A stretch of 64,000 bases of DNA from Burkholderiales bacterium. Its GTDB lineage: Bacteria > Pseudomonadota > Gammaproteobacteria > Burkholderiales > SG8-39. The notes under the pieces were generated by a model, which worked only from the letters and a program-made list of their open reading frames with translations, ran no database searches and was not told the origin of the DNA. Both the position numbers and the translations under genes were made by a program. Of this stretch, positions 1 through 64,000 are shown one piece after another. The stretch covers positions 11,819-75,818 of the forward strand of contig JBFJOO010000001.1 of the NCBI GenBank assembly GCA_041617635.1, written 5' to 3'. The number at the start of each line of letters is the position of its first letter. Positions within the stretch are counted from its first letter, which is position 1.

Positions 1-152
1 TGCCCAGGCTCGACCGGATGACGCAGACCGGCTGGCTGATCGACGCCGCCCCGGATGCGGGGGCGCTCGCCGGCGTCCTCGCCCAAACAGTGATCTACGT
101 CGCCCTCATCCTCGGCGCCGCGCTCTTCGACCTCTACCGTCAGGATCTCTGA
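1..152 (+). CDS. 3' end of an upstream membrane-protein gene (partial; start lies outside the window)
   Basis: Frame is open from the window edge to TGA at 150-152. The tail ...AGVLAQTVIYVALILGAALFDLYRQDL is a hydrophobic helix. No family assignable. Confidence 0.4.
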   Translation, partial: PRLDRMTQTGWLIDAAPDAGALAGVLAQTVIYVALILGAALFDLYRQDL

Positions 153-161
153 GCCGAGGCG

Positions 162-872
162 ATGCGCGTACGGCCGCTGCGTGATGTTCCGACCTGGGTG
201 AAGCTCACTGCGCTTGCGGGGCTCGCCACCCAGATGATCTGGAGCAGCCTGCAACCCGCCCCGCGCGCGGCGGCCGAGGACCTGCCGCAGGCGCCGTCGA
301 GCCAAGTCCTGCGACTCGCGGCGCTGGGCGAGCCGATCGCCGCGGCGAAGTTGCTGATGCTCTACATCCAGGCATTCGACTATCGTGCCGGATCCCGCAT
401 TCCGTATCGTAAGCTCGATTACGACGCCCTGATCGGCTGGCTCGACCGCATCCTGAACCTGGATCCGGGGGGGCAATATCCCCTCTGGTCGGCCGCGCGA
501 CTCTATGCCGAGGTTCCGGACCCGGACCGCCAGCGCAAGATGCTGGACTTCATCTACCGGGAGTACCTCGTCGATCCGAACCGGCGGTGGCCGTGGCTCG
601 CCCATGCAACGTTCATCGCCAAGCACCAGCTCAAGGATCTACCGCTCGCGCGGCGGTATGCTGTTGCGCTGCAACAAAACACCACCGATCCCAACGCCCC
701 GCTCTGGGTCAGGCAGATGGAACCCTTCATCCTCGAGGATATGGGGGAGCTCGAGCTGGCCCGGATACTGATCGGAGGACTGATCGCCAGCGGTCAGGTG
801 AAAGACCAGCGCGACGCCGAGCTGCTCAAACAGCGGTTGAAGGCACTCGAAGAGCGCTTGGGAAAGCCGTAA
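162..872 (+). CDS. hypothetical protein with an N-terminal hydrophobic segment and a helical-repeat-like body
   Basis: 236-aa ORF with coding-like composition, starting 10 nt after the preceding stop. N-terminal TWVKLTALAGLATQMIW looks like a signal or anchor. No recognisable catalytic motif. Confidence 0.55.
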   Translation: MRVRPLRDVPTWVKLTALAGLATQMIWSSLQPAPRAAAEDLPQAPSSQVLRLAALGEPIAAAKLLMLYIQAFDYRAGSRIPYRKLDYDALIGWLDRILNLDPGGQYPLWSAARLYAEVPDPDRQRKMLDFIYREYLVDPNRRWPWLAHATFIAKHQLKDLPLARRYAVALQQNTTDPNAPLWVRQMEPFILEDMGELELARILIGGLIASGQVKDQRDAELLKQRLKALEERLGKP

Positions 873-971
873 CGCCCATCGACGCTGTCGCTCATCTGAC
901 GTTTATGCCGGGATTCCGACGATTTGCTGGCCCGAATCGCGTGATTTTGTGCACAAACCGGGGTTTCGAGC

Positions 972-988
972 GGGCATCGAAGTTGCTT
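972..988 (+). promoter_or_regulatory. candidate sigma-54 (-24/-12) promoter for the first pilin-like gene
   Basis: gGGCATcgaagTTGCTt has GG-N10-GC spacing and resembles TGGCAC-N5-TTGCW. It lies 55 nt upstream of ATG 1043. The perfect palindrome TTTGTGCACAAA at 946-957 sits just upstream. Confidence 0.45.
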
Positions 989-1042
989 AATAGCCCCTAC
1001 CACCCCACCCCGTCTCGGGCGGAAAGTATCAAGGAGCAAATC

Positions 1043-1720
1043 ATGAAAAAGCATGCACGTCAGTCGGGCTTCACCCTGGTCGAGATCGCCATCGTGCTGG
1101 TGATCATCGGGCTGCTGCTCGGCGGCATCCTCAAAGGCCAGGAGATGATCACCCAGGCCCGGATCAAGAACGTCGTCAACGACCTGAACGGCATCACCGC
1201 AGCCTACTTCTCGTACCAGGACCGGTACAAGGCGCTCCCCGGCGACGACCTCAGCGCCGCGACCCGCTGGGCCGGATTCAGCGTCGTGGCAGGGACCGGA
1301 AACGGACAGATCTCCGGACTCTATATGGATGCGCCGGGAGCAACCCCCCCGACCAACGCGAACGAGTCGCTACTGTTCTGGTGGCACCTGCGTGCCGCCG
1401 GATTCGTCCCCGGGCCGACGGCAGGCCAGGGCGCCTGGTCCCAGCCGACCAATGCGGTGGGTGGCATCCTTGGAGCGCAGACTGGCGCGTTTACCGCGAC
1501 CACCGTCGGCACGCAGCTGACCGGAAACGTCATCTGCACGTCGAACATCCCGGACAAGATCGCGGGGGCGGTCGACACGCAGCTCGATGACCAGAAATCG
1601 ACGACCGGCAACGTGCGATCGATGCAGGTCGGCGGCAACGTGACCGCGAACTCCGGAAACCTCGCGGCAAACTACACGGAGACCGGCGACCAGCAGTATC
1701 TGATGTGCAAGTCGATCTAA
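1043..1720 (+). CDS. type IV pilin-like protein (prepilin-type N-terminal cleavage/methylation domain), paralog A
   Basis: AAGGAG RBS at 1031-1036. Short leader MKKHARQSG followed by FTLVEIAIVLVIIGLLLGG (class III signal, G|FTLxE). C-terminal Cys pair (VICTSN ... LMCKSI) is typical of a pilin D-region. The track ORF 587..1720 was trimmed to this start. Confidence 0.85.
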   Translation: MKKHARQSGFTLVEIAIVLVIIGLLLGGILKGQEMITQARIKNVVNDLNGITAAYFSYQDRYKALPGDDLSAATRWAGFSVVAGTGNGQISGLYMDAPGATPPTNANESLLFWWHLRAAGFVPGPTAGQGAWSQPTNAVGGILGAQTGAFTATTVGTQLTGNVICTSNIPDKIAGAVDTQLDDQKSTTGNVRSMQVGGNVTANSGNLAANYTETGDQQYLMCKSI

Positions 1721-1736
1721 CCGATTTGAGGTGACC

Positions 1737-1757
1737 GCGGGCGCGCACCGCGCCCGC
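1737..1757 (+). other. perfect GC hairpin just after pilin A stop
   Basis: GCGGGCGCG-cac-CGCGCCCGC, 9-bp stem, no T-tract. Confidence 0.4.
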
Positions 1758-1847
1758 CGCAGCAAACTCGAGTACCTGTCGCAGACGGCGCAACGCAGCA
1801 AGAGATTCGCAAGACCGTCCGACGAGCGAATTGGTTATCGGTGCCAC

Positions 1848-1877
1848 GGGCCCGCGCAGTTGCGGGCCTCCTTTTTT
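1848..1877 (+). terminator. rho-independent terminator downstream of pilin A
   Basis: GGCCCGC-gcagtt-GCGGGCC stem-loop followed by tccTTTTTTcc. Confidence 0.7.
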
Positions 1878-2277
1878 CCGATCGGCGAAATTTCGACGCC
1901 GGCCGCAATTCATCGCTCCGGGGACCCGTGCTGGGTCCGTGCGAGGGGGCCGATTCTTGCATGCCTGCTTCAGGAAACGCGCGAGACGCGCCGGGAATCC
2001 ATGATGGTTACGTCATTACAGTGCGTACCCACTCTCTTCGCACGGCGAAATCTCGTCGCCGATCGTGCCCATGCGTGACTGCGCGCTTTCTCGAATTCGT
2101 GGAATTTTCCCGGTGCCAGCGCGCGTCGTCGTCCACCTAACGCGAGCGCTTTGCTCTAATCGCGTTGCTACGCGGTTTCGTGGAATTGTTCCGGTGTCGT
2201 CGCCGATGGCCTGCCCGCGCGGGCCACCAGCAGTTGCACGGTGGCCGGTCAACGCATGCAGTGCCACCGATCGGAAT

Positions 2278-2946
2278 ATGCTCATCTCGGGATCTCAGCG
2301 CGGGTTCACCCTGGTCGAAATCGCCATGGCGCTCGTCATCGTCACGCTGCTGCTGGGCGGGGTGATGCGCGGCCAGGAGCTCGTGACGCAAGCGCGCATC
2401 CGTGACGTACTGAACGATCTGAGTGGCGTGACGGCCGCCTACAACTTCTATTACGACCGTTACAAGGCCGCGCCGGGCGACGACCCGGCCGCCGGAACCC
2501 GCTGGAGCCCGTACGGCGCGAAGTCGGGGGGCGGCAACGGCACGATTTCGGGGAAGTACTTCGAGGGCAAGGATCCCAGCATCCTCACCGACGGCGACAC
2601 CGACGAGTCCTCGAAATTCTGGTGGCACCTGCGTCTGGCCGGGTTCATCCACGGCCCTGGCACCGGGCCGGGTGCCACGGCCCCGCCCACCAATTCCGTG
2701 GGCGGCCTCCTCGGCGTGCAGACGACCGGGCTCGGCCTGAGCCGGATCATCGCGTGCGAGTCGAATCTTCCCGCTCGGATCGCAGGCGTGGTCGACATCC
2801 AGATCGATGACGGGCTCCCGAACCGCGGATCGGTGGTGGCCTATGAGCAGTCCACGGCGAACGAAGACGTGATGGGCAAGACGCCCAACACGACCGCGTA
2901 CGACGAGTCCGGGTCGGGCCAGTACGTGATCTGCAAGGCGATCTAG
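2278..2946 (+). CDS. type IV pilin-like protein (prepilin-type N-terminal cleavage/methylation domain), paralog B
   Basis: Leader MLISGSQRG then FTLVEIAMALVIVTLLLGG. Collinear with paralog A (DRYKA.PGDD, FWWHLR.AGF, PTN.VGG.LG.QT, IAG.VD.Q.DD, QY..CK.I). The track ORF 2065..2946 was trimmed to ATG 2278. RBS is weak. Confidence 0.8.
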   Translation: MLISGSQRGFTLVEIAMALVIVTLLLGGVMRGQELVTQARIRDVLNDLSGVTAAYNFYYDRYKAAPGDDPAAGTRWSPYGAKSGGGNGTISGKYFEGKDPSILTDGDTDESSKFWWHLRLAGFIHGPGTGPGATAPPTNSVGGLLGVQTTGLGLSRIIACESNLPARIAGVVDIQIDDGLPNRGSVVAYEQSTANEDVMGKTPNTTAYDESGSGQYVICKAI

Positions 2947-2969
2947 CGCTACGCGCCGCGGGCCTCCAA

Positions 2970-4940
2970 TCAGCCCTTCATCAGGCGAATCTCGGCGGCC
3001 TCGAGCGCATCCGGTCGCCCGAGCAGCACCAGGACATCCCCGGCCTTGAGGCGCGTCTCGGGGCCGGGCTCCTCGGCCCGGATCCCGCGCCGGCGGACGG
3101 CAGTGACCTGGACCCCCATGCCCTGAAGATCGAGCTCGGCAAGCGTGCGCGCGACACCGAAGCCGTCCTCCCCCAGCGTCACCGAGTGCAGCCGCGGCTG
3201 CGCGGACTCGTCGAGGTCGGCCGGCTCGTCCATGACGCCGCGGTAGAAGCCACGCAGGAGCCGATAGCGTTCGGACCGCATCAGGCGCAACTGCTCCAGC
3301 ACGCGGCGGACCGGAACGCCGATCATCAGCATCGCGTGCGACGCGAGCATCAGGCTCGATTCGAACGTGTCCGGAACCACCTCGGCGGCTCCGGCGCCCG
3401 ACAACCGATCGAAGTCCGCGTCATCGCGGGTGCGCACGATCACGGGCAGCGCCGGGCTCACCTCCTGCGCGCGCGCGAGGGTTCTGAGCGCGGCGGGCGT
3501 GTCGATGAAGGAGATCACCAGGGCCGAGGCCCGATTGATGCCCGCGGCGACCAGCGTCTCCGCGCGGGACGAGTCGCCGTACACCACCGGTTCGCCGGCC
3601 GCCGCCGCCTCGCGCACGCGATCGGGATCGAGATCGAGCGCGACGAACCCGATGCCTTCGCGCTCCAGGAATCGGCCGAGGTGCTGTCCGGTCCTGCCGT
3701 ACCCGCAGACGATCACGTGCCGCTCGCGCGCGAGGCTTTGCACGGCCACCTGGTGCAGCTGCAGCGACCGGAGCAGCCACTCCGAGCGCGACCAGCGCAG
3801 CACGATCCGGTCGCTGTAGTGAATGAGAAAGGGCGCGCTCAGCATCGAAAGCAGCATGCCGGCGACCGCGACCTGATAGAACTCGGCGTCGACCACTTGC
3901 CGCAGCACGCCGACGCTCGCGAGCACGAGGCCGAACTCCCCCGCCTGCGCGAGCGCCAGTCCCGCGCGCAGCGCCGTGCCGGGCGGCTGACCGAGCAGGC
4001 GCGCCAGCCCGACGACGACGCCGAACTTGAGCACCATGGGGAGCGCGAAGAGCGCCGCCACCAGGGCAACATTGTCGATCACCACCCGCGGATCGAGCTG
4101 CATGCCCATGCTGACGAAGAAGAGGCCCAGGAGCACCTCGCGGAACGGCCTGATGTCCTCCTCGACCTGGTGGCGATACTCGGTCTCGGAGATCAACATC
4201 CCGGCGAGAAACGCGCCTAGCGCGAGCGAAAGGCCCGCGAGTTCCGTGATGTAGGCAAGGCCGAGCGCGATGAACAGGACGTTGATGATGAAAAGCTCGT
4301 GCGAGCGGCGCCGCGCGACGATGTGAAACCACGCCCGCATGAGCCGCTGCCCCAGGAAAAGCAGCACTCCGAGGACGACGGCCGCCTTCAGCGCGGCGAC
4401 CCCCAGGGCGTATCCGAGCCCGACGCCCTCCAGTCCCAGGGCGGGAATGATGATTAGGAAGGGCACCACAGCCAGGTCCTGGAAGAGGAGCACCCCCACC
4501 GCGGCGCGTCCGTGCGGGGTCTCGAGCTCGAGTCGCTCCGCGAGCATGCGCATGACGATCGCGGTGGAGGACATGCAGAACGCCGCGGCGATGGCGAACG
4601 CCGCAGGCCACTGGGCGCCCGCCGCCATCAGCAGCGCGAACAACGCGAGCAACGTGATGATCACCTGCAGCCCACCGAGCCCGAATACCAGCCGGCGCAT
4701 CTGCGTGAGGCGCGGCAGGCTGAACTCGAGCCCGATGGTGAACATCAGGAAAACCACGCCGAACTCGGCAAAGTTGCGCGCGAGCGGCGCGTTCGGCACC
4801 CAGCCGAGCGAGTTGGGGCCGATCGCCACGCCCACGATCAGGTAGCCGAGCAGCGGCGGGAGGTTGAGCCGGCGAAACAGGACCACCACGAGCACCGCGC
4901 TCGCCAGCAGGATCAACGCAAGTTCGAGGCCCTTGATCAT
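2970..4940 (-). CDS. monovalent cation:proton antiporter-2 (CPA2, KefB/KefC/YbaL-like) with TrkA-N/TrkA-C (RCK) domains
   Basis: Multi-TM Na_H-exchanger-like N-terminal half. The C-terminal half has the Rossmann motif VIVCGYGRTGQ and an RCK-C-like end. Start placed at MIKGLELALILLA (ATG 4940) rather than 5024. Confidence 0.85.
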   Translation of the reverse strand: MIKGLELALILLASAVLVVVLFRRLNLPPLLGYLIVGVAIGPNSLGWVPNAPLARNFAEFGVVFLMFTIGLEFSLPRLTQMRRLVFGLGGLQVIITLLALFALLMAAGAQWPAAFAIAAAFCMSSTAIVMRMLAERLELETPHGRAAVGVLLFQDLAVVPFLIIIPALGLEGVGLGYALGVAALKAAVVLGVLLFLGQRLMRAWFHIVARRRSHELFIINVLFIALGLAYITELAGLSLALGAFLAGMLISETEYRHQVEEDIRPFREVLLGLFFVSMGMQLDPRVVIDNVALVAALFALPMVLKFGVVVGLARLLGQPPGTALRAGLALAQAGEFGLVLASVGVLRQVVDAEFYQVAVAGMLLSMLSAPFLIHYSDRIVLRWSRSEWLLRSLQLHQVAVQSLARERHVIVCGYGRTGQHLGRFLEREGIGFVALDLDPDRVREAAAAGEPVVYGDSSRAETLVAAGINRASALVISFIDTPAALRTLARAQEVSPALPVIVRTRDDADFDRLSGAGAAEVVPDTFESSLMLASHAMLMIGVPVRRVLEQLRLMRSERYRLLRGFYRGVMDEPADLDESAQPRLHSVTLGEDGFGVARTLAELDLQGMGVQVTAVRRRGIRAEEPGPETRLKAGDVLVLLGRPDALEAAEIRLMKG

Positions 4941-5061
4941 CGCGGCTACCGGAGAATCCCAAACTCGGCGAAGGGCGCATGTCGCGTCGCGCGCTCGGGC
5001 ACGGCGCGGCCCGAATCGATCCATCGCGGACCGTCGAAACGGCGGCCCGGCACGGGCCCTT

Positions 5062-5070
5062 TGCTATACT
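5062..5070 (+). promoter_or_regulatory. candidate extended -10 promoter (TGcTATACT) directly upstream of kdsD
   Basis: TGN-TATACT ends 8 nt before ATG 5079. No good -35 element and no SD. This would give a leaderless or very short-leader transcript. Confidence 0.25.
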
Positions 5071-5078
5071 GTGACGGG

Positions 5079-6083
5079 ATGATAACCGTGGCCTCTCCCG
5101 CGGACCAGGCGAGCGCTGATGCGCGTGCGGTCGAGCTCGCCCGCGAGGTGCTGCGGATCGAATCGGATGCGGTTGCCGAGATCGCGTTGCGCGTGGGCGC
5201 GAGCTTCGGCGCAGCCGTGCGGATCATCATGAACTGCCGCGGCCGCGTCGTGGTGAGTGGCGTGGGGAAATCCGGGCATGTCGCGCGGAAGATCGCCTCG
5301 ACGCTCGCGAGCACCGGAACGCCGGCGTTCTTCGTCCATGCCGCCGAGGCGAGCCACGGCGACCTTGGGATGATCACGCGCGACGACGTCGTCATCGCGA
5401 TCTCGTATTCCGGCGAAAGCGACGAGCTGCTGACCATCGTACCGCTCGTCAAGCGTGGCGGCGCGAAGCTGATCACCATGACCGGAAATGCCCAGGCGTC
5501 GCTGGCGCGCGATGCCGACGTGGTGCTCGACACGCGCGTGTCCAAGGAAGCCTGTCCGCTGAATCTCGCGCCCACGGCAAGCACGACCGCGACGCTTGCG
5601 CTCGGCGATGCCCTGGCTGTGGCCCTGCTGGACGCCCGCGGGTTCAATCGCGACGATTTCGCGCGCGCGCACCCGGGCGGCGCGTTGGGTCGGCGCCTGC
5701 TCACCCACGTGCGGGACGTGATGCGTACCGGCGCCGAAGTCCCGTCCGTACCGCACACCGCGAGCTTCTCCGATGCCGTCGTGGAGATGTCCAACAAGCG
5801 GATGGGAATGACCGCGATACTCGACGCATCCGGCCGCGTGATCGGCATATTCACCGACGGGGACCTGCGCCGTGCACTCGAGAAGGTTCCTGACGTGATG
5901 CGTGCGCCCATTGCGGATGTCATGACGCGCGACCCGCGCATGATCGGACCCGATCATCTTGCCGTCGAGGCCGTCGAGATCATGGAGCATCATAAGGTTC
6001 ACGGGCTGCTCGTCGTCACGGAGGACGGGTTGCTGGTCGGAGCGCTGAACATCCACGACCTGCTGCGCGCCAAGGTGGTCTAG
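5079..6083 (+). CDS. kdsD: arabinose-5-phosphate isomerase (SIS domain + tandem CBS domains)
   Basis: SIS motif VVVSGVGKSGHVARKIASTLASTGTPAFFVH and a C-terminal CBS pair. Conserved position upstream of kdsC-lptCAB. The long track ORF was trimmed to ATG 5079. Confidence 0.92.
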   Translation: MITVASPADQASADARAVELAREVLRIESDAVAEIALRVGASFGAAVRIIMNCRGRVVVSGVGKSGHVARKIASTLASTGTPAFFVHAAEASHGDLGMITRDDVVIAISYSGESDELLTIVPLVKRGGAKLITMTGNAQASLARDADVVLDTRVSKEACPLNLAPTASTTATLALGDALAVALLDARGFNRDDFARAHPGGALGRRLLTHVRDVMRTGAEVPSVPHTASFSDAVVEMSNKRMGMTAILDASGRVIGIFTDGDLRRALEKVPDVMRAPIADVMTRDPRMIGPDHLAVEAVEIMEHHKVHGLLVVTEDGLLVGALNIHDLLRAKVV

Positions 6084-6085
6084 CA

Positions 6086-6619
6086 ATGGTGGAGCAGCGC
6101 TCGGCTGCCGGACGCGCGCGCAACGTGCGCCTGATGGTCTTCGATGTGGACGGCGTGCTGACCGACGGTACGCTCTTCGTCGCGGCCGCGGGAGAGGAGT
6201 TCAAGGCGTTCAACATCCTGGACGGTCATGGTCTCAGAATGCTGCGCGATAGCGGCGTGCAACTCGCGATCGTCTCCGGACGGGAGTCCGCCGCAGTGAC
6301 TCGCCGGGCGCAAGAGCTCGGTATCGAGCACGTTCATCAGGGCATCGCGGCGAAGCTGCCCGTCTTCGAGGCGCTGTGCGCCCGTTCCGGCCTCGAATCG
6401 GAGCAGTGCGGGTTCGTCGGCGACGACTTCCCCGATCTCCCGGTGCTGGTCCGGTGCGGGTTCGCCGCCAGCGTGCCCAACGCGCCCGAGGCGGTGCGAA
6501 GCCGCGTACACTACGTCACGCGGGCCGCCGGCGGGCGCGGCGCGGTGCGCGAGATCTGCGAATTCGTCCTGGATGCGCAGGGCAAGCTTGACGCCGCGCT
6601 CGGGAGATATCTGGCGTGA
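6086..6619 (+). CDS. kdsC: 3-deoxy-D-manno-octulosonate 8-phosphate phosphatase (HAD superfamily)
   Basis: HAD motif I in LMVFDVDGVLTDG. Size (177 aa) and synteny fit. Confidence 0.92.
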   Translation: MVEQRSAAGRARNVRLMVFDVDGVLTDGTLFVAAAGEEFKAFNILDGHGLRMLRDSGVQLAIVSGRESAAVTRRAQELGIEHVHQGIAAKLPVFEALCARSGLESEQCGFVGDDFPDLPVLVRCGFAASVPNAPEAVRSRVHYVTRAAGGRGAVREICEFVLDAQGKLDAALGRYLA

Positions 6620-7197
6620 GGCCGCGCGCAGGCACAATTTTCCCCGTCGTACTGGTTGCGATGCTCGCCGCGCTGACCTTCTGGCTGGAGCGTCTCGCGG
6701 AGGGCCCCAACGGCCCGTCGGCGCCACGCGATCCGGGCACACCCGATTTCATGATCGACGAGCTGAAGGCGACAAAGATCAACTCCGAAGGTCGTGCCGA
6801 GTATTCCCTGGCGGCGGCGAAGATGGTTCATTTTCCGGCTTCGGACATCACGGAAGTCGACCAGCCGCGGCTCGTCCAGTGGCGCGCGGACGCTCCGCCG
6901 GTGCGGGTGAGCGCCGACCGCGGCACGGTGTCCGGAAACGGCAAGGAGCTCTATCTTCACGGCGACGTCGTCATCGTGCGCGAAGGCGCACCCGGCCGCG
7001 GCGTGCTGCGGGTCGAGACGAAGTATCTGCAGGTGATCCCCGACCTGGAGATCGCCCGCACGCCGGAGCACGTCGTGATCACCCAGGACGGCTCGCGGCT
7101 CGAGGGCGTGGGGATGGAGTTCAACAACAAGGCTCGCGAACTGGAGCTGCGCTCCCTCGTGAGCGGCACGTACCGGCCGGTCGAGAAGGCGCAATGA
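6616..7197 (+). CDS. lptC: LPS export system protein LptC
   Basis: N-terminal TM anchor (IFPVVLVAMLAALTFWL) and an OstA-like beta-rich body. GTGA overlap with kdsC; synteny. Confidence 0.85.
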   Translation: MRPRAGTIFPVVLVAMLAALTFWLERLAEGPNGPSAPRDPGTPDFMIDELKATKINSEGRAEYSLAAAKMVHFPASDITEVDQPRLVQWRADAPPVRVSADRGTVSGNGKELYLHGDVVIVREGAPGRGVLRVETKYLQVIPDLEIARTPEHVVITQDGSRLEGVGMEFNNKARELELRSLVSGTYRPVEKAQ

Positions 7198-7802
7198 GCC
7201 GGACGCGTTCGGATCGCTTCGCCTGCCTTCTCGCGGCGTGCTTCGCAGGAGCGATCGCTACCGCCGCCCCCGCCGTGGCGCAGAAACCCAACTCGAACGA
7301 GCCGGTCAGCATCGAGGCGGACCGGATGAAGGCCGACGACCAGAAGCAGATCGCCGAGTTCGAAGGGCGGGTCGTTCTCACTCAAGGAAGCTTTCAGCTG
7401 CGCGCCGACAAGCTCACCGTGCGCAAGGACGGCGACGGCTTCCAGCACGGCACCGCCACCGGACAACCGGCCACGTTCAGGCAGAAGCGCGAGGGCACCG
7501 ACGAGTGGATTGCCGGCGAAGCCGCGCGCATCGAATACGACGGTCGGCGCGAGCAGGTGGAGCTGTTCGACAGCGCGAAGGTGTCGCGCGACAACGACGA
7601 GGTGCGCGGCAACTACATCTCGTATGACACGCGCGCGCAGGTGTTCCGCGTGCAAGGTGGCAAGGAGTACGCTCCCGGGCCGGGACGCGAGGACCGCGTT
7701 CGTGCCGTCATTCAGCCGCGCGCGAAATCGACCGACAAGGGCAAGCCTGCCGCGCCGCTGCTGCTCGCGCCCACGCCCAGCCTGGACCGGCGCGGCAAAT
7801 GA
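7194..7802 (+). CDS. lptA: LPS transport periplasmic protein LptA
   Basis: Signal peptide ...ATAAPAVA|Q and OstA-N-like repeats (IEADRM..D....[24 protein letters not shown]). ATGA overlap with lptC. Confidence 0.88.
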
Positions 7803-7836
7803 TCGAGCGAGAGTATCGACCGGCCCGCCTGCGGCA

Positions 7837-8559
7837 ATGAGCCAGCTCAAGGCGCTCGCGCTGAACAAGCGGTACAAGAAGCGCACTGTCGTGCACGACG
7901 TTTCGCTGCAAGTGTCGAGCGGCGAGGTGGTCGGCCTGCTCGGGCCGAACGGCGCCGGAAAGACGACCTGCTTCTACATGATCGTCGGACTCGTGGCGGC
8001 GGACGGTGGGCGGATCGTCGTCGACGAGCAGGACATCACGCATCTGCCGATCCACCGGCGGGCACGCCTGGGGCTGTCGTACCTCCCGCAGGAGGCGTCG
8101 GTATTTCGCAAGCTGAGCGTCGAGGAGAACGTGCGGGCCGTGCTCGAGCTGCAGAAACTGAACGGGGAGGATGTCATGCCCCGCCTCGACGGGCTCTTAG
8201 AGGAGCTGCATATCGCTCATTTGCGGGAGGCCACCGCGCTCTCGCTTTCCGGCGGCGAGCGCCGCCGGGTTGAGATCGCGCGGGCGCTCGCGACACGCCC
8301 GAACTTCATTCTGCTCGACGAGCCCTTTGCCGGAATCGACCCGATCGCGGTCCTCGACATCCAGCGCATCATCCGGTTCCTCAAGGAGCGCTCGATCGGC
8401 GTGCTGATCACCGACCACAACGTGCGCGAGACCCTCGGAATTTGCGACAGAGCGTACATAATTAACGAAGGGGTCGTGCTGGCCGCCGGGAAACCGGAGG
8501 AAATTGTTTATAATGACGCAGTTAGACGCGTTTACCTGGGCGAACATTTTCGTCTCTGA
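7837..8559 (+). CDS. lptB: LPS export ABC transporter ATP-binding protein LptB
   Basis: Walker [10 protein letters not shown], signature LSGGERRR, Walker B ILLDEP. 240 aa; synteny. Confidence 0.95.
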
Positions 8560-8716
8560 CGCATCGGCGGGACAGGGTAGACCCTGGCCCCGGAACGCAT
8601 TTCCTGGACCCCACTTTGAGGCGCAGCGAACGTAGCGAGAAATCCGTCAATCGTCCGGAACTCCCGGGGCCGCCGGCTCCGACCGGCAGGCTCGGATCGC
8701 AATTCCAACCCCTTTC

Positions 8717-10168
8717 ATGAAACAGACCCTGCAGCTCAAGCTCTCGCAGCACCTCACGCTGACTCCGCAGCTGCAGCAGTCAATCCGCCTTCTTCAACTG
8801 TCCACACTCGAGTTGAACCAGGAGCTGGAAAAATTCCTTGCGGAGAACCCGCTGCTCGAGCGTGAGGACAACGAGGAGGAAGGCGAGGCGATCGCCGCGC
8901 CGATCAACGGCTCGCACACCGTGTCTCACGAGGCGTCCGAGGGCGGCGACGGCCAGCCCGACGAGGCGCAGAATTTTGACGAGAGCCGGCCGGGCGACGC
9001 CGACTGGTTTCTCGAGGGGATGCCAAGCGGGCAGCCGGCGCGGGACGACTCCGAGGACGGGGAGTACCCGCAGCTCGCAGCGGACACCCCCAGCCTGCGG
9101 GAGCATCTCCTGGAGCAGCTCTCGCTCACGACGCTTCCGGACCGCGATCGCAGCCTCGTCGCGGCCCTCATCGAAGCGCTCGACGAGGCAGGCTATCTCA
9201 GCCAGCCGCTTGAGGAGATCGTTGCGCTGTTTCCGGCGGAACTCGGCGTGGAGCTCGAGGAGCTCACGATCGCGCTCAAGCACCTGCAGAACCTCGATCC
9301 AACCGGAGTCGGCGCCCGCAACCCCGAGGAGTGCCTTGAGCTGCAGCTCCTCGCGCTTCTCGAAGGTACTCCCGGCAGGGAGCATGCCCTGCGTATCGTG
9401 CGAGGCAACCTCGGACTGCTCGCCGCGCGGGATTTCGCGCGCCTGCGCAAGCTATTGCAATGCGACGAGGCCGCCTTGCGCACTGCGCAAAAGCTGATTC
9501 AATCCCTCAACCCCCGCCCCGGCGCGGCATTCGGCGCCCTCGATACCCGGTACGTGATCGCGGACGTGATCCTGCGCAAGCTGAAGAACGTCTGGGTCGC
9601 GAGCCTCAACCCGGCCGCCATGCCGAAGCTGCGCATCAACCGCATCTACGCCGACATCCTGCAGTCGAACCGCGGGTCCGCCGGCGGCCAGCTGTCCGCG
9701 CAACTCCAGGAGGCGCGCTGGCTGATCAAGAACGTCCAGCAGCGTTTCGACACGATTCAACGGGTGTCGCAGGCGATCGTGGATCGGCAGCGCTATTTCT
9801 TCGAGCATGGCGAGGTCGCCATGCGGCCCCTGGTGCTGCGCGAGATCGCGGATACGCTCGGGCTGCACGAGTCCACCGTTTCGCGCGTCACCACCCAGAA
9901 GTTCATGGCCACGCCGCGCGGGATCTTCGAGCTCAAGTACTTCTTCGGCAGCCACGTCGGCACCGATACGGGCGGCGCGTGCTCGGCGACGGCCATCCGC
10001 GCCCTGATCAAGCAGCTGGTGGCGGCCGAGGACGGGCGCAAGCCGCTCTCGGACAGCAAGATCTCCGAGGTTCTCGGTCAACAGGGAATCGTCGTCGCCC
10101 GGCGCACGATCGCGAAGTACCGGGAATCCCTGCAGATCCCGCCGGTCAATCTGCGCAAGTCGCTCTGA
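8717..10168 (+). CDS. rpoN: RNA polymerase sigma-54 factor
   Basis: N-terminal Q/L-rich region I ([23 protein letters not shown]), an acidic region II, and the C-terminal RpoN box [10 protein letters not shown]. Confidence 0.97.
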
Positions 10169-10291
10169 CCGCGCGCCGGATGCTCCGCCGGGATCGCATC
10201 GCCCCAGGCAGCGGAACTCGAGTGTGCGTCTGGTAGTCGAACACGTCCGAAATTCGAGCATCCGGAACTCGAGCGTCTTCATGGCACGGCG

Positions 10292-10297
10292 TATAAT
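10292..10297 (+). promoter_or_regulatory. perfect TATAAT hexamer in the rpoN-ptsN spacer (possible sigma-70 -10 for ptsN-hprK-rapZ)
   Basis: TATAAT lies 82 nt upstream of ptsN ATG. The -35 candidate tcgagc is weak. Confidence 0.3.
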
Positions 10298-10378
10298 TCG
10301 TAGTTTCATTGCGCCGGCGCCAGCCCCCGAATCGGAACGGCAGCCGGGCGCTTGATCGCTGAAGGATAGATCCACGGC

Positions 10379-10864
10379 ATGAATCTCGTCGCCAAGCTGC
10401 TCCCGCCTGCCAACATCGTCCTCGACCTCGAGGTGAGCAGCAAAAAGCGGATGTTCGAGCAGGTCGGGTTGTTGTTCGAGAACAACCAGGGCATCGCACG
10501 CAGTCTCGTCTTCGAAAGCCTGTTCGCGCGGGAACGCCTGGGATCGACCGGGCTCGGCCAGGGCGTCGCGATACCGCACGGGCGCATCAAGGGCCTGAAG
10601 GACCCGGTCGGGGCGCTCGTGCGGCTCAAGACGCCGGTTGCGTTCGACGCCCCGGACGGCAAACCAGTCACGCTGGTTTTCGTCCTGCTCGTACCCGAGC
10701 AGGCGACCGAGCAGCACCTGCAGATCCTGTCCGAGCTGGCGCAGATGTTCAGCGACCGCGCGCTCCGCGAGCAGCTCGCCAGCGCGAGCGATCCGGGCGC
10801 GCTGCACCAGACCATCCTCGCATGGCAACCTCATGTTGCAGACAACCGTCGCGCGGCTGTATGA
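10379..10864 (+). CDS. ptsN: PTS-Ntr enzyme IIA (nitrogen regulatory EIIA-Ntr)
   Basis: PTS EIIA type-2 fold with the phosphorylatable-His motif GQGVAIPHGR. Synteny downstream of rpoN. Confidence 0.92.
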   Translation: MNLVAKLLPPANIVLDLEVSSKKRMFEQVGLLFENNQGIARSLVFESLFARERLGSTGLGQGVAIPHGRIKGLKDPVGALVRLKTPVAFDAPDGKPVTLVFVLLVPEQATEQHLQILSELAQMFSDRALREQLASASDPGALHQTILAWQPHVADNRRAAV

Positions 10865-11789
10865 AGACAACCGAGAGCGTCTGTCGCTCACCTGGGTGTG
10901 CGGCGAGGCGGGCAGCGGCGCGCTCATCCGCCAGGATCCAGGCGAGTCCGCCGCGTTCGTCGGCCATCTGAACCTGATCCACCCCAACCGGATCCAGGTC
11001 GTCGGTCCGCACGAGGAAGCGCACATCGCCGGGCTCGAGTCGGAGCGGCTCGGCCGCGTGATCGAGCGCAGCTTCACACCCTCGCCCGCCGCACTGATCA
11101 TGGCCGATGGCGTTCCGGGCCATCCGCGCGTCCTCGAGATTGCGGAAGCGCGCGGCATCGCCGTCATCGCGAGCCCGCTGCCCGCGGCATTTCTCATCGA
11201 CAAGCTGCGCCGCTACCTCGCCAAGACGCTCGCGGAGTCCACCGAGCGGCACGGCGTGTTCATGGACGTCCTCGGCCTCGGCGTGCTGATCACCGGGGAA
11301 TCGGGGGTCGGCAAGAGCGAGCTCGGGCTCGAGCTGATCAGCCGGGGGCATGGATTGGTGGCCGACGATGTCGTGGAGATCCTGCGCATCGGCGCGACCC
11401 AGCTCGAGGGACACTGCCCGCCCATGCTGAAGGATTTTCTCGAGGTCCGCGGGCTCGGCATGCTCAATGTTCGCACCATCTTCGGCGAGACGGCGGTGCG
11501 CCCCAAGATGAACTTGCGGCTCTTTGTTCATCTGCTCAAGCCCTCGCAGTCGACGCCGCAGGTCGAGCGGCTGCCCCTGCATGAGCTTTCCGAGGAGATC
11601 CTCGGCGTTACCGTGCGCAAGGTCGTGATTCCGGTGGCCGCGGGCCGGAATCTGGCGGTCCTGGTCGAAGCGGCCGTGCGCAATTACATTCTTCAGCTCC
11701 GCGGCATCGACAGCACCGGCGAGTTCGTGCAGCGCCAGCGGGCGGAGCTCGACCGGGGCACCGAGGGCGGCACGCCGGCGGCGGTGTAA
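10833..11789 (+). CDS. hprK: HPr kinase/phosphorylase
   Basis: Walker A GESGVGKSE, plus LVADD and EVRGLG motifs. Start at ATG 10833 overlaps the ptsN 3' end by 32 nt. Confidence 0.9.
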   Translation: MLQTTVARLYEDNRERLSLTWVCGEAGSGALIRQDPGESAAFVGHLNLIHPNRIQVVGPHEEAHIAGLESERLGRVIERSFTPSPAALIMADGVPGHPRVLEIAEARGIAVIASPLPAAFLIDKLRRYLAKTLAESTERHGVFMDVLGLGVLITGESGVGKSELGLELISRGHGLVADDVVEILRIGATQLEGHCPPMLKDFLEVRGLGMLNVRTIFGETAVRPKMNLRLFVHLLKPSQSTPQVERLPLHELSEEILGVTVRKVVIPVAAGRNLAVLVEAAVRNYILQLRGIDSTGEFVQRQRAELDRGTEGGTPAAV

Positions 11790-11791
11790 CG

Positions 11792-12643
11792 GTGCTGCTG
11801 GTCATCGTCAGCGGACTGTCCGGGTCCGGAAAGAGCGTCGCGCTGAACGTGCTCGAGGACGCGGCCTACTACTGCGTCGACAATCTTCCCGCCACGCTGC
11901 TCGTGGAGACCGTCGACTTTCTCAAGGACGCCGGATACGAGCGCATCGCGGTGAGCGTGGACGCCCGCAGCGGACCCGCGCTCGATGCGCTCCCGCGCTC
12001 GGTCGAGGCGATGAAGGCGCGCGGCATCGACGTGCGTCTGCTGTTTCTGGATGCGAAGAACGACACCCTGATCAAGCGCTTTTCCGAAACCCGGCGGCGC
12101 CATCCCCTCGCCAGCGATACGCTCACGCTGGACGAATCGATCTCGCACGAGCGCGAGCTGCTGGCGCCCATCGGCGAGATCGGCCACCACATCGACACGA
12201 GCGACGTCGCCGCGAACACGCTGCGCGGCTGGATCAAAGATCTCGTCGCGATCGACCGCTCCGGAATGACGCTGCTCTTCGAATCCTTCGGCTTCAAGCA
12301 GGGCATTCCGCTCGATGCGGACATGGTGTTCGACGTGCGCTGCCTTCCCAACCCGTTCTACGACAAGCGGATGCGCTCGCTCACCGGTCTCGATGCCGAG
12401 GTGATCGCCTTCCTGGACGCCATTCCCGACGTCCGGCGCATGGAGGGCGACATCGGCGACTACATCGCCCGCTGGCTGCCGGCCTTCCAGCGCGACAACC
12501 GCGCCTACCTCACCGTGGCAATGGGCTGCACCGGCGGCCAGCACCGCTCGGTCTATTTCGCCGAGCGGCTCGCGCAACGTTTTCGCGGCGATGCGCCAGT
12601 CCTGGTGCGTCACCGCCAGCTGGCGCAAGGGGCCGAGGCCTGA
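11792..12643 (+). CDS. rapZ: RNase adapter protein RapZ (YhbJ)
   Basis: N-terminal P-loop GLSGSGKS and the C-terminal GCTGGQHRSV motif. GTG start; synteny. Confidence 0.93.
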   Translation: MLLVIVSGLSGSGKSVALNVLEDAAYYCVDNLPATLLVETVDFLKDAGYERIAVSVDARSGPALDALPRSVEAMKARGIDVRLLFLDAKNDTLIKRFSETRRRHPLASDTLTLDESISHERELLAPIGEIGHHIDTSDVAANTLRGWIKDLVAIDRSGMTLLFESFGFKQGIPLDADMVFDVRCLPNPFYDKRMRSLTGLDAEVIAFLDAIPDVRRMEGDIGDYIARWLPAFQRDNRAYLTVAMGCTGGQHRSVYFAERLAQRFRGDAPVLVRHRQLAQGAEA

Positions 12644-12674
12644 GCGCACCGCCCATCCGAACGCAGGAGAGCCG

Positions 12675-13280
12675 ATGATGCCCGGTGCCGCTCACGAACT
12701 TCCGATCTTTCCGCTCGGCACGGTGCTCTTCCCCGGAGGCCTGCTGCCCTTGCGCGTCTTCGAGACGCGCTACATGGACATGACACGCGAGTGCATGAAG
12801 GAGCAGAAGCCGTTCGGCGTCTGCCTGATCAAATCGGGTCGCGAGGTCGGCGAGCCGGCCGTACCGGAGGACGTCGGATGCGTGGCGCACATCCAGGAGT
12901 GGGATATGCGCGAGCTCGGGGTGCTCAGCCTGCGCACCCAGGGCGGGCAGCGGTTCCGGATCCGCGACCGAGAGATCACGGGGCAGGGACTGGTGCGCGC
13001 GAAAGTCGAGCTGATCGACCCGGAGCCGGCCGCGACACTGCCGGCCGAATTCGCCGCCTGCGCGAACCTGCTCGAGCTGGTGGTCGCGGACAAGAGCGCG
13101 GCCGTATTTTCCGAGCCGCACCGGTTCGACGACGCGACGTGGGTCGGTTACCGGCTCACCGAGATCCTGCCGGTGCCGATGGCAGCCAAGCAGCGGCTCC
13201 TCGAGCTGGACGACAGCGTGCTGCGACTACAGATCCTTCAGCGCTTCCTGGAGCAGCGAGGCTTGATCGCCGAAGGTTGA
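12675..13280 (+). CDS. LON N-terminal (substrate-binding) domain protein
   Basis: AGGAGA RBS. LPIFPLGTVLFPGGLLPLRVFETRY is the typical start of stand-alone Lon-N domain proteins. Confidence 0.8.
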   Translation: MMPGAAHELPIFPLGTVLFPGGLLPLRVFETRYMDMTRECMKEQKPFGVCLIKSGREVGEPAVPEDVGCVAHIQEWDMRELGVLSLRTQGGQRFRIRDREITGQGLVRAKVELIDPEPAATLPAEFAACANLLELVVADKSAAVFSEPHRFDDATWVGYRLTEILPVPMAAKQRLLELDDSVLRLQILQRFLEQRGLIAEG

Positions 13281-14315
13281 ACCGGAGAGCCGCGCAAGAA
13301 GCCGCTTGATCGGCGCCGGCAACGCTGCCGTGGCGGCAGCCTCCAGCGGCAGCCACATGCTTCCCGGCTCCGCGGCGTGGGGCGTCGATACGTCGACGTC
13401 GACCAGCACCGGTCGGATCTCGAGCGTGAAGTGCGTGAATGTGTGGCGCATCGAAGCGAGCCGGCCGACTTGCCGCACGTTGCAGCCGAATCGCTGCGCC
13501 ACGGCGCGCGACGGATCCGCGTCCGTAGCGAGCTCGGGCAGGCTCCATAGCCCGCCCCACACGCCGCTTGCGGGCCGCTTTTCGAGCAGCACGTCGCCGT
13601 TATGGCGCAGCACCGCCATGATCGTCGCGCGCAGCGGGACCTTCCGGCGCGGCCGGGGTGCGGGCAGCTCGTCGACCCGGTCCGCGATGCGCGCGGCGCA
13701 GGTGACGCGCAACGGGCAGCGCGAACACCCCGGGCGCCGGGTGGTGCAGATCATGGCGCCGAGGTCCATGAGCCCCTGGATGTAGATCGCCACGTCGCGC
13801 CGCGGCAGGAGCGACTCGGCGAGCGACCACAGCTCGCCCTCCACCGCTCGGTCGCCAGGAAACCCTTCCACCAGGAAATGACGCGCCAGCAGGCGCTTCA
13901 CGTTACCGTCGAGGATCGCGGCGCGCGCGCCGAAAGCGAAGCCCGCGATCGCGGCGGCCGTCGACCGTCCGACTCCCGGCAGCTGCTCGATGTCTGCGCG
14001 GGTTTCGGGAAAGAGTCCTCCATGCCGCGTCATGATCAGCTGCGCGGCGCGATGCAGGTTCCGGGCGCGCGAGTAGTAGCCGAGCCCGCTCCACAGGCGC
14101 ATCACGTCATCCAGGGGCGCCGCCGCCAGGGTCGCGATGTCGGGGAACCGCTCCATGAAGCGCGCATAGAAGGGGACGACCGTCGCTACCTGGGTCTGCT
14201 GCAGCATGATCTCGGACACCCAGATCGCGTACGGGTCGCGCGTCCCCTGCCACGGCAGGTCGTTGCGACCGGCGCGGCTCTGCCAGCGCACCACCCGCCG
14301 CGCGAACTCGCTCAT
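13227..14315 (-). CDS. mutY: A/G-specific adenine DNA glycosylase
   Basis: HhH-GPD region (LPGVGRSTAAAIA), 4Fe-4S cluster loop C..RRPGCSRCPL...C, and a C-terminal NUDIX-like domain. Confidence 0.93.
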   Translation of the reverse strand: MSEFARRVVRWQSRAGRNDLPWQGTRDPYAIWVSEIMLQQTQVATVVPFYARFMERFPDIATLAAAPLDDVMRLWSGLGYYSRARNLHRAAQLIMTRHGGLFPETRADIEQLPGVGRSTAAAIAGFAFGARAAILDGNVKRLLARHFLVEGFPGDRAVEGELWSLAESLLPRRDVAIYIQGLMDLGAMICTTRRPGCSRCPLRVTCAARIADRVDELPAPRPRRKVPLRATIMAVLRHNGDVLLEKRPASGVWGGLWSLPELATDADPSRAVAQRFGCNVRQVGRLASMRHTFTHFTLEIRPVLVDVDVSTPHAAEPGSMWLPLEAAATAALPAPIKRLLARLSGSTFGDQASLLQEALKDL

Positions 14316-14355
14316 CGCGATTCAAACCCAGTCCGCCGGCGCGACCGGTCGCCCA

Positions 14356-16680
14356 TCAGCGCCTCAGGATGCCGCGCAGCGCGTCGCCTATGCTGCCTCC
14401 CGAGCCCTGCTGCCCGCCGGTACCCTGCTGCCCGCCACCGAGACGGCGCTCGATCTCCCGCGTGACTGCGCTCTTGGCCGCGTCGGCGGCGAGCGCCCCG
14501 ACGTCGACGCGGTACTTCAGGTTGTCGAACGTCCCGGTGACGCGCACCGGCGCCGTCAGCCCGCGGACGTCGGACACGTCCTTGCCGCCCTGCCCGGTCG
14601 ACGTCGCGACGATCGTCGCCTTCAACGTGTAGTCGACCGAGTCGGTGCCGATGTTGATGTCGCCCGCACCCGCGAGCCGCAGGAGCGGCGACTTCCCCTG
14701 CAAATCCTCGTTGTGCGCGATCCCGTTCTTGATCACGAAGCTGGCCGAGAGCTCGCTGAAGTCCGTCTTCGCGCCGCCCTGCGCCTGCTCCTCGACGGCC
14801 CTTTGCGATCCGAGCAGCGCTTTGGCCTTGCGCAGCGTGGCCGCGACGTCCACGCCCTTGATCGCACCGTCGCGCAGATTGAGGCTCGAGGTGCCATTCA
14901 GGCCCTTCTTGAGGGCGCCCACGGTCGCGCCGGCGGTGGTCACATCGAGATTCACCGTGCCGCGCCCCTCCAGCACGTCCTTGTCGGCGGCGTCGCGCAG
15001 CAACGGCCCGATCTCGATGCCCTGGAGCTGCTGCTTGACTGCGAATGCGTTCGAATTGGCGTTGATGCTCGCATTGCCCGCCACGGTTCCCTTGTAGAGG
15101 TTCGCCGAGATCGGGGCGACGTCGACCTTGCCGTCGGCCGCGCGCAGCTTGACCTGCACGCTCTGCGCCTTGATGTTGCTGACCGTGAGCGCGTCGATCC
15201 GGAGGTTGCCGTTGGCGTTGAGGGTCTTGAGCGCCGATAGATCGATCTTCGCGTCGTCGCCTGCGCCACCCTGACCCGCTCCGCCGCCTCCGGCGGACGG
15301 CGTGGCGCCACCCGTGGCGCCGGCGGCCTTTTTCGGCGGCAGGTACCGGTCGACGTTCAGTTGATCGGCCACCACGTCGAAATTGATCGCGGGCGCCGCG
15401 AAGTTCGCGACCGATGCCTTCGCCTGGATCGTGCTGTCGTCCACTTTGGCGACGAGATCGGTCTGCACCGTCTGCTTGGCCCAGTTCGCTCCCGCGCTCC
15501 CCGTCAGGGCGACCTTGATGGTCTTCGCCGGGAAGTCCGGGCTCGAAACCACGAAATCACCGGCGATCTTGGCCAGCCGCGCCTCGCTCGCGGCGAGATT
15601 GAGCGACACGGGCGTGGCGAGCTTGCCCTGCACGGCGAAATCGCCCTGCTTGACGCTGACCTCCGACGCGAGACTTGCGAACTCGACCTGCTTGTCTTTG
15701 GCCGCGACGGCAGACAGCGCGAACTTCGCATCGATCGTCTGCTCGCCACGCGCGAGCTTGAGTGCACCGTCGATCGCCTGGCTTTGCGCCTGGTCCGGGG
15801 CGAGCGCGAGCTTGGGGATCGAGAAGCGCGCTTCCAATCCCTCCTTCGACGTTGCTGTGACCTGCACGCCGGCGAGATCGATCTGCTGGCGCTTCGGATC
15901 GATCGTGATGTCGCCCTTGACTGCCGCGTCCAGACCCGCGACGCCGGGCGCGTCTCCCCTCACCTTCGCGTCGAGGTCCGTCAGAGCCACCGCCTGCGTG
16001 TCGAAGTCGACCCGGTAGCCGGTGTCGAGCGCAAGGTCGATCGCGAGCTTGGGTTGCGACCCGTCGACGCGTCCCGAAACGCTGAGCTTTCCGGGCACGC
16101 CGCTCGCGATGCGCCCGGTCGTGAGGTCGAGTTTCGACAGACGGATATCGGTCCCATCCTGCTCGTCACGCCAGCCCACGTTGGCGTTGCGGAGCTCGAT
16201 GCCGCCAATGTCGAGCACCGGCGCCTTGTCGTCGGCGCCGGGAGACGGAGCCTTACCGGGTGCTTCCGGCTGTGGCGCCTTCGCGCCGGTGAGATCGTCG
16301 ATGTTCGTGCGCCCATCCTTGCCGCGGACGAGGTCGACCTTGAGATCGGAGAGCGTCACGCGGTCGACAATCACCTGCTTGGATAGGAGCGGAATCAACG
16401 CTATTGCGACCCGCGCCTCGCCGATGCGCGCAAACTCCTTGCTCCCGTTCGGCTCGGAGAGCGCTACGCGATCCACCGCGGCGCCGATCTTAGGGAAGAA
16501 GGTGAGCCCGATCTTGCCGTCGATCGTCAGCGTCCGCCCGGTCTTCTCCTTGACGAGCTTGACGATCTCGGGCTTGTACTTCTCGGGGTCGAAGGTCGCG
16601 GCAACATAGGCGACGACGATCACCACGATCAAGATAAGGCCGCCGATCGCCCAGAGGATGTACTTCAGCGCTTTTCCCAT
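14356..16680 (-). CDS. asmA: AsmA family outer-membrane biogenesis protein
   Basis: N-terminal TM anchor (ILWAIGGLILIVVIVVAYV), then a long beta-rich repetitive body with AsmA-like N- and C-terminal regions. 774 aa. Confidence 0.8.
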   Translation of the reverse strand: MGKALKYILWAIGGLILIVVIVVAYVAATFDPEKYKPEIVKLVKEKTGRTLTIDGKIGLTFFPKIGAAVDRVALSEPNGSKEFARIGEARVAIALIPLLSKQVIVDRVTLSDLKVDLVRGKDGRTNIDDLTGAKAPQPEAPGKAPSPGADDKAPVLDIGGIELRNANVGWRDEQDGTDIRLSKLDLTTGRIASGVPGKLSVSGRVDGSQPKLAIDLALDTGYRVDFDTQAVALTDLDAKVRGDAPGVAGLDAAVKGDITIDPKRQQIDLAGVQVTATSKEGLEARFSIPKLALAPDQAQSQAIDGALKLARGEQTIDAKFALSAVAAKDKQVEFASLASEVSVKQGDFAVQGKLATPVSLNLAASEARLAKIAGDFVVSSPDFPAKTIKVALTGSAGANWAKQTVQTDLVAKVDDSTIQAKASVANFAAPAINFDVVADQLNVDRYLPPKKAAGATGGATPSAGGGGAGQGGAGDDAKIDLSALKTLNANGNLRIDALTVSNIKAQSVQVKLRAADGKVDVAPISANLYKGTVAGNASINANSNAFAVKQQLQGIEIGPLLRDAADKDVLEGRGTVNLDVTTAGATVGALKKGLNGTSSLNLRDGAIKGVDVAATLRKAKALLGSQRAVEEQAQGGAKTDFSELSASFVIKNGIAHNEDLQGKSPLLRLAGAGDINIGTDSVDYTLKATIVATSTGQGGKDVSDVRGLTAPVRVTGTFDNLKYRVDVGALAADAAKSAVTREIERRLGGGQQGTGGQQGSGGSIGDALRGILRR

Positions 16681-16711
16681 GTGTTTGCCCGTGTCCTTTT
16701 CCTAGGTATCT

Positions 16712-17617
16712 TCACTCGTTCGCGATGCCGAACGGCACATGGCCGGTGGCGACATGATTCCGCGCGGAGTCGCAATGCCCGCGCTGGTCGTCGAAGAAAA
16801 TGTCCGCGCCGAACGCCTTCAGGAACCGGCCCTTGTCCAGTCCACCCAGAAACAACGCCTCGTCGATGCGAATGTCCCATGCGCGCAGGGTGCGGACCAC
16901 CCGTTCGTGCGCCGGGGCGCTGCGCGCGGTGACGAGCGCGGTCCGGATGGGCGAGCCGTCCGGCGAGAATTCCGACTGGATCCGGTGCAACGCCGCGAGA
17001 AACTCCTTGAACGGCCCCCCGGCGAGCGGTTCACGCGCCGCGCTCACCTCGACGGCCGTGAAACGCGCGAGCCCCTCGGCCTTGTAAACGCGCTCCGCCT
17101 CGTCCGAGAAAAGCACGGCGTCGCCGTCGAATGCGATGCGCAGCTCGGTGCTCTCGGCAAGGTTCTGGCCGATATTGGACGGCAGGATGGTTGCCGCCGC
17201 ATGACCCGCTTCGAGCGCTTTGCGCACATCGGCGGGATTTGCGGAGAGAAACAGATGCGCGTCGAAAGCCGGCACGTACGGGTACGTGCTCTCGCCGCCG
17301 GTGAACGCGGCGCGCGTGATCTCCAGCCCGAAGTGTTCGATGGATTTCATGATTCGCAGGCCCGTGTCCGCCGTGTTGCGCGAGAGCAGGATCACCTCGA
17401 CGCGCAGCCGTTCGGGCTGGCGCACGTTCAACGCGAGCAGCTTCTTCACGAGCGGAAACGCGATCCCCGGCGCGAGGATCTCGTCCTCGTGCGCCCGCTG
17501 GTAGCGAAAATAGGCGTCGACACCCTGATCCTCGAACACGCGATTCGACTCCTCGAGATCGAACAGCGCCCGAGAGGAAATCGCGACGACGAGTCGTCCG
17601 TCGATACTAGAAGCCAT
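16712..17617 (-). CDS. 5'-nucleotidase family protein (PF06189-like)
   Basis: Recalled family pattern VVAISSRALFDLEESNRVFE..GV.AY..YQ..HE...L.PG.AFPLVK. Start set at MASSIDG (17617), not 17758. Confidence 0.6.
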   Translation of the reverse strand: MASSIDGRLVVAISSRALFDLEESNRVFEDQGVDAYFRYQRAHEDEILAPGIAFPLVKKLLALNVRQPERLRVEVILLSRNTADTGLRIMKSIEHFGLEITRAAFTGGESTYPYVPAFDAHLFLSANPADVRKALEAGHAAATILPSNIGQNLAESTELRIAFDGDAVLFSDEAERVYKAEGLARFTAVEVSAAREPLAGGPFKEFLAALHRIQSEFSPDGSPIRTALVTARSAPAHERVVRTLRAWDIRIDEALFLGGLDKGRFLKAFGADIFFDDQRGHCDSARNHVATGHVPFGIANE

Positions 17618-17638
17618 AGAGCGGTAGCAGGCACGTGA

Positions 17639-18637
17639 ATGATAAGCTATTTCGCACGCAAAGCCCGGCGGACGCCCGTGACTGCCCCGACGCACAAGAA
17701 CGCACACACTCCGGCAGCGGGGAAGATCGCCGCGCCAGTTTCGGGCGGCGCGTTTCACCCGGTGCTGCCGTATGCGCTACTCGCCGCCGGCGTGCTGCTC
17801 GTCTCGAGCGCATCGATACTCATTCGCTTCGCCCAGGGGCTCGGCGTGCCGTCGCTCTCGCTCGCCGCCTGGCGTCTCACGCTGGCGGCGCTGATTCTCA
17901 CGCCCCTGGTACTCGTGCGCTCGCGGGACGAGCTCGCGAAGCTCGCGCCGCGCGACATCGGACTCGCCGCACTGGCGGGCGTCTTTCTTGCAATCCATTT
18001 CGCAACGTGGATCGCCTCGCTCGCGTACACGTCGGTGGCGGCCAGCACCGTGCTCGTGACGACGAACCCGATCTGGATCGCGGCGGCGTCGTGGCTGCTC
18101 TTTCGCGAGCGGCCCGGGGCGGGACTCGCGGTGGGCATTGCGCTCGCACTCGTCGGAAGCGTCGCGATCTTCGCCGCCGGCGGCGGCGCGGGCGGCGCAA
18201 ATCCAGCGCTCGGCAATACGCTCGCCCTCATCGGCTCGATCATGGTCTCCGGCTATCTGCTGATCGGCCGCGGCCTCCGCCGACGCCTCTCGCTCCTCGC
18301 GTACATCTGGCTCGTGTACGGTGCCGCCGCGGGCGTGCTGCTGCTCGCGGTGCTCGCCAGCGGCAGCGCAATGCTCGGGTTCGCGGCGACGGCATACGCG
18401 ATTCTCCTCGCGCTCGCGGTCGGGCCGCAGCTCGGCGGCCATACCGCGTTCAACTGGGCGCTGCGCTACCTTTCGCCGGCATTCATCGCCCTCGCCATTC
18501 TTGGCGAGCCGATTGGTGCAGCGCTGCTGGCGTTCCTGATTCTCGGCGAGCGGGTGGCGCCACTCGAGCTGGCGGGCTTCGTGCTGCTGCTCCTCGGAAT
18601 CTATTTCGCGGCCCGCTCCGAGCGGCGGGCGCGCTGA
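17639..18637 (+). CDS. EamA/DMT-superfamily transporter
   Basis: About 10 predicted TM helices in two EamA-like halves. Start is uncertain: the basic N-terminal 40 aa could be non-coding, and GTG at 17762 is an alternative. Confidence 0.75.
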   Translation: MISYFARKARRTPVTAPTHKNAHTPAAGKIAAPVSGGAFHPVLPYALLAAGVLLVSSASILIRFAQGLGVPSLSLAAWRLTLAALILTPLVLVRSRDELAKLAPRDIGLAALAGVFLAIHFATWIASLAYTSVAASTVLVTTNPIWIAAASWLLFRERPGAGLAVGIALALVGSVAIFAAGGGAGGANPALGNTLALIGSIMVSGYLLIGRGLRRRLSLLAYIWLVYGAAAGVLLLAVLASGSAMLGFAATAYAILLALAVGPQLGGHTAFNWALRYLSPAFIALAILGEPIGAALLAFLILGERVAPLELAGFVLLLLGIYFAARSERRAR

Positions 18638-18915
18638 GTCGCAGGTCGCAAGTCCGGCCCCTTAGCCGCTTGTGACGGCGCGTTTGCGACGTAAAAGGAC
18701 CGTTCACGGACCCAATGCGGAAAACTTCTTGATCAATTCCATCGCGGTACGCGCGCCGCAAGGCCAAGAAGTGCCACAATAACGGCGTGGGGCGCCCCCG
18801 AGGTCCGCGGGAGGGGGAGGGGCGCGCGAGGGCCTAGGCACGCGACTAAGCAGGGGCCTTGCCAGAGCCCATGGATCTTTCGCGGGTATCACGCTTCTGG
18901 AGGCACGGTCGGGGG

Positions 18916-19806
18916 ATGAAGGCGTTCAAGGTTGTCGAGGCGCGCGACGCGAACCACGCGGTCGCGCTGCTGGCCGAGCATGGCCGGTCGGTCAAGGTCC
19001 TCGCGGGCGGCACCGACATTCTCGTGGATTTCAAGCACGCCCCGCACGCACCCGAAGTGGTGCTCGACATCACTCGCGCCGAGGATCTGAAAGGCATAGC
19101 GATGACCGACGCGGGGCTGCGCATCGGCGCGCTGGCCACGCATACCGACATCATGCGCTCGCCCCTCATTCGCGAGAGCCTGCCGGCCCTCGTGGATGCC
19201 GCGCACACGATCGGCGCGGTGCAGACCCGCAACCTGGGCACGCTGGGCGGCAACCTCGTGACGTGCGTGCCCTCGATGGACAGCGGACCCACGCTCGTCG
19301 CGCTCGAGGCGCGGGTCGTCGTGGCCGGCCCGGGCGGCCGCCGCGACATGCCGTTGACCGAGTTCTTCGTCGGCCCGCGCAAAACCATCCTCAAGCCGGA
19401 CGAGCTGCTCCTCGAGATCGTGATCCCGAAAGAGAACGTGGGCAAGCCGACGGATTTTCGCAAGTTCGGCCTGCGCAAGGGCCAGGCGCTGGCGCTGGTG
19501 AACGTCGCCTCGAGCCTGTGGGTCGACCCCAAAAAGAAGACATTCGTCGCGCCGCGCATCGCGCTCGGCGCCGTGGCGCCCACCGTCATCCGCGCACCCA
19601 AAGCGGAGGCCTATCTGGACGGCAAGGCGATCACGCCCGAAGCGATGAGCGAGGCCGGCCGCATCGCCGCCGACGAAGCGCGACCGATCAGCGATTTTCG
19701 CGCATCGGCCGAGTACCGCCGCGATCTCATCGCGACCCTCACCCGGCGCACCCTGGAGAACGCCTACGCACAGGCCCAGGCGCGGCAGCAAGGAGATCCG
19801 AAATGA
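18916..19806 (+). CDS. molybdenum hydroxylase (xanthine dehydrogenase family) FAD-binding subunit
   Basis: KVLAGGTDILVDF FAD-binding motif and a CO_deh_flav_C-like end (SDFRASAEYRR). Start at MKAFKV (18916). Confidence 0.88.
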   Translation: MKAFKVVEARDANHAVALLAEHGRSVKVLAGGTDILVDFKHAPHAPEVVLDITRAEDLKGIAMTDAGLRIGALATHTDIMRSPLIRESLPALVDAAHTIGAVQTRNLGTLGGNLVTCVPSMDSGPTLVALEARVVVAGPGGRRDMPLTEFFVGPRKTILKPDELLLEIVIPKENVGKPTDFRKFGLRKGQALALVNVASSLWVDPKKKTFVAPRIALGAVAPTVIRAPKAEAYLDGKAITPEAMSEAGRIAADEARPISDFRASAEYRRDLIATLTRRTLENAYAQAQARQQGDPK

Positions 19807-20282
19807 CCGAAGTGAAGTTGAAGGTGAACGGCGAGGTCCGCACGGCGTCGGTCCCGCCCGAGACGACGCTGCTGAAGTTGCTGCGCGAGTCCTTCAATCT
19901 GACGGGCGCGAAGCTCGGGTGCGACGTAGGCGACTGCGGAGCCTGCACGGTCATCGTGGACGGCATGTCCGTGAACGCCTGCCTGATGCTGGTGAACCAG
20001 GTTCAGGGCCGCGAAGTCCTGACGATCGAGGGGTTGGCCACGGTCGACCATCTACACCCGATCCAGGAAACCTTCGAGGCGCTCGCATCGCTGCAGTGCG
20101 GATTCTGCGGGCCGGGGGTCATCATGGCCGCGAAGGCCCTGCTCGACGAGAACCCCGACCCGACCGTGCCGGAGATCCGCGACGCGCTCTCGGGGAATCT
20201 CTGCCGGTGCACCGGCTACACAAAAATGATCGAGGCCATTCAGGACGCCGCGCGAATCATGCGCGCGCGAGAGGCCGCGTGA
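19803..20282 (+). CDS. molybdenum hydroxylase [2Fe-2S] small subunit
   Basis: CDVGDCGACTV, LQCGFCGPG and NLCRCTGY cluster motifs. ATGA overlap with the FAD subunit. Confidence 0.93.
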   Translation: MTEVKLKVNGEVRTASVPPETTLLKLLRESFNLTGAKLGCDVGDCGACTVIVDGMSVNACLMLVNQVQGREVLTIEGLATVDHLHPIQETFEALASLQCGFCGPGVIMAAKALLDENPDPTVPEIRDALSGNLCRCTGYTKMIEAIQDAARIMRAREAA

Positions 20283-20306
20283 ATCCGCCATCCGGAGGAC
20301 GAAGCA

Positions 20307-21710
20307 ATGAATGACAAGCTGAGGATCGACGAGAAGGAAATCACGCAGGAGATGCTGCGCGATCAGGGCGAGGCGCTGCGGGTACCGGTCATCACGCCGC
20401 CCGTGCCGTATCCGATCGAGACCCTGGTTCCCGAGGTCCGTCAGCAGACGCCTGCGGTCGGCCAGCGCGCCACCCGGCCCGACGGCCGCCTCCATGGGCT
20501 CGGCCAGACCAAGTACATCGATGACCTGACGTTTCCCGGGATGCTGCATGCCAAGATCAAGCGGGCCGGCATCGCGTCGGCGCTGATCAAGCGCATCGAC
20601 ACGAGCGAGGCCGAGGCGATGCCGGGCGTGATGGCGGTGCTCACCGGCCGCGAGATCCCGGTCAACTCCTTCGGCCCGTCGCTGCAGGACCAGCCGGTGC
20701 TCTGCGACGAGCGCGTGTTCCACGCCGGGGACGGCGTCGCGGCGGTCGCGGCCGTCACGGAACAGATCGCCCTCGAGGCGCTCGAGAAGATCAAGGTCGA
20801 GTACGAGCCGCTGACACCGATCCTCGATCCGCTCGAGGCGATGCGGGACGACGCCCCAAAGGTGCATCCGCCCGCGAGCAACATCTACGCGCACAAGATC
20901 ATCAAGAAGGGCGACATCGAGAAGGGTTTCGCCGCCTCCGACCACGTCTTCCAGGCGCGCTTCTCCACCCAGATGGTCGAGCACGTGCCGCTCGAGCCGC
21001 ATGCGTCGATCGGGATGTGGGATTCCAACGGCCGCCTCACCGTCTACTCCAGCCTCGGCCGGATCACCCTCGGGCGCACCGACATCGCGCGCACGCTCCG
21101 GCTGCCGATCAATCGGGTTCACGTCGTGGCCACGATCGTCGGCGGCAACTTCGGCGGCAAGAACGAGATCACCCAGGAGCCGGTCGTCGCGCTGCTCGCG
21201 AAGAAGACCGGTCGGCCGGTGAAGGCCGTCTACTCGCGCGGCGAGGAATTCACCTCCTCGACGACGCGGCATCCGATCATCATGGACTACAAGACCGGCG
21301 TCTCGCGCGACGGCAAGATCCTCGCGCGGCAAGTGAAGCTCTACCTCGACGGCGGCGCCTACTGCTCGTGGAGCGAGACGACGCTCGGCAAGGCGTGCAT
21401 CCTGTCTCCCGGCCCGTACAACATCGAGAACGTCGAGGCCGAGGCGTTCGTGATCTACACGAACAAGACGGTGACCGGCGCCATGCGCGGCTTCGGCGCG
21501 CCGCAGGTCTGCTTCGCCTACGAGTCGCACATGGACGACATCGCGAAGGCGCTCGGCATCGATCCGCTCGAGATCCGGCTGCGCAACGCCTTCGGCGAAG
21601 GCTCGATCAGCCCCACCGGCCAGGTCCTGCACAGCGTCGTCGTCAGGGAATCGCTCGAGCGGGCCGCCGAGCGTTACGGCTGGCAGGAGACGCGGGAGGC
21701 CCGCTCATGA
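20307..21710 (+). CDS. molybdopterin-binding subunit, N-terminal piece (a/b-hammerhead + first Mo-binding domains) of a split large subunit
   Basis: XDH/aldehyde-oxidase-type active-site motif GAMRGFGAPQ (21483-21506). The ORF ends at the inter-domain linker. Confidence 0.88.
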   Translation: MNDKLRIDEKEITQEMLRDQGEALRVPVITPPVPYPIETLVPEVRQQTPAVGQRATRPDGRLHGLGQTKYIDDLTFPGMLHAKIKRAGIASALIKRIDTSEAEAMPGVMAVLTGREIPVNSFGPSLQDQPVLCDERVFHAGDGVAAVAAVTEQIALEALEKIKVEYEPLTPILDPLEAMRDDAPKVHPPASNIYAHKIIKKGDIEKGFAASDHVFQARFSTQMVEHVPLEPHASIGMWDSNGRLTVYSSLGRITLGRTDIARTLRLPINRVHVVATIVGGNFGGKNEITQEPVVALLAKKTGRPVKAVYSRGEEFTSSTTRHPIIMDYKTGVSRDGKILARQVKLYLDGGAYCSWSETTLGKACILSPGPYNIENVEAEAFVIYTNKTVTGAMRGFGAPQVCFAYESHMDDIAKALGIDPLEIRLRNAFGEGSISPTGQVLHSVVVRESLERAAERYGWQETREARS

Positions 21711-22753
21711 AGCGGCGCGGGCGCGGCATCGCCTGCATGTGGTACCCGATCGGCTTCACGGTCGCAGCCAATCCCAGCGCGGCGACGGTGAAGGTGAACG
21801 AGGACGGCACCGCCACGCTGCTCACCGGCACCGTGGAGACCGGCCAGGGCTCGCTGACGGTACTCGCCCAGATCGCAGCCGAGGAGCTCGGCGTCGCGAC
21901 CGAGGACATTCACGTGGTGTCGGCCGACACCGACGCGACGCCCATGGATACCGGCGCCATCGCGAGCCGCACCACCTACGTGACCGGCAACGCGACTCGG
22001 CTCGCCGCCGAGAAGTGCAAGGCGATCCTCTTCAACGTGGCCGCGCCGATGCTCGGCGTGCGCCCGGATCAGCTCGAGGCGCGCGATCGCAAGATCCAGG
22101 TGAAGCGCTTTCCGCAGCGCCAGCTGCCCATCGCCGACGTCGCGCGCCACGCGCTCTTCGTCAAGGGCGAGCCGCCGATCGGCAGCGCCTCGTTCAACCC
22201 CCCGACCGTGGCGATGGATCCGGAGACCGGCCAGGGCCTGCCGTTCGCGACGTACGTCTACGCGACGCAGATCGCCGAGGTCGACGTCGACGACGAGACC
22301 GGCGAGGTCGAGGTCCTGCGCATCGTGGCTTCGCACGATTGCGGCACCGCCATCAACCCGATGCTCGTCGAAGGCCAGATCGAGGGCGGCATCTCCATGG
22401 GGATCGGCCTTGCCCTGCAGGAGGAGATCCTCTTCGACAAGGAAGGCCGGCAGATCAACCCGAACCTCACCAACTACATCATGCCGACCAGCCTCGACAT
22501 GCCGGAGATCGAGGTCGACATCGTGCCGAGCTACGACCCGACCGGCCCCTTCGGCGCGAAAGGCGTCGGCGAGCCCACGTCGGTGCCCACCGCCGCCGCC
22601 ATCCTGAACGCGATCTACGACGCGGTCGGCGCGCGGGTCCACGCGCTGCCCGCCACCGCCGAGAAAGTCCGCGCGGCGATCAAGGCCGCCCGCGCAGAGG
22701 GCACCAAGCAACTCCCGGGCGCGCAGCGCGCGATCGCGGGCCCCGCCACGTAG
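21707..22753 (+). CDS. molybdopterin-binding subunit, C-terminal piece of a split large subunit
   Basis: Starts MKRRGRGIACMW..., then GTVETGQGS and C-terminal GAKGVGEP motifs. ATGA overlap with the preceding piece. Confidence 0.88.
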   Translation: MKRRGRGIACMWYPIGFTVAANPSAATVKVNEDGTATLLTGTVETGQGSLTVLAQIAAEELGVATEDIHVVSADTDATPMDTGAIASRTTYVTGNATRLAAEKCKAILFNVAAPMLGVRPDQLEARDRKIQVKRFPQRQLPIADVARHALFVKGEPPIGSASFNPPTVAMDPETGQGLPFATYVYATQIAEVDVDDETGEVEVLRIVASHDCGTAINPMLVEGQIEGGISMGIGLALQEEILFDKEGRQINPNLTNYIMPTSLDMPEIEVDIVPSYDPTGPFGAKGVGEPTSVPTAAAILNAIYDAVGARVHALPATAEKVRAAIKAARAEGTKQLPGAQRAIAGPAT

Positions 22754-22981
22754 CAGGGGCCCACGCATAGCGCCGGCGTGTCACGGGGCAGCGGCCAATG
22801 GCTGGCTGGTGCATTTGGCCGCGCCCGCCGTCATGGGTGGTTTGTGTGCGGGTAGTCGTGGGTTGACTGCCCGCCGCAAACCGGGTCACCCATAGGCGGG
22901 CGTTTGCGGCCGTAGGCGCCGGACGGGCATGGCCGCTGACCCGCTCTCGCGCGGTCCTTTGAAACCGACGCCGAGGCGCTG

Positions 22982-23929
22982 TTACGGGATCGCGTGCGTG
23001 ATGAACTCTTCCGGCACGGGCTCGCCCCACTGCGAGCTGAGCCCTTCGTCTGCCGCGAAAAGGTTCGGCTTGTTGTGGACGTTGAGCACGTCGCTGTCGG
23101 TCCAGTGCTCGTGCACGCGGCCCCAGGGGTCCTGCCAGTAGTCGTACACCTGGCTGCCGAGCACGTGCCGGCCGATGCCCCACACGTGCTTGTACTTGCC
23201 GGCGCGCTTCAGGTGCTCGTGACCGAGCATCACGTCGTCGATGCTCTGCACCTCGAACGACAGGTGGTTGATTCCGACCTTCGGACCCTCGATGCACAGG
23301 AACACGTGATGATCGACGAAGGTCTCGCCCCGATCGCAGCGGTTGAACGTCGCGATGATGTTGTCTTTCGACCCGGCGTACACCTCGTCGGAGCAGACGA
23401 AGCCGAACATCTCCCGGTACCACTTGGTCCGCTCCAGAGCGTTCTGCGTCATGATGACGCCGTGGGCGGCGCGCTTGACTTGCGAGGGCCCGCGCTCGAG
23501 CCGCATCAGCTCGCCGGCGCGGCGGAGCTTCGCGTCTCCCCAGTTGAGGACATTGCGGCGGGTCGGCAGCGGAGCGAGCTGCTGCATGCCGCAGATGACT
23601 TCCATCTGGTAGCCGTGCGGGTCGATAATGCGCACGCGCTTGCCGCCGCCGGGCTCGTCGATGTTCTCCACCCCGCTCGCGCCTGCGACCTTGGAGAACC
23701 TCTTCAGGTCATCCTCGCTCTCGACATAGAAGGCGAGACCGATGAACTTGGACGGCCCGAGGTGCGTCACGTGGAGATGGTGAGCGGGATCCGTGCCGCG
23801 CATGTAGAGCCGGTCCGCGGTTCGCTCCGAGCGGACCATGCCGAAGTTCGTGAGGAACTCCTCGGCCTCGTCGAGGCTGGGGGACTGCAGGCGCCCGTAG
23901 GCGATATCGGTGACTTTGATGACCGGCAT
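22982..23929 (-). CDS. two-domain VOC-superfamily extradiol ring-cleavage dioxygenase (catechol 2,3-dioxygenase/BphC-like)
   Basis: Duplicated glyoxalase-like modules. Candidate 2-His-1-carboxylate ligands lie in AAHGVI, INHLSFEV and YWQDPWGRVHEHW. Start at MPVIKV (23929). Confidence 0.8.
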   Translation of the reverse strand: MPVIKVTDIAYGRLQSPSLDEAEEFLTNFGMVRSERTADRLYMRGTDPAHHLHVTHLGPSKFIGLAFYVESEDDLKRFSKVAGASGVENIDEPGGGKRVRIIDPHGYQMEVICGMQQLAPLPTRRNVLNWGDAKLRRAGELMRLERGPSQVKRAAHGVIMTQNALERTKWYREMFGFVCSDEVYAGSKDNIIATFNRCDRGETFVDHHVFLCIEGPKVGINHLSFEVQSIDDVMLGHEHLKRAGKYKHVWGIGRHVLGSQVYDYWQDPWGRVHEHWTDSDVLNVHNKPNLFAADEGLSSQWGEPVPEEFITHAIP

Positions 23930-24009
23930 GATCGACCTCGATTTCGATGGATTCTCTCTCCCGCCGGAAGCCTTGCAACGGCTCCGCGCAAGAGGAATCA
24001 ATTATAAGA

Positions 24010-25119
24010 TCAAGCGGCGGCCGGTCCGGAACGGATCCGGTGCCCGTCGGACCCGAACAGGCAGATCTGGTCGCGCGCCAGGGTCAATCCGAGCTGGACG
24101 CCCGAATCGAGCTCGGCGAGCGCCATGCTGTCGCTGACCGTCACGAACGGGCGTTCCATTCCGACATCGAAATAGAGCAGCGTCTCCTTGCCGAGCGGCT
24201 CGACCAGCCGGACCGGCAGCTGCATGTCGCTCGTCGCGCCGTTTCCGGGCGGCACGGCACTGATGTGCTCCGGGCGAATGCCGAGCGTGACGGGGCCCGC
24301 CGGCACGCCGTTGAATCGGTCCGGCAGCGGCACCGCGAAACCGGAAGACGCCCGGAAGCGCAGCGCGCCGGACTCTCGGATGACCTCGCCCGCGAGCAGG
24401 TTCATCGAGGGCGACCCGAAGAAATCGGCGACGAAGCTGTTCACCGGGTTCGAGTAGATCTCCATCGGCGAGCCCATCTGCTCGATCTCCCCGCCGCGCA
24501 TGACCACGATCCGGTCGGCGAGCGTCATCGCCTCCTCCTGGTCGTGGGTGACGAAAATGAACGTGCGCTTGAGCGCCTGATGCAGGCGGTCGCATTCCGC
24601 GCGCAGCTCGCGCCGCAGCTTGGCGTCGAGGCTGGAGAGCGGCTCGTCCAGCAAAAAGGTCGACGGGTGGGTCACCAGCGTGCGCGCCAGCGCGACGCGC
24701 TGCGATTCGCCGCCCGAGCACTGGCCGGGCATCTTGTTCAGCAGGTGCGTGAGCCGCACCATCTCGGCCACTTCCTGGACCTGCCGGGCCCGCTCGGCGG
24801 GCGGCACCTTTTTCATCCGCAGCCCGAACTCGATGTTCTGCGCGACGGTCTTGTGCGGGAACAGCGCATGGCTCTGGAACACCATGCCCAGGCCCCGATC
24901 GCGCGGCTCGAGGTCGTTGACCACCCGACCGTCGATGCGGATCTCGCCCGCGGTCGGATCCTCGAATCCCGCGATCATCCTGAGGGTGGTCGTCTTCCCG
25001 CATCCCGACGGTCCGACGAAGACCACGAACTCGCCGTCCTCGATCGTGACGTTGATGTCCTTCACCGCGGCAAGCGCGCCGTATTCCTTGCGCAGGTTGA
25101 CGAGTTCGATGCGCGCCAC
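24010..25119 (-). CDS. ABC transporter ATP-binding protein (MalK/UgpC type, CUT1 family)
   Basis: Walker A GPSGCGKTT, signature CSGGESQRV, Walker B FLLDEP, and a C-terminal TOBE-like domain. GTG start at 25119 behind a GGAGGT RBS. Confidence 0.9.
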   Translation of the reverse strand: MARIELVNLRKEYGALAAVKDINVTIEDGEFVVFVGPSGCGKTTTLRMIAGFEDPTAGEIRIDGRVVNDLEPRDRGLGMVFQSHALFPHKTVAQNIEFGLRMKKVPPAERARQVQEVAEMVRLTHLLNKMPGQCSGGESQRVALARTLVTHPSTFLLDEPLSSLDAKLRRELRAECDRLHQALKRTFIFVTHDQEEAMTLADRIVVMRGGEIEQMGSPMEIYSNPVNSFVADFFGSPSMNLLAGEVIRESGALRFRASSGFAVPLPDRFNGVPAGPVTLGIRPEHISAVPPGNGATSDMQLPVRLVEPLGKETLLYFDVGMERPFVTVSDSMALAELDSGVQLGLTLARDQICLFGSDGHRIRSGPAAA

Positions 25120-25121
25120 TG

Positions 25122-26000
25122 CTACCTCCGGATCATGCCAAAACTGAACCCGCGAGCGAGGTGCTTGCGGATGATGAGGCCGATGATGATGAGCGGGATG
25201 GTGATCCCGACCGAGAGCGCGGCCTGTCGCCCGTAGACGCGTCCTTCCGTGGATCCCTGGTACTTGGAAAGTTCGATCGGAAGGGTCACCACCTCCGTCT
25301 TGGCCAGGAGGAGCGCAAGCAGATACTCGCTCCAGGTGAGAATCAGGATGAACAGGAACGTGGCCACGAAACCTGAGCGCACAAGCGGGAACACCACCTC
25401 GAACAGCGTGCGCCAGCGTGGCGCGCCGAGGATCTCGGCGGCCTGCTCGACCTCGCGCGGCACCTCGTCGATGAAGCTCTTGAGCATCCACACCGCGTAA
25501 GGGAGGCTGGTGAGGAAGTAGATCAGGATGAGCCCGAATGCCGTGTCGAGGAGGCCGAGAACCGAGTAATAGAGGGAGAGCGGCGCGACGATCACGATCG
25601 GCGGAATCATGCGCAGCATCAGGAGCTGGAACATCCGCACCTCGGACAGGACTTTGTAGCGCGACACGCCGTAGGCGATGACACCGCCGTACACCACGGC
25701 GAGGGTCGTCGCGCTGAACGCGATCAGGAGACTGTTGCCCATGGCGAACCACGGGCGCTGCGCGGAGATGATGTACTGCGCCGTCGCAACCTCCTGGCGA
25801 CCGGTCCACACGTCCAGGTAATTGGCGATGGTCCAGGGATCCGGAATGTAGACCGTCGGCCACGCGAACCATTGCTCGCTCGGCTTGAACGACGTGCTGA
25901 CCATCCAGTAGAGCGGGAACGCCACGATGAGCGCCCACACCGTCAGGATCGTGTAGCGCACGATCGCCGCGATCCGGTTCTTCTGCGACTTGGTCATCAT
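25122..26000 (-). CDS. ABC transporter permease (carbohydrate-type, MalG/UgpE-like)
   Basis: 6-TM BPD_transp_1 pattern with an EAA-like loop (IDEVPREVEQAAEILGA). Confidence 0.88.
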   Translation of the reverse strand: MMTKSQKNRIAAIVRYTILTVWALIVAFPLYWMVSTSFKPSEQWFAWPTVYIPDPWTIANYLDVWTGRQEVATAQYIISAQRPWFAMGNSLLIAFSATTLAVVYGGVIAYGVSRYKVLSEVRMFQLLMLRMIPPIVIVAPLSLYYSVLGLLDTAFGLILIYFLTSLPYAVWMLKSFIDEVPREVEQAAEILGAPRWRTLFEVVFPLVRSGFVATFLFILILTWSEYLLALLLAKTEVVTLPIELSKYQGSTEGRVYGRQAALSVGITIPLIIIGLIIRKHLARGFSFGMIRR

Positions 26001-26022
26001 CGGTCGTACCCCAGTCTCATGC

Positions 26023-27000
26023 TCAGGCGCCGCGGGGCGCTGCGACGTACATCGCGTCGATGGCGTGCTTCTCGCGGCGCAGCAGCCGGATCGCGACGAG
26101 CACGATGACGATCATCAGCATCATCGCGACATACGAAAGCGCCGCGCCCTTGGACACCTGGAAGTACTGCCAGGTGGTGAGGAAGATGTACACCGGGATC
26201 GTCTCCGTGGCGCTGCCCGGACCGCCCTGGAAGAGTGCCCAGATCTTCGGGAACTCCGCCATCGCCTCCAGAAACCGCAGGATCAGCGCCAGGAAGATCA
26301 CCGGTCGCAGCAGCGGCAGCTGCACCTCCCAGAAGATGCGCCACGACGAAGCGCCGAGAATGCGCGCCGCTTCGATCGGTTCCTTGGGGAGCGCGGAAAA
26401 GCCGGCGAGCATGATGATGAAGGAGAACGGCGTCCAGTTCCAGATCTCGAGCAGCATCACGCTCGTCAGCGCAATTTCGGGATTGGTGAGCCACGGAACC
26501 TTGTCCTCGACGCCACTGATGCGGCTGATCATGTCGTTGACCGGACCGGTGTCATACAGCAGCATCTCGGCGGTGTACGCCACGACGATCGGCACCGTCA
26601 GCATCGGAATGATAAACAGGATGTAGAAGAGCGCCTGGCCGCGGAACGGCTTGTACATCAGGTAGGCCAGCCCGAAGCCGAGCAAAAAGCAGCCGATCGT
26701 CGATCCGAGCGCGAAAGCGAGCGAGCGCAGGATCGCCCAACCGAAGCGGGGGTCGGTGAGGACCTCCTGGAAGATGTCCAGTCCAATCCACTCCGCGTCC
26801 TGCCAGGACCCGAGATAGACCGACCACTGGTGGAACGAGAAGTAGAGTTGCAGGAGCAGGACAGGAAGCAGGACGCCGCCGAACAGCGCGATCAGCGGCA
26901 CGAGGATCGCCCACTTGAAGCGCCTGACTCCGCGCGCACGCGAGGCCTCGCGTGTTGCGGCGGGCGCGACCGATCCGGGAATGGCGACGACGCTGGACAT
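26023..27000 (-). CDS. ABC transporter permease (carbohydrate-type, MalF/UgpA-like)
   Basis: 6-TM BPD_transp_1 pattern with EAA loop (PIEAARILGASSWRIFWEVQLP). Confidence 0.88.
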   Translation of the reverse strand: MSSVVAIPGSVAPAATREASRARGVRRFKWAILVPLIALFGGVLLPVLLLQLYFSFHQWSVYLGSWQDAEWIGLDIFQEVLTDPRFGWAILRSLAFALGSTIGCFLLGFGLAYLMYKPFRGQALFYILFIIPMLTVPIVVAYTAEMLLYDTGPVNDMISRISGVEDKVPWLTNPEIALTSVMLLEIWNWTPFSFIIMLAGFSALPKEPIEAARILGASSWRIFWEVQLPLLRPVIFLALILRFLEAMAEFPKIWALFQGGPGSATETIPVYIFLTTWQYFQVSKGAALSYVAMMLMIVIVLVAIRLLRREKHAIDAMYVAAPRGA

Positions 27001-27076
27001 GTCGGGAACGATATCGCGGCCGGCGGGCGTTCTGGCGCGCCCGCGCGGCCGCGATTCCTGTCTCAGTCCGATCCGA

Positions 27077-28522
27077 TCAGGACATCTTGGGCTTGTCGAT
27101 CTTGGGCATCAGATCCTTGTAGGTCGCGAGTTCCTCCTGGAGCTTCTTCGTGCCGATGCGCTTCACGATCTTCGCCCACTCGTTCTCGACGTTCGGCAGC
27201 ACTTCGGACGCCTTGCGCTGGCCCACGTACGCCTCGGACAGGTGCTTGCCGAGCTGATCCTGGAACTCGAGATAGCCGGTGAGATAGATCGGCGGGCAGG
27301 CGACCTGCAGGCACTGCTCGACCGCTTTCAGTCCGTCCTTCGTGTAGGCCGCCTCGACCCCCGGATCCGTCATGTTGCTCTTGTGCCACGCGTCGTGGAA
27401 GGTGTTGACGTTGTCGCCGACGTATTGATTCGCCGATTTCGCCGTCCCCCACCACAGCGCCAGGTAGGCCGCCGCCTCCTTGCGCGGGCTGTACTTGTTC
27501 ACATGAATGGCGGCGATCGGCGAGGAGATCGTGCGAACAATGGTCTTGCCATCGACGGTGGCGGCGGGTGGCGTGCCGTACAGCCACTTGCCGGCGGTCT
27601 TGGATTTCTGCTGGTTCTCCGCGAGCTTGACGATTCCGTCCCAGTACTGGCACGAGACCGCATGCCCGCCGACGATCCGCGGAATCATCTGTGGTGTGCC
27701 CCAGCCCGGCGACTCGGGGTGCGCGACGGACTTCTCGCGCAGGTAGATCTCGAGCGCCCGGTTTCCGGCCGGCGTGTTGAGCGTCGGCTTCATGCCGTCG
27801 TCGAACGGGAAGCCGCCGTGCGCGTAGAGATACATGAGGTACCACGTGACGCCGTTCGCGCGGTTGCGCAGGTTCGCCGAGCCCCAGATGCCTTTGTCGG
27901 GGTTGTGGAAAAACTGCATGATCTGGAAGTCGTCGTCCCAGGTCTCCGGCATCTTGAGCGGCTTCCCGTACTTGTCCGCGTAGCGCTTCTGGCTGTCGGG
28001 GTCCTCCAGGAGATCCTTGCGCATGAATTGGTTGTGGACGTTGCCGTCGGTCGGAATGGCGTAGGTCTGGCCCTTGTAAGTCATCAGCTTCGCGTAATCG
28101 CCGACCGCATCGATCTTGAAGCCGGCCTTCTTCATGTAGGGATCGAGCGGCTCGAGCAGCCCCGCCGAGGCGAGCGACGGGATCATTCCCGCGTCGACGT
28201 GGAAGAAATCGAACTGCGGCGAGCGCGACAGCGCCTCCGCCATCGCGCGTTGCGGGATGTCGAAGATCGAGATGTCCTGGATGTTGCCGACGCCGATGCC
28301 GCTCAGCTTGCGGAAGTCCTCCATCGAGGGCTGCATCGGGATGTAGTAGTTCGACCAGATCATCCCGGTCACGTCGGTCTTGCCGAGGCTCTTGGCCGCT
28401 GCAACGATGCGGTCGTTCTCGGCCTGCGCAAGAGCCCTCGGCGCGAAAGGCAGCGTGCTGAGCACGGACAGGCCGACTCCGCCTTTGATGAACTCGCGCC
28501 GGGAAAAGCGTGCTTTGGTCAT
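27077..28522 (-). CDS. ABC transporter extracellular solute-binding protein (family 1) with Tat signal
   Basis: Twin-arginine signal FSRREFIKGG...APRALA|Q. 481 aa; first gene of the SBP-permease-permease-ATPase operon. Confidence 0.85.
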   Translation of the reverse strand: MTKARFSRREFIKGGVGLSVLSTLPFAPRALAQAENDRIVAAAKSLGKTDVTGMIWSNYYIPMQPSMEDFRKLSGIGVGNIQDISIFDIPQRAMAEALSRSPQFDFFHVDAGMIPSLASAGLLEPLDPYMKKAGFKIDAVGDYAKLMTYKGQTYAIPTDGNVHNQFMRKDLLEDPDSQKRYADKYGKPLKMPETWDDDFQIMQFFHNPDKGIWGSANLRNRANGVTWYLMYLYAHGGFPFDDGMKPTLNTPAGNRALEIYLREKSVAHPESPGWGTPQMIPRIVGGHAVSCQYWDGIVKLAENQQKSKTAGKWLYGTPPAATVDGKTIVRTISSPIAAIHVNKYSPRKEAAAYLALWWGTAKSANQYVGDNVNTFHDAWHKSNMTDPGVEAAYTKDGLKAVEQCLQVACPPIYLTGYLEFQDQLGKHLSEAYVGQRKASEVLPNVENEWAKIVKRIGTKKLQEELATYKDLMPKIDKPKMS

Positions 28523-28619
28523 GGTCTCCTCCTCCTGATTGGAGTGCGATTGCCCTATTCAAATTCGCCCGCGACCGCGGACGAACATTTCGCGGACGTT
28601 AACGCCCGGATATTCTAGA

Positions 28620-28639
28620 TTGTTTCCAATTTGTTTCCA
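28620..28639. promoter_or_regulatory. tandem TTGTTTCCA direct repeat (11-bp register) in the AT-rich promoter region of the ABC operon
   Basis: aTTGTTTCCAatTTGTTTCCAttt lies about 100 nt upstream (minus-strand sense) of SBP start 28522. This is the most AT-rich patch of the region. Confidence 0.35.
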
Positions 28640-28787
28640 TTTAGTCAGCCGCCCCCTCCATTGTCAAGCGGCGGTCGAGGTATCCGATAAGGCGAGTGGG
28701 ACGGCGGCAGTCCGATCGATCGCATTCGACTGTGCGATGCAGCAAACGTTGCCTGACGGGCGCCTGACGAACATTTGCCAAACCTCG

Positions 28788-30572
28788 CTATTTTCGCGGC
28801 GGGATCACCGGCAGCATCACCCAAGCGTCCACTTTACCGCCGGTGTGCAGCGTGACCTTTCCGTCAAAGATCGCGGGGGGGCGGTCGCGCGCGTCGTTGT
28901 GCATGAATGGCCCCACGCCGGTGAACTCGTTCTTCATGTTGGAGAGCTTGCCGCCGGAGCCCCCCGGATACACGTAGTCCTTGCCGCGCACCGTGAGCGC
29001 GATGCGGTAGCCGGCCGGCACGACGATGCAGGTCGGCCAGATCTCGATGTCGAGCTCGTAGATCTGACCCGGCTTGAGCGGCTGCTTCTTATCGTGAGTG
29101 TGATACGGGCGATAGGGTAGCGAGCGCTTTGCGTCGAGCTTGCGGTGCGACGCGCGCAGCCAGCCCTGCGCGATCGGCGTGTGCGGGTCGAGCGCGCCCT
29201 GGAAGACGACCTCCTTCAGGTTCGGATCGAAGACCCGCAGGACCAGGAACAGGTCCGCGTCCACCGTCGACGAGGAGACGAAAAGCTTCGCCGCGATCGG
29301 CCCGGTGAGCTCGGTCTCCTGCTCGAGGGGGGGCAGGAAGAATGTTGCGCCATCGCTCAGCCCTCGGTAGGTCAGCTTTCCCGACGCCGAGACGGGCTGG
29401 CGTTGCAGCGATTGGTCGCGCGCGTCGAGATGCAGCTTGGTCCACCGCGTGCGGGCGAGCGGCCATTCGTTCTCTGCCCGGGGCTCGAACTTCTCGCCGG
29501 GGTGGCGGACCTGCAGCGCCACGCGCGGCTGCTTGTCCCAGCCGGTTTTCTCTCCCTTGAGGAAATGGCCGAAAAATTTCTTTTGCAGACCGACGCCGTA
29601 GTCGGTGTAGAAATGCGTCCAGTGTTCGATGCCGTGCATCTCGAGCCATTTCTGCTTCGCGGCGGCATTCACGAACCCCTCGATGTTGCCGCGCGGATGC
29701 AGCCCCTGCCCGCCCCAGTTGCCGGCCGAGAAGAGCGGCGTCTTCACCTTGGACCAATCCGGCGAGCGCGATTTCCAGAACTTGTCGTCGAGCGCGTGCG
29801 CGAGCGTCTCCGCGCCGAAATCGAAGCGGTTCGCGCCCAGCTCCTCCTCGGTGAGCGTCGCAGGACCGGCTACCCAGTCGCCGGTCAGCGGGCTGCGGAA
29901 GCCGCGCGTGCCGAGACCGTGCTGGACGCTCTTAACCTGCATGTCGTACCAGTTGCCGCAGAACGTGTTCAGGATGCCGCCGTGATGGCTCAGGTCGCGG
30001 TAGAAATCGGCCGCCCCCTCCCAAATACACATTGCCGCGAGGTGCTTGGGCGCGAGACACGCGACCTGCCACTGGTTCATCGCGTAGTAGGAGATCCCGT
30101 TTAATCCGACCTTGCCGTTCGACCACGGCTGGACGCCTGCCCAGTCGATGCAAAGGGCGAAGTCCTGCGTCTCGCGCGGGCTCCAGAGCTCGATGTACCC
30201 TGGCGAGCGTCCGCAGCCGCGCGAGTCGACGCGTACGCAGGCGTAGCCGTCGGGCACCCATTTCTCCGGGTCGACGACTTCCCATGCTTGGTACTTGTTG
30301 GTCGAACCCGCAGGCACGTCGGGATGCTGCTCGACCATGCGGTCCCAGCATGTCTTGTAGAGCTGCTCGAAGTGCAGATATTTCGCGTAGGGACCGTAGC
30401 TGATGATGACCGGGTACTTGCCGGCCTTGATCGGTCGGTAGACGTCCGCGCGCAGCACAATGCCGTCATCCATCCGGATCGGCACATCCCAATCGATCGT
30501 CATGCCATCGCGAATCTCGGTCACGTAGGGCGCTTCGGTCTTGTTCGGACGCTTTTTTCCGGATGCGCTCAT
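28788..30572 (-). CDS. CocE/NonD family hydrolase (S15 X-Pro dipeptidyl-peptidase-like alpha/beta hydrolase)
   Basis: Family pattern RADVYRP...YPVIISYGPY, nucleophile elbow NGISYYA, and a C-terminal jelly-roll-like domain. GGGAGGAG RBS before ATG 30572. Confidence 0.82.
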   Translation of the reverse strand: MSASGKKRPNKTEAPYVTEIRDGMTIDWDVPIRMDDGIVLRADVYRPIKAGKYPVIISYGPYAKYLHFEQLYKTCWDRMVEQHPDVPAGSTNKYQAWEVVDPEKWVPDGYACVRVDSRGCGRSPGYIELWSPRETQDFALCIDWAGVQPWSNGKVGLNGISYYAMNQWQVACLAPKHLAAMCIWEGAADFYRDLSHHGGILNTFCGNWYDMQVKSVQHGLGTRGFRSPLTGDWVAGPATLTEEELGANRFDFGAETLAHALDDKFWKSRSPDWSKVKTPLFSAGNWGGQGLHPRGNIEGFVNAAAKQKWLEMHGIEHWTHFYTDYGVGLQKKFFGHFLKGEKTGWDKQPRVALQVRHPGEKFEPRAENEWPLARTRWTKLHLDARDQSLQRQPVSASGKLTYRGLSDGATFFLPPLEQETELTGPIAAKLFVSSSTVDADLFLVLRVFDPNLKEVVFQGALDPHTPIAQGWLRASHRKLDAKRSLPYRPYHTHDKKQPLKPGQIYELDIEIWPTCIVVPAGYRIALTVRGKDYVYPGGSGGKLSNMKNEFTGVGPFMHNDARDRPPAIFDGKVTLHTGGKVDAWVMLPVIPPRK

Positions 30573-30659
30573 TGAAACGTCTCCTCCCTTTCTTGGATGC
30601 ACGCGGCGGACAACTGCGCGGCTACTGCGCAGGTGCAACGCGCAGTTCGCCCGTTGCAT

Positions 30660-30680
30660 TCTGCGATCTGCGATCTGCAA
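30660..30680. repeat. 3 x 7-bp tandem repeat TCTGCGA/TCTGCGA/TCTGCAA in a divergent promoter region
   Basis: Read directly from sequence. Flanked by the imperfect inverted repeat CCGTTGCATT ... AATGGCAACGG. Confidence 0.6.
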
Positions 30681-30861
30681 TGGCAACGGCGTCGTGTCAC
30701 GCGTTCTGCTGGTGCACCGCACCAAGGCGCCGCCGTCGCGCGCACCAATTTGGGGCCATCCGCCCCGTATCGGCGCGGACTAATGATCGACCGATCAGTT
30801 AACATCAGGCCGACGCCGCGCATTCCGGCGCGCCAAGTCAAGCCAAGCAAGAGGGGGCCAC

Positions 30862-32004
30862 ATGCTGTTCACCTGTCCCGGGGCCGCCGCCCGCGGGGGC
30901 GTCTCGCGCACCACGCGGGGCGCCCGTCGGCACTTCTGCATCGACATCCATTGCCACGTGATCAACCCGGCGGTGGACGAGATGGTGAAGCACGTGTTCT
31001 CGTCGGAGCGCGAGCCGGCGATGAAATTCTCCAACACGCTCACCCGCGAGACCAACCGCAAGCAGAACGAGAACATCTGGGCGTGCCTGACGACCGTCGA
31101 GCAGCGCCTGCGCGACATGGACAAGATGGGCGTGGACGTGCAGGCGATCTCGAGCTCGCCGGCCCAGTTCATGTACTGGCTCGATCCGGAGCTCGGATCG
31201 AAGACCGCGCGGGCCGTGAACGAGAATCTCGCCTCCATCGTTGCCGCTCATCCGGACCGGTTCGTGGCGCTCGCGAACGTGCCGCTGCAATCGGCCGATG
31301 CGGCCACCGACGAGCTCGAATATTGCATCAAGCGGCTCGGCTTCCGCGGCGTCGAGATCGGCACCAACATCGTCGGGCGCGAGGTCTCGCGCGGGCTCGA
31401 CAAGTTCTGGGCGAAGGTACAAGAGCTCGGCGTGATGGTGTTCATGCACCCGAACGGCTTCACGGGCGCAGAGCGGCTGACGGACCACTATTTCAACAAC
31501 GTGATCGGCAATCCGCTCGACACCACGGTCGCAGTCGGTCACCTGGTGTTCGACGGGGTTCTCGAGCGCTTTCCGAAGCTGAAGATCGTCACCGCGCACG
31601 GCGGCGGCTACATCGGGCACTATCCGGCGCGCATGGATCACGTCTGGGGCGCGCGTCCCGATGCGCGCACGCAGCTTAAGAAGAAGCCGCGCCAATCGCT
31701 CGCCAAGCTCTACTTTGATACCATCGTCTTCGATAACGATCAGCTGCGCCATCTCGTGGATCTGTGGGGCGCCGATCACATTTTGGTGGGCACCGACTAT
31801 CCTTACGACATGGGCTGGTACGATCCGCATGGATTCGTCGACGGCTGCGGGTTCCTGAAGGATGGCGACCGCGCGGCGATCAAGGGACTCAACGCGGCGA
31901 AGCTGCTCGGAATCGCCGGCCGTCTGAAAACCATGGGAATTCGCCCAGCCGTCGCCAAGACGGGAACCAAGGCCCGCGCCAAGCCGAAACGCGCGGGGCG
32001 CTGA
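30862..32004 (+). CDS. amidohydrolase_2 (ACMSD-type metal-dependent hydrolase/decarboxylase) family protein
   Basis: N-terminal metal motif IDIHCHV and later HGGG, typical of ACMSD/PicC-like enzymes. Basic K/A/R C-terminal tail. Start is uncertain. Confidence 0.8.
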   Translation: MLFTCPGAAARGGVSRTTRGARRHFCIDIHCHVINPAVDEMVKHVFSSEREPAMKFSNTLTRETNRKQNENIWACLTTVEQRLRDMDKMGVDVQAISSSPAQFMYWLDPELGSKTARAVNENLASIVAAHPDRFVALANVPLQSADAATDELEYCIKRLGFRGVEIGTNIVGREVSRGLDKFWAKVQELGVMVFMHPNGFTGAERLTDHYFNNVIGNPLDTTVAVGHLVFDGVLERFPKLKIVTAHGGGYIGHYPARMDHVWGARPDARTQLKKKPRQSLAKLYFDTIVFDNDQLRHLVDLWGADHILVGTDYPYDMGWYDPHGFVDGCGFLKDGDRAAIKGLNAAKLLGIAGRLKTMGIRPAVAKTGTKARAKPKRAGR

Positions 32005-32043
32005 CTTTATCGGAGCGGGCGAACCTGAGCCCCCTGCATCGCC

Positions 32044-32643
32044 GTGGGAATCAAGATCGAGAACGCTTTCGCCGTGCCCGCATCGATCGAGGAAGCGTGG
32101 CAAGTCCTCATCGATGTCCCGCGCGTGGTGCCTTGCATGCCCGGGACCGAGCTCACCGAGGCGCTCGACGCGCGCCGATTCCGGGCCACGGCACGCCTGC
32201 GAGTCGGGCCCGTCGAGCTGCTTTTCAAGGGCGAGGGCGAGCTGTACGACGTCGATCCGTCGGGCCACACCGCAAAGCTGCGCGCGAAGGGCAGCGACAC
32301 GAAGGGACGTGGCGCCTTTCAGACGCAGATGAATTTCGCGCTGGCGGCGCAAGGCGCCGAGACGATCGTCAGAGTGGACAGCGATCTGACCCTGTCCGGC
32401 TCGGTCGCGCAGCACGCGCGCGGCGCGGGCCTCGTGAAGGAGATGGCACAGCAGCTCTCCGGGCAGTTCGCGAAGAATCTCGCGCAATTGATCGGCGCGG
32501 CCGGCGCGCAGCAAGCGGCGCCGTCGGCGCAACCCGAGACGCCGCCTGCTCAACCGCAAAAGGCCGCAGCCGTGTCCGGCTTCGCGTTGCTCTTCGCGGC
32601 GATCCGCGCGCTGCTGCGCCGTTGGTTCGGCGCCCGGTCCTGA
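32044..32643 (+). CDS. CoxG-like SRPBCC protein with C-terminal linker and hydrophobic tail
   Basis: CoxG-like start MGIKIENAFAVPASIEEAWQVL.D...V..C.PG. C-terminus has an A/P/Q-rich linker, then VSGFALLFAAIRALLRRWF. GTG start. Confidence 0.75.
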   Translation: MGIKIENAFAVPASIEEAWQVLIDVPRVVPCMPGTELTEALDARRFRATARLRVGPVELLFKGEGELYDVDPSGHTAKLRAKGSDTKGRGAFQTQMNFALAAQGAETIVRVDSDLTLSGSVAQHARGAGLVKEMAQQLSGQFAKNLAQLIGAAGAQQAAPSAQPETPPAQPQKAAAVSGFALLFAAIRALLRRWFGARS

Positions 32644-32687
32644 ATAATCCCTTAGAGTACTAGGTCGCATCAGCGCGATTGCTTCCA

Positions 32688-33566
32688 ATGAAACCCGCTC
32701 CATTCAAGTATCACGATCCGCGGTCGGTGAAGGATCTCGTGGGGCTCATGGCGAGCCTCGAGAACGCGAAGCTCCTCGCCGGCGGCCAGTCGCTCGGGCC
32801 GATGCTCAACTTCCGTTACGTGATGCCGGATCACCTGATCGACCTCAACCGCATCCCGGAGCTCGCCTACGTCCGCGCCGGAGCGGACGCCCTGGAGATC
32901 GGGGCGATGGCCCGCCAGCGGATGCTCGAGCGCTCCGAGGACATCCGGCGCGCCTGCCCGGTGATGGCGGAGGCGTTGCATTCGGTCGGTCACTTTGCGA
33001 CCCGTAACCGGGGCACGATAGGCGGCAGTCTCTCCCACCTCGATCCGGCGGCAGAATTGCCCGGCGTCTGCGCGCTCCACGACGCCACGCTGACGGCGAC
33101 CGGACCCAAGGGCACGCGCCAGATCGCGATGACCGACTGGGGCGTGTCCTTCATGACGCCCAATCTGCAACCGGACGAGGTGCTCACCAGCGTTTCGCTC
33201 AAGACCTGGCGCGAGCCGCATGGGCACGCGTTCGTGGAGCTTGCGCGAAGGCAAGGCGACTTCGCCGTGGCAGGCGTGGGGTGCCTGATCGCGCTCGACG
33301 GAAGCGGCAAGGCGCGCCGCGTCGCGCTGGCGCTGATCGGCGTGACCAGCACGCCGGTGCGCCTTCCCGCCGCCGAGAACTCGCTCACCGGCACCGACCT
33401 CGGGGACGAAGCGATCCGGGCGGCAGCTGCGGCGATCGACGGACTCGAAGCGCTGGCGGACGCGCACGCGAGTGCGGCCTATCGCAAGCGCGTGGCGGGC
33501 GTGCTGCTCGGTCGCGCGGTCCGGCAGGCCGCCGAGCGCGCCCGGACGCGGGAGCAGCGGCAATGA
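32688..33566 (+). CDS. CoxM-like FAD-binding subunit of a molybdenum hydroxylase
   Basis: KLLAGGQSLGPMLNFR motif and a CO_deh_flav_C-like end (ASAAYRKR). ATG 32688 preferred over TTG 32679. Confidence 0.85.
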   Translation: MKPAPFKYHDPRSVKDLVGLMASLENAKLLAGGQSLGPMLNFRYVMPDHLIDLNRIPELAYVRAGADALEIGAMARQRMLERSEDIRRACPVMAEALHSVGHFATRNRGTIGGSLSHLDPAAELPGVCALHDATLTATGPKGTRQIAMTDWGVSFMTPNLQPDEVLTSVSLKTWREPHGHAFVELARRQGDFAVAGVGCLIALDGSGKARRVALALIGVTSTPVRLPAAENSLTGTDLGDEAIRAAAAAIDGLEALADAHASAAYRKRVAGVLLGRAVRQAAERARTREQRQ

Positions 33567-34045
33567 CCGATCGCCGGAAAATCGAGCTGACCGTGAACGG
33601 CGTGCGCCATGCGCGCGAGGTCGAGACGCGTCTCACGCTGGGCGACTTTCTGCGCCATGAGCTCGGCCTGACCGGAACGCACCTCGGGTGCGAGCACGGC
33701 GTTTGCGGCGCTTGCACGATCCATCTCGACGGTGAAGCGGTGCGCTCCTGCATCCTCTTCGCAGTGCAGGCGCACGGGTGCGAGGTCACGACCGTCGAAG
33801 GGCTGGCAAAATCCGACGGCACGCTGCATCCAGTCCAGCAGGCCTTTCGCGATCATCATGGCTTGCAGTGCGGCTTCTGCACGCCGGGAATGCAAATGAC
33901 GATCGCCGCATTTCTCGCCGAGAATCGCGCTCCCACGGAGCGCGAAGTGCGCGAGGCGATTTCGGGCAACCTCTGCCGCTGCACGGGCTACCAGGGCATC
34001 GTCGCGGCTGCGCTCGACGCGGCACAGAAGCTGAAGGGCGCATGA
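33563..34045 (+). CDS. CoxS-like [2Fe-2S] subunit
   Basis: CEHGVCGACTI, LQCGFCTPG and NLCRCTGY motifs. ATGA overlap with the FAD subunit. Confidence 0.93.
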   Translation: MTDRRKIELTVNGVRHAREVETRLTLGDFLRHELGLTGTHLGCEHGVCGACTIHLDGEAVRSCILFAVQAHGCEVTTVEGLAKSDGTLHPVQQAFRDHHGLQCGFCTPGMQMTIAAFLAENRAPTEREVREAISGNLCRCTGYQGIVAAALDAAQKLKGA

Positions 34046-36384
34046 GCATGGGTGCGCGAAACGTCGGTGCAATCGTCAAGCGGCTCGAGGATCCGCGTCT
34101 GGTCACCGGCCATGGCCGCTACGCGGACGACATCGTCCTGCCAGGGATGCTCGAGATGGCGTTCGTGCGCTCGTCCGAGGCGCATGCCGCGATCAAGTCG
34201 ATCGACGCTTCCGCCGCCAAGGCGATCCCGGGGGTCGTGGCCGTCTGGACCCTCGCCGATCTCGGGGCGATCGCGCAGAAGCCGATGGTGCAGTCGTATC
34301 CCAGCCCTGCCATCAAGCAGAACGTCACGCAGTACCCGCTCGCCAAGGACGAGGTGTGCTACGTCGGCGAGGCCGTCGCGGTCGTGGTCGCCGAGAATCG
34401 CTACGTTGCCGAGGATGCGGCGAGCCTCGTGACCGTGGACCTTGAATCGCTCCCGCACGTGATCGACGTGCGCGCAGCGGCCCACGCCGACGCACCCCCG
34501 GCGCACCGCGGCGGGCAGAGCAACCTGGCGGCCACCGTGGCCTGGAAGTTCGGCGACGCGCCCGCTGCGATCGCGCGCGCGCCGCACGTCTTCCGGGAAA
34601 CTTATTTCCAGCATCGCGGCGCGCCGCATTCGATCGAAGGACGCGGGGTGATCGCGCAGCACGAAGCCGCGGCCGATCAGCTCACGCTCTGGAGCTCGAC
34701 CCAGTCGCCGTTCCTCGTCCGACGCTATCTCGCGCAGTATCTGGAGCGCGAGGAGGCGGGCATCCGGGTCATCGCCCCGGACGTCGGCGGCGGATTCGGG
34801 CCCAAGGCCGGCCACTATCCCGAAGAGCTGGTCGCCGCGCTGGTGGCGATGAAGCTCGGTCGCCCGGTGAAATGGATCGAGGATCGCCGCGAGCACTTCC
34901 TCACCACGACGCAGCAACGCGACCAGTGGTGGGACGTCGAGGTGGCGTGCGAGCCGAGCGGCAAGGTGCTGGCGCTGCGCGCCAAGTGCGTTCACGACAA
35001 CGGCGCCTACCTGCCCTACGGCCTCCTGCTGCCGATGACCTCCATCGTGCCGTTTCCGGGCCCGTATGCGATTCCCGCGCTGGAGGTGACGCTCGACGTG
35101 GTGTTCACGAATGCGGTGCCGACTTCGCCGATCCGCGGCGCCGGCCGGCCCTGCGCCGCGTTCATCCTGGAGCGCACGATGGACACCGTCGCGCGGAACC
35201 TCGGGCTCGATCGCGCCGCGGTGCGCCGGACCAATTTCGTGCGCAAGGACCAGTTCCCGTACGAGACCGGCGGACGGCTCCCGACCGGGGTCACCATCCA
35301 GTACGACTCCGGTGACTACGCCGCCTGCCTGGACATGGTCACGAAGTCCTCGGGGTACGCGAAGTTCGAAGCCAAGCGCGCGGAGGCCGCACGATCCGGG
35401 CGGTGGATCGGCCTCGGGATCGCAAGCTACAACGAGGACACCGGCCTCCCGCCCTACGAGGGCGCGACCGTGAAGGTGCTGCCGAGCGGCCGCATCGCGG
35501 TCGAGCTCGGCTCCTGCTCCCAGGGCCAGGGGCTGGAGACCATCGTGGCGCAGATCGCGGCCGACCAGTTCGACGTCGATCCGCAGGACGTCATCGTCAA
35601 GACCGGCGACACGGCGTTCACGGCGATCGCGCTCTCAACGGTGGGCAGCCGCGTGGCATCGACCGCGGGTCCGAGCGTCCACCTCGCCGCAACCCAGGTG
35701 CGCGAGAAGGCGATCCGGCTCGCCGCGCTGCAGCTCGAGGCCGCCGAGCAGGATCTCGAGATCACGCGCGGTGCGGTCAATATCAAGGGCGTCGCGGATC
35801 GCAAGGTGACGCTCGGCGAACTCGCGAAGCGACTGGTCTCGAATGTCAACGTCGCGTTGCCGAACGGATTCACGCCCGGGCTCGAGGCGACCGCCTATCA
35901 CACGCCCGCGCGGCCGGTGTACGCGAACGGCTCGAACGTCGCGGAGGTCGAGGTCGACATCGAGACCGGCGCGGTCACGCTGCTCGACTACCGGGTCGCG
36001 CACGATTGCGGCACGCTGATCAACCCGATGCTGGTCGACGGGCAGATCGTGGGCGGCGTCGTGCACGGCATCGGGAACGCGCTTTTCGAGCGCATGGTGT
36101 ACGACACCGATAGCGGCCAGCCGGTCACGACGAATTTCGGCGACTACCTGCTGCCCACCGCAACCGAGATTCCGCCGATCCGCCTGGAGCACATGGAGTC
36201 GCCCTCGCCCGCCAATCCGCTCGGCGTCAAGGGCGCCGGCGAGGGCGGCACCATACCCGGCATCGCCTGCATCGTTTCGGCGATCGAGGATGCCTTGCAG
36301 CCGCTGGGCGTCAAGCTGAACGAGTATCCGCTCTCGCCTGAGCGGCTGCTGCAACTGATCGACGAGAAACGGAGCGCGAAATGA
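34042..36384 (+). CDS. CoxL-like (form II/non-CODH type) molybdopterin-binding large subunit
   Basis: 780 aa, undivided. Active-site loop reads PIRGAGRP (35128-35151), i.e. the AYRGAGR type rather than the VAYRCSFR of true CO dehydrogenase. ATGA overlap with the FeS subunit. Confidence 0.9.
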   Translation: MSMGARNVGAIVKRLEDPRLVTGHGRYADDIVLPGMLEMAFVRSSEAHAAIKSIDASAAKAIPGVVAVWTLADLGAIAQKPMVQSYPSPAIKQNVTQYPLAKDEVCYVGEAVAVVVAENRYVAEDAASLVTVDLESLPHVIDVRAAAHADAPPAHRGGQSNLAATVAWKFGDAPAAIARAPHVFRETYFQHRGAPHSIEGRGVIAQHEAAADQLTLWSSTQSPFLVRRYLAQYLEREEAGIRVIAPDVGGGFGPKAGHYPEELVAALVAMKLGRPVKWIEDRREHFLTTTQQRDQWWDVEVACEPSGKVLALRAKCVHDNGAYLPYGLLLPMTSIVPFPGPYAIPALEVTLDVVFTNAVPTSPIRGAGRPCAAFILERTMDTVARNLGLDRAAVRRTNFVRKDQFPYETGGRLPTGVTIQYDSGDYAACLDMVTKSSGYAKFEAKRAEAARSGRWIGLGIASYNEDTGLPPYEGATVKVLPSGRIAVELGSCSQGQGLETIVAQIAADQFDVDPQDVIVKTGDTAFTAIALSTVGSRVASTAGPSVHLAATQVREKAIRLAALQLEAAEQDLEITRGAVNIKGVADRKVTLGELAKRLVSNVNVALPNGFTPGLEATAYHTPARPVYANGSNVAEVEVDIETGAVTLLDYRVAHDCGTLINPMLVDGQIVGGVVHGIGNALFERMVYDTDSGQPVTTNFGDYLLPTATEIPPIRLEHMESPSPANPLGVKGAGEGGTIPGIACIVSAIEDALQPLGVKLNEYPLSPERLLQLIDEKRSAK

Positions 36385-37268
36385 GAATCGGAATACCCGG
36401 AACCGGCCGGATGGGCGCGGCGATCGCCGAGCGGCTGCTCTCCGTCGGGCATCAGGTCGCCGTCTGGAACCGCAGCCCCGAAAAGGCCAAGGCGCTCGTC
36501 GGCAAGGGAGCGAAGCTCGCGGCCACGCCCGCGGCGCTGGCGGGCGATTCGGAAGTGATCATCACGATCCTGAGCGACGGCGACGCGATCGACGCGATCT
36601 ACCGCGGGCCACAGGGCCTGCTCGCCGGCGACTGCAAGGGCAAGCTATTCATCGAGATGAGCACCGTCCGGCCGGAGGTCGAGCGCGCGCTTGCGGCCGA
36701 CGTCACCGCGAAGAGCGCCCGCATGGTCGATTGCCCGGTCGGCGGCACCATCACGCCCGCGCGGGAAGGAAAGCTGTTCGGGTTCGTCGGTGGCGACGCG
36801 GAGGACGTTGCACGGGCAAAACCGGTGCTCGACGAGATGTGCCGCCGCCACGAGCACGTCGGCGCCGTCGGCACGGGGGCGGCGATGAAGCTTGCCATCA
36901 ACCTGCCGCTGCTCGTCTGGTACCAGGCGTGCGGCGAGGCGCTCGCGATCTGCGGCCAGACCGGCGTGGACCCCGCGCGACTGATGGACATCTTCTCCGA
37001 CACATCGGGCGCGCCGACCATGCTCAAGAACCGCGCGCCGCAGATCGCCGAAGTTCTGAAGGGCGGCGAGCCGAAGGGCGTGACCATCAACGTGGATCTC
37101 GTCTGCAAGGATCTGCGCACCATGCTCGAGGAGGCGCACGCGCTCGGCACGGACCTGCCGATCGTCGCAGCCGCGCTCGAGGTCTACACGCGCGCATCGC
37201 GCGACGGCTGGGGGGCGCGCGACGTCTCGGTGCTGCCCAGCTACTGGCCCAAGCACGGAAAGGGATAA
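36381..37268 (+). CDS. NAD(P)-dependent dehydrogenase, 3-hydroxyisobutyrate/6-phosphogluconate dehydrogenase (HIBADH) family
   Basis: N-terminal Rossmann IGIPGTGRMG and a C-terminal all-helical NAD_binding_11-like domain. ATGA overlap with the large subunit. Confidence 0.85.
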   Translation: MRIGIPGTGRMGAAIAERLLSVGHQVAVWNRSPEKAKALVGKGAKLAATPAALAGDSEVIITILSDGDAIDAIYRGPQGLLAGDCKGKLFIEMSTVRPEVERALAADVTAKSARMVDCPVGGTITPAREGKLFGFVGGDAEDVARAKPVLDEMCRRHEHVGAVGTGAAMKLAINLPLLVWYQACGEALAICGQTGVDPARLMDIFSDTSGAPTMLKNRAPQIAEVLKGGEPKGVTINVDLVCKDLRTMLEEAHALGTDLPIVAAALEVYTRASRDGWGARDVSVLPSYWPKHGKG

Positions 37269-37271
37269 CGC

Positions 37272-37925
37272 ATGAAGCTCTATGGATTCTGGCGGTCGCT
37301 GGCCGCATTTCGCGTGCGCGCCGCGCTCAACATCAAGGGTGTCCCGTTCGAGGAGGCATCCGTCGATCTGACCAAAGGCGAGCAGTTCGGCGAAGGCTAC
37401 AAGGCGGTGAACCCGCAGAGCGTCCTGCCTGCGCTGATCGACGGCGACGGTCCACCGCTCTTCCAGTCGATGGCGATCCTCGAGTACATCGACGAGACCC
37501 ACCCGCAGCCGCCGCTGCTGCCAAAGGCCCCTCGGGACCGGGCGCGCGTGCGGGCCCTGGCGCTCATCGTCGTGGCCGACGCGCACCCGCTCGTGGTTCC
37601 GCGGATCCGGAATCACCTGGGCAAGACGTACAACCTCGACGAGCGCACGCGCGAGGACTGGTGTCGGCACTGGATCGCGCAGGCGTGCACCGCGCTCGAG
37701 GCGAATCTCGCGTCGGACGCGCGCACCGGCAAGTTCTGCCACGGTGACTCGCCGACCCTCGCGGACATCTGCCTCGTCGGCCACATGGCGGGCGCGAAGC
37801 TGTTCGAGGTCGACGTCAAGCCGTACCCCACGTTCAGCCGCATCAACGACGCCTGCATGGCGATCGACGCGTTCAAGCGCGCGCACCCGCTGAACCAGCC
37901 CGGCGCGCCGAAGCGCGCCGCCTGA
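37272..37925 (+). CDS. maiA: zeta-class glutathione S-transferase (maleylacetoacetate/maleylpyruvate isomerase-like)
   Basis: MKLYGFWRSLAAFRVRAALNIKG...NPQ..LPAL...LFQSMAILEYIDE matches the bacterial MaiA pattern. The physiological substrate is not determinable. Confidence 0.75.
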   Translation: MKLYGFWRSLAAFRVRAALNIKGVPFEEASVDLTKGEQFGEGYKAVNPQSVLPALIDGDGPPLFQSMAILEYIDETHPQPPLLPKAPRDRARVRALALIVVADAHPLVVPRIRNHLGKTYNLDERTREDWCRHWIAQACTALEANLASDARTGKFCHGDSPTLADICLVGHMAGAKLFEVDVKPYPTFSRINDACMAIDAFKRAHPLNQPGAPKRAA

Positions 37926-37950
37926 ACGCACGATTGGGCGCCTCTGACCA

Positions 37951-38025
37951 GGTCATCCCCGCGCACGCGGGGATCCATCTGACTTTACATCGGCAGGGCG
38001 TGGATTCCCGCTTGCGCGGGAATGA
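37951..38025. repeat. REP-like element family A, copy 1 (two inverted palindromic units)
   Basis: GTCATCCCCGCGcacGCGGGGATCCA - 23 nt - TGGATTCCCGCttgcGCGGGAATGAC. The termini form an inverted repeat. Lies between convergent genes. Confidence 0.85.
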
Positions 38026-38046
38026 CGGGCATCTGCGGGTTATTCC

Positions 38047-38841
38047 TCAGGCCGCGAAAGCGATCGCGTGCCCGACGAGCGCGTCGGGCTTCTGCACCTG
38101 CGGGCAGTGCCCGCAGTCCGGGATCTCCTCGTAGCGCGCACCCGCGATTCCTGCCGCGAGCTCGCGTGCGATCTGGGGCGGAGTCGTCTGGTCGAGCGCA
38201 CCGCACAGGACGAGCGTGGGATTGCGGATCTTGCCGAGTGCGGGCGCTAGATCCAGCTCGGTGAGCGCGAGCGCGGCGCGACCGAACGCCCCCGGCTCGG
38301 CCGTACGCAGCAGCGCCTCCTTGCGCTCGGCCACGATGCCGGGATTGGCCACAATGTAGTCCTCGGGGAACATGCGGCGGATCGCGATGTCGAGCGCGCC
38401 CTGCATGCCTTCCGCTGCAACGCGTGCAGCAAGCCCGCGCAGCGGCTCCTTCGCCGGCGCGGGAAATCCCGGCAGCGCATCGGCAACGATCAGCTTGCCG
38501 AATAGGGCGCCGTGCCGCACGGCGAGCGCCGTGGCGATGAAGCCGCCGAAGCCGTTGCCGAGGACCGTCGTGGACGGCGGCAGGCGCAGCGTGCGGATGA
38601 GCTCGGCCACCCAGTCCGCGTAGTCCTCCATCCTCACGGGCTCGGGCAGCGGCGCAGTACTGCCGTAGCCGGGCAAGTCAGGCGCCGTGACGCGAAAGCG
38701 CGCGGCGAGCGCCGGCAGCACACGATCGAACGACGAGCGCTCGGCAAGCAGCGAATGGACGAGCAGCAGGTCGGGCCCGCTGCCGGTCTGCACGACGGAC
38801 GCCGGTCGGCCGGCGACGGTTATCTTGCTCGCCTCGCTCAT
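38047..38841 (-). CDS. alpha/beta-hydrolase fold protein (MCP-hydrolase/enol-lactonase-like) with Gly at the nucleophile position
   Basis: Typical layout (LLLVHS..., PDLPGYG, C-terminal CGH). The nucleophile elbow reads GNGFGG (codon GGC, plus-strand 38551-38553) instead of GNSxGG. Confidence 0.75.
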   Translation of the reverse strand: MSEASKITVAGRPASVVQTGSGPDLLLVHSLLAERSSFDRVLPALAARFRVTAPDLPGYGSTAPLPEPVRMEDYADWVAELIRTLRLPPSTTVLGNGFGGFIATALAVRHGALFGKLIVADALPGFPAPAKEPLRGLAARVAAEGMQGALDIAIRRMFPEDYIVANPGIVAERKEALLRTAEPGAFGRAALALTELDLAPALGKIRNPTLVLCGALDQTTPPQIARELAAGIAGARYEEIPDCGHCPQVQKPDALVGHAIAFAA

Positions 38842-38870
38842 GGGTGGCCCTCTCCCGGTCAGCTACGAGC

Positions 38871-39632
38871 TCAGCCGGCGATCTGCTCCATCGCGCGCGC
38901 CGCGGCGCGCTGCGCCGGCGCGCTCGCGCTCATCTTCTCGACCAGCTGATCGTTGGTAATCACCCAGCCGAGGCAACGCGCGACGTTCTGCAGCCCGAGC
39001 ACGTGCAGGTCGTCGCCGTACATGCTGCCCACGCAGTCCGAGAGCAGCACGACGCGATAATCGTTGTTGAATGCGGTGAACGACGTGTTGAGCACACACG
39101 TGTTCGTATTGATGCCCATCAGACAGACCGTCTTCACGCCCAGCGTATCGAGGAGCGTCTTGAGGTCAGTGCCGTGAAAGCAGTCGAGCCGCTTCTTGTT
39201 GTTGATGACATAGTCGGTCGGCGCAAGCAGTTCGGGGATGATCTGCGTCCCGGGCGAGCCCTCGAGGTTGTGGCCATTCACCGTGCTGCGGCGGCCCGGC
39301 GTGAGGCGATCCTCCTCGGACATGACCTCGTGCAGCGCGCGCCAGAACGGCTGCCGCATGCCCTCGCTCCCCAGCCCCGGAATCTTCCGGTAAACCAAAA
39401 TCACGTGAACGACCGGCACGCGCTGCGACCGCGCAAAATCGAGCGCCCGCTTCGCGTTTGCGATGACGCGTTGGGCATCCTCCGGCTTCGTCGGCATGGT
39501 CGCGACGCCCATGTCCAGATGGCCGCGGTGCATATCCACCGTGACGATCGCAGTCTCCTTGGGATCGATCACGAGACCCTCGTAGAGCTTGTTGGTCATC
39601 GTGGAGCGGTCGAGTATCTCGATGCTTGCCAT
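38871..39632 (-). CDS. isochorismatase-family cysteine hydrolase (NicF/maleamate amidohydrolase-like)
   Basis: AIVTVDMH (Asp) and VCLMGINTNTCVLNT (Cys) motifs of the D-K-C triad fold. Confidence 0.8.
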   Translation of the reverse strand: MASIEILDRSTMTNKLYEGLVIDPKETAIVTVDMHRGHLDMGVATMPTKPEDAQRVIANAKRALDFARSQRVPVVHVILVYRKIPGLGSEGMRQPFWRALHEVMSEEDRLTPGRRSTVNGHNLEGSPGTQIIPELLAPTDYVINNKKRLDCFHGTDLKTLLDTLGVKTVCLMGINTNTCVLNTSFTAFNNDYRVVLLSDCVGSMYGDDLHVLGLQNVARCLGWVITNDQLVEKMSASAPAQRAAARAMEQIAG

Positions 39633-39660
39633 GGCGGTGTCTCCTCTTCGAGTGATGGGC

Positions 39661-40494
39661 TCAAGCTGCGCCCGGCAGCGTGCGGGCCAGCCAGCCGGCG
39701 ACCAGTTCCGTCACCGCGTCCTCGCGGCCGACGTAGTAGTGGCCACAGTTTCGCACGATTTCGACGGCGCAGGGACCGCCTGCGCGACGCTGGAATTCCT
39801 CTGCGGGATAGAGGTCCACCGGCTCCTCGTCGCCGCGCAGATACAGGACCGGGCAGGCGATGCGCGGTGCCAACTCGAGAACGTCCGGCACCTCGGTAAG
39901 GTAATCGAGGAAGCTCTCGGCGGTGATGACGTACCACCAGCCGGGCAGCAGCATGAGCTCACGGCCCCGCCCGGCGGCGACCAGCGCGCGGGCCTGAGCG
40001 GTGATCTCCTCGATCCGATCGCCGGCGAGCAGCCCCGCCTTGCTCGCGCGGGCGACGATGCCCTTGCCGCCGCAGTGCGCGGACAGGAGCACCAGCGCAG
40101 GCGTTTCCGGATGGTCGGCCACATGGCGCACCGCAAGCATGCCGCCGTTCGAGTGCCCGATCACGACCGGGCGCGCAAAGCCTCGGGCGCCCAGCCACTC
40201 GGCCGCAATGCGATTGTCCGCGATCGCCTCGCGCGTGAGCTGAAACGCCCCGCCCTCCGCTGCCCGGCTGGCGCGGTTGCTGAGAACGTCGTGTCCGCGC
40301 CGGTTGAAGGCGAGACAAGCGTAGCCGAGGCGCGTCAGGGCCGGCGGCAGGAACCGCGGCGCTCCGACGTAGAAATTCATGGTGTTGCCGTGGAACAGCA
40401 GCGCCGCCCCAGTGGGTGCCGCATCCTCGGGCGCGTAGAACACGCCGTCGAGGGGCGTGGTGTCGGTGGGAATGGTGACCAGTGTGGCGCGCAT
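39661..40494 (-). CDS. alpha/beta hydrolase
   Basis: Nucleophile elbow VIGHSNGG and a C-terminal CGH. 277 aa. Confidence 0.78.
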   Translation of the reverse strand: MRATLVTIPTDTTPLDGVFYAPEDAAPTGAALLFHGNTMNFYVGAPRFLPPALTRLGYACLAFNRRGHDVLSNRASRAAEGGAFQLTREAIADNRIAAEWLGARGFARPVVIGHSNGGMLAVRHVADHPETPALVLLSAHCGGKGIVARASKAGLLAGDRIEEITAQARALVAAGRGRELMLLPGWWYVITAESFLDYLTEVPDVLELAPRIACPVLYLRGDEEPVDLYPAEEFQRRAGGPCAVEIVRNCGHYYVGREDAVTELVAGWLARTLPGAA

Positions 40495-40644
40495 CGAGCA
40501 CCTGTTTGCGGCGGCGGAAGGGAACGCCGATCGCGCATTCTAGCGCGCACGTTGACCAGGGTTGACACGAAATCGCGCGCATCCGAGACTGGCCGCTTTC
40601 CCCGCAATCTTCCTCGGAAATCTCGTGCACCAGGAGGCGCAATC

Positions 40645-41652
40645 ATGATCAACGCGGCAATCGTGGGACTGGGCTGGTGGGGCAAGACGCTCGTCAACTC
40701 CGTGCAGGGCAAGAGCGACCTGATCCGCTTCGCCGCGGCGCATACGCGCACACGCTCCAAGGTTGAGGATTTTTGCCGCGAGAAGGACATCGTCTTCCAG
40801 GAAGACTTGCAGGCCATCTTCAGCGACCCGAAGATCGACGCCGTCGTCTACGCGGCGCAGCACACCGATCGCAGCGATCAGGTCCAGAAGACGGCCGCCG
40901 CCGGCAAGCACGTGTTCGTCGAGAAGCCATTCGCGCTCGACCTCAAGGCCTGCGATGCGGCGCTCGCCGCGGTCAAGCGGGCCGGCGTCGTCCTGGGAGT
41001 CGGGTACAACCGGCGCTTTCCGCCGGCGGTCAACGAGCTCCGCGCGCGGGTCAAGGACGGACGCCTGGGCACCATCGTCGGCGCGACTGGCGAAGCGAAC
41101 GCGCCGGCGGGTCTCGCGATCGCCAAGGGCTACTGGCGCGCGGACCCGGTCCAGGCGCCCGCTGGCCCGCTGACCGGCCTCGGCGTGCACGTCCTCGACA
41201 CGTTCGTGGATCTCTTCGGTCCGGTCGGCGAGGTGTACGCCATCGACACCCGGCGCGCCGCCGAGAACGTCGACGACGTGCTGAGCGTGCAGATGACGAT
41301 GAAGAGCGGCCTCCCAGCGAGCTTCTTCTGCTCGCTCTCGACCGCGGTCAGCTACCGGATCGCGGTATTCGGGACGAAAGGATCCGGCGAGGTGCTGCGC
41401 CCGAATTTCGACACCTTCCAGTTCATTCCTTCGGCCACCGGCCCGATGCAGGGGCAGTTCAAGCCCGCGGAGCCCGAGGTCCTCGTCACGAAGGACTTCG
41501 ACTCCGTCAGGGCGGAGCTGGAAGCCTTCGCCATCGCGATTCGCGACAAGCAGCCGTTCCCGAACTCGCACGACCAGATCCGGCAGGTCACCGCGGCGTT
41601 CGCGGCGATCGTCGAGTCGGCGGCGGCGCGCAAGCCGGTCAAGGTCGACTGA
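40645..41652 (+). CDS. Gfo/Idh/MocA family oxidoreductase
   Basis: AGGAGG RBS. N-terminal Rossmann AIVGLGWWG and the EKP motif (VFVEKPF). The 687-aa track ORF was trimmed to ATG 40645. Confidence 0.85.
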   Translation: MINAAIVGLGWWGKTLVNSVQGKSDLIRFAAAHTRTRSKVEDFCREKDIVFQEDLQAIFSDPKIDAVVYAAQHTDRSDQVQKTAAAGKHVFVEKPFALDLKACDAALAAVKRAGVVLGVGYNRRFPPAVNELRARVKDGRLGTIVGATGEANAPAGLAIAKGYWRADPVQAPAGPLTGLGVHVLDTFVDLFGPVGEVYAIDTRRAAENVDDVLSVQMTMKSGLPASFFCSLSTAVSYRIAVFGTKGSGEVLRPNFDTFQFIPSATGPMQGQFKPAEPEVLVTKDFDSVRAELEAFAIAIRDKQPFPNSHDQIRQVTAAFAAIVESAAARKPVKVD

Positions 41653-41668
41653 CCGGGACGCCCAGGCG

Positions 41669-42358
41669 ATGGCGCAGATCGACATCGTCAGCGCGAGCAC
41701 CTGCCCGTTCGCGCAGCGCACGCGCATGGTGCTGCTCGAAAAGCGCATCGATTTCTCGCTCACGGAAATCGATCTCGACGCCAAGCCGGCCTGGTTTCTC
41801 GCGATCTCGCCCTACGCGAAGGTGCCGGTGATCCGGCACGGGGATGCGGTCGTCTGGGAATCGGCGGTGATCAACGAGTACCTCGAGGAGGTCTTTCCCG
41901 AGCCAGCGTTGCTGCCTCGCGACCCCGTGCGGCGGGCGCAGGCCCGCGTCTGGATCGACTTCGCGAACACCCGCATGGTCCCGCACGTCTACAAGATGAT
42001 GCTGCGCCAGGACGGCGCAGGACAGGAACTGCATCGTCGCCGGCTGACCGAAGCCGTGCTCGCAATGGAGCAGGGCCTGCGCGATCTCTCGGGCGGCCCC
42101 TACTGGCTCGGCGGGCGGCCGAGCCTCGTCGACTTCACCTTCTTTCCGCACGTGCAGCGCTTCGTCGCGCTCGAGCACTACCGCGGCTTCGCGATCCCCG
42201 CGACCTGCGAGCGGCTCCTGCGCTGGCGCGAAGCGATGCTCGTTCTTCCCTCGGTGCAGGCTACGCGCCCGCCGGACGCGCTCCTCATCAGGAACTGGGC
42301 CAAGTACGCGCACGACACCAGCACCGGGGTCACCGCGCAGGAAATGCGCGAAAGCTGA
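41669..42358 (+). CDS. glutathione S-transferase, Cys-type (omega-class-like)
   Basis: Thioredoxin-fold N-terminus with the CPFAQR active-site motif (as in omega-class CPFA) and ESAVINEYLEE. Confidence 0.75.
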   Translation: MAQIDIVSASTCPFAQRTRMVLLEKRIDFSLTEIDLDAKPAWFLAISPYAKVPVIRHGDAVVWESAVINEYLEEVFPEPALLPRDPVRRAQARVWIDFANTRMVPHVYKMMLRQDGAGQELHRRRLTEAVLAMEQGLRDLSGGPYWLGGRPSLVDFTFFPHVQRFVALEHYRGFAIPATCERLLRWREAMLVLPSVQATRPPDALLIRNWAKYAHDTSTGVTAQEMRES

Positions 42359-42363
42359 GCCGC

Positions 42364-43404
42364 ATGGCAAGCAAGCGACCCGAACCGCGGCAAAGCCCAT
42401 CTCGCAACCGGAAGGTTCGCGTGCGCACGATCGACACGCATGCGCACTGGTACCCGGCGGACTGGCTGAAGCTCTTCGAGCGCGATGGCGCCGCCGAAGG
42501 CGCACGGCTCGAGCGCAAGGGAAGCGGCTACGTCATTCGCACCGAGCGCATCACCAACGCGTTCGACGAGGAGTTCGTCGATCTCGGTCTGCGCATCGCG
42601 GGCATGGATCGCCAGGGCGTCGACGTGCACGCGCTTTCGCTCACCACGCCGATGGTCAACTGGGCATCGCCGGGATTCGGGCTCGCGCTCGCGCAGGCCT
42701 ACAACGACGCTGCGGCCGCCGCGCACACCGGGCATCCGGATCGCTTCATCGGCTTCGCCATGGTGCCGATGCAGGCCACCGAGCTCGCGGTCCGGGAGCT
42801 CGAGCGTGCCGCGAAGCTGCCCGGCATCCGCGGCATGTACCTCGCCACCAACATCAACGGCACCGAGCTCGACGAAAAACGTTACTGGGACGTGTACGCG
42901 AAGGCGGAGGAGCTCGGCCTGCCGATCTTCCTCCACCCGGTCGACACGATCGGGCGCGAGCGCACCACGCGCTACCACCTGAAGAATCTGCTCGGCAACC
43001 CATACGACACCGGCGTGGCTGCGGCCAGTCTCATCTTTGGCGGCGTGCTCGACGAGTTTCCCAAGCTCGAGGTGAACCTCCCGCACGCCGGCGGCGCGCT
43101 GCCCGGCCTGATCGGTCGCATGGATCACGGCACGAAGGTGCGTCCGGAGCTCAAGCACATGAAGCGCTTGCCGAGCGAGTATCTCAAGCGCTTCACCTAC
43201 GACACCATCGGCCACAGCGACCGCATCAATCTCGATCTCATCCGGCTCGTCGGCGCCGACCGCGTGCTGCTCGGCAGCGACTACTGCTTCGACATGGGCC
43301 TCGTCGATCCCGTGGGGACCATCGAGCGTCTGGACGCGCTGACCGAGGCCGAACGCGACCTCATCCTTGGCAGGACCGCTGCACGTCTGCTCCGGCTGGA
43401 GTAA
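42364..43404 (+). CDS. amidohydrolase_2 (ACMSD-type) family protein
   Basis: IDTHAHWYP metal motif, HPVD, HAGGALP, and a C-terminal GSDY..D. Confidence 0.82.
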   Translation: MASKRPEPRQSPSRNRKVRVRTIDTHAHWYPADWLKLFERDGAAEGARLERKGSGYVIRTERITNAFDEEFVDLGLRIAGMDRQGVDVHALSLTTPMVNWASPGFGLALAQAYNDAAAAAHTGHPDRFIGFAMVPMQATELAVRELERAAKLPGIRGMYLATNINGTELDEKRYWDVYAKAEELGLPIFLHPVDTIGRERTTRYHLKNLLGNPYDTGVAAASLIFGGVLDEFPKLEVNLPHAGGALPGLIGRMDHGTKVRPELKHMKRLPSEYLKRFTYDTIGHSDRINLDLIRLVGADRVLLGSDYCFDMGLVDPVGTIERLDALTEAERDLILGRTAARLLRLE

Positions 43405-43653
43405 TCGCCCGCTGCCGCTGCGGTCGTCGTGTGGTATCGACCGCCCTGAAATCCGCACGGGCACGCGGTAACGTGAATGCTTCGCATTTCCAGCGCTACG
43501 CCGCACCGGTGGTTCGTCCAGCACCCGCGTCGCCGGAATCACGAAAGGATTTCACGATAGTTTCGATAGGAAAACAGTATCGTTCGGGCGAGTCGCCCTC
43601 TGCTAACTTGTAAGCGTGGTTCGCATCCGCGCGTTGCAAGAGGAGGGATACCC

Positions 43654-44931
43654 ATGACCGACCAGTACGGCAAATCCTATCCGTTCCAGCCGATGGACTG
43701 GATCGAAGGCGTGAACATGGACAAGCTCCGCACCGGACGCCTTGCCCGCGCCAAGAAGGAGCTCTTCGAAAAGCGCAAGTTCGGCGGGCTGCTGTCGCTG
43801 AACGAGTGGAACACGCGCTACATCACGGCCACCTACACGCCGCCGTGGACGACGCCAAGCTCCGGCCTGCGCTACTCGCTGCTCCTCAAGGGCGATGCGC
43901 AGCCGATCATCTTCGAGCAGGGCGACATCGGCTATCACACCCAGCGCAATTCGCCATGGCTGCCGCCGGAGAACGTTCGCTATGCGATCACCGGCATGGG
44001 ATGGATTGCCCGCTGTATGGGCGAGTCGGCCCACCGGGCGGCGGTCGTTCGATTCGTGGACCAGATCTGTGCCGAGCTCAAGCGGGCCGGCGTCCAAAAA
44101 GAAGTCCTTGCAATGGACTTCTCCGATCCTTACATCGCCTCCGCATTCGAGGCGAAGGGCGTGCGGACGAGCGGCGAAGGGTTCGTGGCGATGCTGGAGG
44201 CGCGCAAGCACAAGCTCCCCGAGGAGGTCGAGTGCCTGCGCAACACTTGCACCATCGGCGACGCCATGTTCGACGCGCTGGTGAACACCGTGCGGCCGGG
44301 AGTGAGCGAGCACGAGATCCTCGGCGAGGCCTTCAAGGCCTGCTATGTGAACGGCGGCGAGGTCCACTCCGGCGTCTTCTGCACCTCCGGCCCGTACTCG
44401 TGGCCCAACCTGCGCCACTCGACCGGCCGGCGCCTCGCCCACGGCGACGTCATCTACATGGACGTCTACAACACCTGCTGGAACGGCTACAAGACCTGCT
44501 ACTACCGCAGCTTCAGCGTCGGCGAGCCCTCCAAGGCCACCGTCGCCGCCTACAAGCGCGCCTACGAATGGCTCTACGACGCGATCAGCGTGATCAAGCC
44601 GGGTGTAACGACCAAGGAGGTCGCCGAGCGCTGGCCGGCGGGTCCTGACGTCTGGGCCGACATCGGCGTCGTGCACGAGGATCAGACGGCCGGCAACAAC
44701 TGGGCGCATGGAATCGGCCTCACGCTATACGAGCCGCCGCTCGTATGGCGCGGCTGCTCGCTCGAGCATCCGATGGTCATCGAGGAGGACATGTGCTTTG
44801 CCATCGAGACCCAGGAGGGCGACGGCGAGGGGCAGGGCGTGCGGATGGAGGAGGTCATCCACGTGACCAAGACCGGCGTCGAGATCCTCTCGAAGTGGCC
44901 GATCAAGGAAATCACCGTGATTCCGGTCTGA
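43654..44931 (+). CDS. M24-family (pita-bread fold; creatinase/prolidase/DddP-like) hydrolase, paralog 1
   Basis: GGAGGG RBS. C-terminal pita-bread motifs AHGIGL, FAIETQ and RMEEVIHVT. The canonical GY.SD.TRT reads GYKTCYYRS (Cys codon 44497-44499). Confidence 0.8.
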   Translation: MTDQYGKSYPFQPMDWIEGVNMDKLRTGRLARAKKELFEKRKFGGLLSLNEWNTRYITATYTPPWTTPSSGLRYSLLLKGDAQPIIFEQGDIGYHTQRNSPWLPPENVRYAITGMGWIARCMGESAHRAAVVRFVDQICAELKRAGVQKEVLAMDFSDPYIASAFEAKGVRTSGEGFVAMLEARKHKLPEEVECLRNTCTIGDAMFDALVNTVRPGVSEHEILGEAFKACYVNGGEVHSGVFCTSGPYSWPNLRHSTGRRLAHGDVIYMDVYNTCWNGYKTCYYRSFSVGEPSKATVAAYKRAYEWLYDAISVIKPGVTTKEVAERWPAGPDVWADIGVVHEDQTAGNNWAHGIGLTLYEPPLVWRGCSLEHPMVIEEDMCFAIETQEGDGEGQGVRMEEVIHVTKTGVEILSKWPIKEITVIPV

Positions 44932-44936
44932 CGGCC

Positions 44937-45167
44937 ATGCGCATCTTCGACTTCGGCTGTTCCGCCTGCGGGCATTTCTTCGAGGCCTTTGTGCGCACCG
45001 CAAGCGATGCCCCGGTTTGCCCGCAATGCGGGGCCGGGAACGTTGCGCGCCGGCCGGTGCTGCAGATCGCGGTCCATACGCGCAACACGCGACGCGGGCG
45101 GACTATCGACCTCGGCTCGAATTCATGCCCGTGTGCCGCCCACGGTCCAGGGCACGCACGCCGGTGA
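44937..45167 (+). CDS. FmdB-family zinc-ribbon protein
   Basis: MRIFDFGCSACGHFFE...APVCPQCG, two CxxC knuckles typical of FmdB/CxxC_CxxC_SSSS proteins. Starts 5 nt after the M24 stop. Confidence 0.7.
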   Translation: MRIFDFGCSACGHFFEAFVRTASDAPVCPQCGAGNVARRPVLQIAVHTRNTRRGRTIDLGSNSCPCAAHGPGHARR

Positions 45168-45190
45168 GGCAAGCCCCCTCGCGACCGTCC

Positions 45191-45216
45191 CGTTCAGGCT
45201 GGAGGGGGCCTGAACG
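45191..45216. terminator. hairpin between convergent genes (possible bidirectional terminator)
   Basis: CGTTCAGGC-tggagggg-GCCTGAACG, 9-bp stem. A nested GCCCCCTC/GAGGGGGC pairing is also possible. No strong U-tract. Confidence 0.45.
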
Positions 45217-45261
45217 TTCCCCCATCTGCTCTCGTGTGAGGCTTGGTGAAGGCGGCACCCT

Positions 45262-46179
45262 TCAGGCAAGTGGCACGCCGGCGACCGCCTGGGCGTGACG
45301 CCGCAGCGTCCCGATCAGGAGCTCGGCTGCCGCCGAGGTCGCAGTCTGACTGCGGCGGATGAGATAGAGGTCGGCCTCCAGCACCGGGTCCACCACCGGA
45401 TTGATGCACAGCCGATCCGATCCGATGTCGCACGCCACGGCCACGAGCGGTAGCAGGGTCGACCAGTTTGCGTGCCGGACGAAGTCGATCATGCCGTGCA
45501 CGGTGTCCATCTCCAGCCTGCGTCCGACGCGGATCTCCTTCGTCCAGATGTGCCGCTCGATGCTGCGCCGGAGCGTGTGGTTGGGCGATGGGACGACGAG
45601 ATCGAGCGGACCGAGGCCGGGAAGGCGCACCGGCTCGCCAGGCGTGAGGCCCAGGGCTGGATTGCTGATCAGGACCATCCGGCAGTCCGCGAACTTGCCG
45701 ATGTCGATGCCTTCGTGCCGTAGCGGATTGAGCACGACGGCGAAGTCGACCTCACCGTCGAGGACAGCCTGGGCCAGCGTATCGCTGAAGCCCTGTATCA
45801 CCCTGACGTCGATTGACGGATGGGCATCGACGAACTCGGGCAGGAAGGCCGGCAGCAGGCCGCGAACGACCGACGGGATGAGACCGGCGCGGACCAGCCC
45901 GCCGACGAGCCCGCTCATTTCCGCGATCTCGAGCTCGGCTGCGTTGATCGAGCGCAGGATCGCAACCGAGTGCCGATAGAAGCGCTCGCCGGCCGCGGTG
46001 GGCACCACGCCGTTGACCGTCCGCTCGAAGAGCCGGCGTTCGAGGACTTGCTCCAGGTTCCGGATCTGCGCGCTGAGCGCCGGCTGCGAACAGTGTTCGC
46101 GCTCGGCAGCCTTCGAGAAATTCGCTTCCTCGTAGACCGCCGCGAAGTATCTAAGCTGGCGAATGGTGATCGGGCTCAT
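45262..46179 (-). CDS. LysR family transcriptional regulator
   Basis: N-terminal wHTH (ITIRQLRYFAAVYEEANFSKAAEREHCSQPALSAQIRNLE) and a LysR substrate-binding domain. Start at MSPITI (46179). Confidence 0.9.
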   Translation of the reverse strand: MSPITIRQLRYFAAVYEEANFSKAAEREHCSQPALSAQIRNLEQVLERRLFERTVNGVVPTAAGERFYRHSVAILRSINAAELEIAEMSGLVGGLVRAGLIPSVVRGLLPAFLPEFVDAHPSIDVRVIQGFSDTLAQAVLDGEVDFAVVLNPLRHEGIDIGKFADCRMVLISNPALGLTPGEPVRLPGLGPLDLVVPSPNHTLRRSIERHIWTKEIRVGRRLEMDTVHGMIDFVRHANWSTLLPLVAVACDIGSDRLCINPVVDPVLEADLYLIRRSQTATSAAAELLIGTLRRHAQAVAGVPLA

Positions 46180-46291
46180 GCGTGCGCCGGCATGCCGCAT
46201 TCCCGCGCGTGGCGGCGCCGCGCACGGCTCGGGGCCTCAACGGTACGCCGCGCCGGTCCGGTGGTGCAACTGTGGGCGGCCCGGCCCCTCG

Positions 46292-47509
46292 TCAGGCCGC
46301 CAGCGCGGCCCCGTTCACCTCGATCGACAACTCGGGCTCGAGCGCCGAGCCGAGCGTCGCGTGCAGGTAGCACGTGGTCGCGGCAATCCGCATCAGCTTC
46401 TCGTGCGTCTCGTCGCTCTCGTCGCCATGCAGGAAGAGGTGCGTGTCGACCGGCTCGATGCCGCCGCGCGCCGAGCCGTCGGTTGCGGCGCCCTGCAGCG
46501 TGTAGGGGCTGAACTGCACGAGCCGCACCTGGCGGATCTTGAACTTCATGTGCTCGATGTAGCGCGCGAGCTGCGTCATGTAGCAGAACGCGATGCCGGC
46601 CGATAGCAGGCTGAGTCCGGCCGGCCCCTGATCGGGCGCTGCGGCACCGCCGGTCGCGCCGCGCTCGTCGCTCTTGATCGCGAAATGGCTCATCCCGGGA
46701 AGGCCCAGAACGGAGTCGGTCTCCGTGACGCCCGCCGGATCGAGCAGGCGACAGACTCCGGCGACCGTACGGATGATGCGGGTGGTCGTCCCGGCGGGCG
46801 CCTCGGTGACCGTTCCTTCCGCCAGCTGGCCGGTCTTGCGCACCAGATCCGGAAGATCGCCCGCGCCGGCGAGCGGGCTCGGTGCGGCCGAGTACGTCAT
46901 GAGCGGGTCGGGCGCGTCGGCCGAGGTCGAGTTCTTCATCGTCGTCACTGCGCGCCGCTTGCCGTTCACGTAGATCGCGAAGGTGTTCTCCACCGCAATT
47001 CGCATGGCGGCGAGCGCGGGAGAAGCGGCCACCGCGGCGCGCACCAGCGTCGCGATCGCGTCCTTCGGCGCCGCCGACCCGATGATCACCTTCACCTTCG
47101 CGGGCTCGGCGTAGCCCTTTCCGTCGCCGCGAAAGAATGCGCCGGTCATGTAGTAGAAGTTCTGTAGCTGCACGTCCAGCGACTCGATCCGGATCGAGCG
47201 CGCGCGGGCGAGCCACAGGATCCGGTTCACCAGGTCCGCCTGCAGGCCGGCGTTGAAGTAGCCGAGCGGAAACGGCGCGAGATCGGTCGCCTTGAGATGC
47301 TTGCCTTCGTCGCACACCAGTCGCCAGCTGCTCCCGGCCGCGCCTTCGGTGACGACCGCCTCCTTCTGCTGCCCGGCAAGCTGGCGCGCCTCGACTCTGA
47401 AGACGTCGCGGCCCGTGGCGGCCGAAACCAGCGGCGAGCGCGTGCTCCCCTGCCGGAGCTTGAAGCCGAGCGGAAATCCCGAGCTCTCGATCGAATCGAC
47501 TGTCGCCAT
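46292..47509 (-). CDS. fused tandem OsmC/Ohr-like domain protein
   Basis: The second half has OsmC-like Cys contexts (LLSAGIAFCYMTQL; IAATTCYLHATL). The first half shows the same spacing but without Cys (PLGYFNAGLQADL; AAVAASPALAAM). AGGAGA RBS before ATG 47509. Confidence 0.55.
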   Translation of the reverse strand: MATVDSIESSGFPLGFKLRQGSTRSPLVSAATGRDVFRVEARQLAGQQKEAVVTEGAAGSSWRLVCDEGKHLKATDLAPFPLGYFNAGLQADLVNRILWLARARSIRIESLDVQLQNFYYMTGAFFRGDGKGYAEPAKVKVIIGSAAPKDAIATLVRAAVAASPALAAMRIAVENTFAIYVNGKRRAVTTMKNSTSADAPDPLMTYSAAPSPLAGAGDLPDLVRKTGQLAEGTVTEAPAGTTTRIIRTVAGVCRLLDPAGVTETDSVLGLPGMSHFAIKSDERGATGGAAAPDQGPAGLSLLSAGIAFCYMTQLARYIEHMKFKIRQVRLVQFSPYTLQGAATDGSARGGIEPVDTHLFLHGDESDETHEKLMRIAATTCYLHATLGSALEPELSIEVNGAALAA

Positions 47510-47514
47510 GCCGC

Positions 47515-48573
47515 TTATCTCCTGGAGGATGACTTCTTCTTTGCAGCGCGTTTCGCGGTCGCCTTGGCCCTCGCCTTGGGTGCAGCCAGCTTCGCACGAG
47601 TCTTCCCCTGCACCGCCGGATTGACGACGTTTACCGGCCACTCGCCCGTGAGGACGCGCCGCACTTCATTGGGCGCCCCCTCCTGCAGCCCCACCATCGC
47701 CTTCTCGCTGTACCACGCGGCGTGCGGCGTGATGATCGCGTTCTCGCGCCCCCGCAGCGGATGCGGATCGGGGAGCGGCTCCGGATCGACCGTGTCGAGC
47801 GCGCAGCCGGCGATCTCGCGCGCATCCAGCGCTCGCACGAGCGCCCCGGTGTCGACGATCGGGCCGCGTGAACAATTGATGAGGAACGCCGTGGGCTTCA
47901 TCTGCGTGAACGCCTCGTCGTTGATCATCCCGCGCGTATTGGGCGTGAGCGGCGGATGCACCGAGACAAAGTCGGATTCCTTGAGGAGCTTCTGCAGCGT
48001 CACCTTCGTGCCCGGGACCTTGAACTGGCCTTCCTTGACGACCGGGTCGGAGAAGAGGACCCGCATGCCGAACGAGGCGGCGCGCACCGCGACCTGGCGG
48101 GCGATGTTGCCGAACCCCACCAGCCCGACCGTGCTGCCCGCCAGGCGAAAGATCGGCTTGCCGGGCGGGACCGCCCAGGTCTTGGCGCGAACGGCGCGAT
48201 CGTAGAAGGCGATCTTGCGCGCACAGGCGAGCAGCAGCGCCATGGTGTGCTCGGCCACCTCCTCGATGCAATACGTGGGATTGTTGGTGACGACGATGCC
48301 GGCGGCGGTCGCCGCTGCGAGGTCGATCGTGTCCACCCCGATGCCGTAGCGCGCGATGATCTTGCATTTCGGCATGCGCGCCATCGTTTCCGCGGTGATC
48401 GGACCCGCGTAGGTGTTGAGCAGCGCGTCGCAGTCGCCGGCCTCCGCCAGGAACTCGTCGGGGCTCTTCGTCTTGAGGGCGGTGAGACTCGCCAGCTTGC
48501 CGAGAATCCGGTTCTCGACGTCCAGGGAGTCCCAGACGTAGTCGGTGATCACCACTTTCGCCTTGTCGGCCAT
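47515..48573 (-). CDS. D-isomer-specific 2-hydroxyacid dehydrogenase (CtBP/GyaR-like) with Lys/Ala-rich C-terminal tail
   Basis: NAD motif VGLVGFGNIARQV, RGPIVD, ITPHAAW. GGGAGGA RBS before ATG 48573. Tail is GKTRAKLAAPKARAKATAKRAAKKKSSSRR. Confidence 0.85.
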   Translation of the reverse strand: MADKAKVVITDYVWDSLDVENRILGKLASLTALKTKSPDEFLAEAGDCDALLNTYAGPITAETMARMPKCKIIARYGIGVDTIDLAAATAAGIVVTNNPTYCIEEVAEHTMALLLACARKIAFYDRAVRAKTWAVPPGKPIFRLAGSTVGLVGFGNIARQVAVRAASFGMRVLFSDPVVKEGQFKVPGTKVTLQKLLKESDFVSVHPPLTPNTRGMINDEAFTQMKPTAFLINCSRGPIVDTGALVRALDAREIAGCALDTVDPEPLPDPHPLRGRENAIITPHAAWYSEKAMVGLQEGAPNEVRRVLTGEWPVNVVNPAVQGKTRAKLAAPKARAKATAKRAAKKKSSSRR

Positions 48574-48628
48574 TGGTCTTCCTCCCGGGATGTGCAACGG
48601 ACGGCGCGCAGCGCGCCGTCCGGGTGCG

Positions 48629-49624
48629 TCATTTCGATCCGGCGTAGATCTCCGGATTCCAGCAGTTCGGCGGCCGCTTGCCATCGAGCACGGCGACGAT
48701 GTTGTCGACCACCACGTTCGCCATCGCTTCGCGCAGCTCCGCGACCGCGCTGCCCACGTGCGGCGTGAAGACCGCGTTGGGCATCTCGAGCAGTGCCGGG
48801 TCGATCTTCGGTTCGTGCTCGAAGACGTCCAGCCCGGCGCCGGCGATGCGTCGCTCGGCAAGCGCCCGGACGAGCGCGTCCTCCGCCACGATGGGGCCCC
48901 GCGCCGCGTTGATCAGAAACGCGGTCGGCTTCATGAGGCCGATCTCGCGCGCGCCAATTAGGTGGCGCGTGTCGGGGGTGAGGCTCGCGTGGATGGACAC
49001 AAAGTCCGATTGGGCGAGGACTTCGTCGAGCGGTGCGCGCGTCAGGCCGAGTTCGCGCGCCTCGTCCTCGGGCACGGGCCGCGGATCGTGATACAGGATG
49101 CGCATCGAGAAACCTCGCGCGCGGCGCGCCACCGCGCGGCCGATGCCGCCGACGCCGATCAGTCCGAGCACCTTGCCCGTGACCCCGGCACCCAGCAGGT
49201 ACGATGACTGCGCGCCGGGAAAGATTCCCTGCCGCACCAGCTTGTCGCCTTCCACCACGCGCCGCGCAACTGCCATCAGCAGCGACCAGGTGATATCGGC
49301 CGTCGCGTCGTAGAGCATGCTCGCCGGGATCACGGTGACGGGGATGCGGCGCTCCGTGGCCGTCGCGACGTCGATGGCCGGCGGCGTGATAGTCATGGTG
49401 GCGATCATGCGCAGACGCTCGTTCGCCATGATCACGTCGCGGTCGACGCGGTCGAGCAGCAGGCAAAAGAAGATGTCGTTCGCGCGCGCCGCGGCGAGCA
49501 GCTCGTCCTTGGTCAGCGCGCGCGACGCGTCGGGGTTGACCGTCACCTCGGCGATCTTGCGCAGCCGCTCGATGGCGCTCTCCGCCACCGGCTGCGTGAC
49601 GAACACACGGGGACGCGCAGTCAT
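48629..49624 (-). CDS. D-isomer-specific 2-hydroxyacid dehydrogenase (glyoxylate/hydroxypyruvate reductase-like)
   Basis: NAD motif LGLIGVGGIGRAVA, ARGPIV, FTPHVGSA. Start at MTARPRV (49624). Confidence 0.85.
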   Translation of the reverse strand: MTARPRVFVTQPVAESAIERLRKIAEVTVNPDASRALTKDELLAAARANDIFFCLLLDRVDRDVIMANERLRMIATMTITPPAIDVATATERRIPVTVIPASMLYDATADITWSLLMAVARRVVEGDKLVRQGIFPGAQSSYLLGAGVTGKVLGLIGVGGIGRAVARRARGFSMRILYHDPRPVPEDEARELGLTRAPLDEVLAQSDFVSIHASLTPDTRHLIGAREIGLMKPTAFLINAARGPIVAEDALVRALAERRIAGAGLDVFEHEPKIDPALLEMPNAVFTPHVGSAVAELREAMANVVVDNIVAVLDGKRPPNCWNPEIYAGSK

Positions 49625-49668
49625 TCCAAAATTCCCTGCAGTGTTTCTGCAAGCCAAAAGCTGGTTGC

Positions 49669-49750
49669 ACGAACAAGGGGGGACTCCCCCTTGCATATCC
49701 CCGAACGAACAAGGGGCAAGCCCCTTGTAAATCCCCCACTTCGCAAGGTC
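49669..49750 (+). repeat. REP-like element family B, copy 1 (two direct hairpin units)
   Basis: ACAAGGGGGGAcTCCCCCTTGcATATCCCC + gaacgaACAAGGGGCAAGCCCCTTGTaAATCCCC. Intergenic between the PEP-utilising gene and the dehydrogenase. Confidence 0.85.
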
Positions 49751-49775
49751 AGCTAACCTATCAGGCGCCGAATTC

Positions 49776-51065
49776 TCACTGTACCCAGCGCACCACGCCC
49801 GCAACGCCGTCCACCGCGACCTGCACGCCATCCGGGATGCGCGTCGTGGCCTCGTGCACGCCGAGCACCATCGGAATGCCCCGCTCGCGCGCGAGCGAGG
49901 CGAGGTGCGAGGTGCTCCCACCGCGCTCGGCCACGACGCCGGCAACGCGCGGCAGGACTTGCGAGAGCGCCGGTCCGGCCACGCGGGTCACCAGCACGTC
50001 GCCCGGAACGACGCTGCCAAGCTCGCATTCGCAATTCACCACGCGCGCGCGCCCCGCTCCCCAGCCGATGCCGGCCGGATGGCCGTTCAGCCGCGGATGG
50101 TGCAGCCAGCGCTTGTCGGGCACTTCGGCGGCCCGCATGTGCAAGGGCCGGCCCTGCAGCAGCTTGAATCCGCTTGCGTCGAGCGCCCACTCGATCTCCA
50201 CCGGCATGCCCATGTGCGACTCGACCCGGCGCAGGAGCGCGCCGATCTCGCGCGCCTGCGCCGCGCTCAGGCAGGGCTTGTCGACCAGCGCGAGCGGCAC
50301 TGCGCGCGCGACCGGTTCGGCACCGCGGTGGACACACCCCACGACGTGGTCCTTGCGCCCGGCAACCATCTCGACGAGCTCGCCCGCCCGGTTGATCTCG
50401 TACCGGTCGGGCGTCACCTCGCCCTGCGCGATGGCGGAACCGAGGCCCCACGTCGCGCTGATCAGCATGCCGTCGTCGGACATCTGGCTGAGACCGCCGC
50501 CGGATGCGATCGCCGGGACGAGCGGCTGCATCAGGAGCCCCATCGCCGTGTCGGCCGGGTCCAGATCGTGGGTCGCCATGTAGCGCAGCGCGCGCGTCGA
50601 CCAGAGCGCCGCCCAGCAGGCGCGCACCGCAGTCTGAAACTCGCCCTCGTCTGCGAGGCCGAGGAAGCTCTCGAACTGGCCCGCGAAGCTCGAGCCGTAG
50701 CGGTCTTCGACGAGCGCCGACGACCGGACGACCCCCGGCTCCCCGCTGCGCTCGCGCATCGCGCGCCAGGCTTCGAGCAGTGGATCGGCGATTTGCGGCG
50801 TGATGGGTTGCTCGAGCAGGCCGATCTTCATCGCGAGCGCGTGGCGGCGCGCCTGGCCGATGTCTTCGGTCGCGAACGCGCCGCGCGCATCGGCCTCGAG
50901 CCCGAGCGCGGCGATCTGGATGTGGTAGGCCTCGGCGTCCAGGCAGAAGCCGTCCGGGATCGGCAGACCGGCGTGGCCGAGCGCGGCGAGATTCGCGGCC
51001 TTCGGCCCGAAGCGGCCGGCGTCAGCGGCTTCAGGGGCGGAAAGTGGAACGACGAGCTTCTTCAT
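49776..51065 (-). CDS. PEP-utilising-enzyme-like phosphotransferase: PPDK_N (ATP-grasp) domain + phosphohistidine swivel domain only
   Basis: N-terminus FGPKAANLAAL...GLPIPDGF...VRSSALVEDRYGSSFAGQFES (PPDK_N). C-terminus VLVTRVAGP......GVVAERGGSTSHLASLARERGIP (mobile His domain). At 429 aa there is no room for a PEP/pyruvate TIM barrel or other acceptor domain. Confidence 0.8.
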   Translation of the reverse strand: MKKLVVPLSAPEAADAGRFGPKAANLAALGHAGLPIPDGFCLDAEAYHIQIAALGLEADARGAFATEDIGQARRHALAMKIGLLEQPITPQIADPLLEAWRAMRERSGEPGVVRSSALVEDRYGSSFAGQFESFLGLADEGEFQTAVRACWAALWSTRALRYMATHDLDPADTAMGLLMQPLVPAIASGGGLSQMSDDGMLISATWGLGSAIAQGEVTPDRYEINRAGELVEMVAGRKDHVVGCVHRGAEPVARAVPLALVDKPCLSAAQAREIGALLRRVESHMGMPVEIEWALDASGFKLLQGRPLHMRAAEVPDKRWLHHPRLNGHPAGIGWGAGRARVVNCECELGSVVPGDVLVTRVAGPALSQVLPRVAGVVAERGGSTSHLASLARERGIPMVLGVHEATTRIPDGVQVAVDGVAGVVRWVQ

Positions 51066-51097
51066 ATGGGTCGATATCGTGGCTGCATGTTGATCCG

Positions 51098-51173
51098 GTC
51101 ATCCCCGCGGACGCGGGGATCCAGCTGTCCCCAGGATGGGCAAGGTCTGGATTCCCGTTTGCGCGGGAATGAC
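51098..51173. repeat. REP-like element family A, copy 2
   Basis: GTCATCCCCGCGgacGCGGGGATCCA - 24 nt - TGGATTCCCGtttgcGCGGGAATGAC. Same architecture as 37951-38025. Confidence 0.85.
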
Positions 51174-51184
51174 TACTTCAGACT

Positions 51185-52228
51185 TCACATCTGTGCGTCG
51201 ATGACTATGCGCAGAATCCTTCCCGGGTTCTGCTCGTAGTGCTCGAACGCTTCCGCCGTGCTGCCGAGCGGATAGGTTTCGGTCACGAACCCGCTCACGT
51301 CGATCTTGCCGGACGCGACGAGCTCGATCGACGGGGCCATGTCGCTCGACAGGAGCGCGCGCGAGCCAATGATGCTGACTTCCTTGAAGTAAAACGGGAA
51401 GGTGGTCAGGCCCTTCACCGCGGCATGACTTACCGCGAAGGCGGAAAACCGGCCGCCCGGGCGCAGCATGTCGATGCCGCACTTGGTGGTCGTCTCGCCG
51501 CCCACCGTATCGATGACCACGTCCGCGCCCGCGCCGCCCGTCAGCCGCATCACTTCTTCCACCGCTGCCTCGGCGTCGGTGTCGATGGCGTGATGCGCAC
51601 CCATGCCGATCGCCATGTCGAGCTTCCACTTCGTGCGCGACACCACGATCACCGGATTCGCGCCGGCCAGCACGGCGAGCCGCGTATGCAGCAGGCCCGT
51701 CGTCCCCTGGCCGAGCACGACGACCGGCGCGCCCGCGACGATGCCGACCCGCTCCTGGGCATGGCGCACCGTCGCGAGGGTCTCGATGAGCGTCGCATCC
51801 GCGAGCTTGAGCTGCGCCGGAAGCGGGTGAACGTAGCGCGCGTCGAGCCGCACGTACTGGCTGAGCGAGCCTTCGATCTCCCGGCCAAAGAGCCCGGCAT
51901 TGCGGCACAGGTTCTCCGCGCCGCGGAGGCAGCAGTCGCACTTGCCACACGCGATGCATGGATTGATCAGCACGTTCTGCCCGACCGCGACGCCGGTGAC
52001 ATCCTGGCTCACCGCCACCACCGTTCCGGTCGCTTCGTGGCCCATCACGACCGGGTAGCGCACGCCGGGGTGGCGGCCGGTGTAGATCTCGAGGTCGGTG
52101 TGACAGACCGCCGTGGCCGCGATACGCACCACGACTTCGCCAGCCCCGGCCACGGGCATCGGCCGCGCGACGATCTGGAATCGCCGCGGGGCCTCCAGCA
52201 TTGCAGTCTGAAACTGCGCGCCCATCAC
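51185..52228 (-). CDS. zinc-dependent medium-chain alcohol dehydrogenase (threonine/sorbitol dehydrogenase-like)
   Basis: Catalytic Zn motifs CHTD and GHE, structural Zn loop CIACGKCDCC, and NAD motif VLGQGTTG. Confidence 0.88.
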   Translation of the reverse strand: MMGAQFQTAMLEAPRRFQIVARPMPVAGAGEVVVRIAATAVCHTDLEIYTGRHPGVRYPVVMGHEATGTVVAVSQDVTGVAVGQNVLINPCIACGKCDCCLRGAENLCRNAGLFGREIEGSLSQYVRLDARYVHPLPAQLKLADATLIETLATVRHAQERVGIVAGAPVVVLGQGTTGLLHTRLAVLAGANPVIVVSRTKWKLDMAIGMGAHHAIDTDAEAAVEEVMRLTGGAGADVVIDTVGGETTTKCGIDMLRPGGRFSAFAVSHAAVKGLTTFPFYFKEVSIIGSRALLSSDMAPSIELVASGKIDVSGFVTETYPLGSTAEAFEHYEQNPGRILRIVIDAQM

Positions 52229-52244
52229 CGGATCTCCGTCACGC

Positions 52245-53510
52245 TCACTTCACGTGCGCACCGTAGCCCGAGATCGGATCGCAGACGGTGATCTGCTGCA
52301 CCGGGAAGTTCGAGATGATCTCGGTGTGGTCGTCGTGAACGATCAGCATTTCCTCGATGCGCACGCCCCACCGGAACTGCTTGCCGTGCTGCGTCTCGAG
52401 CGCGAAGACCATTCCCGGCTTGATCTCGATCGGGTGATCGAGCGACCAGATCCGCGAGATGACCGGCGGGTCGTACTGCGCGAGCCCGAGGCCATGGCCC
52501 CACAGGTTGGCGGCCGCCTGGTCCTCCTCCTCGTAGCCCCAGGTGTCCTTGGCGGACGGCCACTTCGCGGCGATCTCGCGCGTGGTCGTGCCGGCCTTCA
52601 CCGCGTCGATCGAGTCGTACAGCCACTTGAGCGCCGTCGCATAGACGTCCTTCTGCTCCTGGGTCGGCTCCTTGCCGACGCAGTAGGTGCGGTAGTAGCA
52701 GGACTTGTAGCCGTTCCAGGTGAGCGCCGCGAGGTCCATGAAGACGATCTCGCCCGGCTGGATGATCCGGTCGGAGAAGTTCCGCCAGTTCGGCCAGGTG
52801 TTCGGCCCCGAGGAGACGATGACATCCTCGACGTCCTCCATCCCGGGGATCGAGTAGAGATATTCCATGATGCGGGCGGTGACCTGGTTCTCGGTGATCC
52901 CCGGCCGCAGGAACTTCATGGTCTCCCAGTGCGCGCCATCGCCGATCGCGCCGACGATGCGCAGGCACTCCTGCTCGTCCTCGTTCTTGACCGCACGCGC
53001 TTCCATCATCGGGCTCATACCGTCGACCCAGTCGATCTTGGCGTCCTTGAACGCCTGGATCATGTTGATGTCGATGAAGTCGACGCCAAGCTTCGCGCCT
53101 GCGACGTTCGACTTCTTCATCTCCTGGATGATCGCGTTCGTGAACTTCTTGACCTGCTGGGTCGATGCGGGGCCCGCCGCGCCCTTGATCCACGCGTACG
53201 AGTAACGCACGTTCTCCGGCGGGATCCAGGGGGAGTGGCGCTTGACCTGGTAGCCGATATCGCCCTGCTCGAAGAGCACGGGCGGATCGTCGCCGCAGAG
53301 CATCGCGTAGCGTAGCCCCGGCTTGAGCCGGTTCCAGCCGGGCGTCAGGGTGCCCGTCACGTAGCGGCAGTTCTCGTCGTACATCAGGAGCATCGCGCCG
53401 AGGCCGTGGGCCTTCATCCGCTCGCGCGCCCGCTCCAGCCGGTACTTCCGCAGCCGATCCCAGTTGACTCGCTGCTGCCAGTCCAACCCCACCATTCCGA
53501 CGTTTGCCAT
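52245..53510 (-). CDS. M24-family (creatinase/prolidase/DddP-like) hydrolase, paralog 2
   Basis: Collinear with 43654-44931 (FEQGDIGY, SPW.PPENVRY, WNGYK.CYYR). HGLGL, FALETQ and RIEEMLIV motifs. Cys (plus-strand 52698-52700) occupies the canonical Asp position. Confidence 0.8.
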   Translation of the reverse strand: MANVGMVGLDWQQRVNWDRLRKYRLERARERMKAHGLGAMLLMYDENCRYVTGTLTPGWNRLKPGLRYAMLCGDDPPVLFEQGDIGYQVKRHSPWIPPENVRYSYAWIKGAAGPASTQQVKKFTNAIIQEMKKSNVAGAKLGVDFIDINMIQAFKDAKIDWVDGMSPMMEARAVKNEDEQECLRIVGAIGDGAHWETMKFLRPGITENQVTARIMEYLYSIPGMEDVEDVIVSSGPNTWPNWRNFSDRIIQPGEIVFMDLAALTWNGYKSCYYRTYCVGKEPTQEQKDVYATALKWLYDSIDAVKAGTTTREIAAKWPSAKDTWGYEEEDQAAANLWGHGLGLAQYDPPVISRIWSLDHPIEIKPGMVFALETQHGKQFRWGVRIEEMLIVHDDHTEIISNFPVQQITVCDPISGYGAHVK

Positions 53511-53605
53511 GCTTCCTCCTCCAGCTGAGCGTAAGTGTGCAGGATCAATGCTAACCGAGTGTCAGGTCTCGTGTCCTCTGATGCGCCGCACCAGGCGCAC
53601 GCGCG

Positions 53606-54508
53606 CTACGGACTGCGCACATGATTGGCCGCCAGCTCCATCGCCGCGCAGACGGCCGCCGCGTCCTCGTCATGGTGCCCCTGCGCGACGGCCGCATAGT
53701 AGGGCTGCAGCGCCGCCTGGTAGATGGGGATCGGGCAGGCGAGGTCGGCGGCATGCGCGGAGATGATGCGGGCGTCCTTGAGGGGAACCGAGAAGTTCAT
53801 TCCCTCGTGATGGTAGTCGTTCCGGGCCATCAGCGCACCGCGCACCTCGAACATGCTTGAGCTCGATGCCGAGCCGCTGATCACCGCGTGGATGACCGTC
53901 GGGTCGAGCCCCGACTTCATGCCGAGCACCATGATCTCTGCAGCGGCGCTGTTGTGAATGAGATTGAGCATGTTGCCGATCAGCTTCATCTTCATGCCGC
54001 AACCGAACTCGCCCACGTAATGGGCTTGCCTCGTGAACGCGCGCAGGATGGGCTCGATCCGGTCGTACGCATTCCGCTCGCCGCTCCCAAAAGCGGTGAG
54101 GCCCTTGCGCTGCGCATGGATGCGATTGCCGCTGACCGGGCAGTCGAGCAGGATCGCGCCCACGGCCGCCAGGCAGTCTCGGGCGCGCTCCTTGTCCCGC
54201 ACCGGAAACGTGCTGATCTCGAGCACGATCTGGCCCGCGCGCACCGCCTTGTCGAGACCTTCGGCGCCCGACACGACGTCGTGCAGCGCCTCGACGGTCG
54301 GCAGGCACAGGATCACCACATCGCACTGGGCCGCCAGCTCCCGCGGCGATCCGGCGCGCGCGAGGCCGAGTGCGTCCACCCGGCCGGCATCGATATCGTG
54401 GCCGATCACGGTGTAGCCGCCCGCCACGAGGTGCGGCGCAATCGCCGAGCCGAGCACGCCGAGCCCGACGAACCCGATGCGCTCGCGCGCGGCGGCAGCC
54501 CCGGCCAT
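53606..54508 (-). CDS. NAD(P)-dependent dehydrogenase, HIBADH family
   Basis: IGFVGLGVLGSAIA Rossmann motif and a C-terminal helical domain. Start ATG 54508, 2 nt after the upstream stop. The 643-aa track ORF was trimmed. Confidence 0.85.
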   Translation of the reverse strand: MAGAAAARERIGFVGLGVLGSAIAPHLVAGGYTVIGHDIDAGRVDALGLARAGSPRELAAQCDVVILCLPTVEALHDVVSGAEGLDKAVRAGQIVLEISTFPVRDKERARDCLAAVGAILLDCPVSGNRIHAQRKGLTAFGSGERNAYDRIEPILRAFTRQAHYVGEFGCGMKMKLIGNMLNLIHNSAAAEIMVLGMKSGLDPTVIHAVISGSASSSSMFEVRGALMARNDYHHEGMNFSVPLKDARIISAHAADLACPIPIYQAALQPYYAAVAQGHHDEDAAAVCAAMELAANHVRSP

Positions 54509-54510
54509 GC

Positions 54511-55662
54511 TCAGATCTCCTCGAGCGCCGCCGGCTCGATCGGCAGCTTCACCGGGACACCGCGCTTGGCGGACAGGTCCATCGCCATCGTGAGCACGAG
54601 GTTGCGATGCCCCTCCTCGGCGGTCGCGTGTGGCGTGCTCTGGCCCGTGTGCACGCGCGCGAACCACGAATTGGTCTCTTCGCGCATCGGACCCCAGAGC
54701 TGACCGTCGTAGAGATCGCCGGGCGGATAGCTGGTGAGGAAGTCGACGTGGCGATCGAAGCCGGGCTTGAATCCGTCCGGACTGTAGCCGGCGCCCTGCG
54801 GCTGCTCGGAGGCAAGCACCAGGTCGCGATGCGTGTCCTCCACGTCGATCACGCCCTTCGTGCCGACGATCCCGATCTCCAATCCGTACACGGCGCCCGG
54901 CCACACCACCGGGAGCGCCCAGCTGATGTTCATGCTCCAGATCGCGCCGTTCGACAGCGTGAACACGCCGAACGTGGCGTCCTTGGTGCCCCATTCCGCG
55001 AGGGTCTTGTCCGAGGACTGCGCGTAGACCGACACCGGCTCGTAGCCCTCCATCAGCCACAGGCTCATGTCGAGGCTGTGGGTGCCGGAGACCACCATCG
55101 GCGTTAGGTGGCGGCGCTCGTCGGTACGCCGGCAGGTCGCGATCGGCACCATGCGATTCATGAAGGCGCGCGTCACCGCCGCGGTCAGGTCCCCGATCTG
55201 GCCGGTCCGGATGCGCTCCTTGATGGCGAGAAAGCGCCGGCGGAAGCGCTGCGTGTAGCCGATCACCGCGTCGACCCCGCTCGCGCGGATCGCTTGCAGC
55301 ACCCGCCACGATTCCTCGGCATCGGTCGCGAGCGGTTTCTCGATGAAGAGATCGTGCTTGCGCTCGACGGCGGCTAGCGTCGGGCCGACGTGCGCGTTCT
55401 CGTCGGTCGCAATGATCGTGGCGTTCACCTCGGGCCGGGCAAGGAGCTCGCGATAGTCGGTCGTAAAGAAATCGGCTCCGGTGTCCTCGGCGAGCTTCCG
55501 GCCGAGGCGCTCGTTGGTGTCGCACAGGCCGATCCACCCGACGCCGGGGTAGTCGCGCGCCAGCACGCTGCGGATGCGCCCGATGGTCCCGCAGCCGACG
55601 ACCGCGAGGCCGATTTCCTTTCTTTGCCTGCCCCTTGGAGTAGTACCAGTGTGCGTAGTCAT
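54511..55662 (-). CDS. Gfo/Idh/MocA family oxidoreductase
   Basis: LAVVGCGTIG Rossmann motif and the EKP motif (LFIEKPL). 383 aa. Confidence 0.85.
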   Translation of the reverse strand: MTTHTGTTPRGRQRKEIGLAVVGCGTIGRIRSVLARDYPGVGWIGLCDTNERLGRKLAEDTGADFFTTDYRELLARPEVNATIIATDENAHVGPTLAAVERKHDLFIEKPLATDAEESWRVLQAIRASGVDAVIGYTQRFRRRFLAIKERIRTGQIGDLTAAVTRAFMNRMVPIATCRRTDERRHLTPMVVSGTHSLDMSLWLMEGYEPVSVYAQSSDKTLAEWGTKDATFGVFTLSNGAIWSMNISWALPVVWPGAVYGLEIGIVGTKGVIDVEDTHRDLVLASEQPQGAGYSPDGFKPGFDRHVDFLTSYPPGDLYDGQLWGPMREETNSWFARVHTGQSTPHATAEEGHRNLVLTMAMDLSAKRGVPVKLPIEPAALEEI

Positions 55663-55665
55663 CAG

Positions 55666-57135
55666 TCAGCTCCGTCGACGGAAAATGCCGTCATAGAAAG
55701 TATAAAGAACGATGACGAGGAGCAGCACGCCGATCGGGTGCTCGAGCGCGACCGTCCACCAGGACTCGCCCTTCAGAACGACCAGCGTGCGGCGGAAATT
55801 CTCGTCCGCGAGCGGACCGAGGATCACGGCGAGCACCATCGGCGCGAGCGGGAAGCCGTAGCGCCGCAGCACATACCCGACCACCCCGGCCGCGAGCATC
55901 ACGTAGACATCGAAGTAGCTCAGGCTGACAGCGTATGCGCCGAGCATGCAGATCGGCAGGATCATCGGCATCAGGAGCGCCTGCGGCAGGCTGAATAGCC
56001 GCACGCACGGCTTCACGAGCACGATCGCCATGCCATACATCAGAAAGTTCGCGATGACGAGCGCGAAGTAGATGAAGTAGATGAGCCCCGGATGCTCGAT
56101 CTGCAGCGTCGGACCCACCACCACGTTCTTCAGCTCCAGCGCGGCCAGAAACGCCGCCGCCGCGGCGCTGCCGGGGATGCCGAGCGTGAGCGTCGGCAGC
56201 ATCGAGCCGCCGATGTTCGCGTTGTTCGCCACCTCCGAGCAGACGATCGCCTCGTAGCTGCCCTTGCCCCATTTCGCGCGCTCTTCGGGCGGGGCGCGGC
56301 GCCGTCCGACGTCGTAGGCGAGAAACGAGGCCACGTTCGCCCCCGCGCCCGGGATGGCGCCGACGACGGTGCCGATGAGCCCGGAGCGCACTGCAGCGCG
56401 CGAGTGCTTCCACAACATGCGAAGCGGCGGGACGACGCGGCCCACTTCCGCGGGAATGCCCGCCGGGCGCTTCTTCGGCAGCACTCTCAGGATCTCGGTG
56501 AGGCCGAAGAGTCCGATCAGCACCGGTACGTAGCTGATGCCGTCGTCGAGCCGGTCGAACCCGAACGTGAAACGGGGGGCGCCGTGGATGGCGTCCAGCC
56601 CGACGAACGAGATCACGAGACCGATCCAGCCGGAGATCCAGCCCTTGACCGGCCGCTTGCCCGCGGACATCGTCCCGGAGATCGCGATGCCCCACATGGC
56701 GAGCAGGAACATCTCCAGTGACTGGAACGAGAGCGCGAGCTTGAGCAGCAGCGGGATGAACGCGATCAGCAGCAGTATGCCGACCCAGTTGCCGAGAAAC
56801 GAACTCGCGATGGCGGTGCCCAGTGCGAGGCCGCCCTCGCCGCGCTTGGCAAGCGGGTAGCCCTCGATCATTGTCGGCACTGCGTCCGGGGTGCCGGGAA
56901 TGTTGATGAGCACCGCCGAGATCGCGCCGCCGAACACGCTGCCGGTGAAGACGCCGAGGATGAACATGATGGCGACCTCCTGGCTCATCCCGGTGGAGAG
57001 TCCAATGAGCAGCGCCATCGCCATCGTGGTCGAGAGGCCCGGCATCGCGCCCCACAGGATGCCGAGGGTCGTGCCGGCGAGGCAGACGACGATCAGGTAG
57101 GGCGTGAGCGCCGCTGCGAGCTGCTCCAGGATCAT
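55666..57135 (-). CDS. tctA: tripartite tricarboxylate transporter (TTT) large permease TctA family
   Basis: About 12 TM helices. Family motifs GAMPGLSTTMAMALL and GIPGSAAAAAFL. Start at MILEQL (57135). Confidence 0.88.
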   Translation of the reverse strand: MILEQLAAALTPYLIVVCLAGTTLGILWGAMPGLSTTMAMALLIGLSTGMSQEVAIMFILGVFTGSVFGGAISAVLINIPGTPDAVPTMIEGYPLAKRGEGGLALGTAIASSFLGNWVGILLLIAFIPLLLKLALSFQSLEMFLLAMWGIAISGTMSAGKRPVKGWISGWIGLVISFVGLDAIHGAPRFTFGFDRLDDGISYVPVLIGLFGLTEILRVLPKKRPAGIPAEVGRVVPPLRMLWKHSRAAVRSGLIGTVVGAIPGAGANVASFLAYDVGRRRAPPEERAKWGKGSYEAIVCSEVANNANIGGSMLPTLTLGIPGSAAAAAFLAALELKNVVVGPTLQIEHPGLIYFIYFALVIANFLMYGMAIVLVKPCVRLFSLPQALLMPMILPICMLGAYAVSLSYFDVYVMLAAGVVGYVLRRYGFPLAPMVLAVILGPLADENFRRTLVVLKGESWWTVALEHPIGVLLLVIVLYTFYDGIFRRRS

Positions 57136-57137
57136 GG

Positions 57138-57740
57138 TCAACCGGAACCCGGCAGCGGAATGTTGAATCCGTAGCGAAACGCCGCGGCGAACACGAGAAC
57201 GGTGACGCCGGCGGAGAACATGCAACGCAGCGCCGACGCGCGCCAGAAGATGCGCAGGATCATGGCGAGCACCGGGATGGAGATCGCCTCGAATGCGCCG
57301 ATCTCGAACCGCACGCCGCCCATGCGAAAGCTGAACTCGAATGTCAGCACGTCGATGAGAATCACCATCACGACGAGCAGTCCGAGGAGCGCCCAGGCGC
57401 GCCCGGCGTGAGCGTCGCTCTGGGCGGCGGGGTCGGAGAGGAAGGCGCTACGCAGGTTCCTACCGCCACCTTCACGCAAAGCGCCAAGAGCAAGCCCGAT
57501 CGCCATGGCGAGAAGGGTCGCCCCGGTGACGAACGGAAGCAGGCCCGGTGCGGTCAGGGCGCGCCCGGGATTCGGCTGCTGCGCCGCGAGGAGCATGACC
57601 GCGACCGCGAAAGCGCCGACGACCACGGCGGCAAGCACGTCCTTCTGCGGCGTGGAGGTATCCTCTTCCTCGCCGTGAAACCCGTGCTCGAGATTCTCCC
57701 GCTCGCGCGCGATGCGCGCTTCGTCCTGGTCGGGACTCAA
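57138..57740 (-). CDS. tctB: TTT small permease TctB family, with acidic N-terminal extension
   Basis: 4-TM small membrane protein directly upstream of tctA. About 35 aa of acidic N-terminus. Confidence 0.75.
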   Translation of the reverse strand: MSPDQDEARIARERENLEHGFHGEEEDTSTPQKDVLAAVVVGAFAVAVMLLAAQQPNPGRALTAPGLLPFVTGATLLAMAIGLALGALREGGGRNLRSAFLSDPAAQSDAHAGRAWALLGLLVVMVILIDVLTFEFSFRMGGVRFEIGAFEAISIPVLAMILRIFWRASALRCMFSAGVTVLVFAAAFRYGFNIPLPGSG

Positions 57741-57858
57741 CTCGCCTGCCTCCTCCGTTTGCCGATTGCGCGATCCGCGCTGCCGCGCGCCCGGGCGACA
57801 GGACGCCAGCGTCCCGTCGCCGGACGCGTCGCTCCGGCGCGCTTGCCGCCGACGCTGC

Positions 57859-59046
57859 TCAGGCCATGCGCGGCTTGTAGCCTTTCGGCGGCCACCACTT
57901 GTCGAATTCGGCCGGCGTGGGCAGGCCGAGTTCCGCGGCGGTCTTGGGGGCCTTGCCGAGCTGATCCTTCACTTCCGCGAAGGTGGCGGCCGTCAGGACT
58001 TCTTGCAGCGCAGCCTGGCGGTCGGCCGCCTCGCCACTGCGGATGTCGATGTCGAAGTAGCGCTTCTTCGCGACATCCTGGAAGCCGGGCGATTTCACCG
58101 CGGCCACGAAGACCTTCTCCACCTCCTTCAGGATCTCGAGCGGCGTGTCGCGGCGCAGCGCGATGTTGTAGTTGCCGCCCACCGGCAGCAGCGGCTTCAA
58201 CTGCGGCAGGAAATTGCCGATCGACGGCAGAACGCCCGCGCCTTCGATATTGATGTCATTGGTGCCCGTTTGCTGCAGGCAGCGCAGCGTGCCGGCGCGG
58301 ATGAACTCGACGTGCTCGTGCACGCCGCCCCCGGCAATGTCCGTCTCGCCCTGCAGTCCGGCGAGCGTCGCCGGCTTGCCGCCCTTGTAGGGCACGTACC
58401 GGATGTTGATCCCCGCCGCTTGCGCGACGATCGCCGCGAGCTCGTGCCAGATGCCGCCCGTGCCGGAGGTCGAGATGGTCAGCTTGCCCGGGTTCTTCTT
58501 GGCGTACGCCACCAGCTCCTCGAACGACTTGAACGGCGAGTCGGTCTTCACCGACCAGCTGGCGAGCGAATTCGCCGCCTGGTAGTACTGCCAGTCCATC
58601 CACGCGAGCGAGTCGGAGCCGCCCATGACGCGCACGAACTTGTTGTAGTTCGCCGCCCCGAGCCACCAGTAGCCGTCCGACGGCTTGCCGAGCACGAAGC
58701 TCGTCGCAACGGCGCCAACGGCCCCCGGCTTGTTGATGACGTTGACCTCCCATCCAACGGACTTGGCCATCTCGCCGGCGAGCGAGCGCAGCACCACGTC
58801 GGTGCCGCCGCCCGCGGCATACATCACCACCGCCGTGATCGCGCGGTCCGGCCACTTTGCGGCGCGCGCCCAGCGCGGCGCGATCACGAGCGGCATTGCC
58901 GCGGCGGCGCCGAGGGCACCGGCCCCCGAAAGGAAACCGCGGCGGCCGGAATCGACCCCGCCGGGTGCGGATCGGGGTTGCGCATCAGATCGATCGTCTC
59001 CCGCAGCGGAGCCGGTCCCGGGAATAGTCGTGTCTTCCGGTTTCAT
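57859..59046 (-). CDS. tctC: Bug/TctC family periplasmic solute receptor with Tat-type signal
   Basis: GGAGGAG RBS before ATG 59046. SGRRGFLSGAG...RWARA|A signal preceded by a long n-region. Bug-family core (AGGGTDV, KPGA.G). Confidence 0.82.
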   Translation of the reverse strand: MKPEDTTIPGTGSAAGDDRSDAQPRSAPGGVDSGRRGFLSGAGALGAAAAMPLVIAPRWARAAKWPDRAITAVVMYAAGGGTDVVLRSLAGEMAKSVGWEVNVINKPGAVGAVATSFVLGKPSDGYWWLGAANYNKFVRVMGGSDSLAWMDWQYYQAANSLASWSVKTDSPFKSFEELVAYAKKNPGKLTISTSGTGGIWHELAAIVAQAAGINIRYVPYKGGKPATLAGLQGETDIAGGGVHEHVEFIRAGTLRCLQQTGTNDINIEGAGVLPSIGNFLPQLKPLLPVGGNYNIALRRDTPLEILKEVEKVFVAAVKSPGFQDVAKKRYFDIDIRSGEAADRQAALQEVLTAATFAEVKDQLGKAPKTAAELGLPTPAEFDKWWPPKGYKPRMA

Positions 59047-59156
59047 AGGGGTCTCCTCCTCGTGGTGATCGGTGCGCGGTGGCCTTGCGACCCGGCGCAT
59101 TGATCGAAACGCTACAGCGATCCTGCTATGAATGAAAATTCGTGGCCATGGTGGAA

Positions 59157-60113
59157 CTATTCCAGTTCTGCATGCGCGCTTTCGAGCGACGCGGTCCGCG
59201 CGGCGGCGGGCGCGGTCGGCTGCGTCGCGGCGGCGAGCTTGCCGACGTCCTCCCGCAACCAGTCCACGAACACCTGCGACAGCAGCGAGCGGCGCTGGCC
59301 GGATGGAAACAGCAGCCCGTACTCCAGCCGCAGCGCGGGCTTGAACGGTCGAGCCACGATCTGCGAGCCGAATGTCGCGGCGATGAACGGGTGAACCACC
59401 GAGACGCCCAGGCCGCGGCCCACGAGCGCGCAGGCCATCATCGACGACTGAGCCTCGATCGAGAGCTTGCGCTTGACCCCCGCGCGCCCGAACATCTCAT
59501 CGGTGCGGAAGCGGAGCATCGTCCGCGGGTCGATGGAGATGAACGGCACACCCGCGAGGTCCTCGACGGCGATCTCGGACTGACCCGCCAGGACGTCGCC
59601 CGCGGGCACCACGCACACCGCATCGATTGCACACAGCGGCTCGATATCGATCGCTTCCTGGCCGACGGGCAACGTCGCGAGACCGAGGTCATAGCGACCC
59701 TTGGACAGACCCTCTTCGAGCTCGGTCCGCCCCCCGACTTCGACCGAGATCTTCACCTTCGAGTAGCGCCGCGTGACGCGCCGGATCGTCTCGGGCAGCA
59801 GCCCGTAGGCGAGCGCCGGCATCGAGATGATGCGCAAAGCCCCCGATCGGAGCGTGCGAACATCGTGGGCCGTCGCGCTCAGCTGGTCGACGCCGTCCAG
59901 GACCCGCTGCGCGACATCGAAGACGTGCTGCCCTTCGGGGGTGAGCAGCAGGCGGCCGTGCCGGCGCTCGAAAAGGCTCACGCCGAGCTCCGCCTCGAGC
60001 TGCATGATGAGGCGGCTGACCGCCGATTGCGTCAGGCCGAGCATTTCGGCGGCATGGGTCGTCGTGCCGCGCGCCACGACGGCGCGCATGGCCTCGAGCT
60101 GCCGGAGCTTCAT
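59157..60113 (-). CDS. LysR family transcriptional regulator
   Basis: MKLRQLEAMRAVVARGTTTHAAEMLGLTQSAVSRLIMQLE wHTH and a LysR substrate-binding domain. Confidence 0.9.
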   Translation of the reverse strand: MKLRQLEAMRAVVARGTTTHAAEMLGLTQSAVSRLIMQLEAELGVSLFERRHGRLLLTPEGQHVFDVAQRVLDGVDQLSATAHDVRTLRSGALRIISMPALAYGLLPETIRRVTRRYSKVKISVEVGGRTELEEGLSKGRYDLGLATLPVGQEAIDIEPLCAIDAVCVVPAGDVLAGQSEIAVEDLAGVPFISIDPRTMLRFRTDEMFGRAGVKRKLSIEAQSSMMACALVGRGLGVSVVHPFIAATFGSQIVARPFKPALRLEYGLLFPSGQRRSLLSQVFVDWLREDVGKLAAATQPTAPAAARTASLESAHAELE

Positions 60114-60378
60114 AGCACCAGCCTCCTCCCCCTCGGTCCGACGCCCGATCTGGCAGGCGCGGCTAAGTTATGAATTAATAGCATAGACATAGCCAGGTCG
60201 CGAATTTTCTTTCATGGTCTGTCTGGGGGTATAACTCGGTCCGGCGCCGCGGGCGCGCGGACCGGCCGTCGCTGGAAAGATGGCAGTATTCGCCACGGTT
60301 CACGGAAAAAAGCGCTGCCAAATGCGCGGCCAGGGAACGCGCCTGGCGAGCGCGAGCCGAGGAGGAGGAAGGAGACCC

Positions 60379-60900
60379 ATGCGCAGAGCGCACCCACCGA
60401 CCCCCGCGGCGAGCGGCGCGAAGTGGACCAGGTGGAATTTCAATCATGGCGCCGCGCTCGCGATCGCGGCCGTGGCCGTGGCGCTGCTCGTGTCGGTACC
60501 CTACCAGGTTGCCAAGCCCGAGACGCTCTTCGGGCGTGCGCTCTCCGCACTCGATCCGACCCTCTACCCGCGCCTCGTCTTCGGCGCGCTGCTCGCCATC
60601 GCGATCGGGTATTTCCTCATCAGCGGGCGGTTGCGCGAACGGAACCTGTTCCGGGAGATCGACGCGCGCGCCTGGTTCAACGTCGGCGTGACGATCGTCT
60701 GCGTGGTCGCGTACGCCTTCGCGCTACCGGCCGTCGGCTTCGTCGTGTCGGGAATCGTGCTGACGCTCGTGCTCACCATTTTCTACGGCAACCGCAATCA
60801 CTACCTGACCGTTGCGGTCAGCGTGCTCGCGCCGCTCGCAATCTACTACGGCGCCACGCGGCTCCTGCTCGTTTCGCTGCCGGAGTTTCCGTTTTTCTGA
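60379..60900 (+). CDS. tctB: TTT small permease TctB family
   Basis: GGAGGAGGAAGGAG RBS before ATG 60379. 4-TM protein upstream of tctA. Confidence 0.75.
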   Translation: MRRAHPPTPAASGAKWTRWNFNHGAALAIAAVAVALLVSVPYQVAKPETLFGRALSALDPTLYPRLVFGALLAIAIGYFLISGRLRERNLFREIDARAWFNVGVTIVCVVAYAFALPAVGFVVSGIVLTLVLTIFYGNRNHYLTVAVSVLAPLAIYYGATRLLLVSLPEFPFF

Positions 60901-60956
60901 GGCCCATGCGGGGCACGACCACCGGCACCGCGTGATCGCGAAGGAGGTTTTCGCTC

Positions 60957-62471
60957 GTGTGGGACCTGTTCGTCAGTGGCGCGCCGCTCGCGTTCCGGCT
61001 GGACACGCTGTTGATGATGTCGATCGGCGTGCTGCTCGGCATCCTGGTCGGCGCGCTGCCGGGGTTCACGACGACCATGGCCCTCGCGATCCTGCTGCCG
61101 CTCTCGTTCTTCGTCGACCCGCTGGTGGGCATCCCGTTCCTGCTCGCCGTCACCAAGGGCGGCATCTACGGCGGCAGCATCCCCGCGATCCTTGTGTCGA
61201 TTCCCGGCACGGGCGCGTCGATGGCCACCACCTTCGACGGGCCGGCGCTGACGAAGAAGGGCCAGTCGCGCAAGGCGATGGAGATGGCGCTCTTCGCCTC
61301 CGCTTTCGGCGACACCGCAAGCAGCATCCTGACCCTGTTCCTGATCGGCCCGATCGCGCTCATCGCGGTCAAGTTCGGTCCGCCGGAGCTGGGCGCGATC
61401 ATCCTGCTCAGCCTGGTCGTGATCACGGCGAGCGCGAGCGGCGTGTTCATCAAAGGCCTGGTCATGCTCGTGCTCGGGCTGTTCTTCGGGCTGGTCGGCC
61501 AGGATCCGCTCGGCGGCGTCGCCCGCTTCACGTTCGACTTCTTCCCGCTACGGTCGGGGATCCCGCTCCTGCCGATGCTGATCGGGGTGTTCGCGCTCCC
61601 CGAAGTATTCGAGGCCCTGGAGCGAAAAGGCGCGTCGCTGATCACCAAGGCGGCGGGACGCGAGGGCGCGCGGCTGACGTTCGCCGAGTTCAAGCGCTGC
61701 TTTCGCACGATCCTGCGCTCGACGGGGATCGGCGCGGCGATCGGCGCGATTCCGGGCATGGGCCAGGTGATCGCGGCCATGGTCGGCTACAGCGCCGCGA
61801 AGAACGCGTCGAAACATCCCGAGACGTTCGGCCAGGGCGAGATCGAAGGCATCGCCGCGCCGGAGGCCGCCAACAACGCAGTCAACGCGCCCACGCTCGT
61901 GCCGCTGCTCACCCTCGGCATCCCGGGCGACAACCTGACGGCGATCCTGCTCGGCGCATTCGTGGCAAACGGGCTACGCCCCGGGCCGCAGCTCTTCGAG
62001 GAGCAAGGCCCGCTCGTGTTCGGGATCCTGGTCGCGATGGTGATCGCCAACCTGCTGTTTCTCGTCATCGGCTATCTGACGATCCCCTTCTTCGCCAAGA
62101 TCGTGACGATTCGCAAGTCCCTCCTCCTGCCGCTCACCGTCCTCTTCGCGCTCACCGGAGCGTACGCGTTCGAGTCGAACGAGTTCGATCTCTTCATCCT
62201 CGTGTTCTTCGGCATCCTCGGGTACGTGGCGAAGAAGCTGCGCTTCGATGTCTCGCCGATGGTGATGGGCTTCATTCTCGGACCGGTGTTCGAGTACGCG
62301 CTGGGGCAGACGCTGAGCATGTCGCAGGGCGCGTTCGTGCATTTCATTTTCATCGAACGTCCGATCACCGCGGTGGTGCTCGTGGCGACCCCGGTCGTCA
62401 CCTACCTGCTGTGGCGGCGCGCGGCCAGGCTGCGGCGCGAGCAGGCCGCCCGGAGCGATGCGGGCGATTGA
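60957..62471 (+). CDS. tctA: TTT large permease TctA family
   Basis: GALPGFTTTMALAILLP and GIPGDNLTAILLGAF motifs; about 12 TM helices; GTG start. Confidence 0.88.
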   Translation: MWDLFVSGAPLAFRLDTLLMMSIGVLLGILVGALPGFTTTMALAILLPLSFFVDPLVGIPFLLAVTKGGIYGGSIPAILVSIPGTGASMATTFDGPALTKKGQSRKAMEMALFASAFGDTASSILTLFLIGPIALIAVKFGPPELGAIILLSLVVITASASGVFIKGLVMLVLGLFFGLVGQDPLGGVARFTFDFFPLRSGIPLLPMLIGVFALPEVFEALERKGASLITKAAGREGARLTFAEFKRCFRTILRSTGIGAAIGAIPGMGQVIAAMVGYSAAKNASKHPETFGQGEIEGIAAPEAANNAVNAPTLVPLLTLGIPGDNLTAILLGAFVANGLRPGPQLFEEQGPLVFGILVAMVIANLLFLVIGYLTIPFFAKIVTIRKSLLLPLTVLFALTGAYAFESNEFDLFILVFFGILGYVAKKLRFDVSPMVMGFILGPVFEYALGQTLSMSQGAFVHFIFIERPITAVVLVATPVVTYLLWRRAARLRREQAARSDAGD

Positions 62472-62567
62472 GTGGACCGGGAGCGCAGACCCGCGCGCGT
62501 TCCGAAGCGCCTACACTAGAACCTATCTCGAAACTGCCGCCATGCTTCTTCGTGCAAGATCAAGCGT

Positions 62568-62650
62568 ACGAACAAGGGGGGAGTCCCCCTTGTATATCCC
62601 CGAACAAACAAGGGGCAAGCCCCTTGTATATCCCCTCCTTTGCGAGGGCA
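62568..62650 (+). repeat. REP-like element family B, copy 2
   Basis: Near-identical to 49669-49750: ACAAGGGGGGAgTCCCCCTTGtATATCCCC + gaacaaACAAGGGGCAAGCCCCTTGTatATCCCC. Lies between tctA and tctC. Confidence 0.85.
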
Positions 62651-62777
62651 GGCGTATTTTGAGATCGCTTCTATGCGAAACCGGCATGGCGGTACCCGCG
62701 GCGTGAATTGGTCCAGGTTCGCGGGAAGCACTACCATCGAATTCGGTCAGCCTGACCGGCCCACGAAGGAGGAGACG

Positions 62778-63740
62778 ATGAAAGCCTGCTCGATCAAGAA
62801 GCTCGCGCTCGGGCTCGCACTGACGCTGTGCGTCGGTGCGGCACCGGCACTTGCCGACAACTATCCCGAGAAGCCGATCACGCTGATCATCCCGCTCGGC
62901 GCGGGCGGCTCGCACGATCTGAACGCGCGGGTCTTCACCAGCGTCATTCCGACCTACCTCGGGCAGCCGATCGTCGTGAAGCTCATGCCCGGCGCCGGTG
63001 GGCAGATCGGCACGGCCGCCGCCGCGAAGGCGGAGCCCGACGGCTATACGCTGATCTTCACCCACAACTACATCGACCAGCTCCAGCAGTTCGTGCAGAA
63101 GCTGCCCTATGATCCGACCAAGGATCTCGTGTCCATCGCGCAGATCAACTACGCGCCGGGGGCGATCGTGGTGCGGGCCGACAAGCCCTGGAAGACCCTC
63201 AAGGAAATGCTCGATTACGGTCGCCAGAATCCGGGCAAGCTGAAGTTCGCGCACAGCGGCAACTGGGGCGCGGCGATGGTTCCCGGGGCACAGCTTCTGG
63301 CCGAGGCGGGTGTGGATGCGACCTTCATCGCGCACAAGGGCGGCGGACCGGCCATGCAAGCCGTGCTCGCGGGCGACGGGGACTTCACCATCGCCTTCCC
63401 GTCGGTGGTCGAAGCGCAGGGCGACAAGGTCCGGGCGCTCGCGATCGCGGGCGAGAAGAGCGTGCTCAAGGGCGTGCCCACATTCAAGGAGCTCGGCTTC
63501 AAGGTCGAGGGCGGAATGGGCGAGATGTCGCGCGTCGTCCTGGCGCCGCGCGGCATTCCGGACGACCGGAGAAAGAAGCTGGAAGAAGCCTTCGCCAAGC
63601 TGAATGACGACAAGACCTATCAGAATCTCATGAAGCGGATCGAGGAAAACACCGAGTACATGAGCGGCGCCGAGTACGAGAAGGTGCGCGCGCAACAGAA
63701 AGCGGAGTACCAGAAGCTCGTCGAGAAGCTCAAGAAGTGA
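62778..63740 (+). CDS. tctC: Bug/TctC family periplasmic solute receptor
   Basis: AAGGAGGAG RBS. Sec signal ...CVGAAPALA|D. YPEKPITLIIPLGAGGSHD is the typical mature N-terminus of Bug proteins. Confidence 0.88.
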   Translation: MKACSIKKLALGLALTLCVGAAPALADNYPEKPITLIIPLGAGGSHDLNARVFTSVIPTYLGQPIVVKLMPGAGGQIGTAAAAKAEPDGYTLIFTHNYIDQLQQFVQKLPYDPTKDLVSIAQINYAPGAIVVRADKPWKTLKEMLDYGRQNPGKLKFAHSGNWGAAMVPGAQLLAEAGVDATFIAHKGGGPAMQAVLAGDGDFTIAFPSVVEAQGDKVRALAIAGEKSVLKGVPTFKELGFKVEGGMGEMSRVVLAPRGIPDDRRKKLEEAFAKLNDDKTYQNLMKRIEENTEYMSGAEYEKVRAQQKAEYQKLVEKLKK

Positions 63741-63780
63741 CGGGTTCATACTGGGCGAGCGGGCCGAAGAGCGCGGCGGC

Positions 63781-64000
63781 GTGCAACCGATCCTGATTCG
63801 CTGTGGCGGCTACCAGCCGCCGGCCTCGATTCACAATCGCGCGGCGGAGGCCTTCGGCCAGGGCCTTGCCGCGCGGCTTGGCGAGTCGGTCCGGTTCGAG
63901 CTCGACGGCAATATCGTCGCGCGCGGCCACAACGCGGCGGATCTCCTCGACTGGGTGCGCACGGGCAGGATCGAGCTCTGCTATTTCTCGACGAGCTACC
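63781..64000 (+). CDS. 5' part of a gene resembling TRAP-type (DctP-like) solute-binding proteins (partial, runs off window)
   Basis: Open frame VQPILIRCGGYQPPASIHNRAAEAFGQGLAARLGESVRFELDGNIVARGHNAADLLDWVRTGRIELCYFSTSY. The resemblance is from memory only. Start is GTG 63781 or GTG 63736. No signal peptide visible. Confidence 0.35.
   Translation, partial: MQPILIRCGGYQPPASIHNRAAEAFGQGLAARLGESVRFELDGNIVARGHNAADLLDWVRTGRIELCYFSTSY

Follow-up and report, generated by a model that had tools for sequence, protein, structure and literature searches.

What does a 26-kb run of catabolic genes on a Burkholderiales contig break down, and do its parts serve one pathway? The window, the whole 64,000-nucleotide stretch of DNA analysed here, carries these genes at 18.9–45.2 kb, where a sequence-only reading had seen a catabolic island for a pyridine-carboxylate-like compound. 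A GC3 frame plot and Pfam resolved 26 genes in about five to six transcription units, and all 26 belong to the families named for them. The stretch is a true cluster of breakdown genes in an uncultured soil/freshwater betaproteobacterium of the Burkholderiales type. The term "island" applies only insofar as these genes form a cluster: GC is 0.63–0.69 throughout, and the Pfam scan picked up no mobile-element gene among the genes it covered. No Rfam match or tRNA was found at the cluster. The claim that it contains no transcription factor was borne out, as Pfam found no HTH domain in any gene of 18.9–45.2 kb; the nearest canonical regulator is a LysR-type gene convergent with the last unit. Further accessory catabolic genes lie downstream, at 46–64 kb. 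The features are as follows (Pfam families in parentheses; the start codons of the VOC and CocE/NonD genes were corrected to 23929 and 30572).

18916-22753, + strand: unit A, split Mo hydroxylase 1 genes
18916..19806, +: NdhF-like FAD subunit (FAD_binding_5, CO_deh_flav_C)
19803..20282, +: NdhS-like [2Fe-2S] subunit (Fer2_2, Fer2)
20307..21710, +: NdhL-like Mo subunit, N-terminal half of the split large subunit (Ald_Xan_dh_C, MoCoBD_1)
21707..22753, +: NdhM-like Mo subunit, C-terminal half (MoCoBD_2)
22982-30572, - strand: unit B, VOC to CocE/NonD
22982..23929, -: two-domain VOC protein, type I extradiol dioxygenase-like, 315 aa (Glyoxalase)
24010..28522, -: whole CUT1-type ABC importer (Pfam)
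24010-25119, -: importer MalK-type ATPase
25122-26000 and 26023-27000, -: importer permeases
27077-28522, -: importer SBP, Tat motif SRREFIK
28788..30572, -: CocE/NonD family serine hydrolase, GISYY nucleophile motif (Peptidase_S15, PepX_C)
30784..30797, no strand: perfect palindrome TGATCGACCGATCA, candidate operator in the divergent CocE/Amh1 control region
30862-37925, + strand: unit C, Amh1 to GST-zeta
30862..32004, +: Amh1, ACMSD-type metal-dependent decarboxylase (Amidohydro_2)
32044..32643, +: CoxG/SRPBCC accessory protein (COXG)
32679-33566, +: CoxM-like FAD subunit (Pfam)
33563-34045, +: CoxS-like 2Fe-2S subunit (Pfam)
34042..36384, +: Mo large subunit of hydroxylase 2, 780 aa (top PDB match 1t3q_B)
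36381..37268, +: HIBADH-type beta-hydroxyacid/semialdehyde dehydrogenase (NAD_binding_2, NAD_binding_11)
37272..37925, +: MaiA, GST-zeta maleylacetoacetate/maleylpyruvate-type isomerase (NCBIfam TIGR01262)
38047-40494, - strand: unit D, ABH1 to ABH2
38047..38841, -: ABH1, alpha/beta-fold protein (Abhydrolase_1/6)
38871..39632, -: isochorismatase-family cysteine hydrolase (amidase), Cys in GINTNTCV (Isochorismatase)
39661..40494, -: ABH2, canonical serine alpha/beta hydrolase, motif GHSNG (Pfam)
40645-45167, + strand: unit E, Gfo/Idh/MocA to zinc ribbon
40645-41652, +: Gfo/Idh/MocA dehydrogenase (Pfam)
41669-42358, +: GST (GST2; Pfam)
42364-43404, +: Amh2, second ACMSD-type decarboxylase (Amidohydro_2)
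43654-44931, +: M24 hydrolase (Pfam and NCBIfam)
44937-45167, +: FmdB-type zinc-ribbon protein (Pfam and NCBIfam)
45262-46200, -: LysR-type regulator (HTH_1, LysR_substrate)

No characterised homologue of the cluster proteins was found, every close relative being a MAG or metagenome sequence. Curated NCBIfam cut-offs were passed only by MaiA (236 bits on TIGR01262, cut-off 171 bits), the one cluster gene to reach equivalog level, and by CocE/NonD on a broad subfamily model (TIGR00976; 238 bits, cut-off 66.3 bits).

The Mo hydroxylases were proposed to be of heterocycle type, and neither belongs to a non-heterocycle family. Hydroxylase 1 is classed by its sequence as an NdhF-S-L-M enzyme. The top PDB match of its NdhL-like subunit is the nicotinate dehydrogenase large subunit (3hrd_A; 4.1e-85), with the next structure (4.5e-57) about 28 orders of magnitude behind in E-value, and the NdhM-like subunit aligns with 3hrd_B from residues 1–328 to 1–328 (4.5e-85). 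It shares with Eubacterium barkeri NdhFSLM (PDB 3HRD), by far the best structural-database match of both large-subunit halves, four subunits in identical gene order, a large subunit divided at the same residue (MoB1 and NdhM both start MK(R/K)RG(R/K)G) and the catalytic glutamate of GAKGVGEP, which is kept in the NdhM-like subunit. The FAD and 2Fe-2S genes overlap by 4 bp, and the NdhF-like subunit scores below all NCBIfam cut-offs. Unlike the E. barkeri system, the cluster lies in a presumably aerobic betaproteobacterium and lacks 6-hydroxynicotinate reductase, enamidase and B12 mutase genes, the HIBADH-family dehydrogenase being the sole counterpart of the rest of that pathway. The NdhM-like subunit has 4830 homologues at E<=1e-30 (80–95% identical among the matches listed), and in Sagittula stellata a 46% homologue adjoins a gene annotated by PGAP as 6-hydroxynicotinate reductase. 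A purine-type substrate is possible for hydroxylase 1, since the NCBIfam XdhA and PucD models also score well, and a preprint places a purine hydroxylase beside the NDH clade (10.1101/2025.04.24.650524). The sequence-only reading had counted an assignment to caffeine/purine pathways as refuting its proposal.

Hydroxylase 2, of the CoxGMSL type, is nearest to quinoline 2-oxidoreductase (Qor; large subunit, 1t3q_B, 9e-146) and 6-hydroxypseudooxynicotine dehydrogenase (Kdh; 1e-134). It was ruled out as a CO dehydrogenase, its loop reading PIRGAGRP instead of VAYRCSFR. The L-M-S architecture is that of Qor and Kdh, its best PDB matches; unlike them it has a coxG gene, the PIRGAGRP loop and a score below the cut-off on every curated model, the large subunit included (625 bits against the archaeal glyceraldehyde dehydrogenase model). 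Its FAD and 2Fe-2S genes have overlapping stop/start codons, as do its Mo subunit gene and the translationally coupled HIBADH-type gene, 3 bp after which MaiA starts. This coupling to decarboxylase, HIBADH and GST-zeta genes is a further difference from Qor/Kdh; such genes are not known from quinoline and nicotine clusters. XDH-family enzymes oxidise aldehydes too, which is a caveat to any N-heterocycle reading.

Amh1 and Amh2 are predicted to be ACMSD-type decarboxylases, in line with the sequence-only reading (top PDB match of both, human ACMSD; 1.5e-53 and 5e-58), and such decarboxylases recur beside Mo hydroxylases in many genomes. Amh1 has equivalents of HxH, His174, His224, Asp291, Arg47 and Arg235, keeping the metal ligands, the catalytic His and both substrate (carboxylate-binding) arginines of ACMSD, from which it differs by an N-terminal insertion and replacement of Trp191. 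The cluster lacks the 3-hydroxyanthranilate dioxygenase, aminomuconate semialdehyde dehydrogenase and deaminase genes. A 47% homologue of Amh2 in Paraburkholderia largidicola has FAD monooxygenases and a cyt c/FeS/Mo hydroxylase nearby. Rokubacterial orthologues of Amh1 (70–75% identity) have quite other neighbours: PhyH, a Bmp-type transporter and an epimerase.

We compared synteny across about 170 related loci, 80 of them anchored on Amh1. The supercluster is built round a module that recurs in these loci: the ABC importer with CocE/NonD, Amh1 and the HIBADH-type dehydrogenase. This core is often joined by the isochorismatase-type amidase, ABH2 and Mo hydroxylases. The hydroxylases have three architectures that replace one another beside Amh1 homologues: the split Ndh type (L010, L067), the CoxMSL type (L013-17, L097) and the IorAB type (L063, L064, L076, L079, L083 and Variovorax L177). 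Within 10 kb of the Amh1 homologue, a Mo large subunit was present in 18 of the 44 betaproteobacterial loci and in 2 of the 36 Rokubacteria-type loci, counts that come from phylogenetically non-independent loci. Among cultured strains, Variovorax sp. PDNC026, Polynucleobacter sinensis MWH-HuW1 and Paraburkholderia largidicola carry related modules. HIBADH-type homologues (50–60% identity) adjoin Amh1 or CocE in L076, L079, L083 and L094; ABH2 accompanies Amh1 in L010 and L011, and CocE in seven metagenome loci; and 75% homologues of the isochorismatase lie directly downstream of CocE in L093, as a pair, and in L094, a compact operon (HIBADH / CocE-Isoch-ABC-Amh1). L094 has no Mo hydroxylase within 10 kb of its core module, and the nearest PDB entries to its Liv-type SBP are 4ey3/4eyg/4eyk (5e-54), which we take to be R. 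palustris benzoate-derivative binders.

The importer adjoins CocE in at least 25 metagenome loci (59–80% identity). Two relatives alone, L008 and L009 (about 90% identity), preserve the complete arrangement; in both, the palindrome, which occurs once in the cluster, is kept inside the block TAATGATCGA(C/G)CGATCAGTTAACATC. MaiA shares a locus with the cluster genes only in these two, and the co-occurrence of MaiA, GST2, M24 and the zinc ribbon is likewise confined to relatives at this level of identity (about 90%); no independent synteny support for M24 and the zinc ribbon was found among the loci compared. The VOC gene is probably a promiscuously placed stand-alone gene outside the conserved module: its homologues (72–83% identity) are situated in unrelated contexts, L012 has the same operon without it, and relatives have in its place a bicupin, a RutA/RutF-like flavin monooxygenase, a PhyH dioxygenase or no nearby oxygenase.

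The substrate is most likely a nitrogen-containing aromatic acid. It is an evenly balanced judgement that the locus is a chromosomal supercluster for the catabolism of one N-heteroaromatic carboxylate or a few related ones, possibly imported as an ester or amide conjugate. The importer would take up the compound and CocE would then deconjugate it; the NdhFSLM-type and Qor/Kdh-like CoxGMSL-type enzymes would hydroxylate beside the ring nitrogen, giving pyridone- or lactam-type rings; and Amh1 and/or Amh2 would decarboxylate these non-oxidatively. The ring would then be opened, for which the VOC dioxygenase may serve in the present lineage, the isochorismatase-type amidase and ABH2 would release the amide, the HIBADH-type enzyme would handle a semialdehyde or hydroxy acid, and GST-zeta would isomerise a cis-enedioyl product. 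In favour of this reading are the NdhL/NdhM-like split of hydroxylase 1, the Sagittula neighbour, the Qor and Kdh likeness of hydroxylase 2, the ACMSD residues kept in Amh1, the Mo hydroxylases near Amh1 homologues, the L093 and L094 arrangements, the L094 SBP relatives and the coupling of the Mo subunit, HIBADH-type and MaiA genes. Against it count the scarcity of curated matches, the lack of characterised homologues, the L094 module with no nearby Mo hydroxylase, the other neighbours of the rokubacterial Amh1 orthologues, the aldehyde oxidation known in XDH-family enzymes together with the glyceraldehyde dehydrogenase score of hydroxylase 2, and an Amh1 homologue of Novosphingobium in a cluster of carbocyclic type.

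We think it unlikely, if quite conceivable, that the stretch is a mosaic of adjacent but independent catabolic units with different substrates (CocE and ABC importer; Ndh-type hydroxylase; Amh1-CoxGMSL-HIBADH-MaiA; ABH2-Isoch-ABH1; Gfo-GST-Amh2; M24-ZnR). Such an origin would fit the restriction of the whole arrangement to L008 and L009, the many contexts of the VOC gene and the unrelated catabolic genes downstream. In more than 20 metagenome loci the CocE and CUT1 ABC unit stands on its own, accompanied by a tandem CocE, and NdhFSLM has other neighbours elsewhere (Asp_Glu_race and TctC in L175 and L176, Polysacc_deac_1 in L176 only). Gaps of 249–289 bp separate the units (249 bp before M24), and no operator motif common to several intergenic regions was found. 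Mere neighbours, however, would not be expected to re-associate across units in new arrangements, as CocE does with Amh1 and with Isoch, Amh1 with HIBADH and with all the hydroxylase types, and ABH2 with either CocE or Amh1.

A carbocyclic aromatic pathway is improbable, whether, for example, for a hydroxybenzoate, through meta-cleavage of the 2,3-dihydroxybenzoate type or for acids or aldehydes derived from lignin. The Mo enzymes would be aldehyde oxidoreductases, VOC the extradiol dioxygenase, MaiA a maleylpyruvate-type isomerase, and the ACMSD-type enzyme would decarboxylate a ring-fission product, as DhbB of Pseudomonas reinekei does. Consistent with this are the weak, full-length similarity of VOC to the HpaD and catechol 2,3-dioxygenase models, the equivalog-level MaiA, the glyceraldehyde dehydrogenase score of hydroxylase 2, the presumed benzoate-derivative binding of the L094 SBP relatives, an intradiol dioxygenase adjoining Gfo-CocE-Mo in L141, and a 46% homologue of Amh1 in Novosphingobium, whose VOC/FAH/flavin-monooxygenase surroundings are those usual for carbocyclic aromatics. 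Against it stand the specific NdhLM likeness of hydroxylase 1 and the 6-hydroxynicotinate reductase gene beside a relative; by Pfam, moreover, the cluster lacks an FAH-family hydrolase, a ring-hydroxylating oxygenase and a flavin monooxygenase, and VOC is no conserved module member.

In the picolinate route, the amidohydrolase-family decarboxylase PicC acts after Mo-dependent ring hydroxylation (PMC10142695). Like the pic/nic systems of Alcaligenes, Bordetella and Pseudomonas, the cluster combines Mo hydroxylase and amidohydrolase-family decarboxylase genes with those of an alpha/beta hydrolase and an amidase of the isochorismatase family. It nevertheless departs from the known nicotinate and picolinate routes: it lacks the NicX/PicD dioxygenase, NicC/PicB monooxygenase and Asp/Glu-racemase-type maleate isomerase; its hydroxylases are FAD-containing XDH types and not of the NicAB type; its amidase is NicF-like at family level only; and its CocE/NonD, HIBADH, CoxG, GSTs, Gfo and M24 have no pic/nic counterpart. 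The pathway interpretation is supported for the Mo hydroxylases and decarboxylases but not for the specific lower-pathway parallel. The nic/pic-like roles given to VOC (for NicX), an alpha/beta hydrolase (NicD/PicE N-formylmaleamate deformylase), the isochorismatase (maleamate amidase NicF/PicF) and GST-zeta (for NicE) are very doubtful: the parts agree at family level, the isochorismatase has its catalytic cysteine and ABH2 its canonical serine, and cultured Burkholderiales have Amh2-/Amh1-like genes near PicA/NicAB-type hydroxylases, but the isochorismatase matches NicF (3uao) at 3e-8 only, behind RutB, biuret hydrolase and uncharacterised members, ABH1 lacks a nucleophile (GNGFGG, kept in L008 and L009, replaces the G-x-S-x-G elbow), VOC and MaiA are not kept with the module, and Pfam found no NicC-, PicB- or HpaM-type monooxygenase, so that no cluster enzyme would supply the hydroxyl of 2,5-dihydroxypyridine meta to the ring nitrogen.

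The Rut pyrimidine pathway (RutA-G) offers another likeness. RutB is the top NCBIfam match of the isochorismatase, though far below cut-off (61 vs 378 bits), and ABH1 matches RutD weakly; module relatives have genes resembling RutA (luciferase-like monooxygenase), RutF (flavin reductase) and RutR (TetR regulator), and a semialdehyde reductase role is plausible for the HIBADH-type enzyme. The window has no RutA/RutF-type gene, however, and Rut includes neither Mo hydroxylases nor an ACMSD-type decarboxylase. Read as a supercluster for N-heteroaromatic carboxylates, the locus would represent a new form of Mo-hydroxylase N-heterocycle catabolism, with pyridine, purine/pyrimidine-like or conjugated compounds as candidate substrates.

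Genes were called from a GC3 frame plot with start-codon inspection, which gave a single coherent set across the window (GC content 0.63–0.69); six-frame ORF lists held mostly spurious frames there, and low-GC loci were mapped by tblastn and ORF lists instead of GC3 gene calling. Pfam searches recovered every family named in the sequence-only reading, each where it had been placed, among the 26 genes of the cluster (18.9–45.2 kb). Co-oriented genes form five groups with intergroup gaps of 121–289 bp. Overlaps of 4 bp join FAD1 to FeS1 and MoA1 to MoB1 in the split Mo enzyme (hydroxylase 1), FAD2 to FeS2 and FeS2 to the large subunit MoL2 in the CoxG-M-S-L set (hydroxylase 2), and MoL2 to the HIBADH-type dehydrogenase gene. 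Corrected sizes are 315 aa for the VOC-family protein (true start 23929) and 594 aa for the CocE/NonD hydrolase (CocE), and a Tat motif is present in the importer's substrate-binding protein (SBP; 27077–28522). The left flank (1–18 kb) is core genome (lptC, rpoN, ptsN, hprK, rapZ, mutY, asmA, 5'-nucleotidase, EamA), and the right flank (46–64 kb) carries more accessory catabolic genes:

46292–47641, minus strand: OsmC fusion, 449 aa, with the OsmC domain C-terminal only (residues 337–436) and an N-terminal 330 residues without a Pfam match
47515–49945, minus strand: two tandem D-2-hydroxyacid dehydrogenase paralogues
Within 46–64 kb: PEP-utilising enzyme fragment and Zn-ADH
52245–60113: second M24 (creatinase-like), second Gfo/Idh/MocA, TctABC and second LysR, a set whose families partly duplicate those of the cluster's last operon

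The tRNA and Rfam scans were empty, we found no compositional break across the window, and none of the genes scanned in or around the cluster (part of the window's ORFs) encodes an integrase or transposase domain. The term "island" is therefore apt for a gene cluster and not for a mobile element. A 25-kb megablast against the PLSDB plasmids returned ABC-ATPase fragments only, so the region has no annotated close relative among them; the nearest related loci are in MAGs of uncultured Betaproteobacteria/Burkholderiales.

The most informative evidence of the analysis is synteny anchored on Amh1, one of the two ACMSD-type Amidohydro_2 proteins, across 80 genome loci (±10 kb covered). The complete arrangement is kept in two relatives only, at ~90% identity (L008, L009). 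Elsewhere we observed partial versions: bicupin-NdhFSLM-Amh1 with ABH2, the second alpha/beta hydrolase, on the opposite strand (L010); Amh1-CoxG-CoxMSL (L013–17); and Amh1 together with CocE-ABC (L012, L053). Three loci of freshwater Burkholderiales (L076, L079, L083) carry Gfo-TetR-flavin reductase-luciferase-like monooxygenase-CocE-Liv-type ABC-Amh1-HIBADH-IorAB, accompanied by a ModA-like SBP and a further IorBA pair, and another locus (L067) adds the split Ndh type (63%–81% identity). Of the 44 betaproteobacterial loci, 18 have a Mo large subunit no more than 10 kb from Amh1, and three unrelated architectures occur among them; of the 36 Rokubacteria-type loci, two have one. Among the proteins listed, module families share 70%–90% identity across Betaproteobacteria. 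Amh1 orthologues reach out to Rokubacteria at 70%–75%, where they occur with PhyH dioxygenases (17/36) and Bmp/PnrA-type ABC transporters (9/36). In these Rokubacteria/Methylomirabilota MAGs (L018–L054) the orthologue is co-transcribed with the Bmp/PnrA-type (nucleoside-like) transporter and adjoined by a PhyH-family Fe/2OG dioxygenase, an NAD epimerase and an enolase-superfamily gene, a set that recalls, by analogy, the fungal thymine 7-hydroxylase/iso-orotate decarboxylase logic.

Anchoring on the isochorismatase-family protein (Isoch) revealed a compact operon, HIBADH / CocE-Isoch-LivABC-Amh1 (L094), and a CocE-Isoch pair (L093), with proteins 53%–75% identical to those of the window. In 80 metagenome loci anchored on CocE, the window's CUT1 transporter adjoins CocE in at least 25, mostly with tandem CocE; ABH2 is found in seven and Mo subunits in 15, and L096–98 keep the window-type Amh1-CoxGMSL-HIBADH arrangement. 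The tandem unit itself (L114–L171; a CUT1-type ABC transporter, then two CocE/NonD paralogues 67%–73% identical to the window's CocE) often stands without another catabolic gene nearby, which suggests that a hydrolase of two subunits, or one working in two steps, handles an imported conjugate. CocE homologues of ~54% identity in Variovorax and Shinella have a context of another kind, adjoining BKACE genes. Cultured carriers of related parts are Variovorax sp. PDNC026 (LivFG-Amh1-like-IorAB), Polynucleobacter sinensis MWH-HuW1 (Amh1-like, HIBADH, alpha/beta hydrolase, RutA/F-like pair, TetR and Gfo genes) and Paraburkholderia largidicola PGU16 (a cyt c/FeS/Mo hydroxylase and two FAD monooxygenases in the vicinity of an Amh2-like gene). 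By this recurrence, genes from four separate transcription units of the window are linked in function: CocE to the importer, to Amh1 and HIBADH, to Isoch and ABH2, and to the hydroxylases.

Other genes of the cluster are not tied to this module. The VOC protein belongs to a family of 3828 proteins (E ≤ 1e-10; 70%–100% identity among 120 listed), with exact copies on contigs of several NCBI MAGs (e.g., GCA_041593235.1). It is a two-domain, stand-alone gene in Burkholderiales, Stellaceae and Nitrosomonas, in unrelated neighbourhoods; members of 72%–83% identity adjoin TRAP transporters, Rieske oxygenases, UbiD or nothing relevant (L005–L007, L088–L091), and PGAP names for homologues vary between "VOC family protein" and "catechol 1,2-dioxygenase". 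It is missing from L012, although the operon there is otherwise orthologous. The GST-zeta protein MaiA passes the NCBIfam equivalog TIGR01262 (236 bits against a cut-off of 171, positions 1–209 of 211), the sole equivalog-level assignment in the cluster; with GST2 and the first alpha/beta hydrolase (ABH1), it accompanies the module in L008 and L009 only. The M24 hydrolase and zinc ribbon were found with the module in no locus examined, both lying outside the ±10 kb covered in L008 and L009. That the cluster is a mosaic of several pathways is unlikely, though less so than the other rival explanations.

Hydroxylase 1 most closely matches the nicotinate dehydrogenase of E. barkeri (3HRD), at 4e-85 for the L chain and 4.5e-85 for the M chain; the next structure is at 1e-57. 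MoA1 residues 51–456 align to 3hrd_A 8–414, and MoB1 1–328 aligns to 3hrd_B 1–328. Because both M chains align from their first residue through residue 328, the two enzymes share a homologous split point. In the Ndh type, the large subunit is divided into an L chain of ~425 aa and an M chain of ~330 aa, encoded in the order F-S-L-M; hydroxylase 1 has this split and this gene order, and the XDH-family catalytic glutamate is conserved in MoB1 (GAKGVGEP, aligned to 3hrd_B). The earlier label "split XDH type" thus holds and is narrowed to an NdhLM match. The MoB1 family, with 4830 proteins at E ≤ 1e-30 (80%–95% identity among the matches listed), is very abundant in environmental Betaproteobacteria, and JGI automatic annotation calls some homologues "nicotinate dehydrogenase medium molybdopterin subunit" (NdhM).

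A 46% relative of hydroxylase 1 on a Sagittula stellata plasmid adjoins a gene that PGAP names 6-hydroxynicotinate reductase; like the JGI name, this neighbour is an indirect hint at nicotinate as the substrate. This annotated cluster (strain E-37, NZ_CP155730.1, 93–102 kb; L178) has an FAD subunit and a fused FeS/Mo Ndh-like protein, together with a ferredoxin-NADP reductase, UPF0280, two "amino acid synthesis family" proteins and hydantoinase/oxoprolinase A and B, a set suggestive of a hybrid, aerobic pathway for nicotinate in this roseobacter.

Two MAG loci (L175, L176) have NdhFSLM operons of 77%–86% identity, preceded by an Asp/Glu/hydantoin-racemase-family gene, whose product has a single obvious catalytic cysteine motif (LGLCET), and by a TctC receptor; L176 further encodes a 291-aa Amidohydro_2 and a member of the polysaccharide-deacetylase family. 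Besides maleate isomerase, the racemase and deacetylase families take in allantoin racemase and PuuE allantoinase. The purine models XdhA, XdhB and PucD match hydroxylase 1 well, yet below their NCBIfam cut-offs, and a preprint places a purine hydroxylase beside the NDH clade (10.1101/2025.04.24.650524). The substrate of hydroxylase 1 may therefore be either a pyridine or a purine. For canonical aerobic purine catabolism, the 26 genes contain no member of the uricase/HpxO, HIU hydrolase, OHCU decarboxylase, allantoinase or allantoicase families.

Hydroxylase 2 is nearest to quinoline 2-oxidoreductase, followed by mycobacterial CoxL and Kdh. Form I aerobic CO dehydrogenases have the active-site loop VAYRCSFR, which includes the Cu-binding cysteine; the loop of hydroxylase 2 reads PIRGAGRP, ruling out an enzyme of that form, and TIGR02416 scores 522 bits against a cut-off of 991. 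The archaeal glyceraldehyde dehydrogenase model scores 625 bits, so hydroxylase 2 may act on an aldehyde.

The two ACMSD-type proteins, Amh1 and Amh2, share 39% identity, and human ACMSD is the best solved relative of both (1.5e-53 and 5e-58, respectively). Aligned to 2wm1_A over residues 69–352, Amh1 keeps the metal ligands HxH, His174 and Asp291, as well as His224 and the carboxylate binders Arg47 and Arg235 (human numbering); the HCH motif was read straight from the sequence, and a gap-free hand extension of the alignment gave R66 as the counterpart of Arg47. Trp191 is not conserved. These residues would fit a decarboxylase for a substrate bearing two anionic groups. Matches of Amh1 and Amh2 to the LigW, gamma-resorcylate, 2,3-DHB and iso-orotate decarboxylases are far weaker than to ACMSD. 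The SBP of the window has a best solved match of 2.5e-9, with no informative relative, and the Liv-type SBP of L094 has its nearest solved relatives at 5e-54 (PDB 4ey3, 4evs and related entries), which we take to be R. palustris aromatic-acid binders. A carbocyclic aromatic route, another of the rivals, is improbable.

The sequence-only reading had proposed a route like those for nicotinate (nic) and picolinate (pic), with VOC in place of NicX and GST-zeta in place of NicE. PicC, a 3,6-dihydroxypicolinate decarboxylase (WP_003807348.1, WP_094197645.1; PMC10142695), is of the same broad superfamily as Amh1 and Amh2. No flavin-monooxygenase or non-VOC dioxygenase domain occurs in the 26 genes, which lack both a NicX-type 2,5-dihydroxypyridine dioxygenase and a NicC flavin monooxygenase; they also lack a NicE-type Asp/Glu-racemase maleate isomerase, the family that adjoins the NdhFSLM homologues of L175 and L176. 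NicD, the N-formylmaleamate deformylase, is a serine alpha/beta hydrolase. ABH2 has GHSNG at the nucleophile elbow (G-x-S-x-G), whereas ABH1 has GNGFGG, lacking the nucleophile; distant ABH1 homologues have GLSMGG or GLSLGG. Because GNGFGG is conserved in both orthologues (L008, L009), ABH1 cannot be a classical serine deformylase; it is a pseudo-enzyme, or else its alpha/beta fold works by a non-classical mechanism. Isoch has its catalytic cysteine and shares only the family with the NicF maleamate amidohydrolase: its match to the NicF structures 3ot4/3uao (3.1e-8, residues 124–233) is weaker than those to 3kl2, biuret hydrolase and RutB. With VOC and MaiA unlinked, ABH1 without its serine, a weak NicF match and no NicX, NicC or NicE, the step-by-step mapping onto the nic/pic lower pathway fails, and we regard the nic/pic-like scheme as very improbable. 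What the earlier reading had observed is confirmed; of its interpretation, the general idea of a heterocycle route based on Mo hydroxylases with a decarboxylase stands.

Several other described pathways were compared. The best curated matches of Isoch, RutB and biuret hydrolase, are far below cut-off; scores for the Rut equivalogs were 60.6 against 378 bits for RutB and 45 against 238 bits for RutD, and the 18.9–45.2 kb cluster has no Bac_luciferase or Flavin_Reduct gene. The breakdown of lumazine/pterin by Cupriavidus LA-1 depends on a UbiD decarboxylase and on an isomerase of the amidase-signature family (PMC12391406), the dip cluster for dipicolinate works without Mo and begins with a monooxygenase (PMC11472048), lumichrome/riboflavin catabolism requires P450, TPP and Rieske enzymes (PMC12746152), and the 2,8-dioxopurine pathway uses SsnA, HyuA, YgeW and YgeY (10.1101/2025.04.24.650524); all were rejected. 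The clostridial xanthine-to-formiminoglycine route, whose genes were unidentified as of 2012 (PMC3519856), would be an attractive analogy for the hydrolase, ureido-amidase and decarboxylase steps; it was set aside, having no role for a HIBADH-type enzyme.

Pfam detected no DNA-binding domain in any protein within 18.9–45.2 kb, where the FmdB-type zinc ribbon is the sole remotely "regulatory" family; the lack of an internal regulator and the convergent LysR gene at 45262 are both as first described. The divergent CocE/Amh1 region (30657–30806) has three sequence blocks, which are candidate operator or promoter elements for some regulator:

30661–30681: triple direct repeat CTGCGAT-CTGCGAT-CTGCAAT, partly conserved in L008 and L009
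30708–30726: block GCTGGTGCACCGCACCAAG, conserved in L008 and L009
30784–30797: perfect palindrome TGATCGACCGATCA, followed by GTTAAC, conserved in L008 and L009

With a single copy in the cluster, the palindrome gives no evidence of one shared operator; a search for an operator common to the intergenic regions yielded GC-rich chance 9-mers only, and consensus promoter and terminator sites were no more numerous than in shuffled sequence. Relatives have a TetR gene within the module. The absence of a regulator here is real and weakly informative.

We read the cluster as a form of Mo-hydroxylase-initiated N-heterocycle catabolism, and its downstream enzyme set has no described counterpart. Whether the substrate class is the N-heteroaromatic carboxylates is an evenly balanced call. 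With family identities, catalytic motifs, operon couplings and recurrent co-localization established, the route may be sketched as follows. A (hetero)aromatic carboxylate or its conjugate would be imported and an ester or amide cleaved by CocE; the ring would be hydroxylated once or twice, alpha to the ring nitrogen, decarboxylated by the ACMSD-type enzymes and opened. The cysteine hydrolase Isoch and ABH2 would then hydrolyse an amide or ureido bond, and the HIBADH-type enzyme would convert a semialdehyde or hydroxy-acid. In relatives, differing oxygenases, or none nearby, surround an invariant core of hydrolase, amidase, decarboxylase and dehydrogenase, which suggests that the core works on a ring oxidised beforehand and that the hydroxylases are "front ends" setting the substrate range. 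We speculate, as an unlikely proposal, that the widespread and highly conserved CocE/Isoch/ACMSD-type/HIBADH module is an undescribed, mainly hydrolytic route that spares oxygenases and takes oxidised N-heterocyclic carboxylates derived from pyridones, uracil or purines. Lineages would plug in interchangeable front ends (Mo hydroxylases of the NdhFSLM, CoxMSL or IorAB type, RutA-like monooxygenases or PhyH dioxygenases), and no version would be more elaborate than that of the window, which has two Mo hydroxylases.

Soil Burkholderiales commonly have clusters of this general kind, and no result here conflicts with current understanding. The cluster is a lead with good support, short of a discovery, and the module behind it is abundant and uncharacterised. 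To our knowledge, only a few cultured strains have provided Mo-hydroxylase routes for the rings of pyridine, quinoline and purine, and we know of the split nicotinate dehydrogenase of the E. barkeri type as characterised so far in an anaerobe only; hydroxylase 1, a homologue of that enzyme, belongs to a very abundant environmental family. The substrate, if found, would explain what thousands of genes annotated "amidohydrolase", "cysteine hydrolase" and "CocE/NonD" do in metagenomes from soil and fresh water, and could show that common N-heterocycles (vitamins, nucleobase derivatives or plant alkaloid acids, for example) have a fate not seen before.
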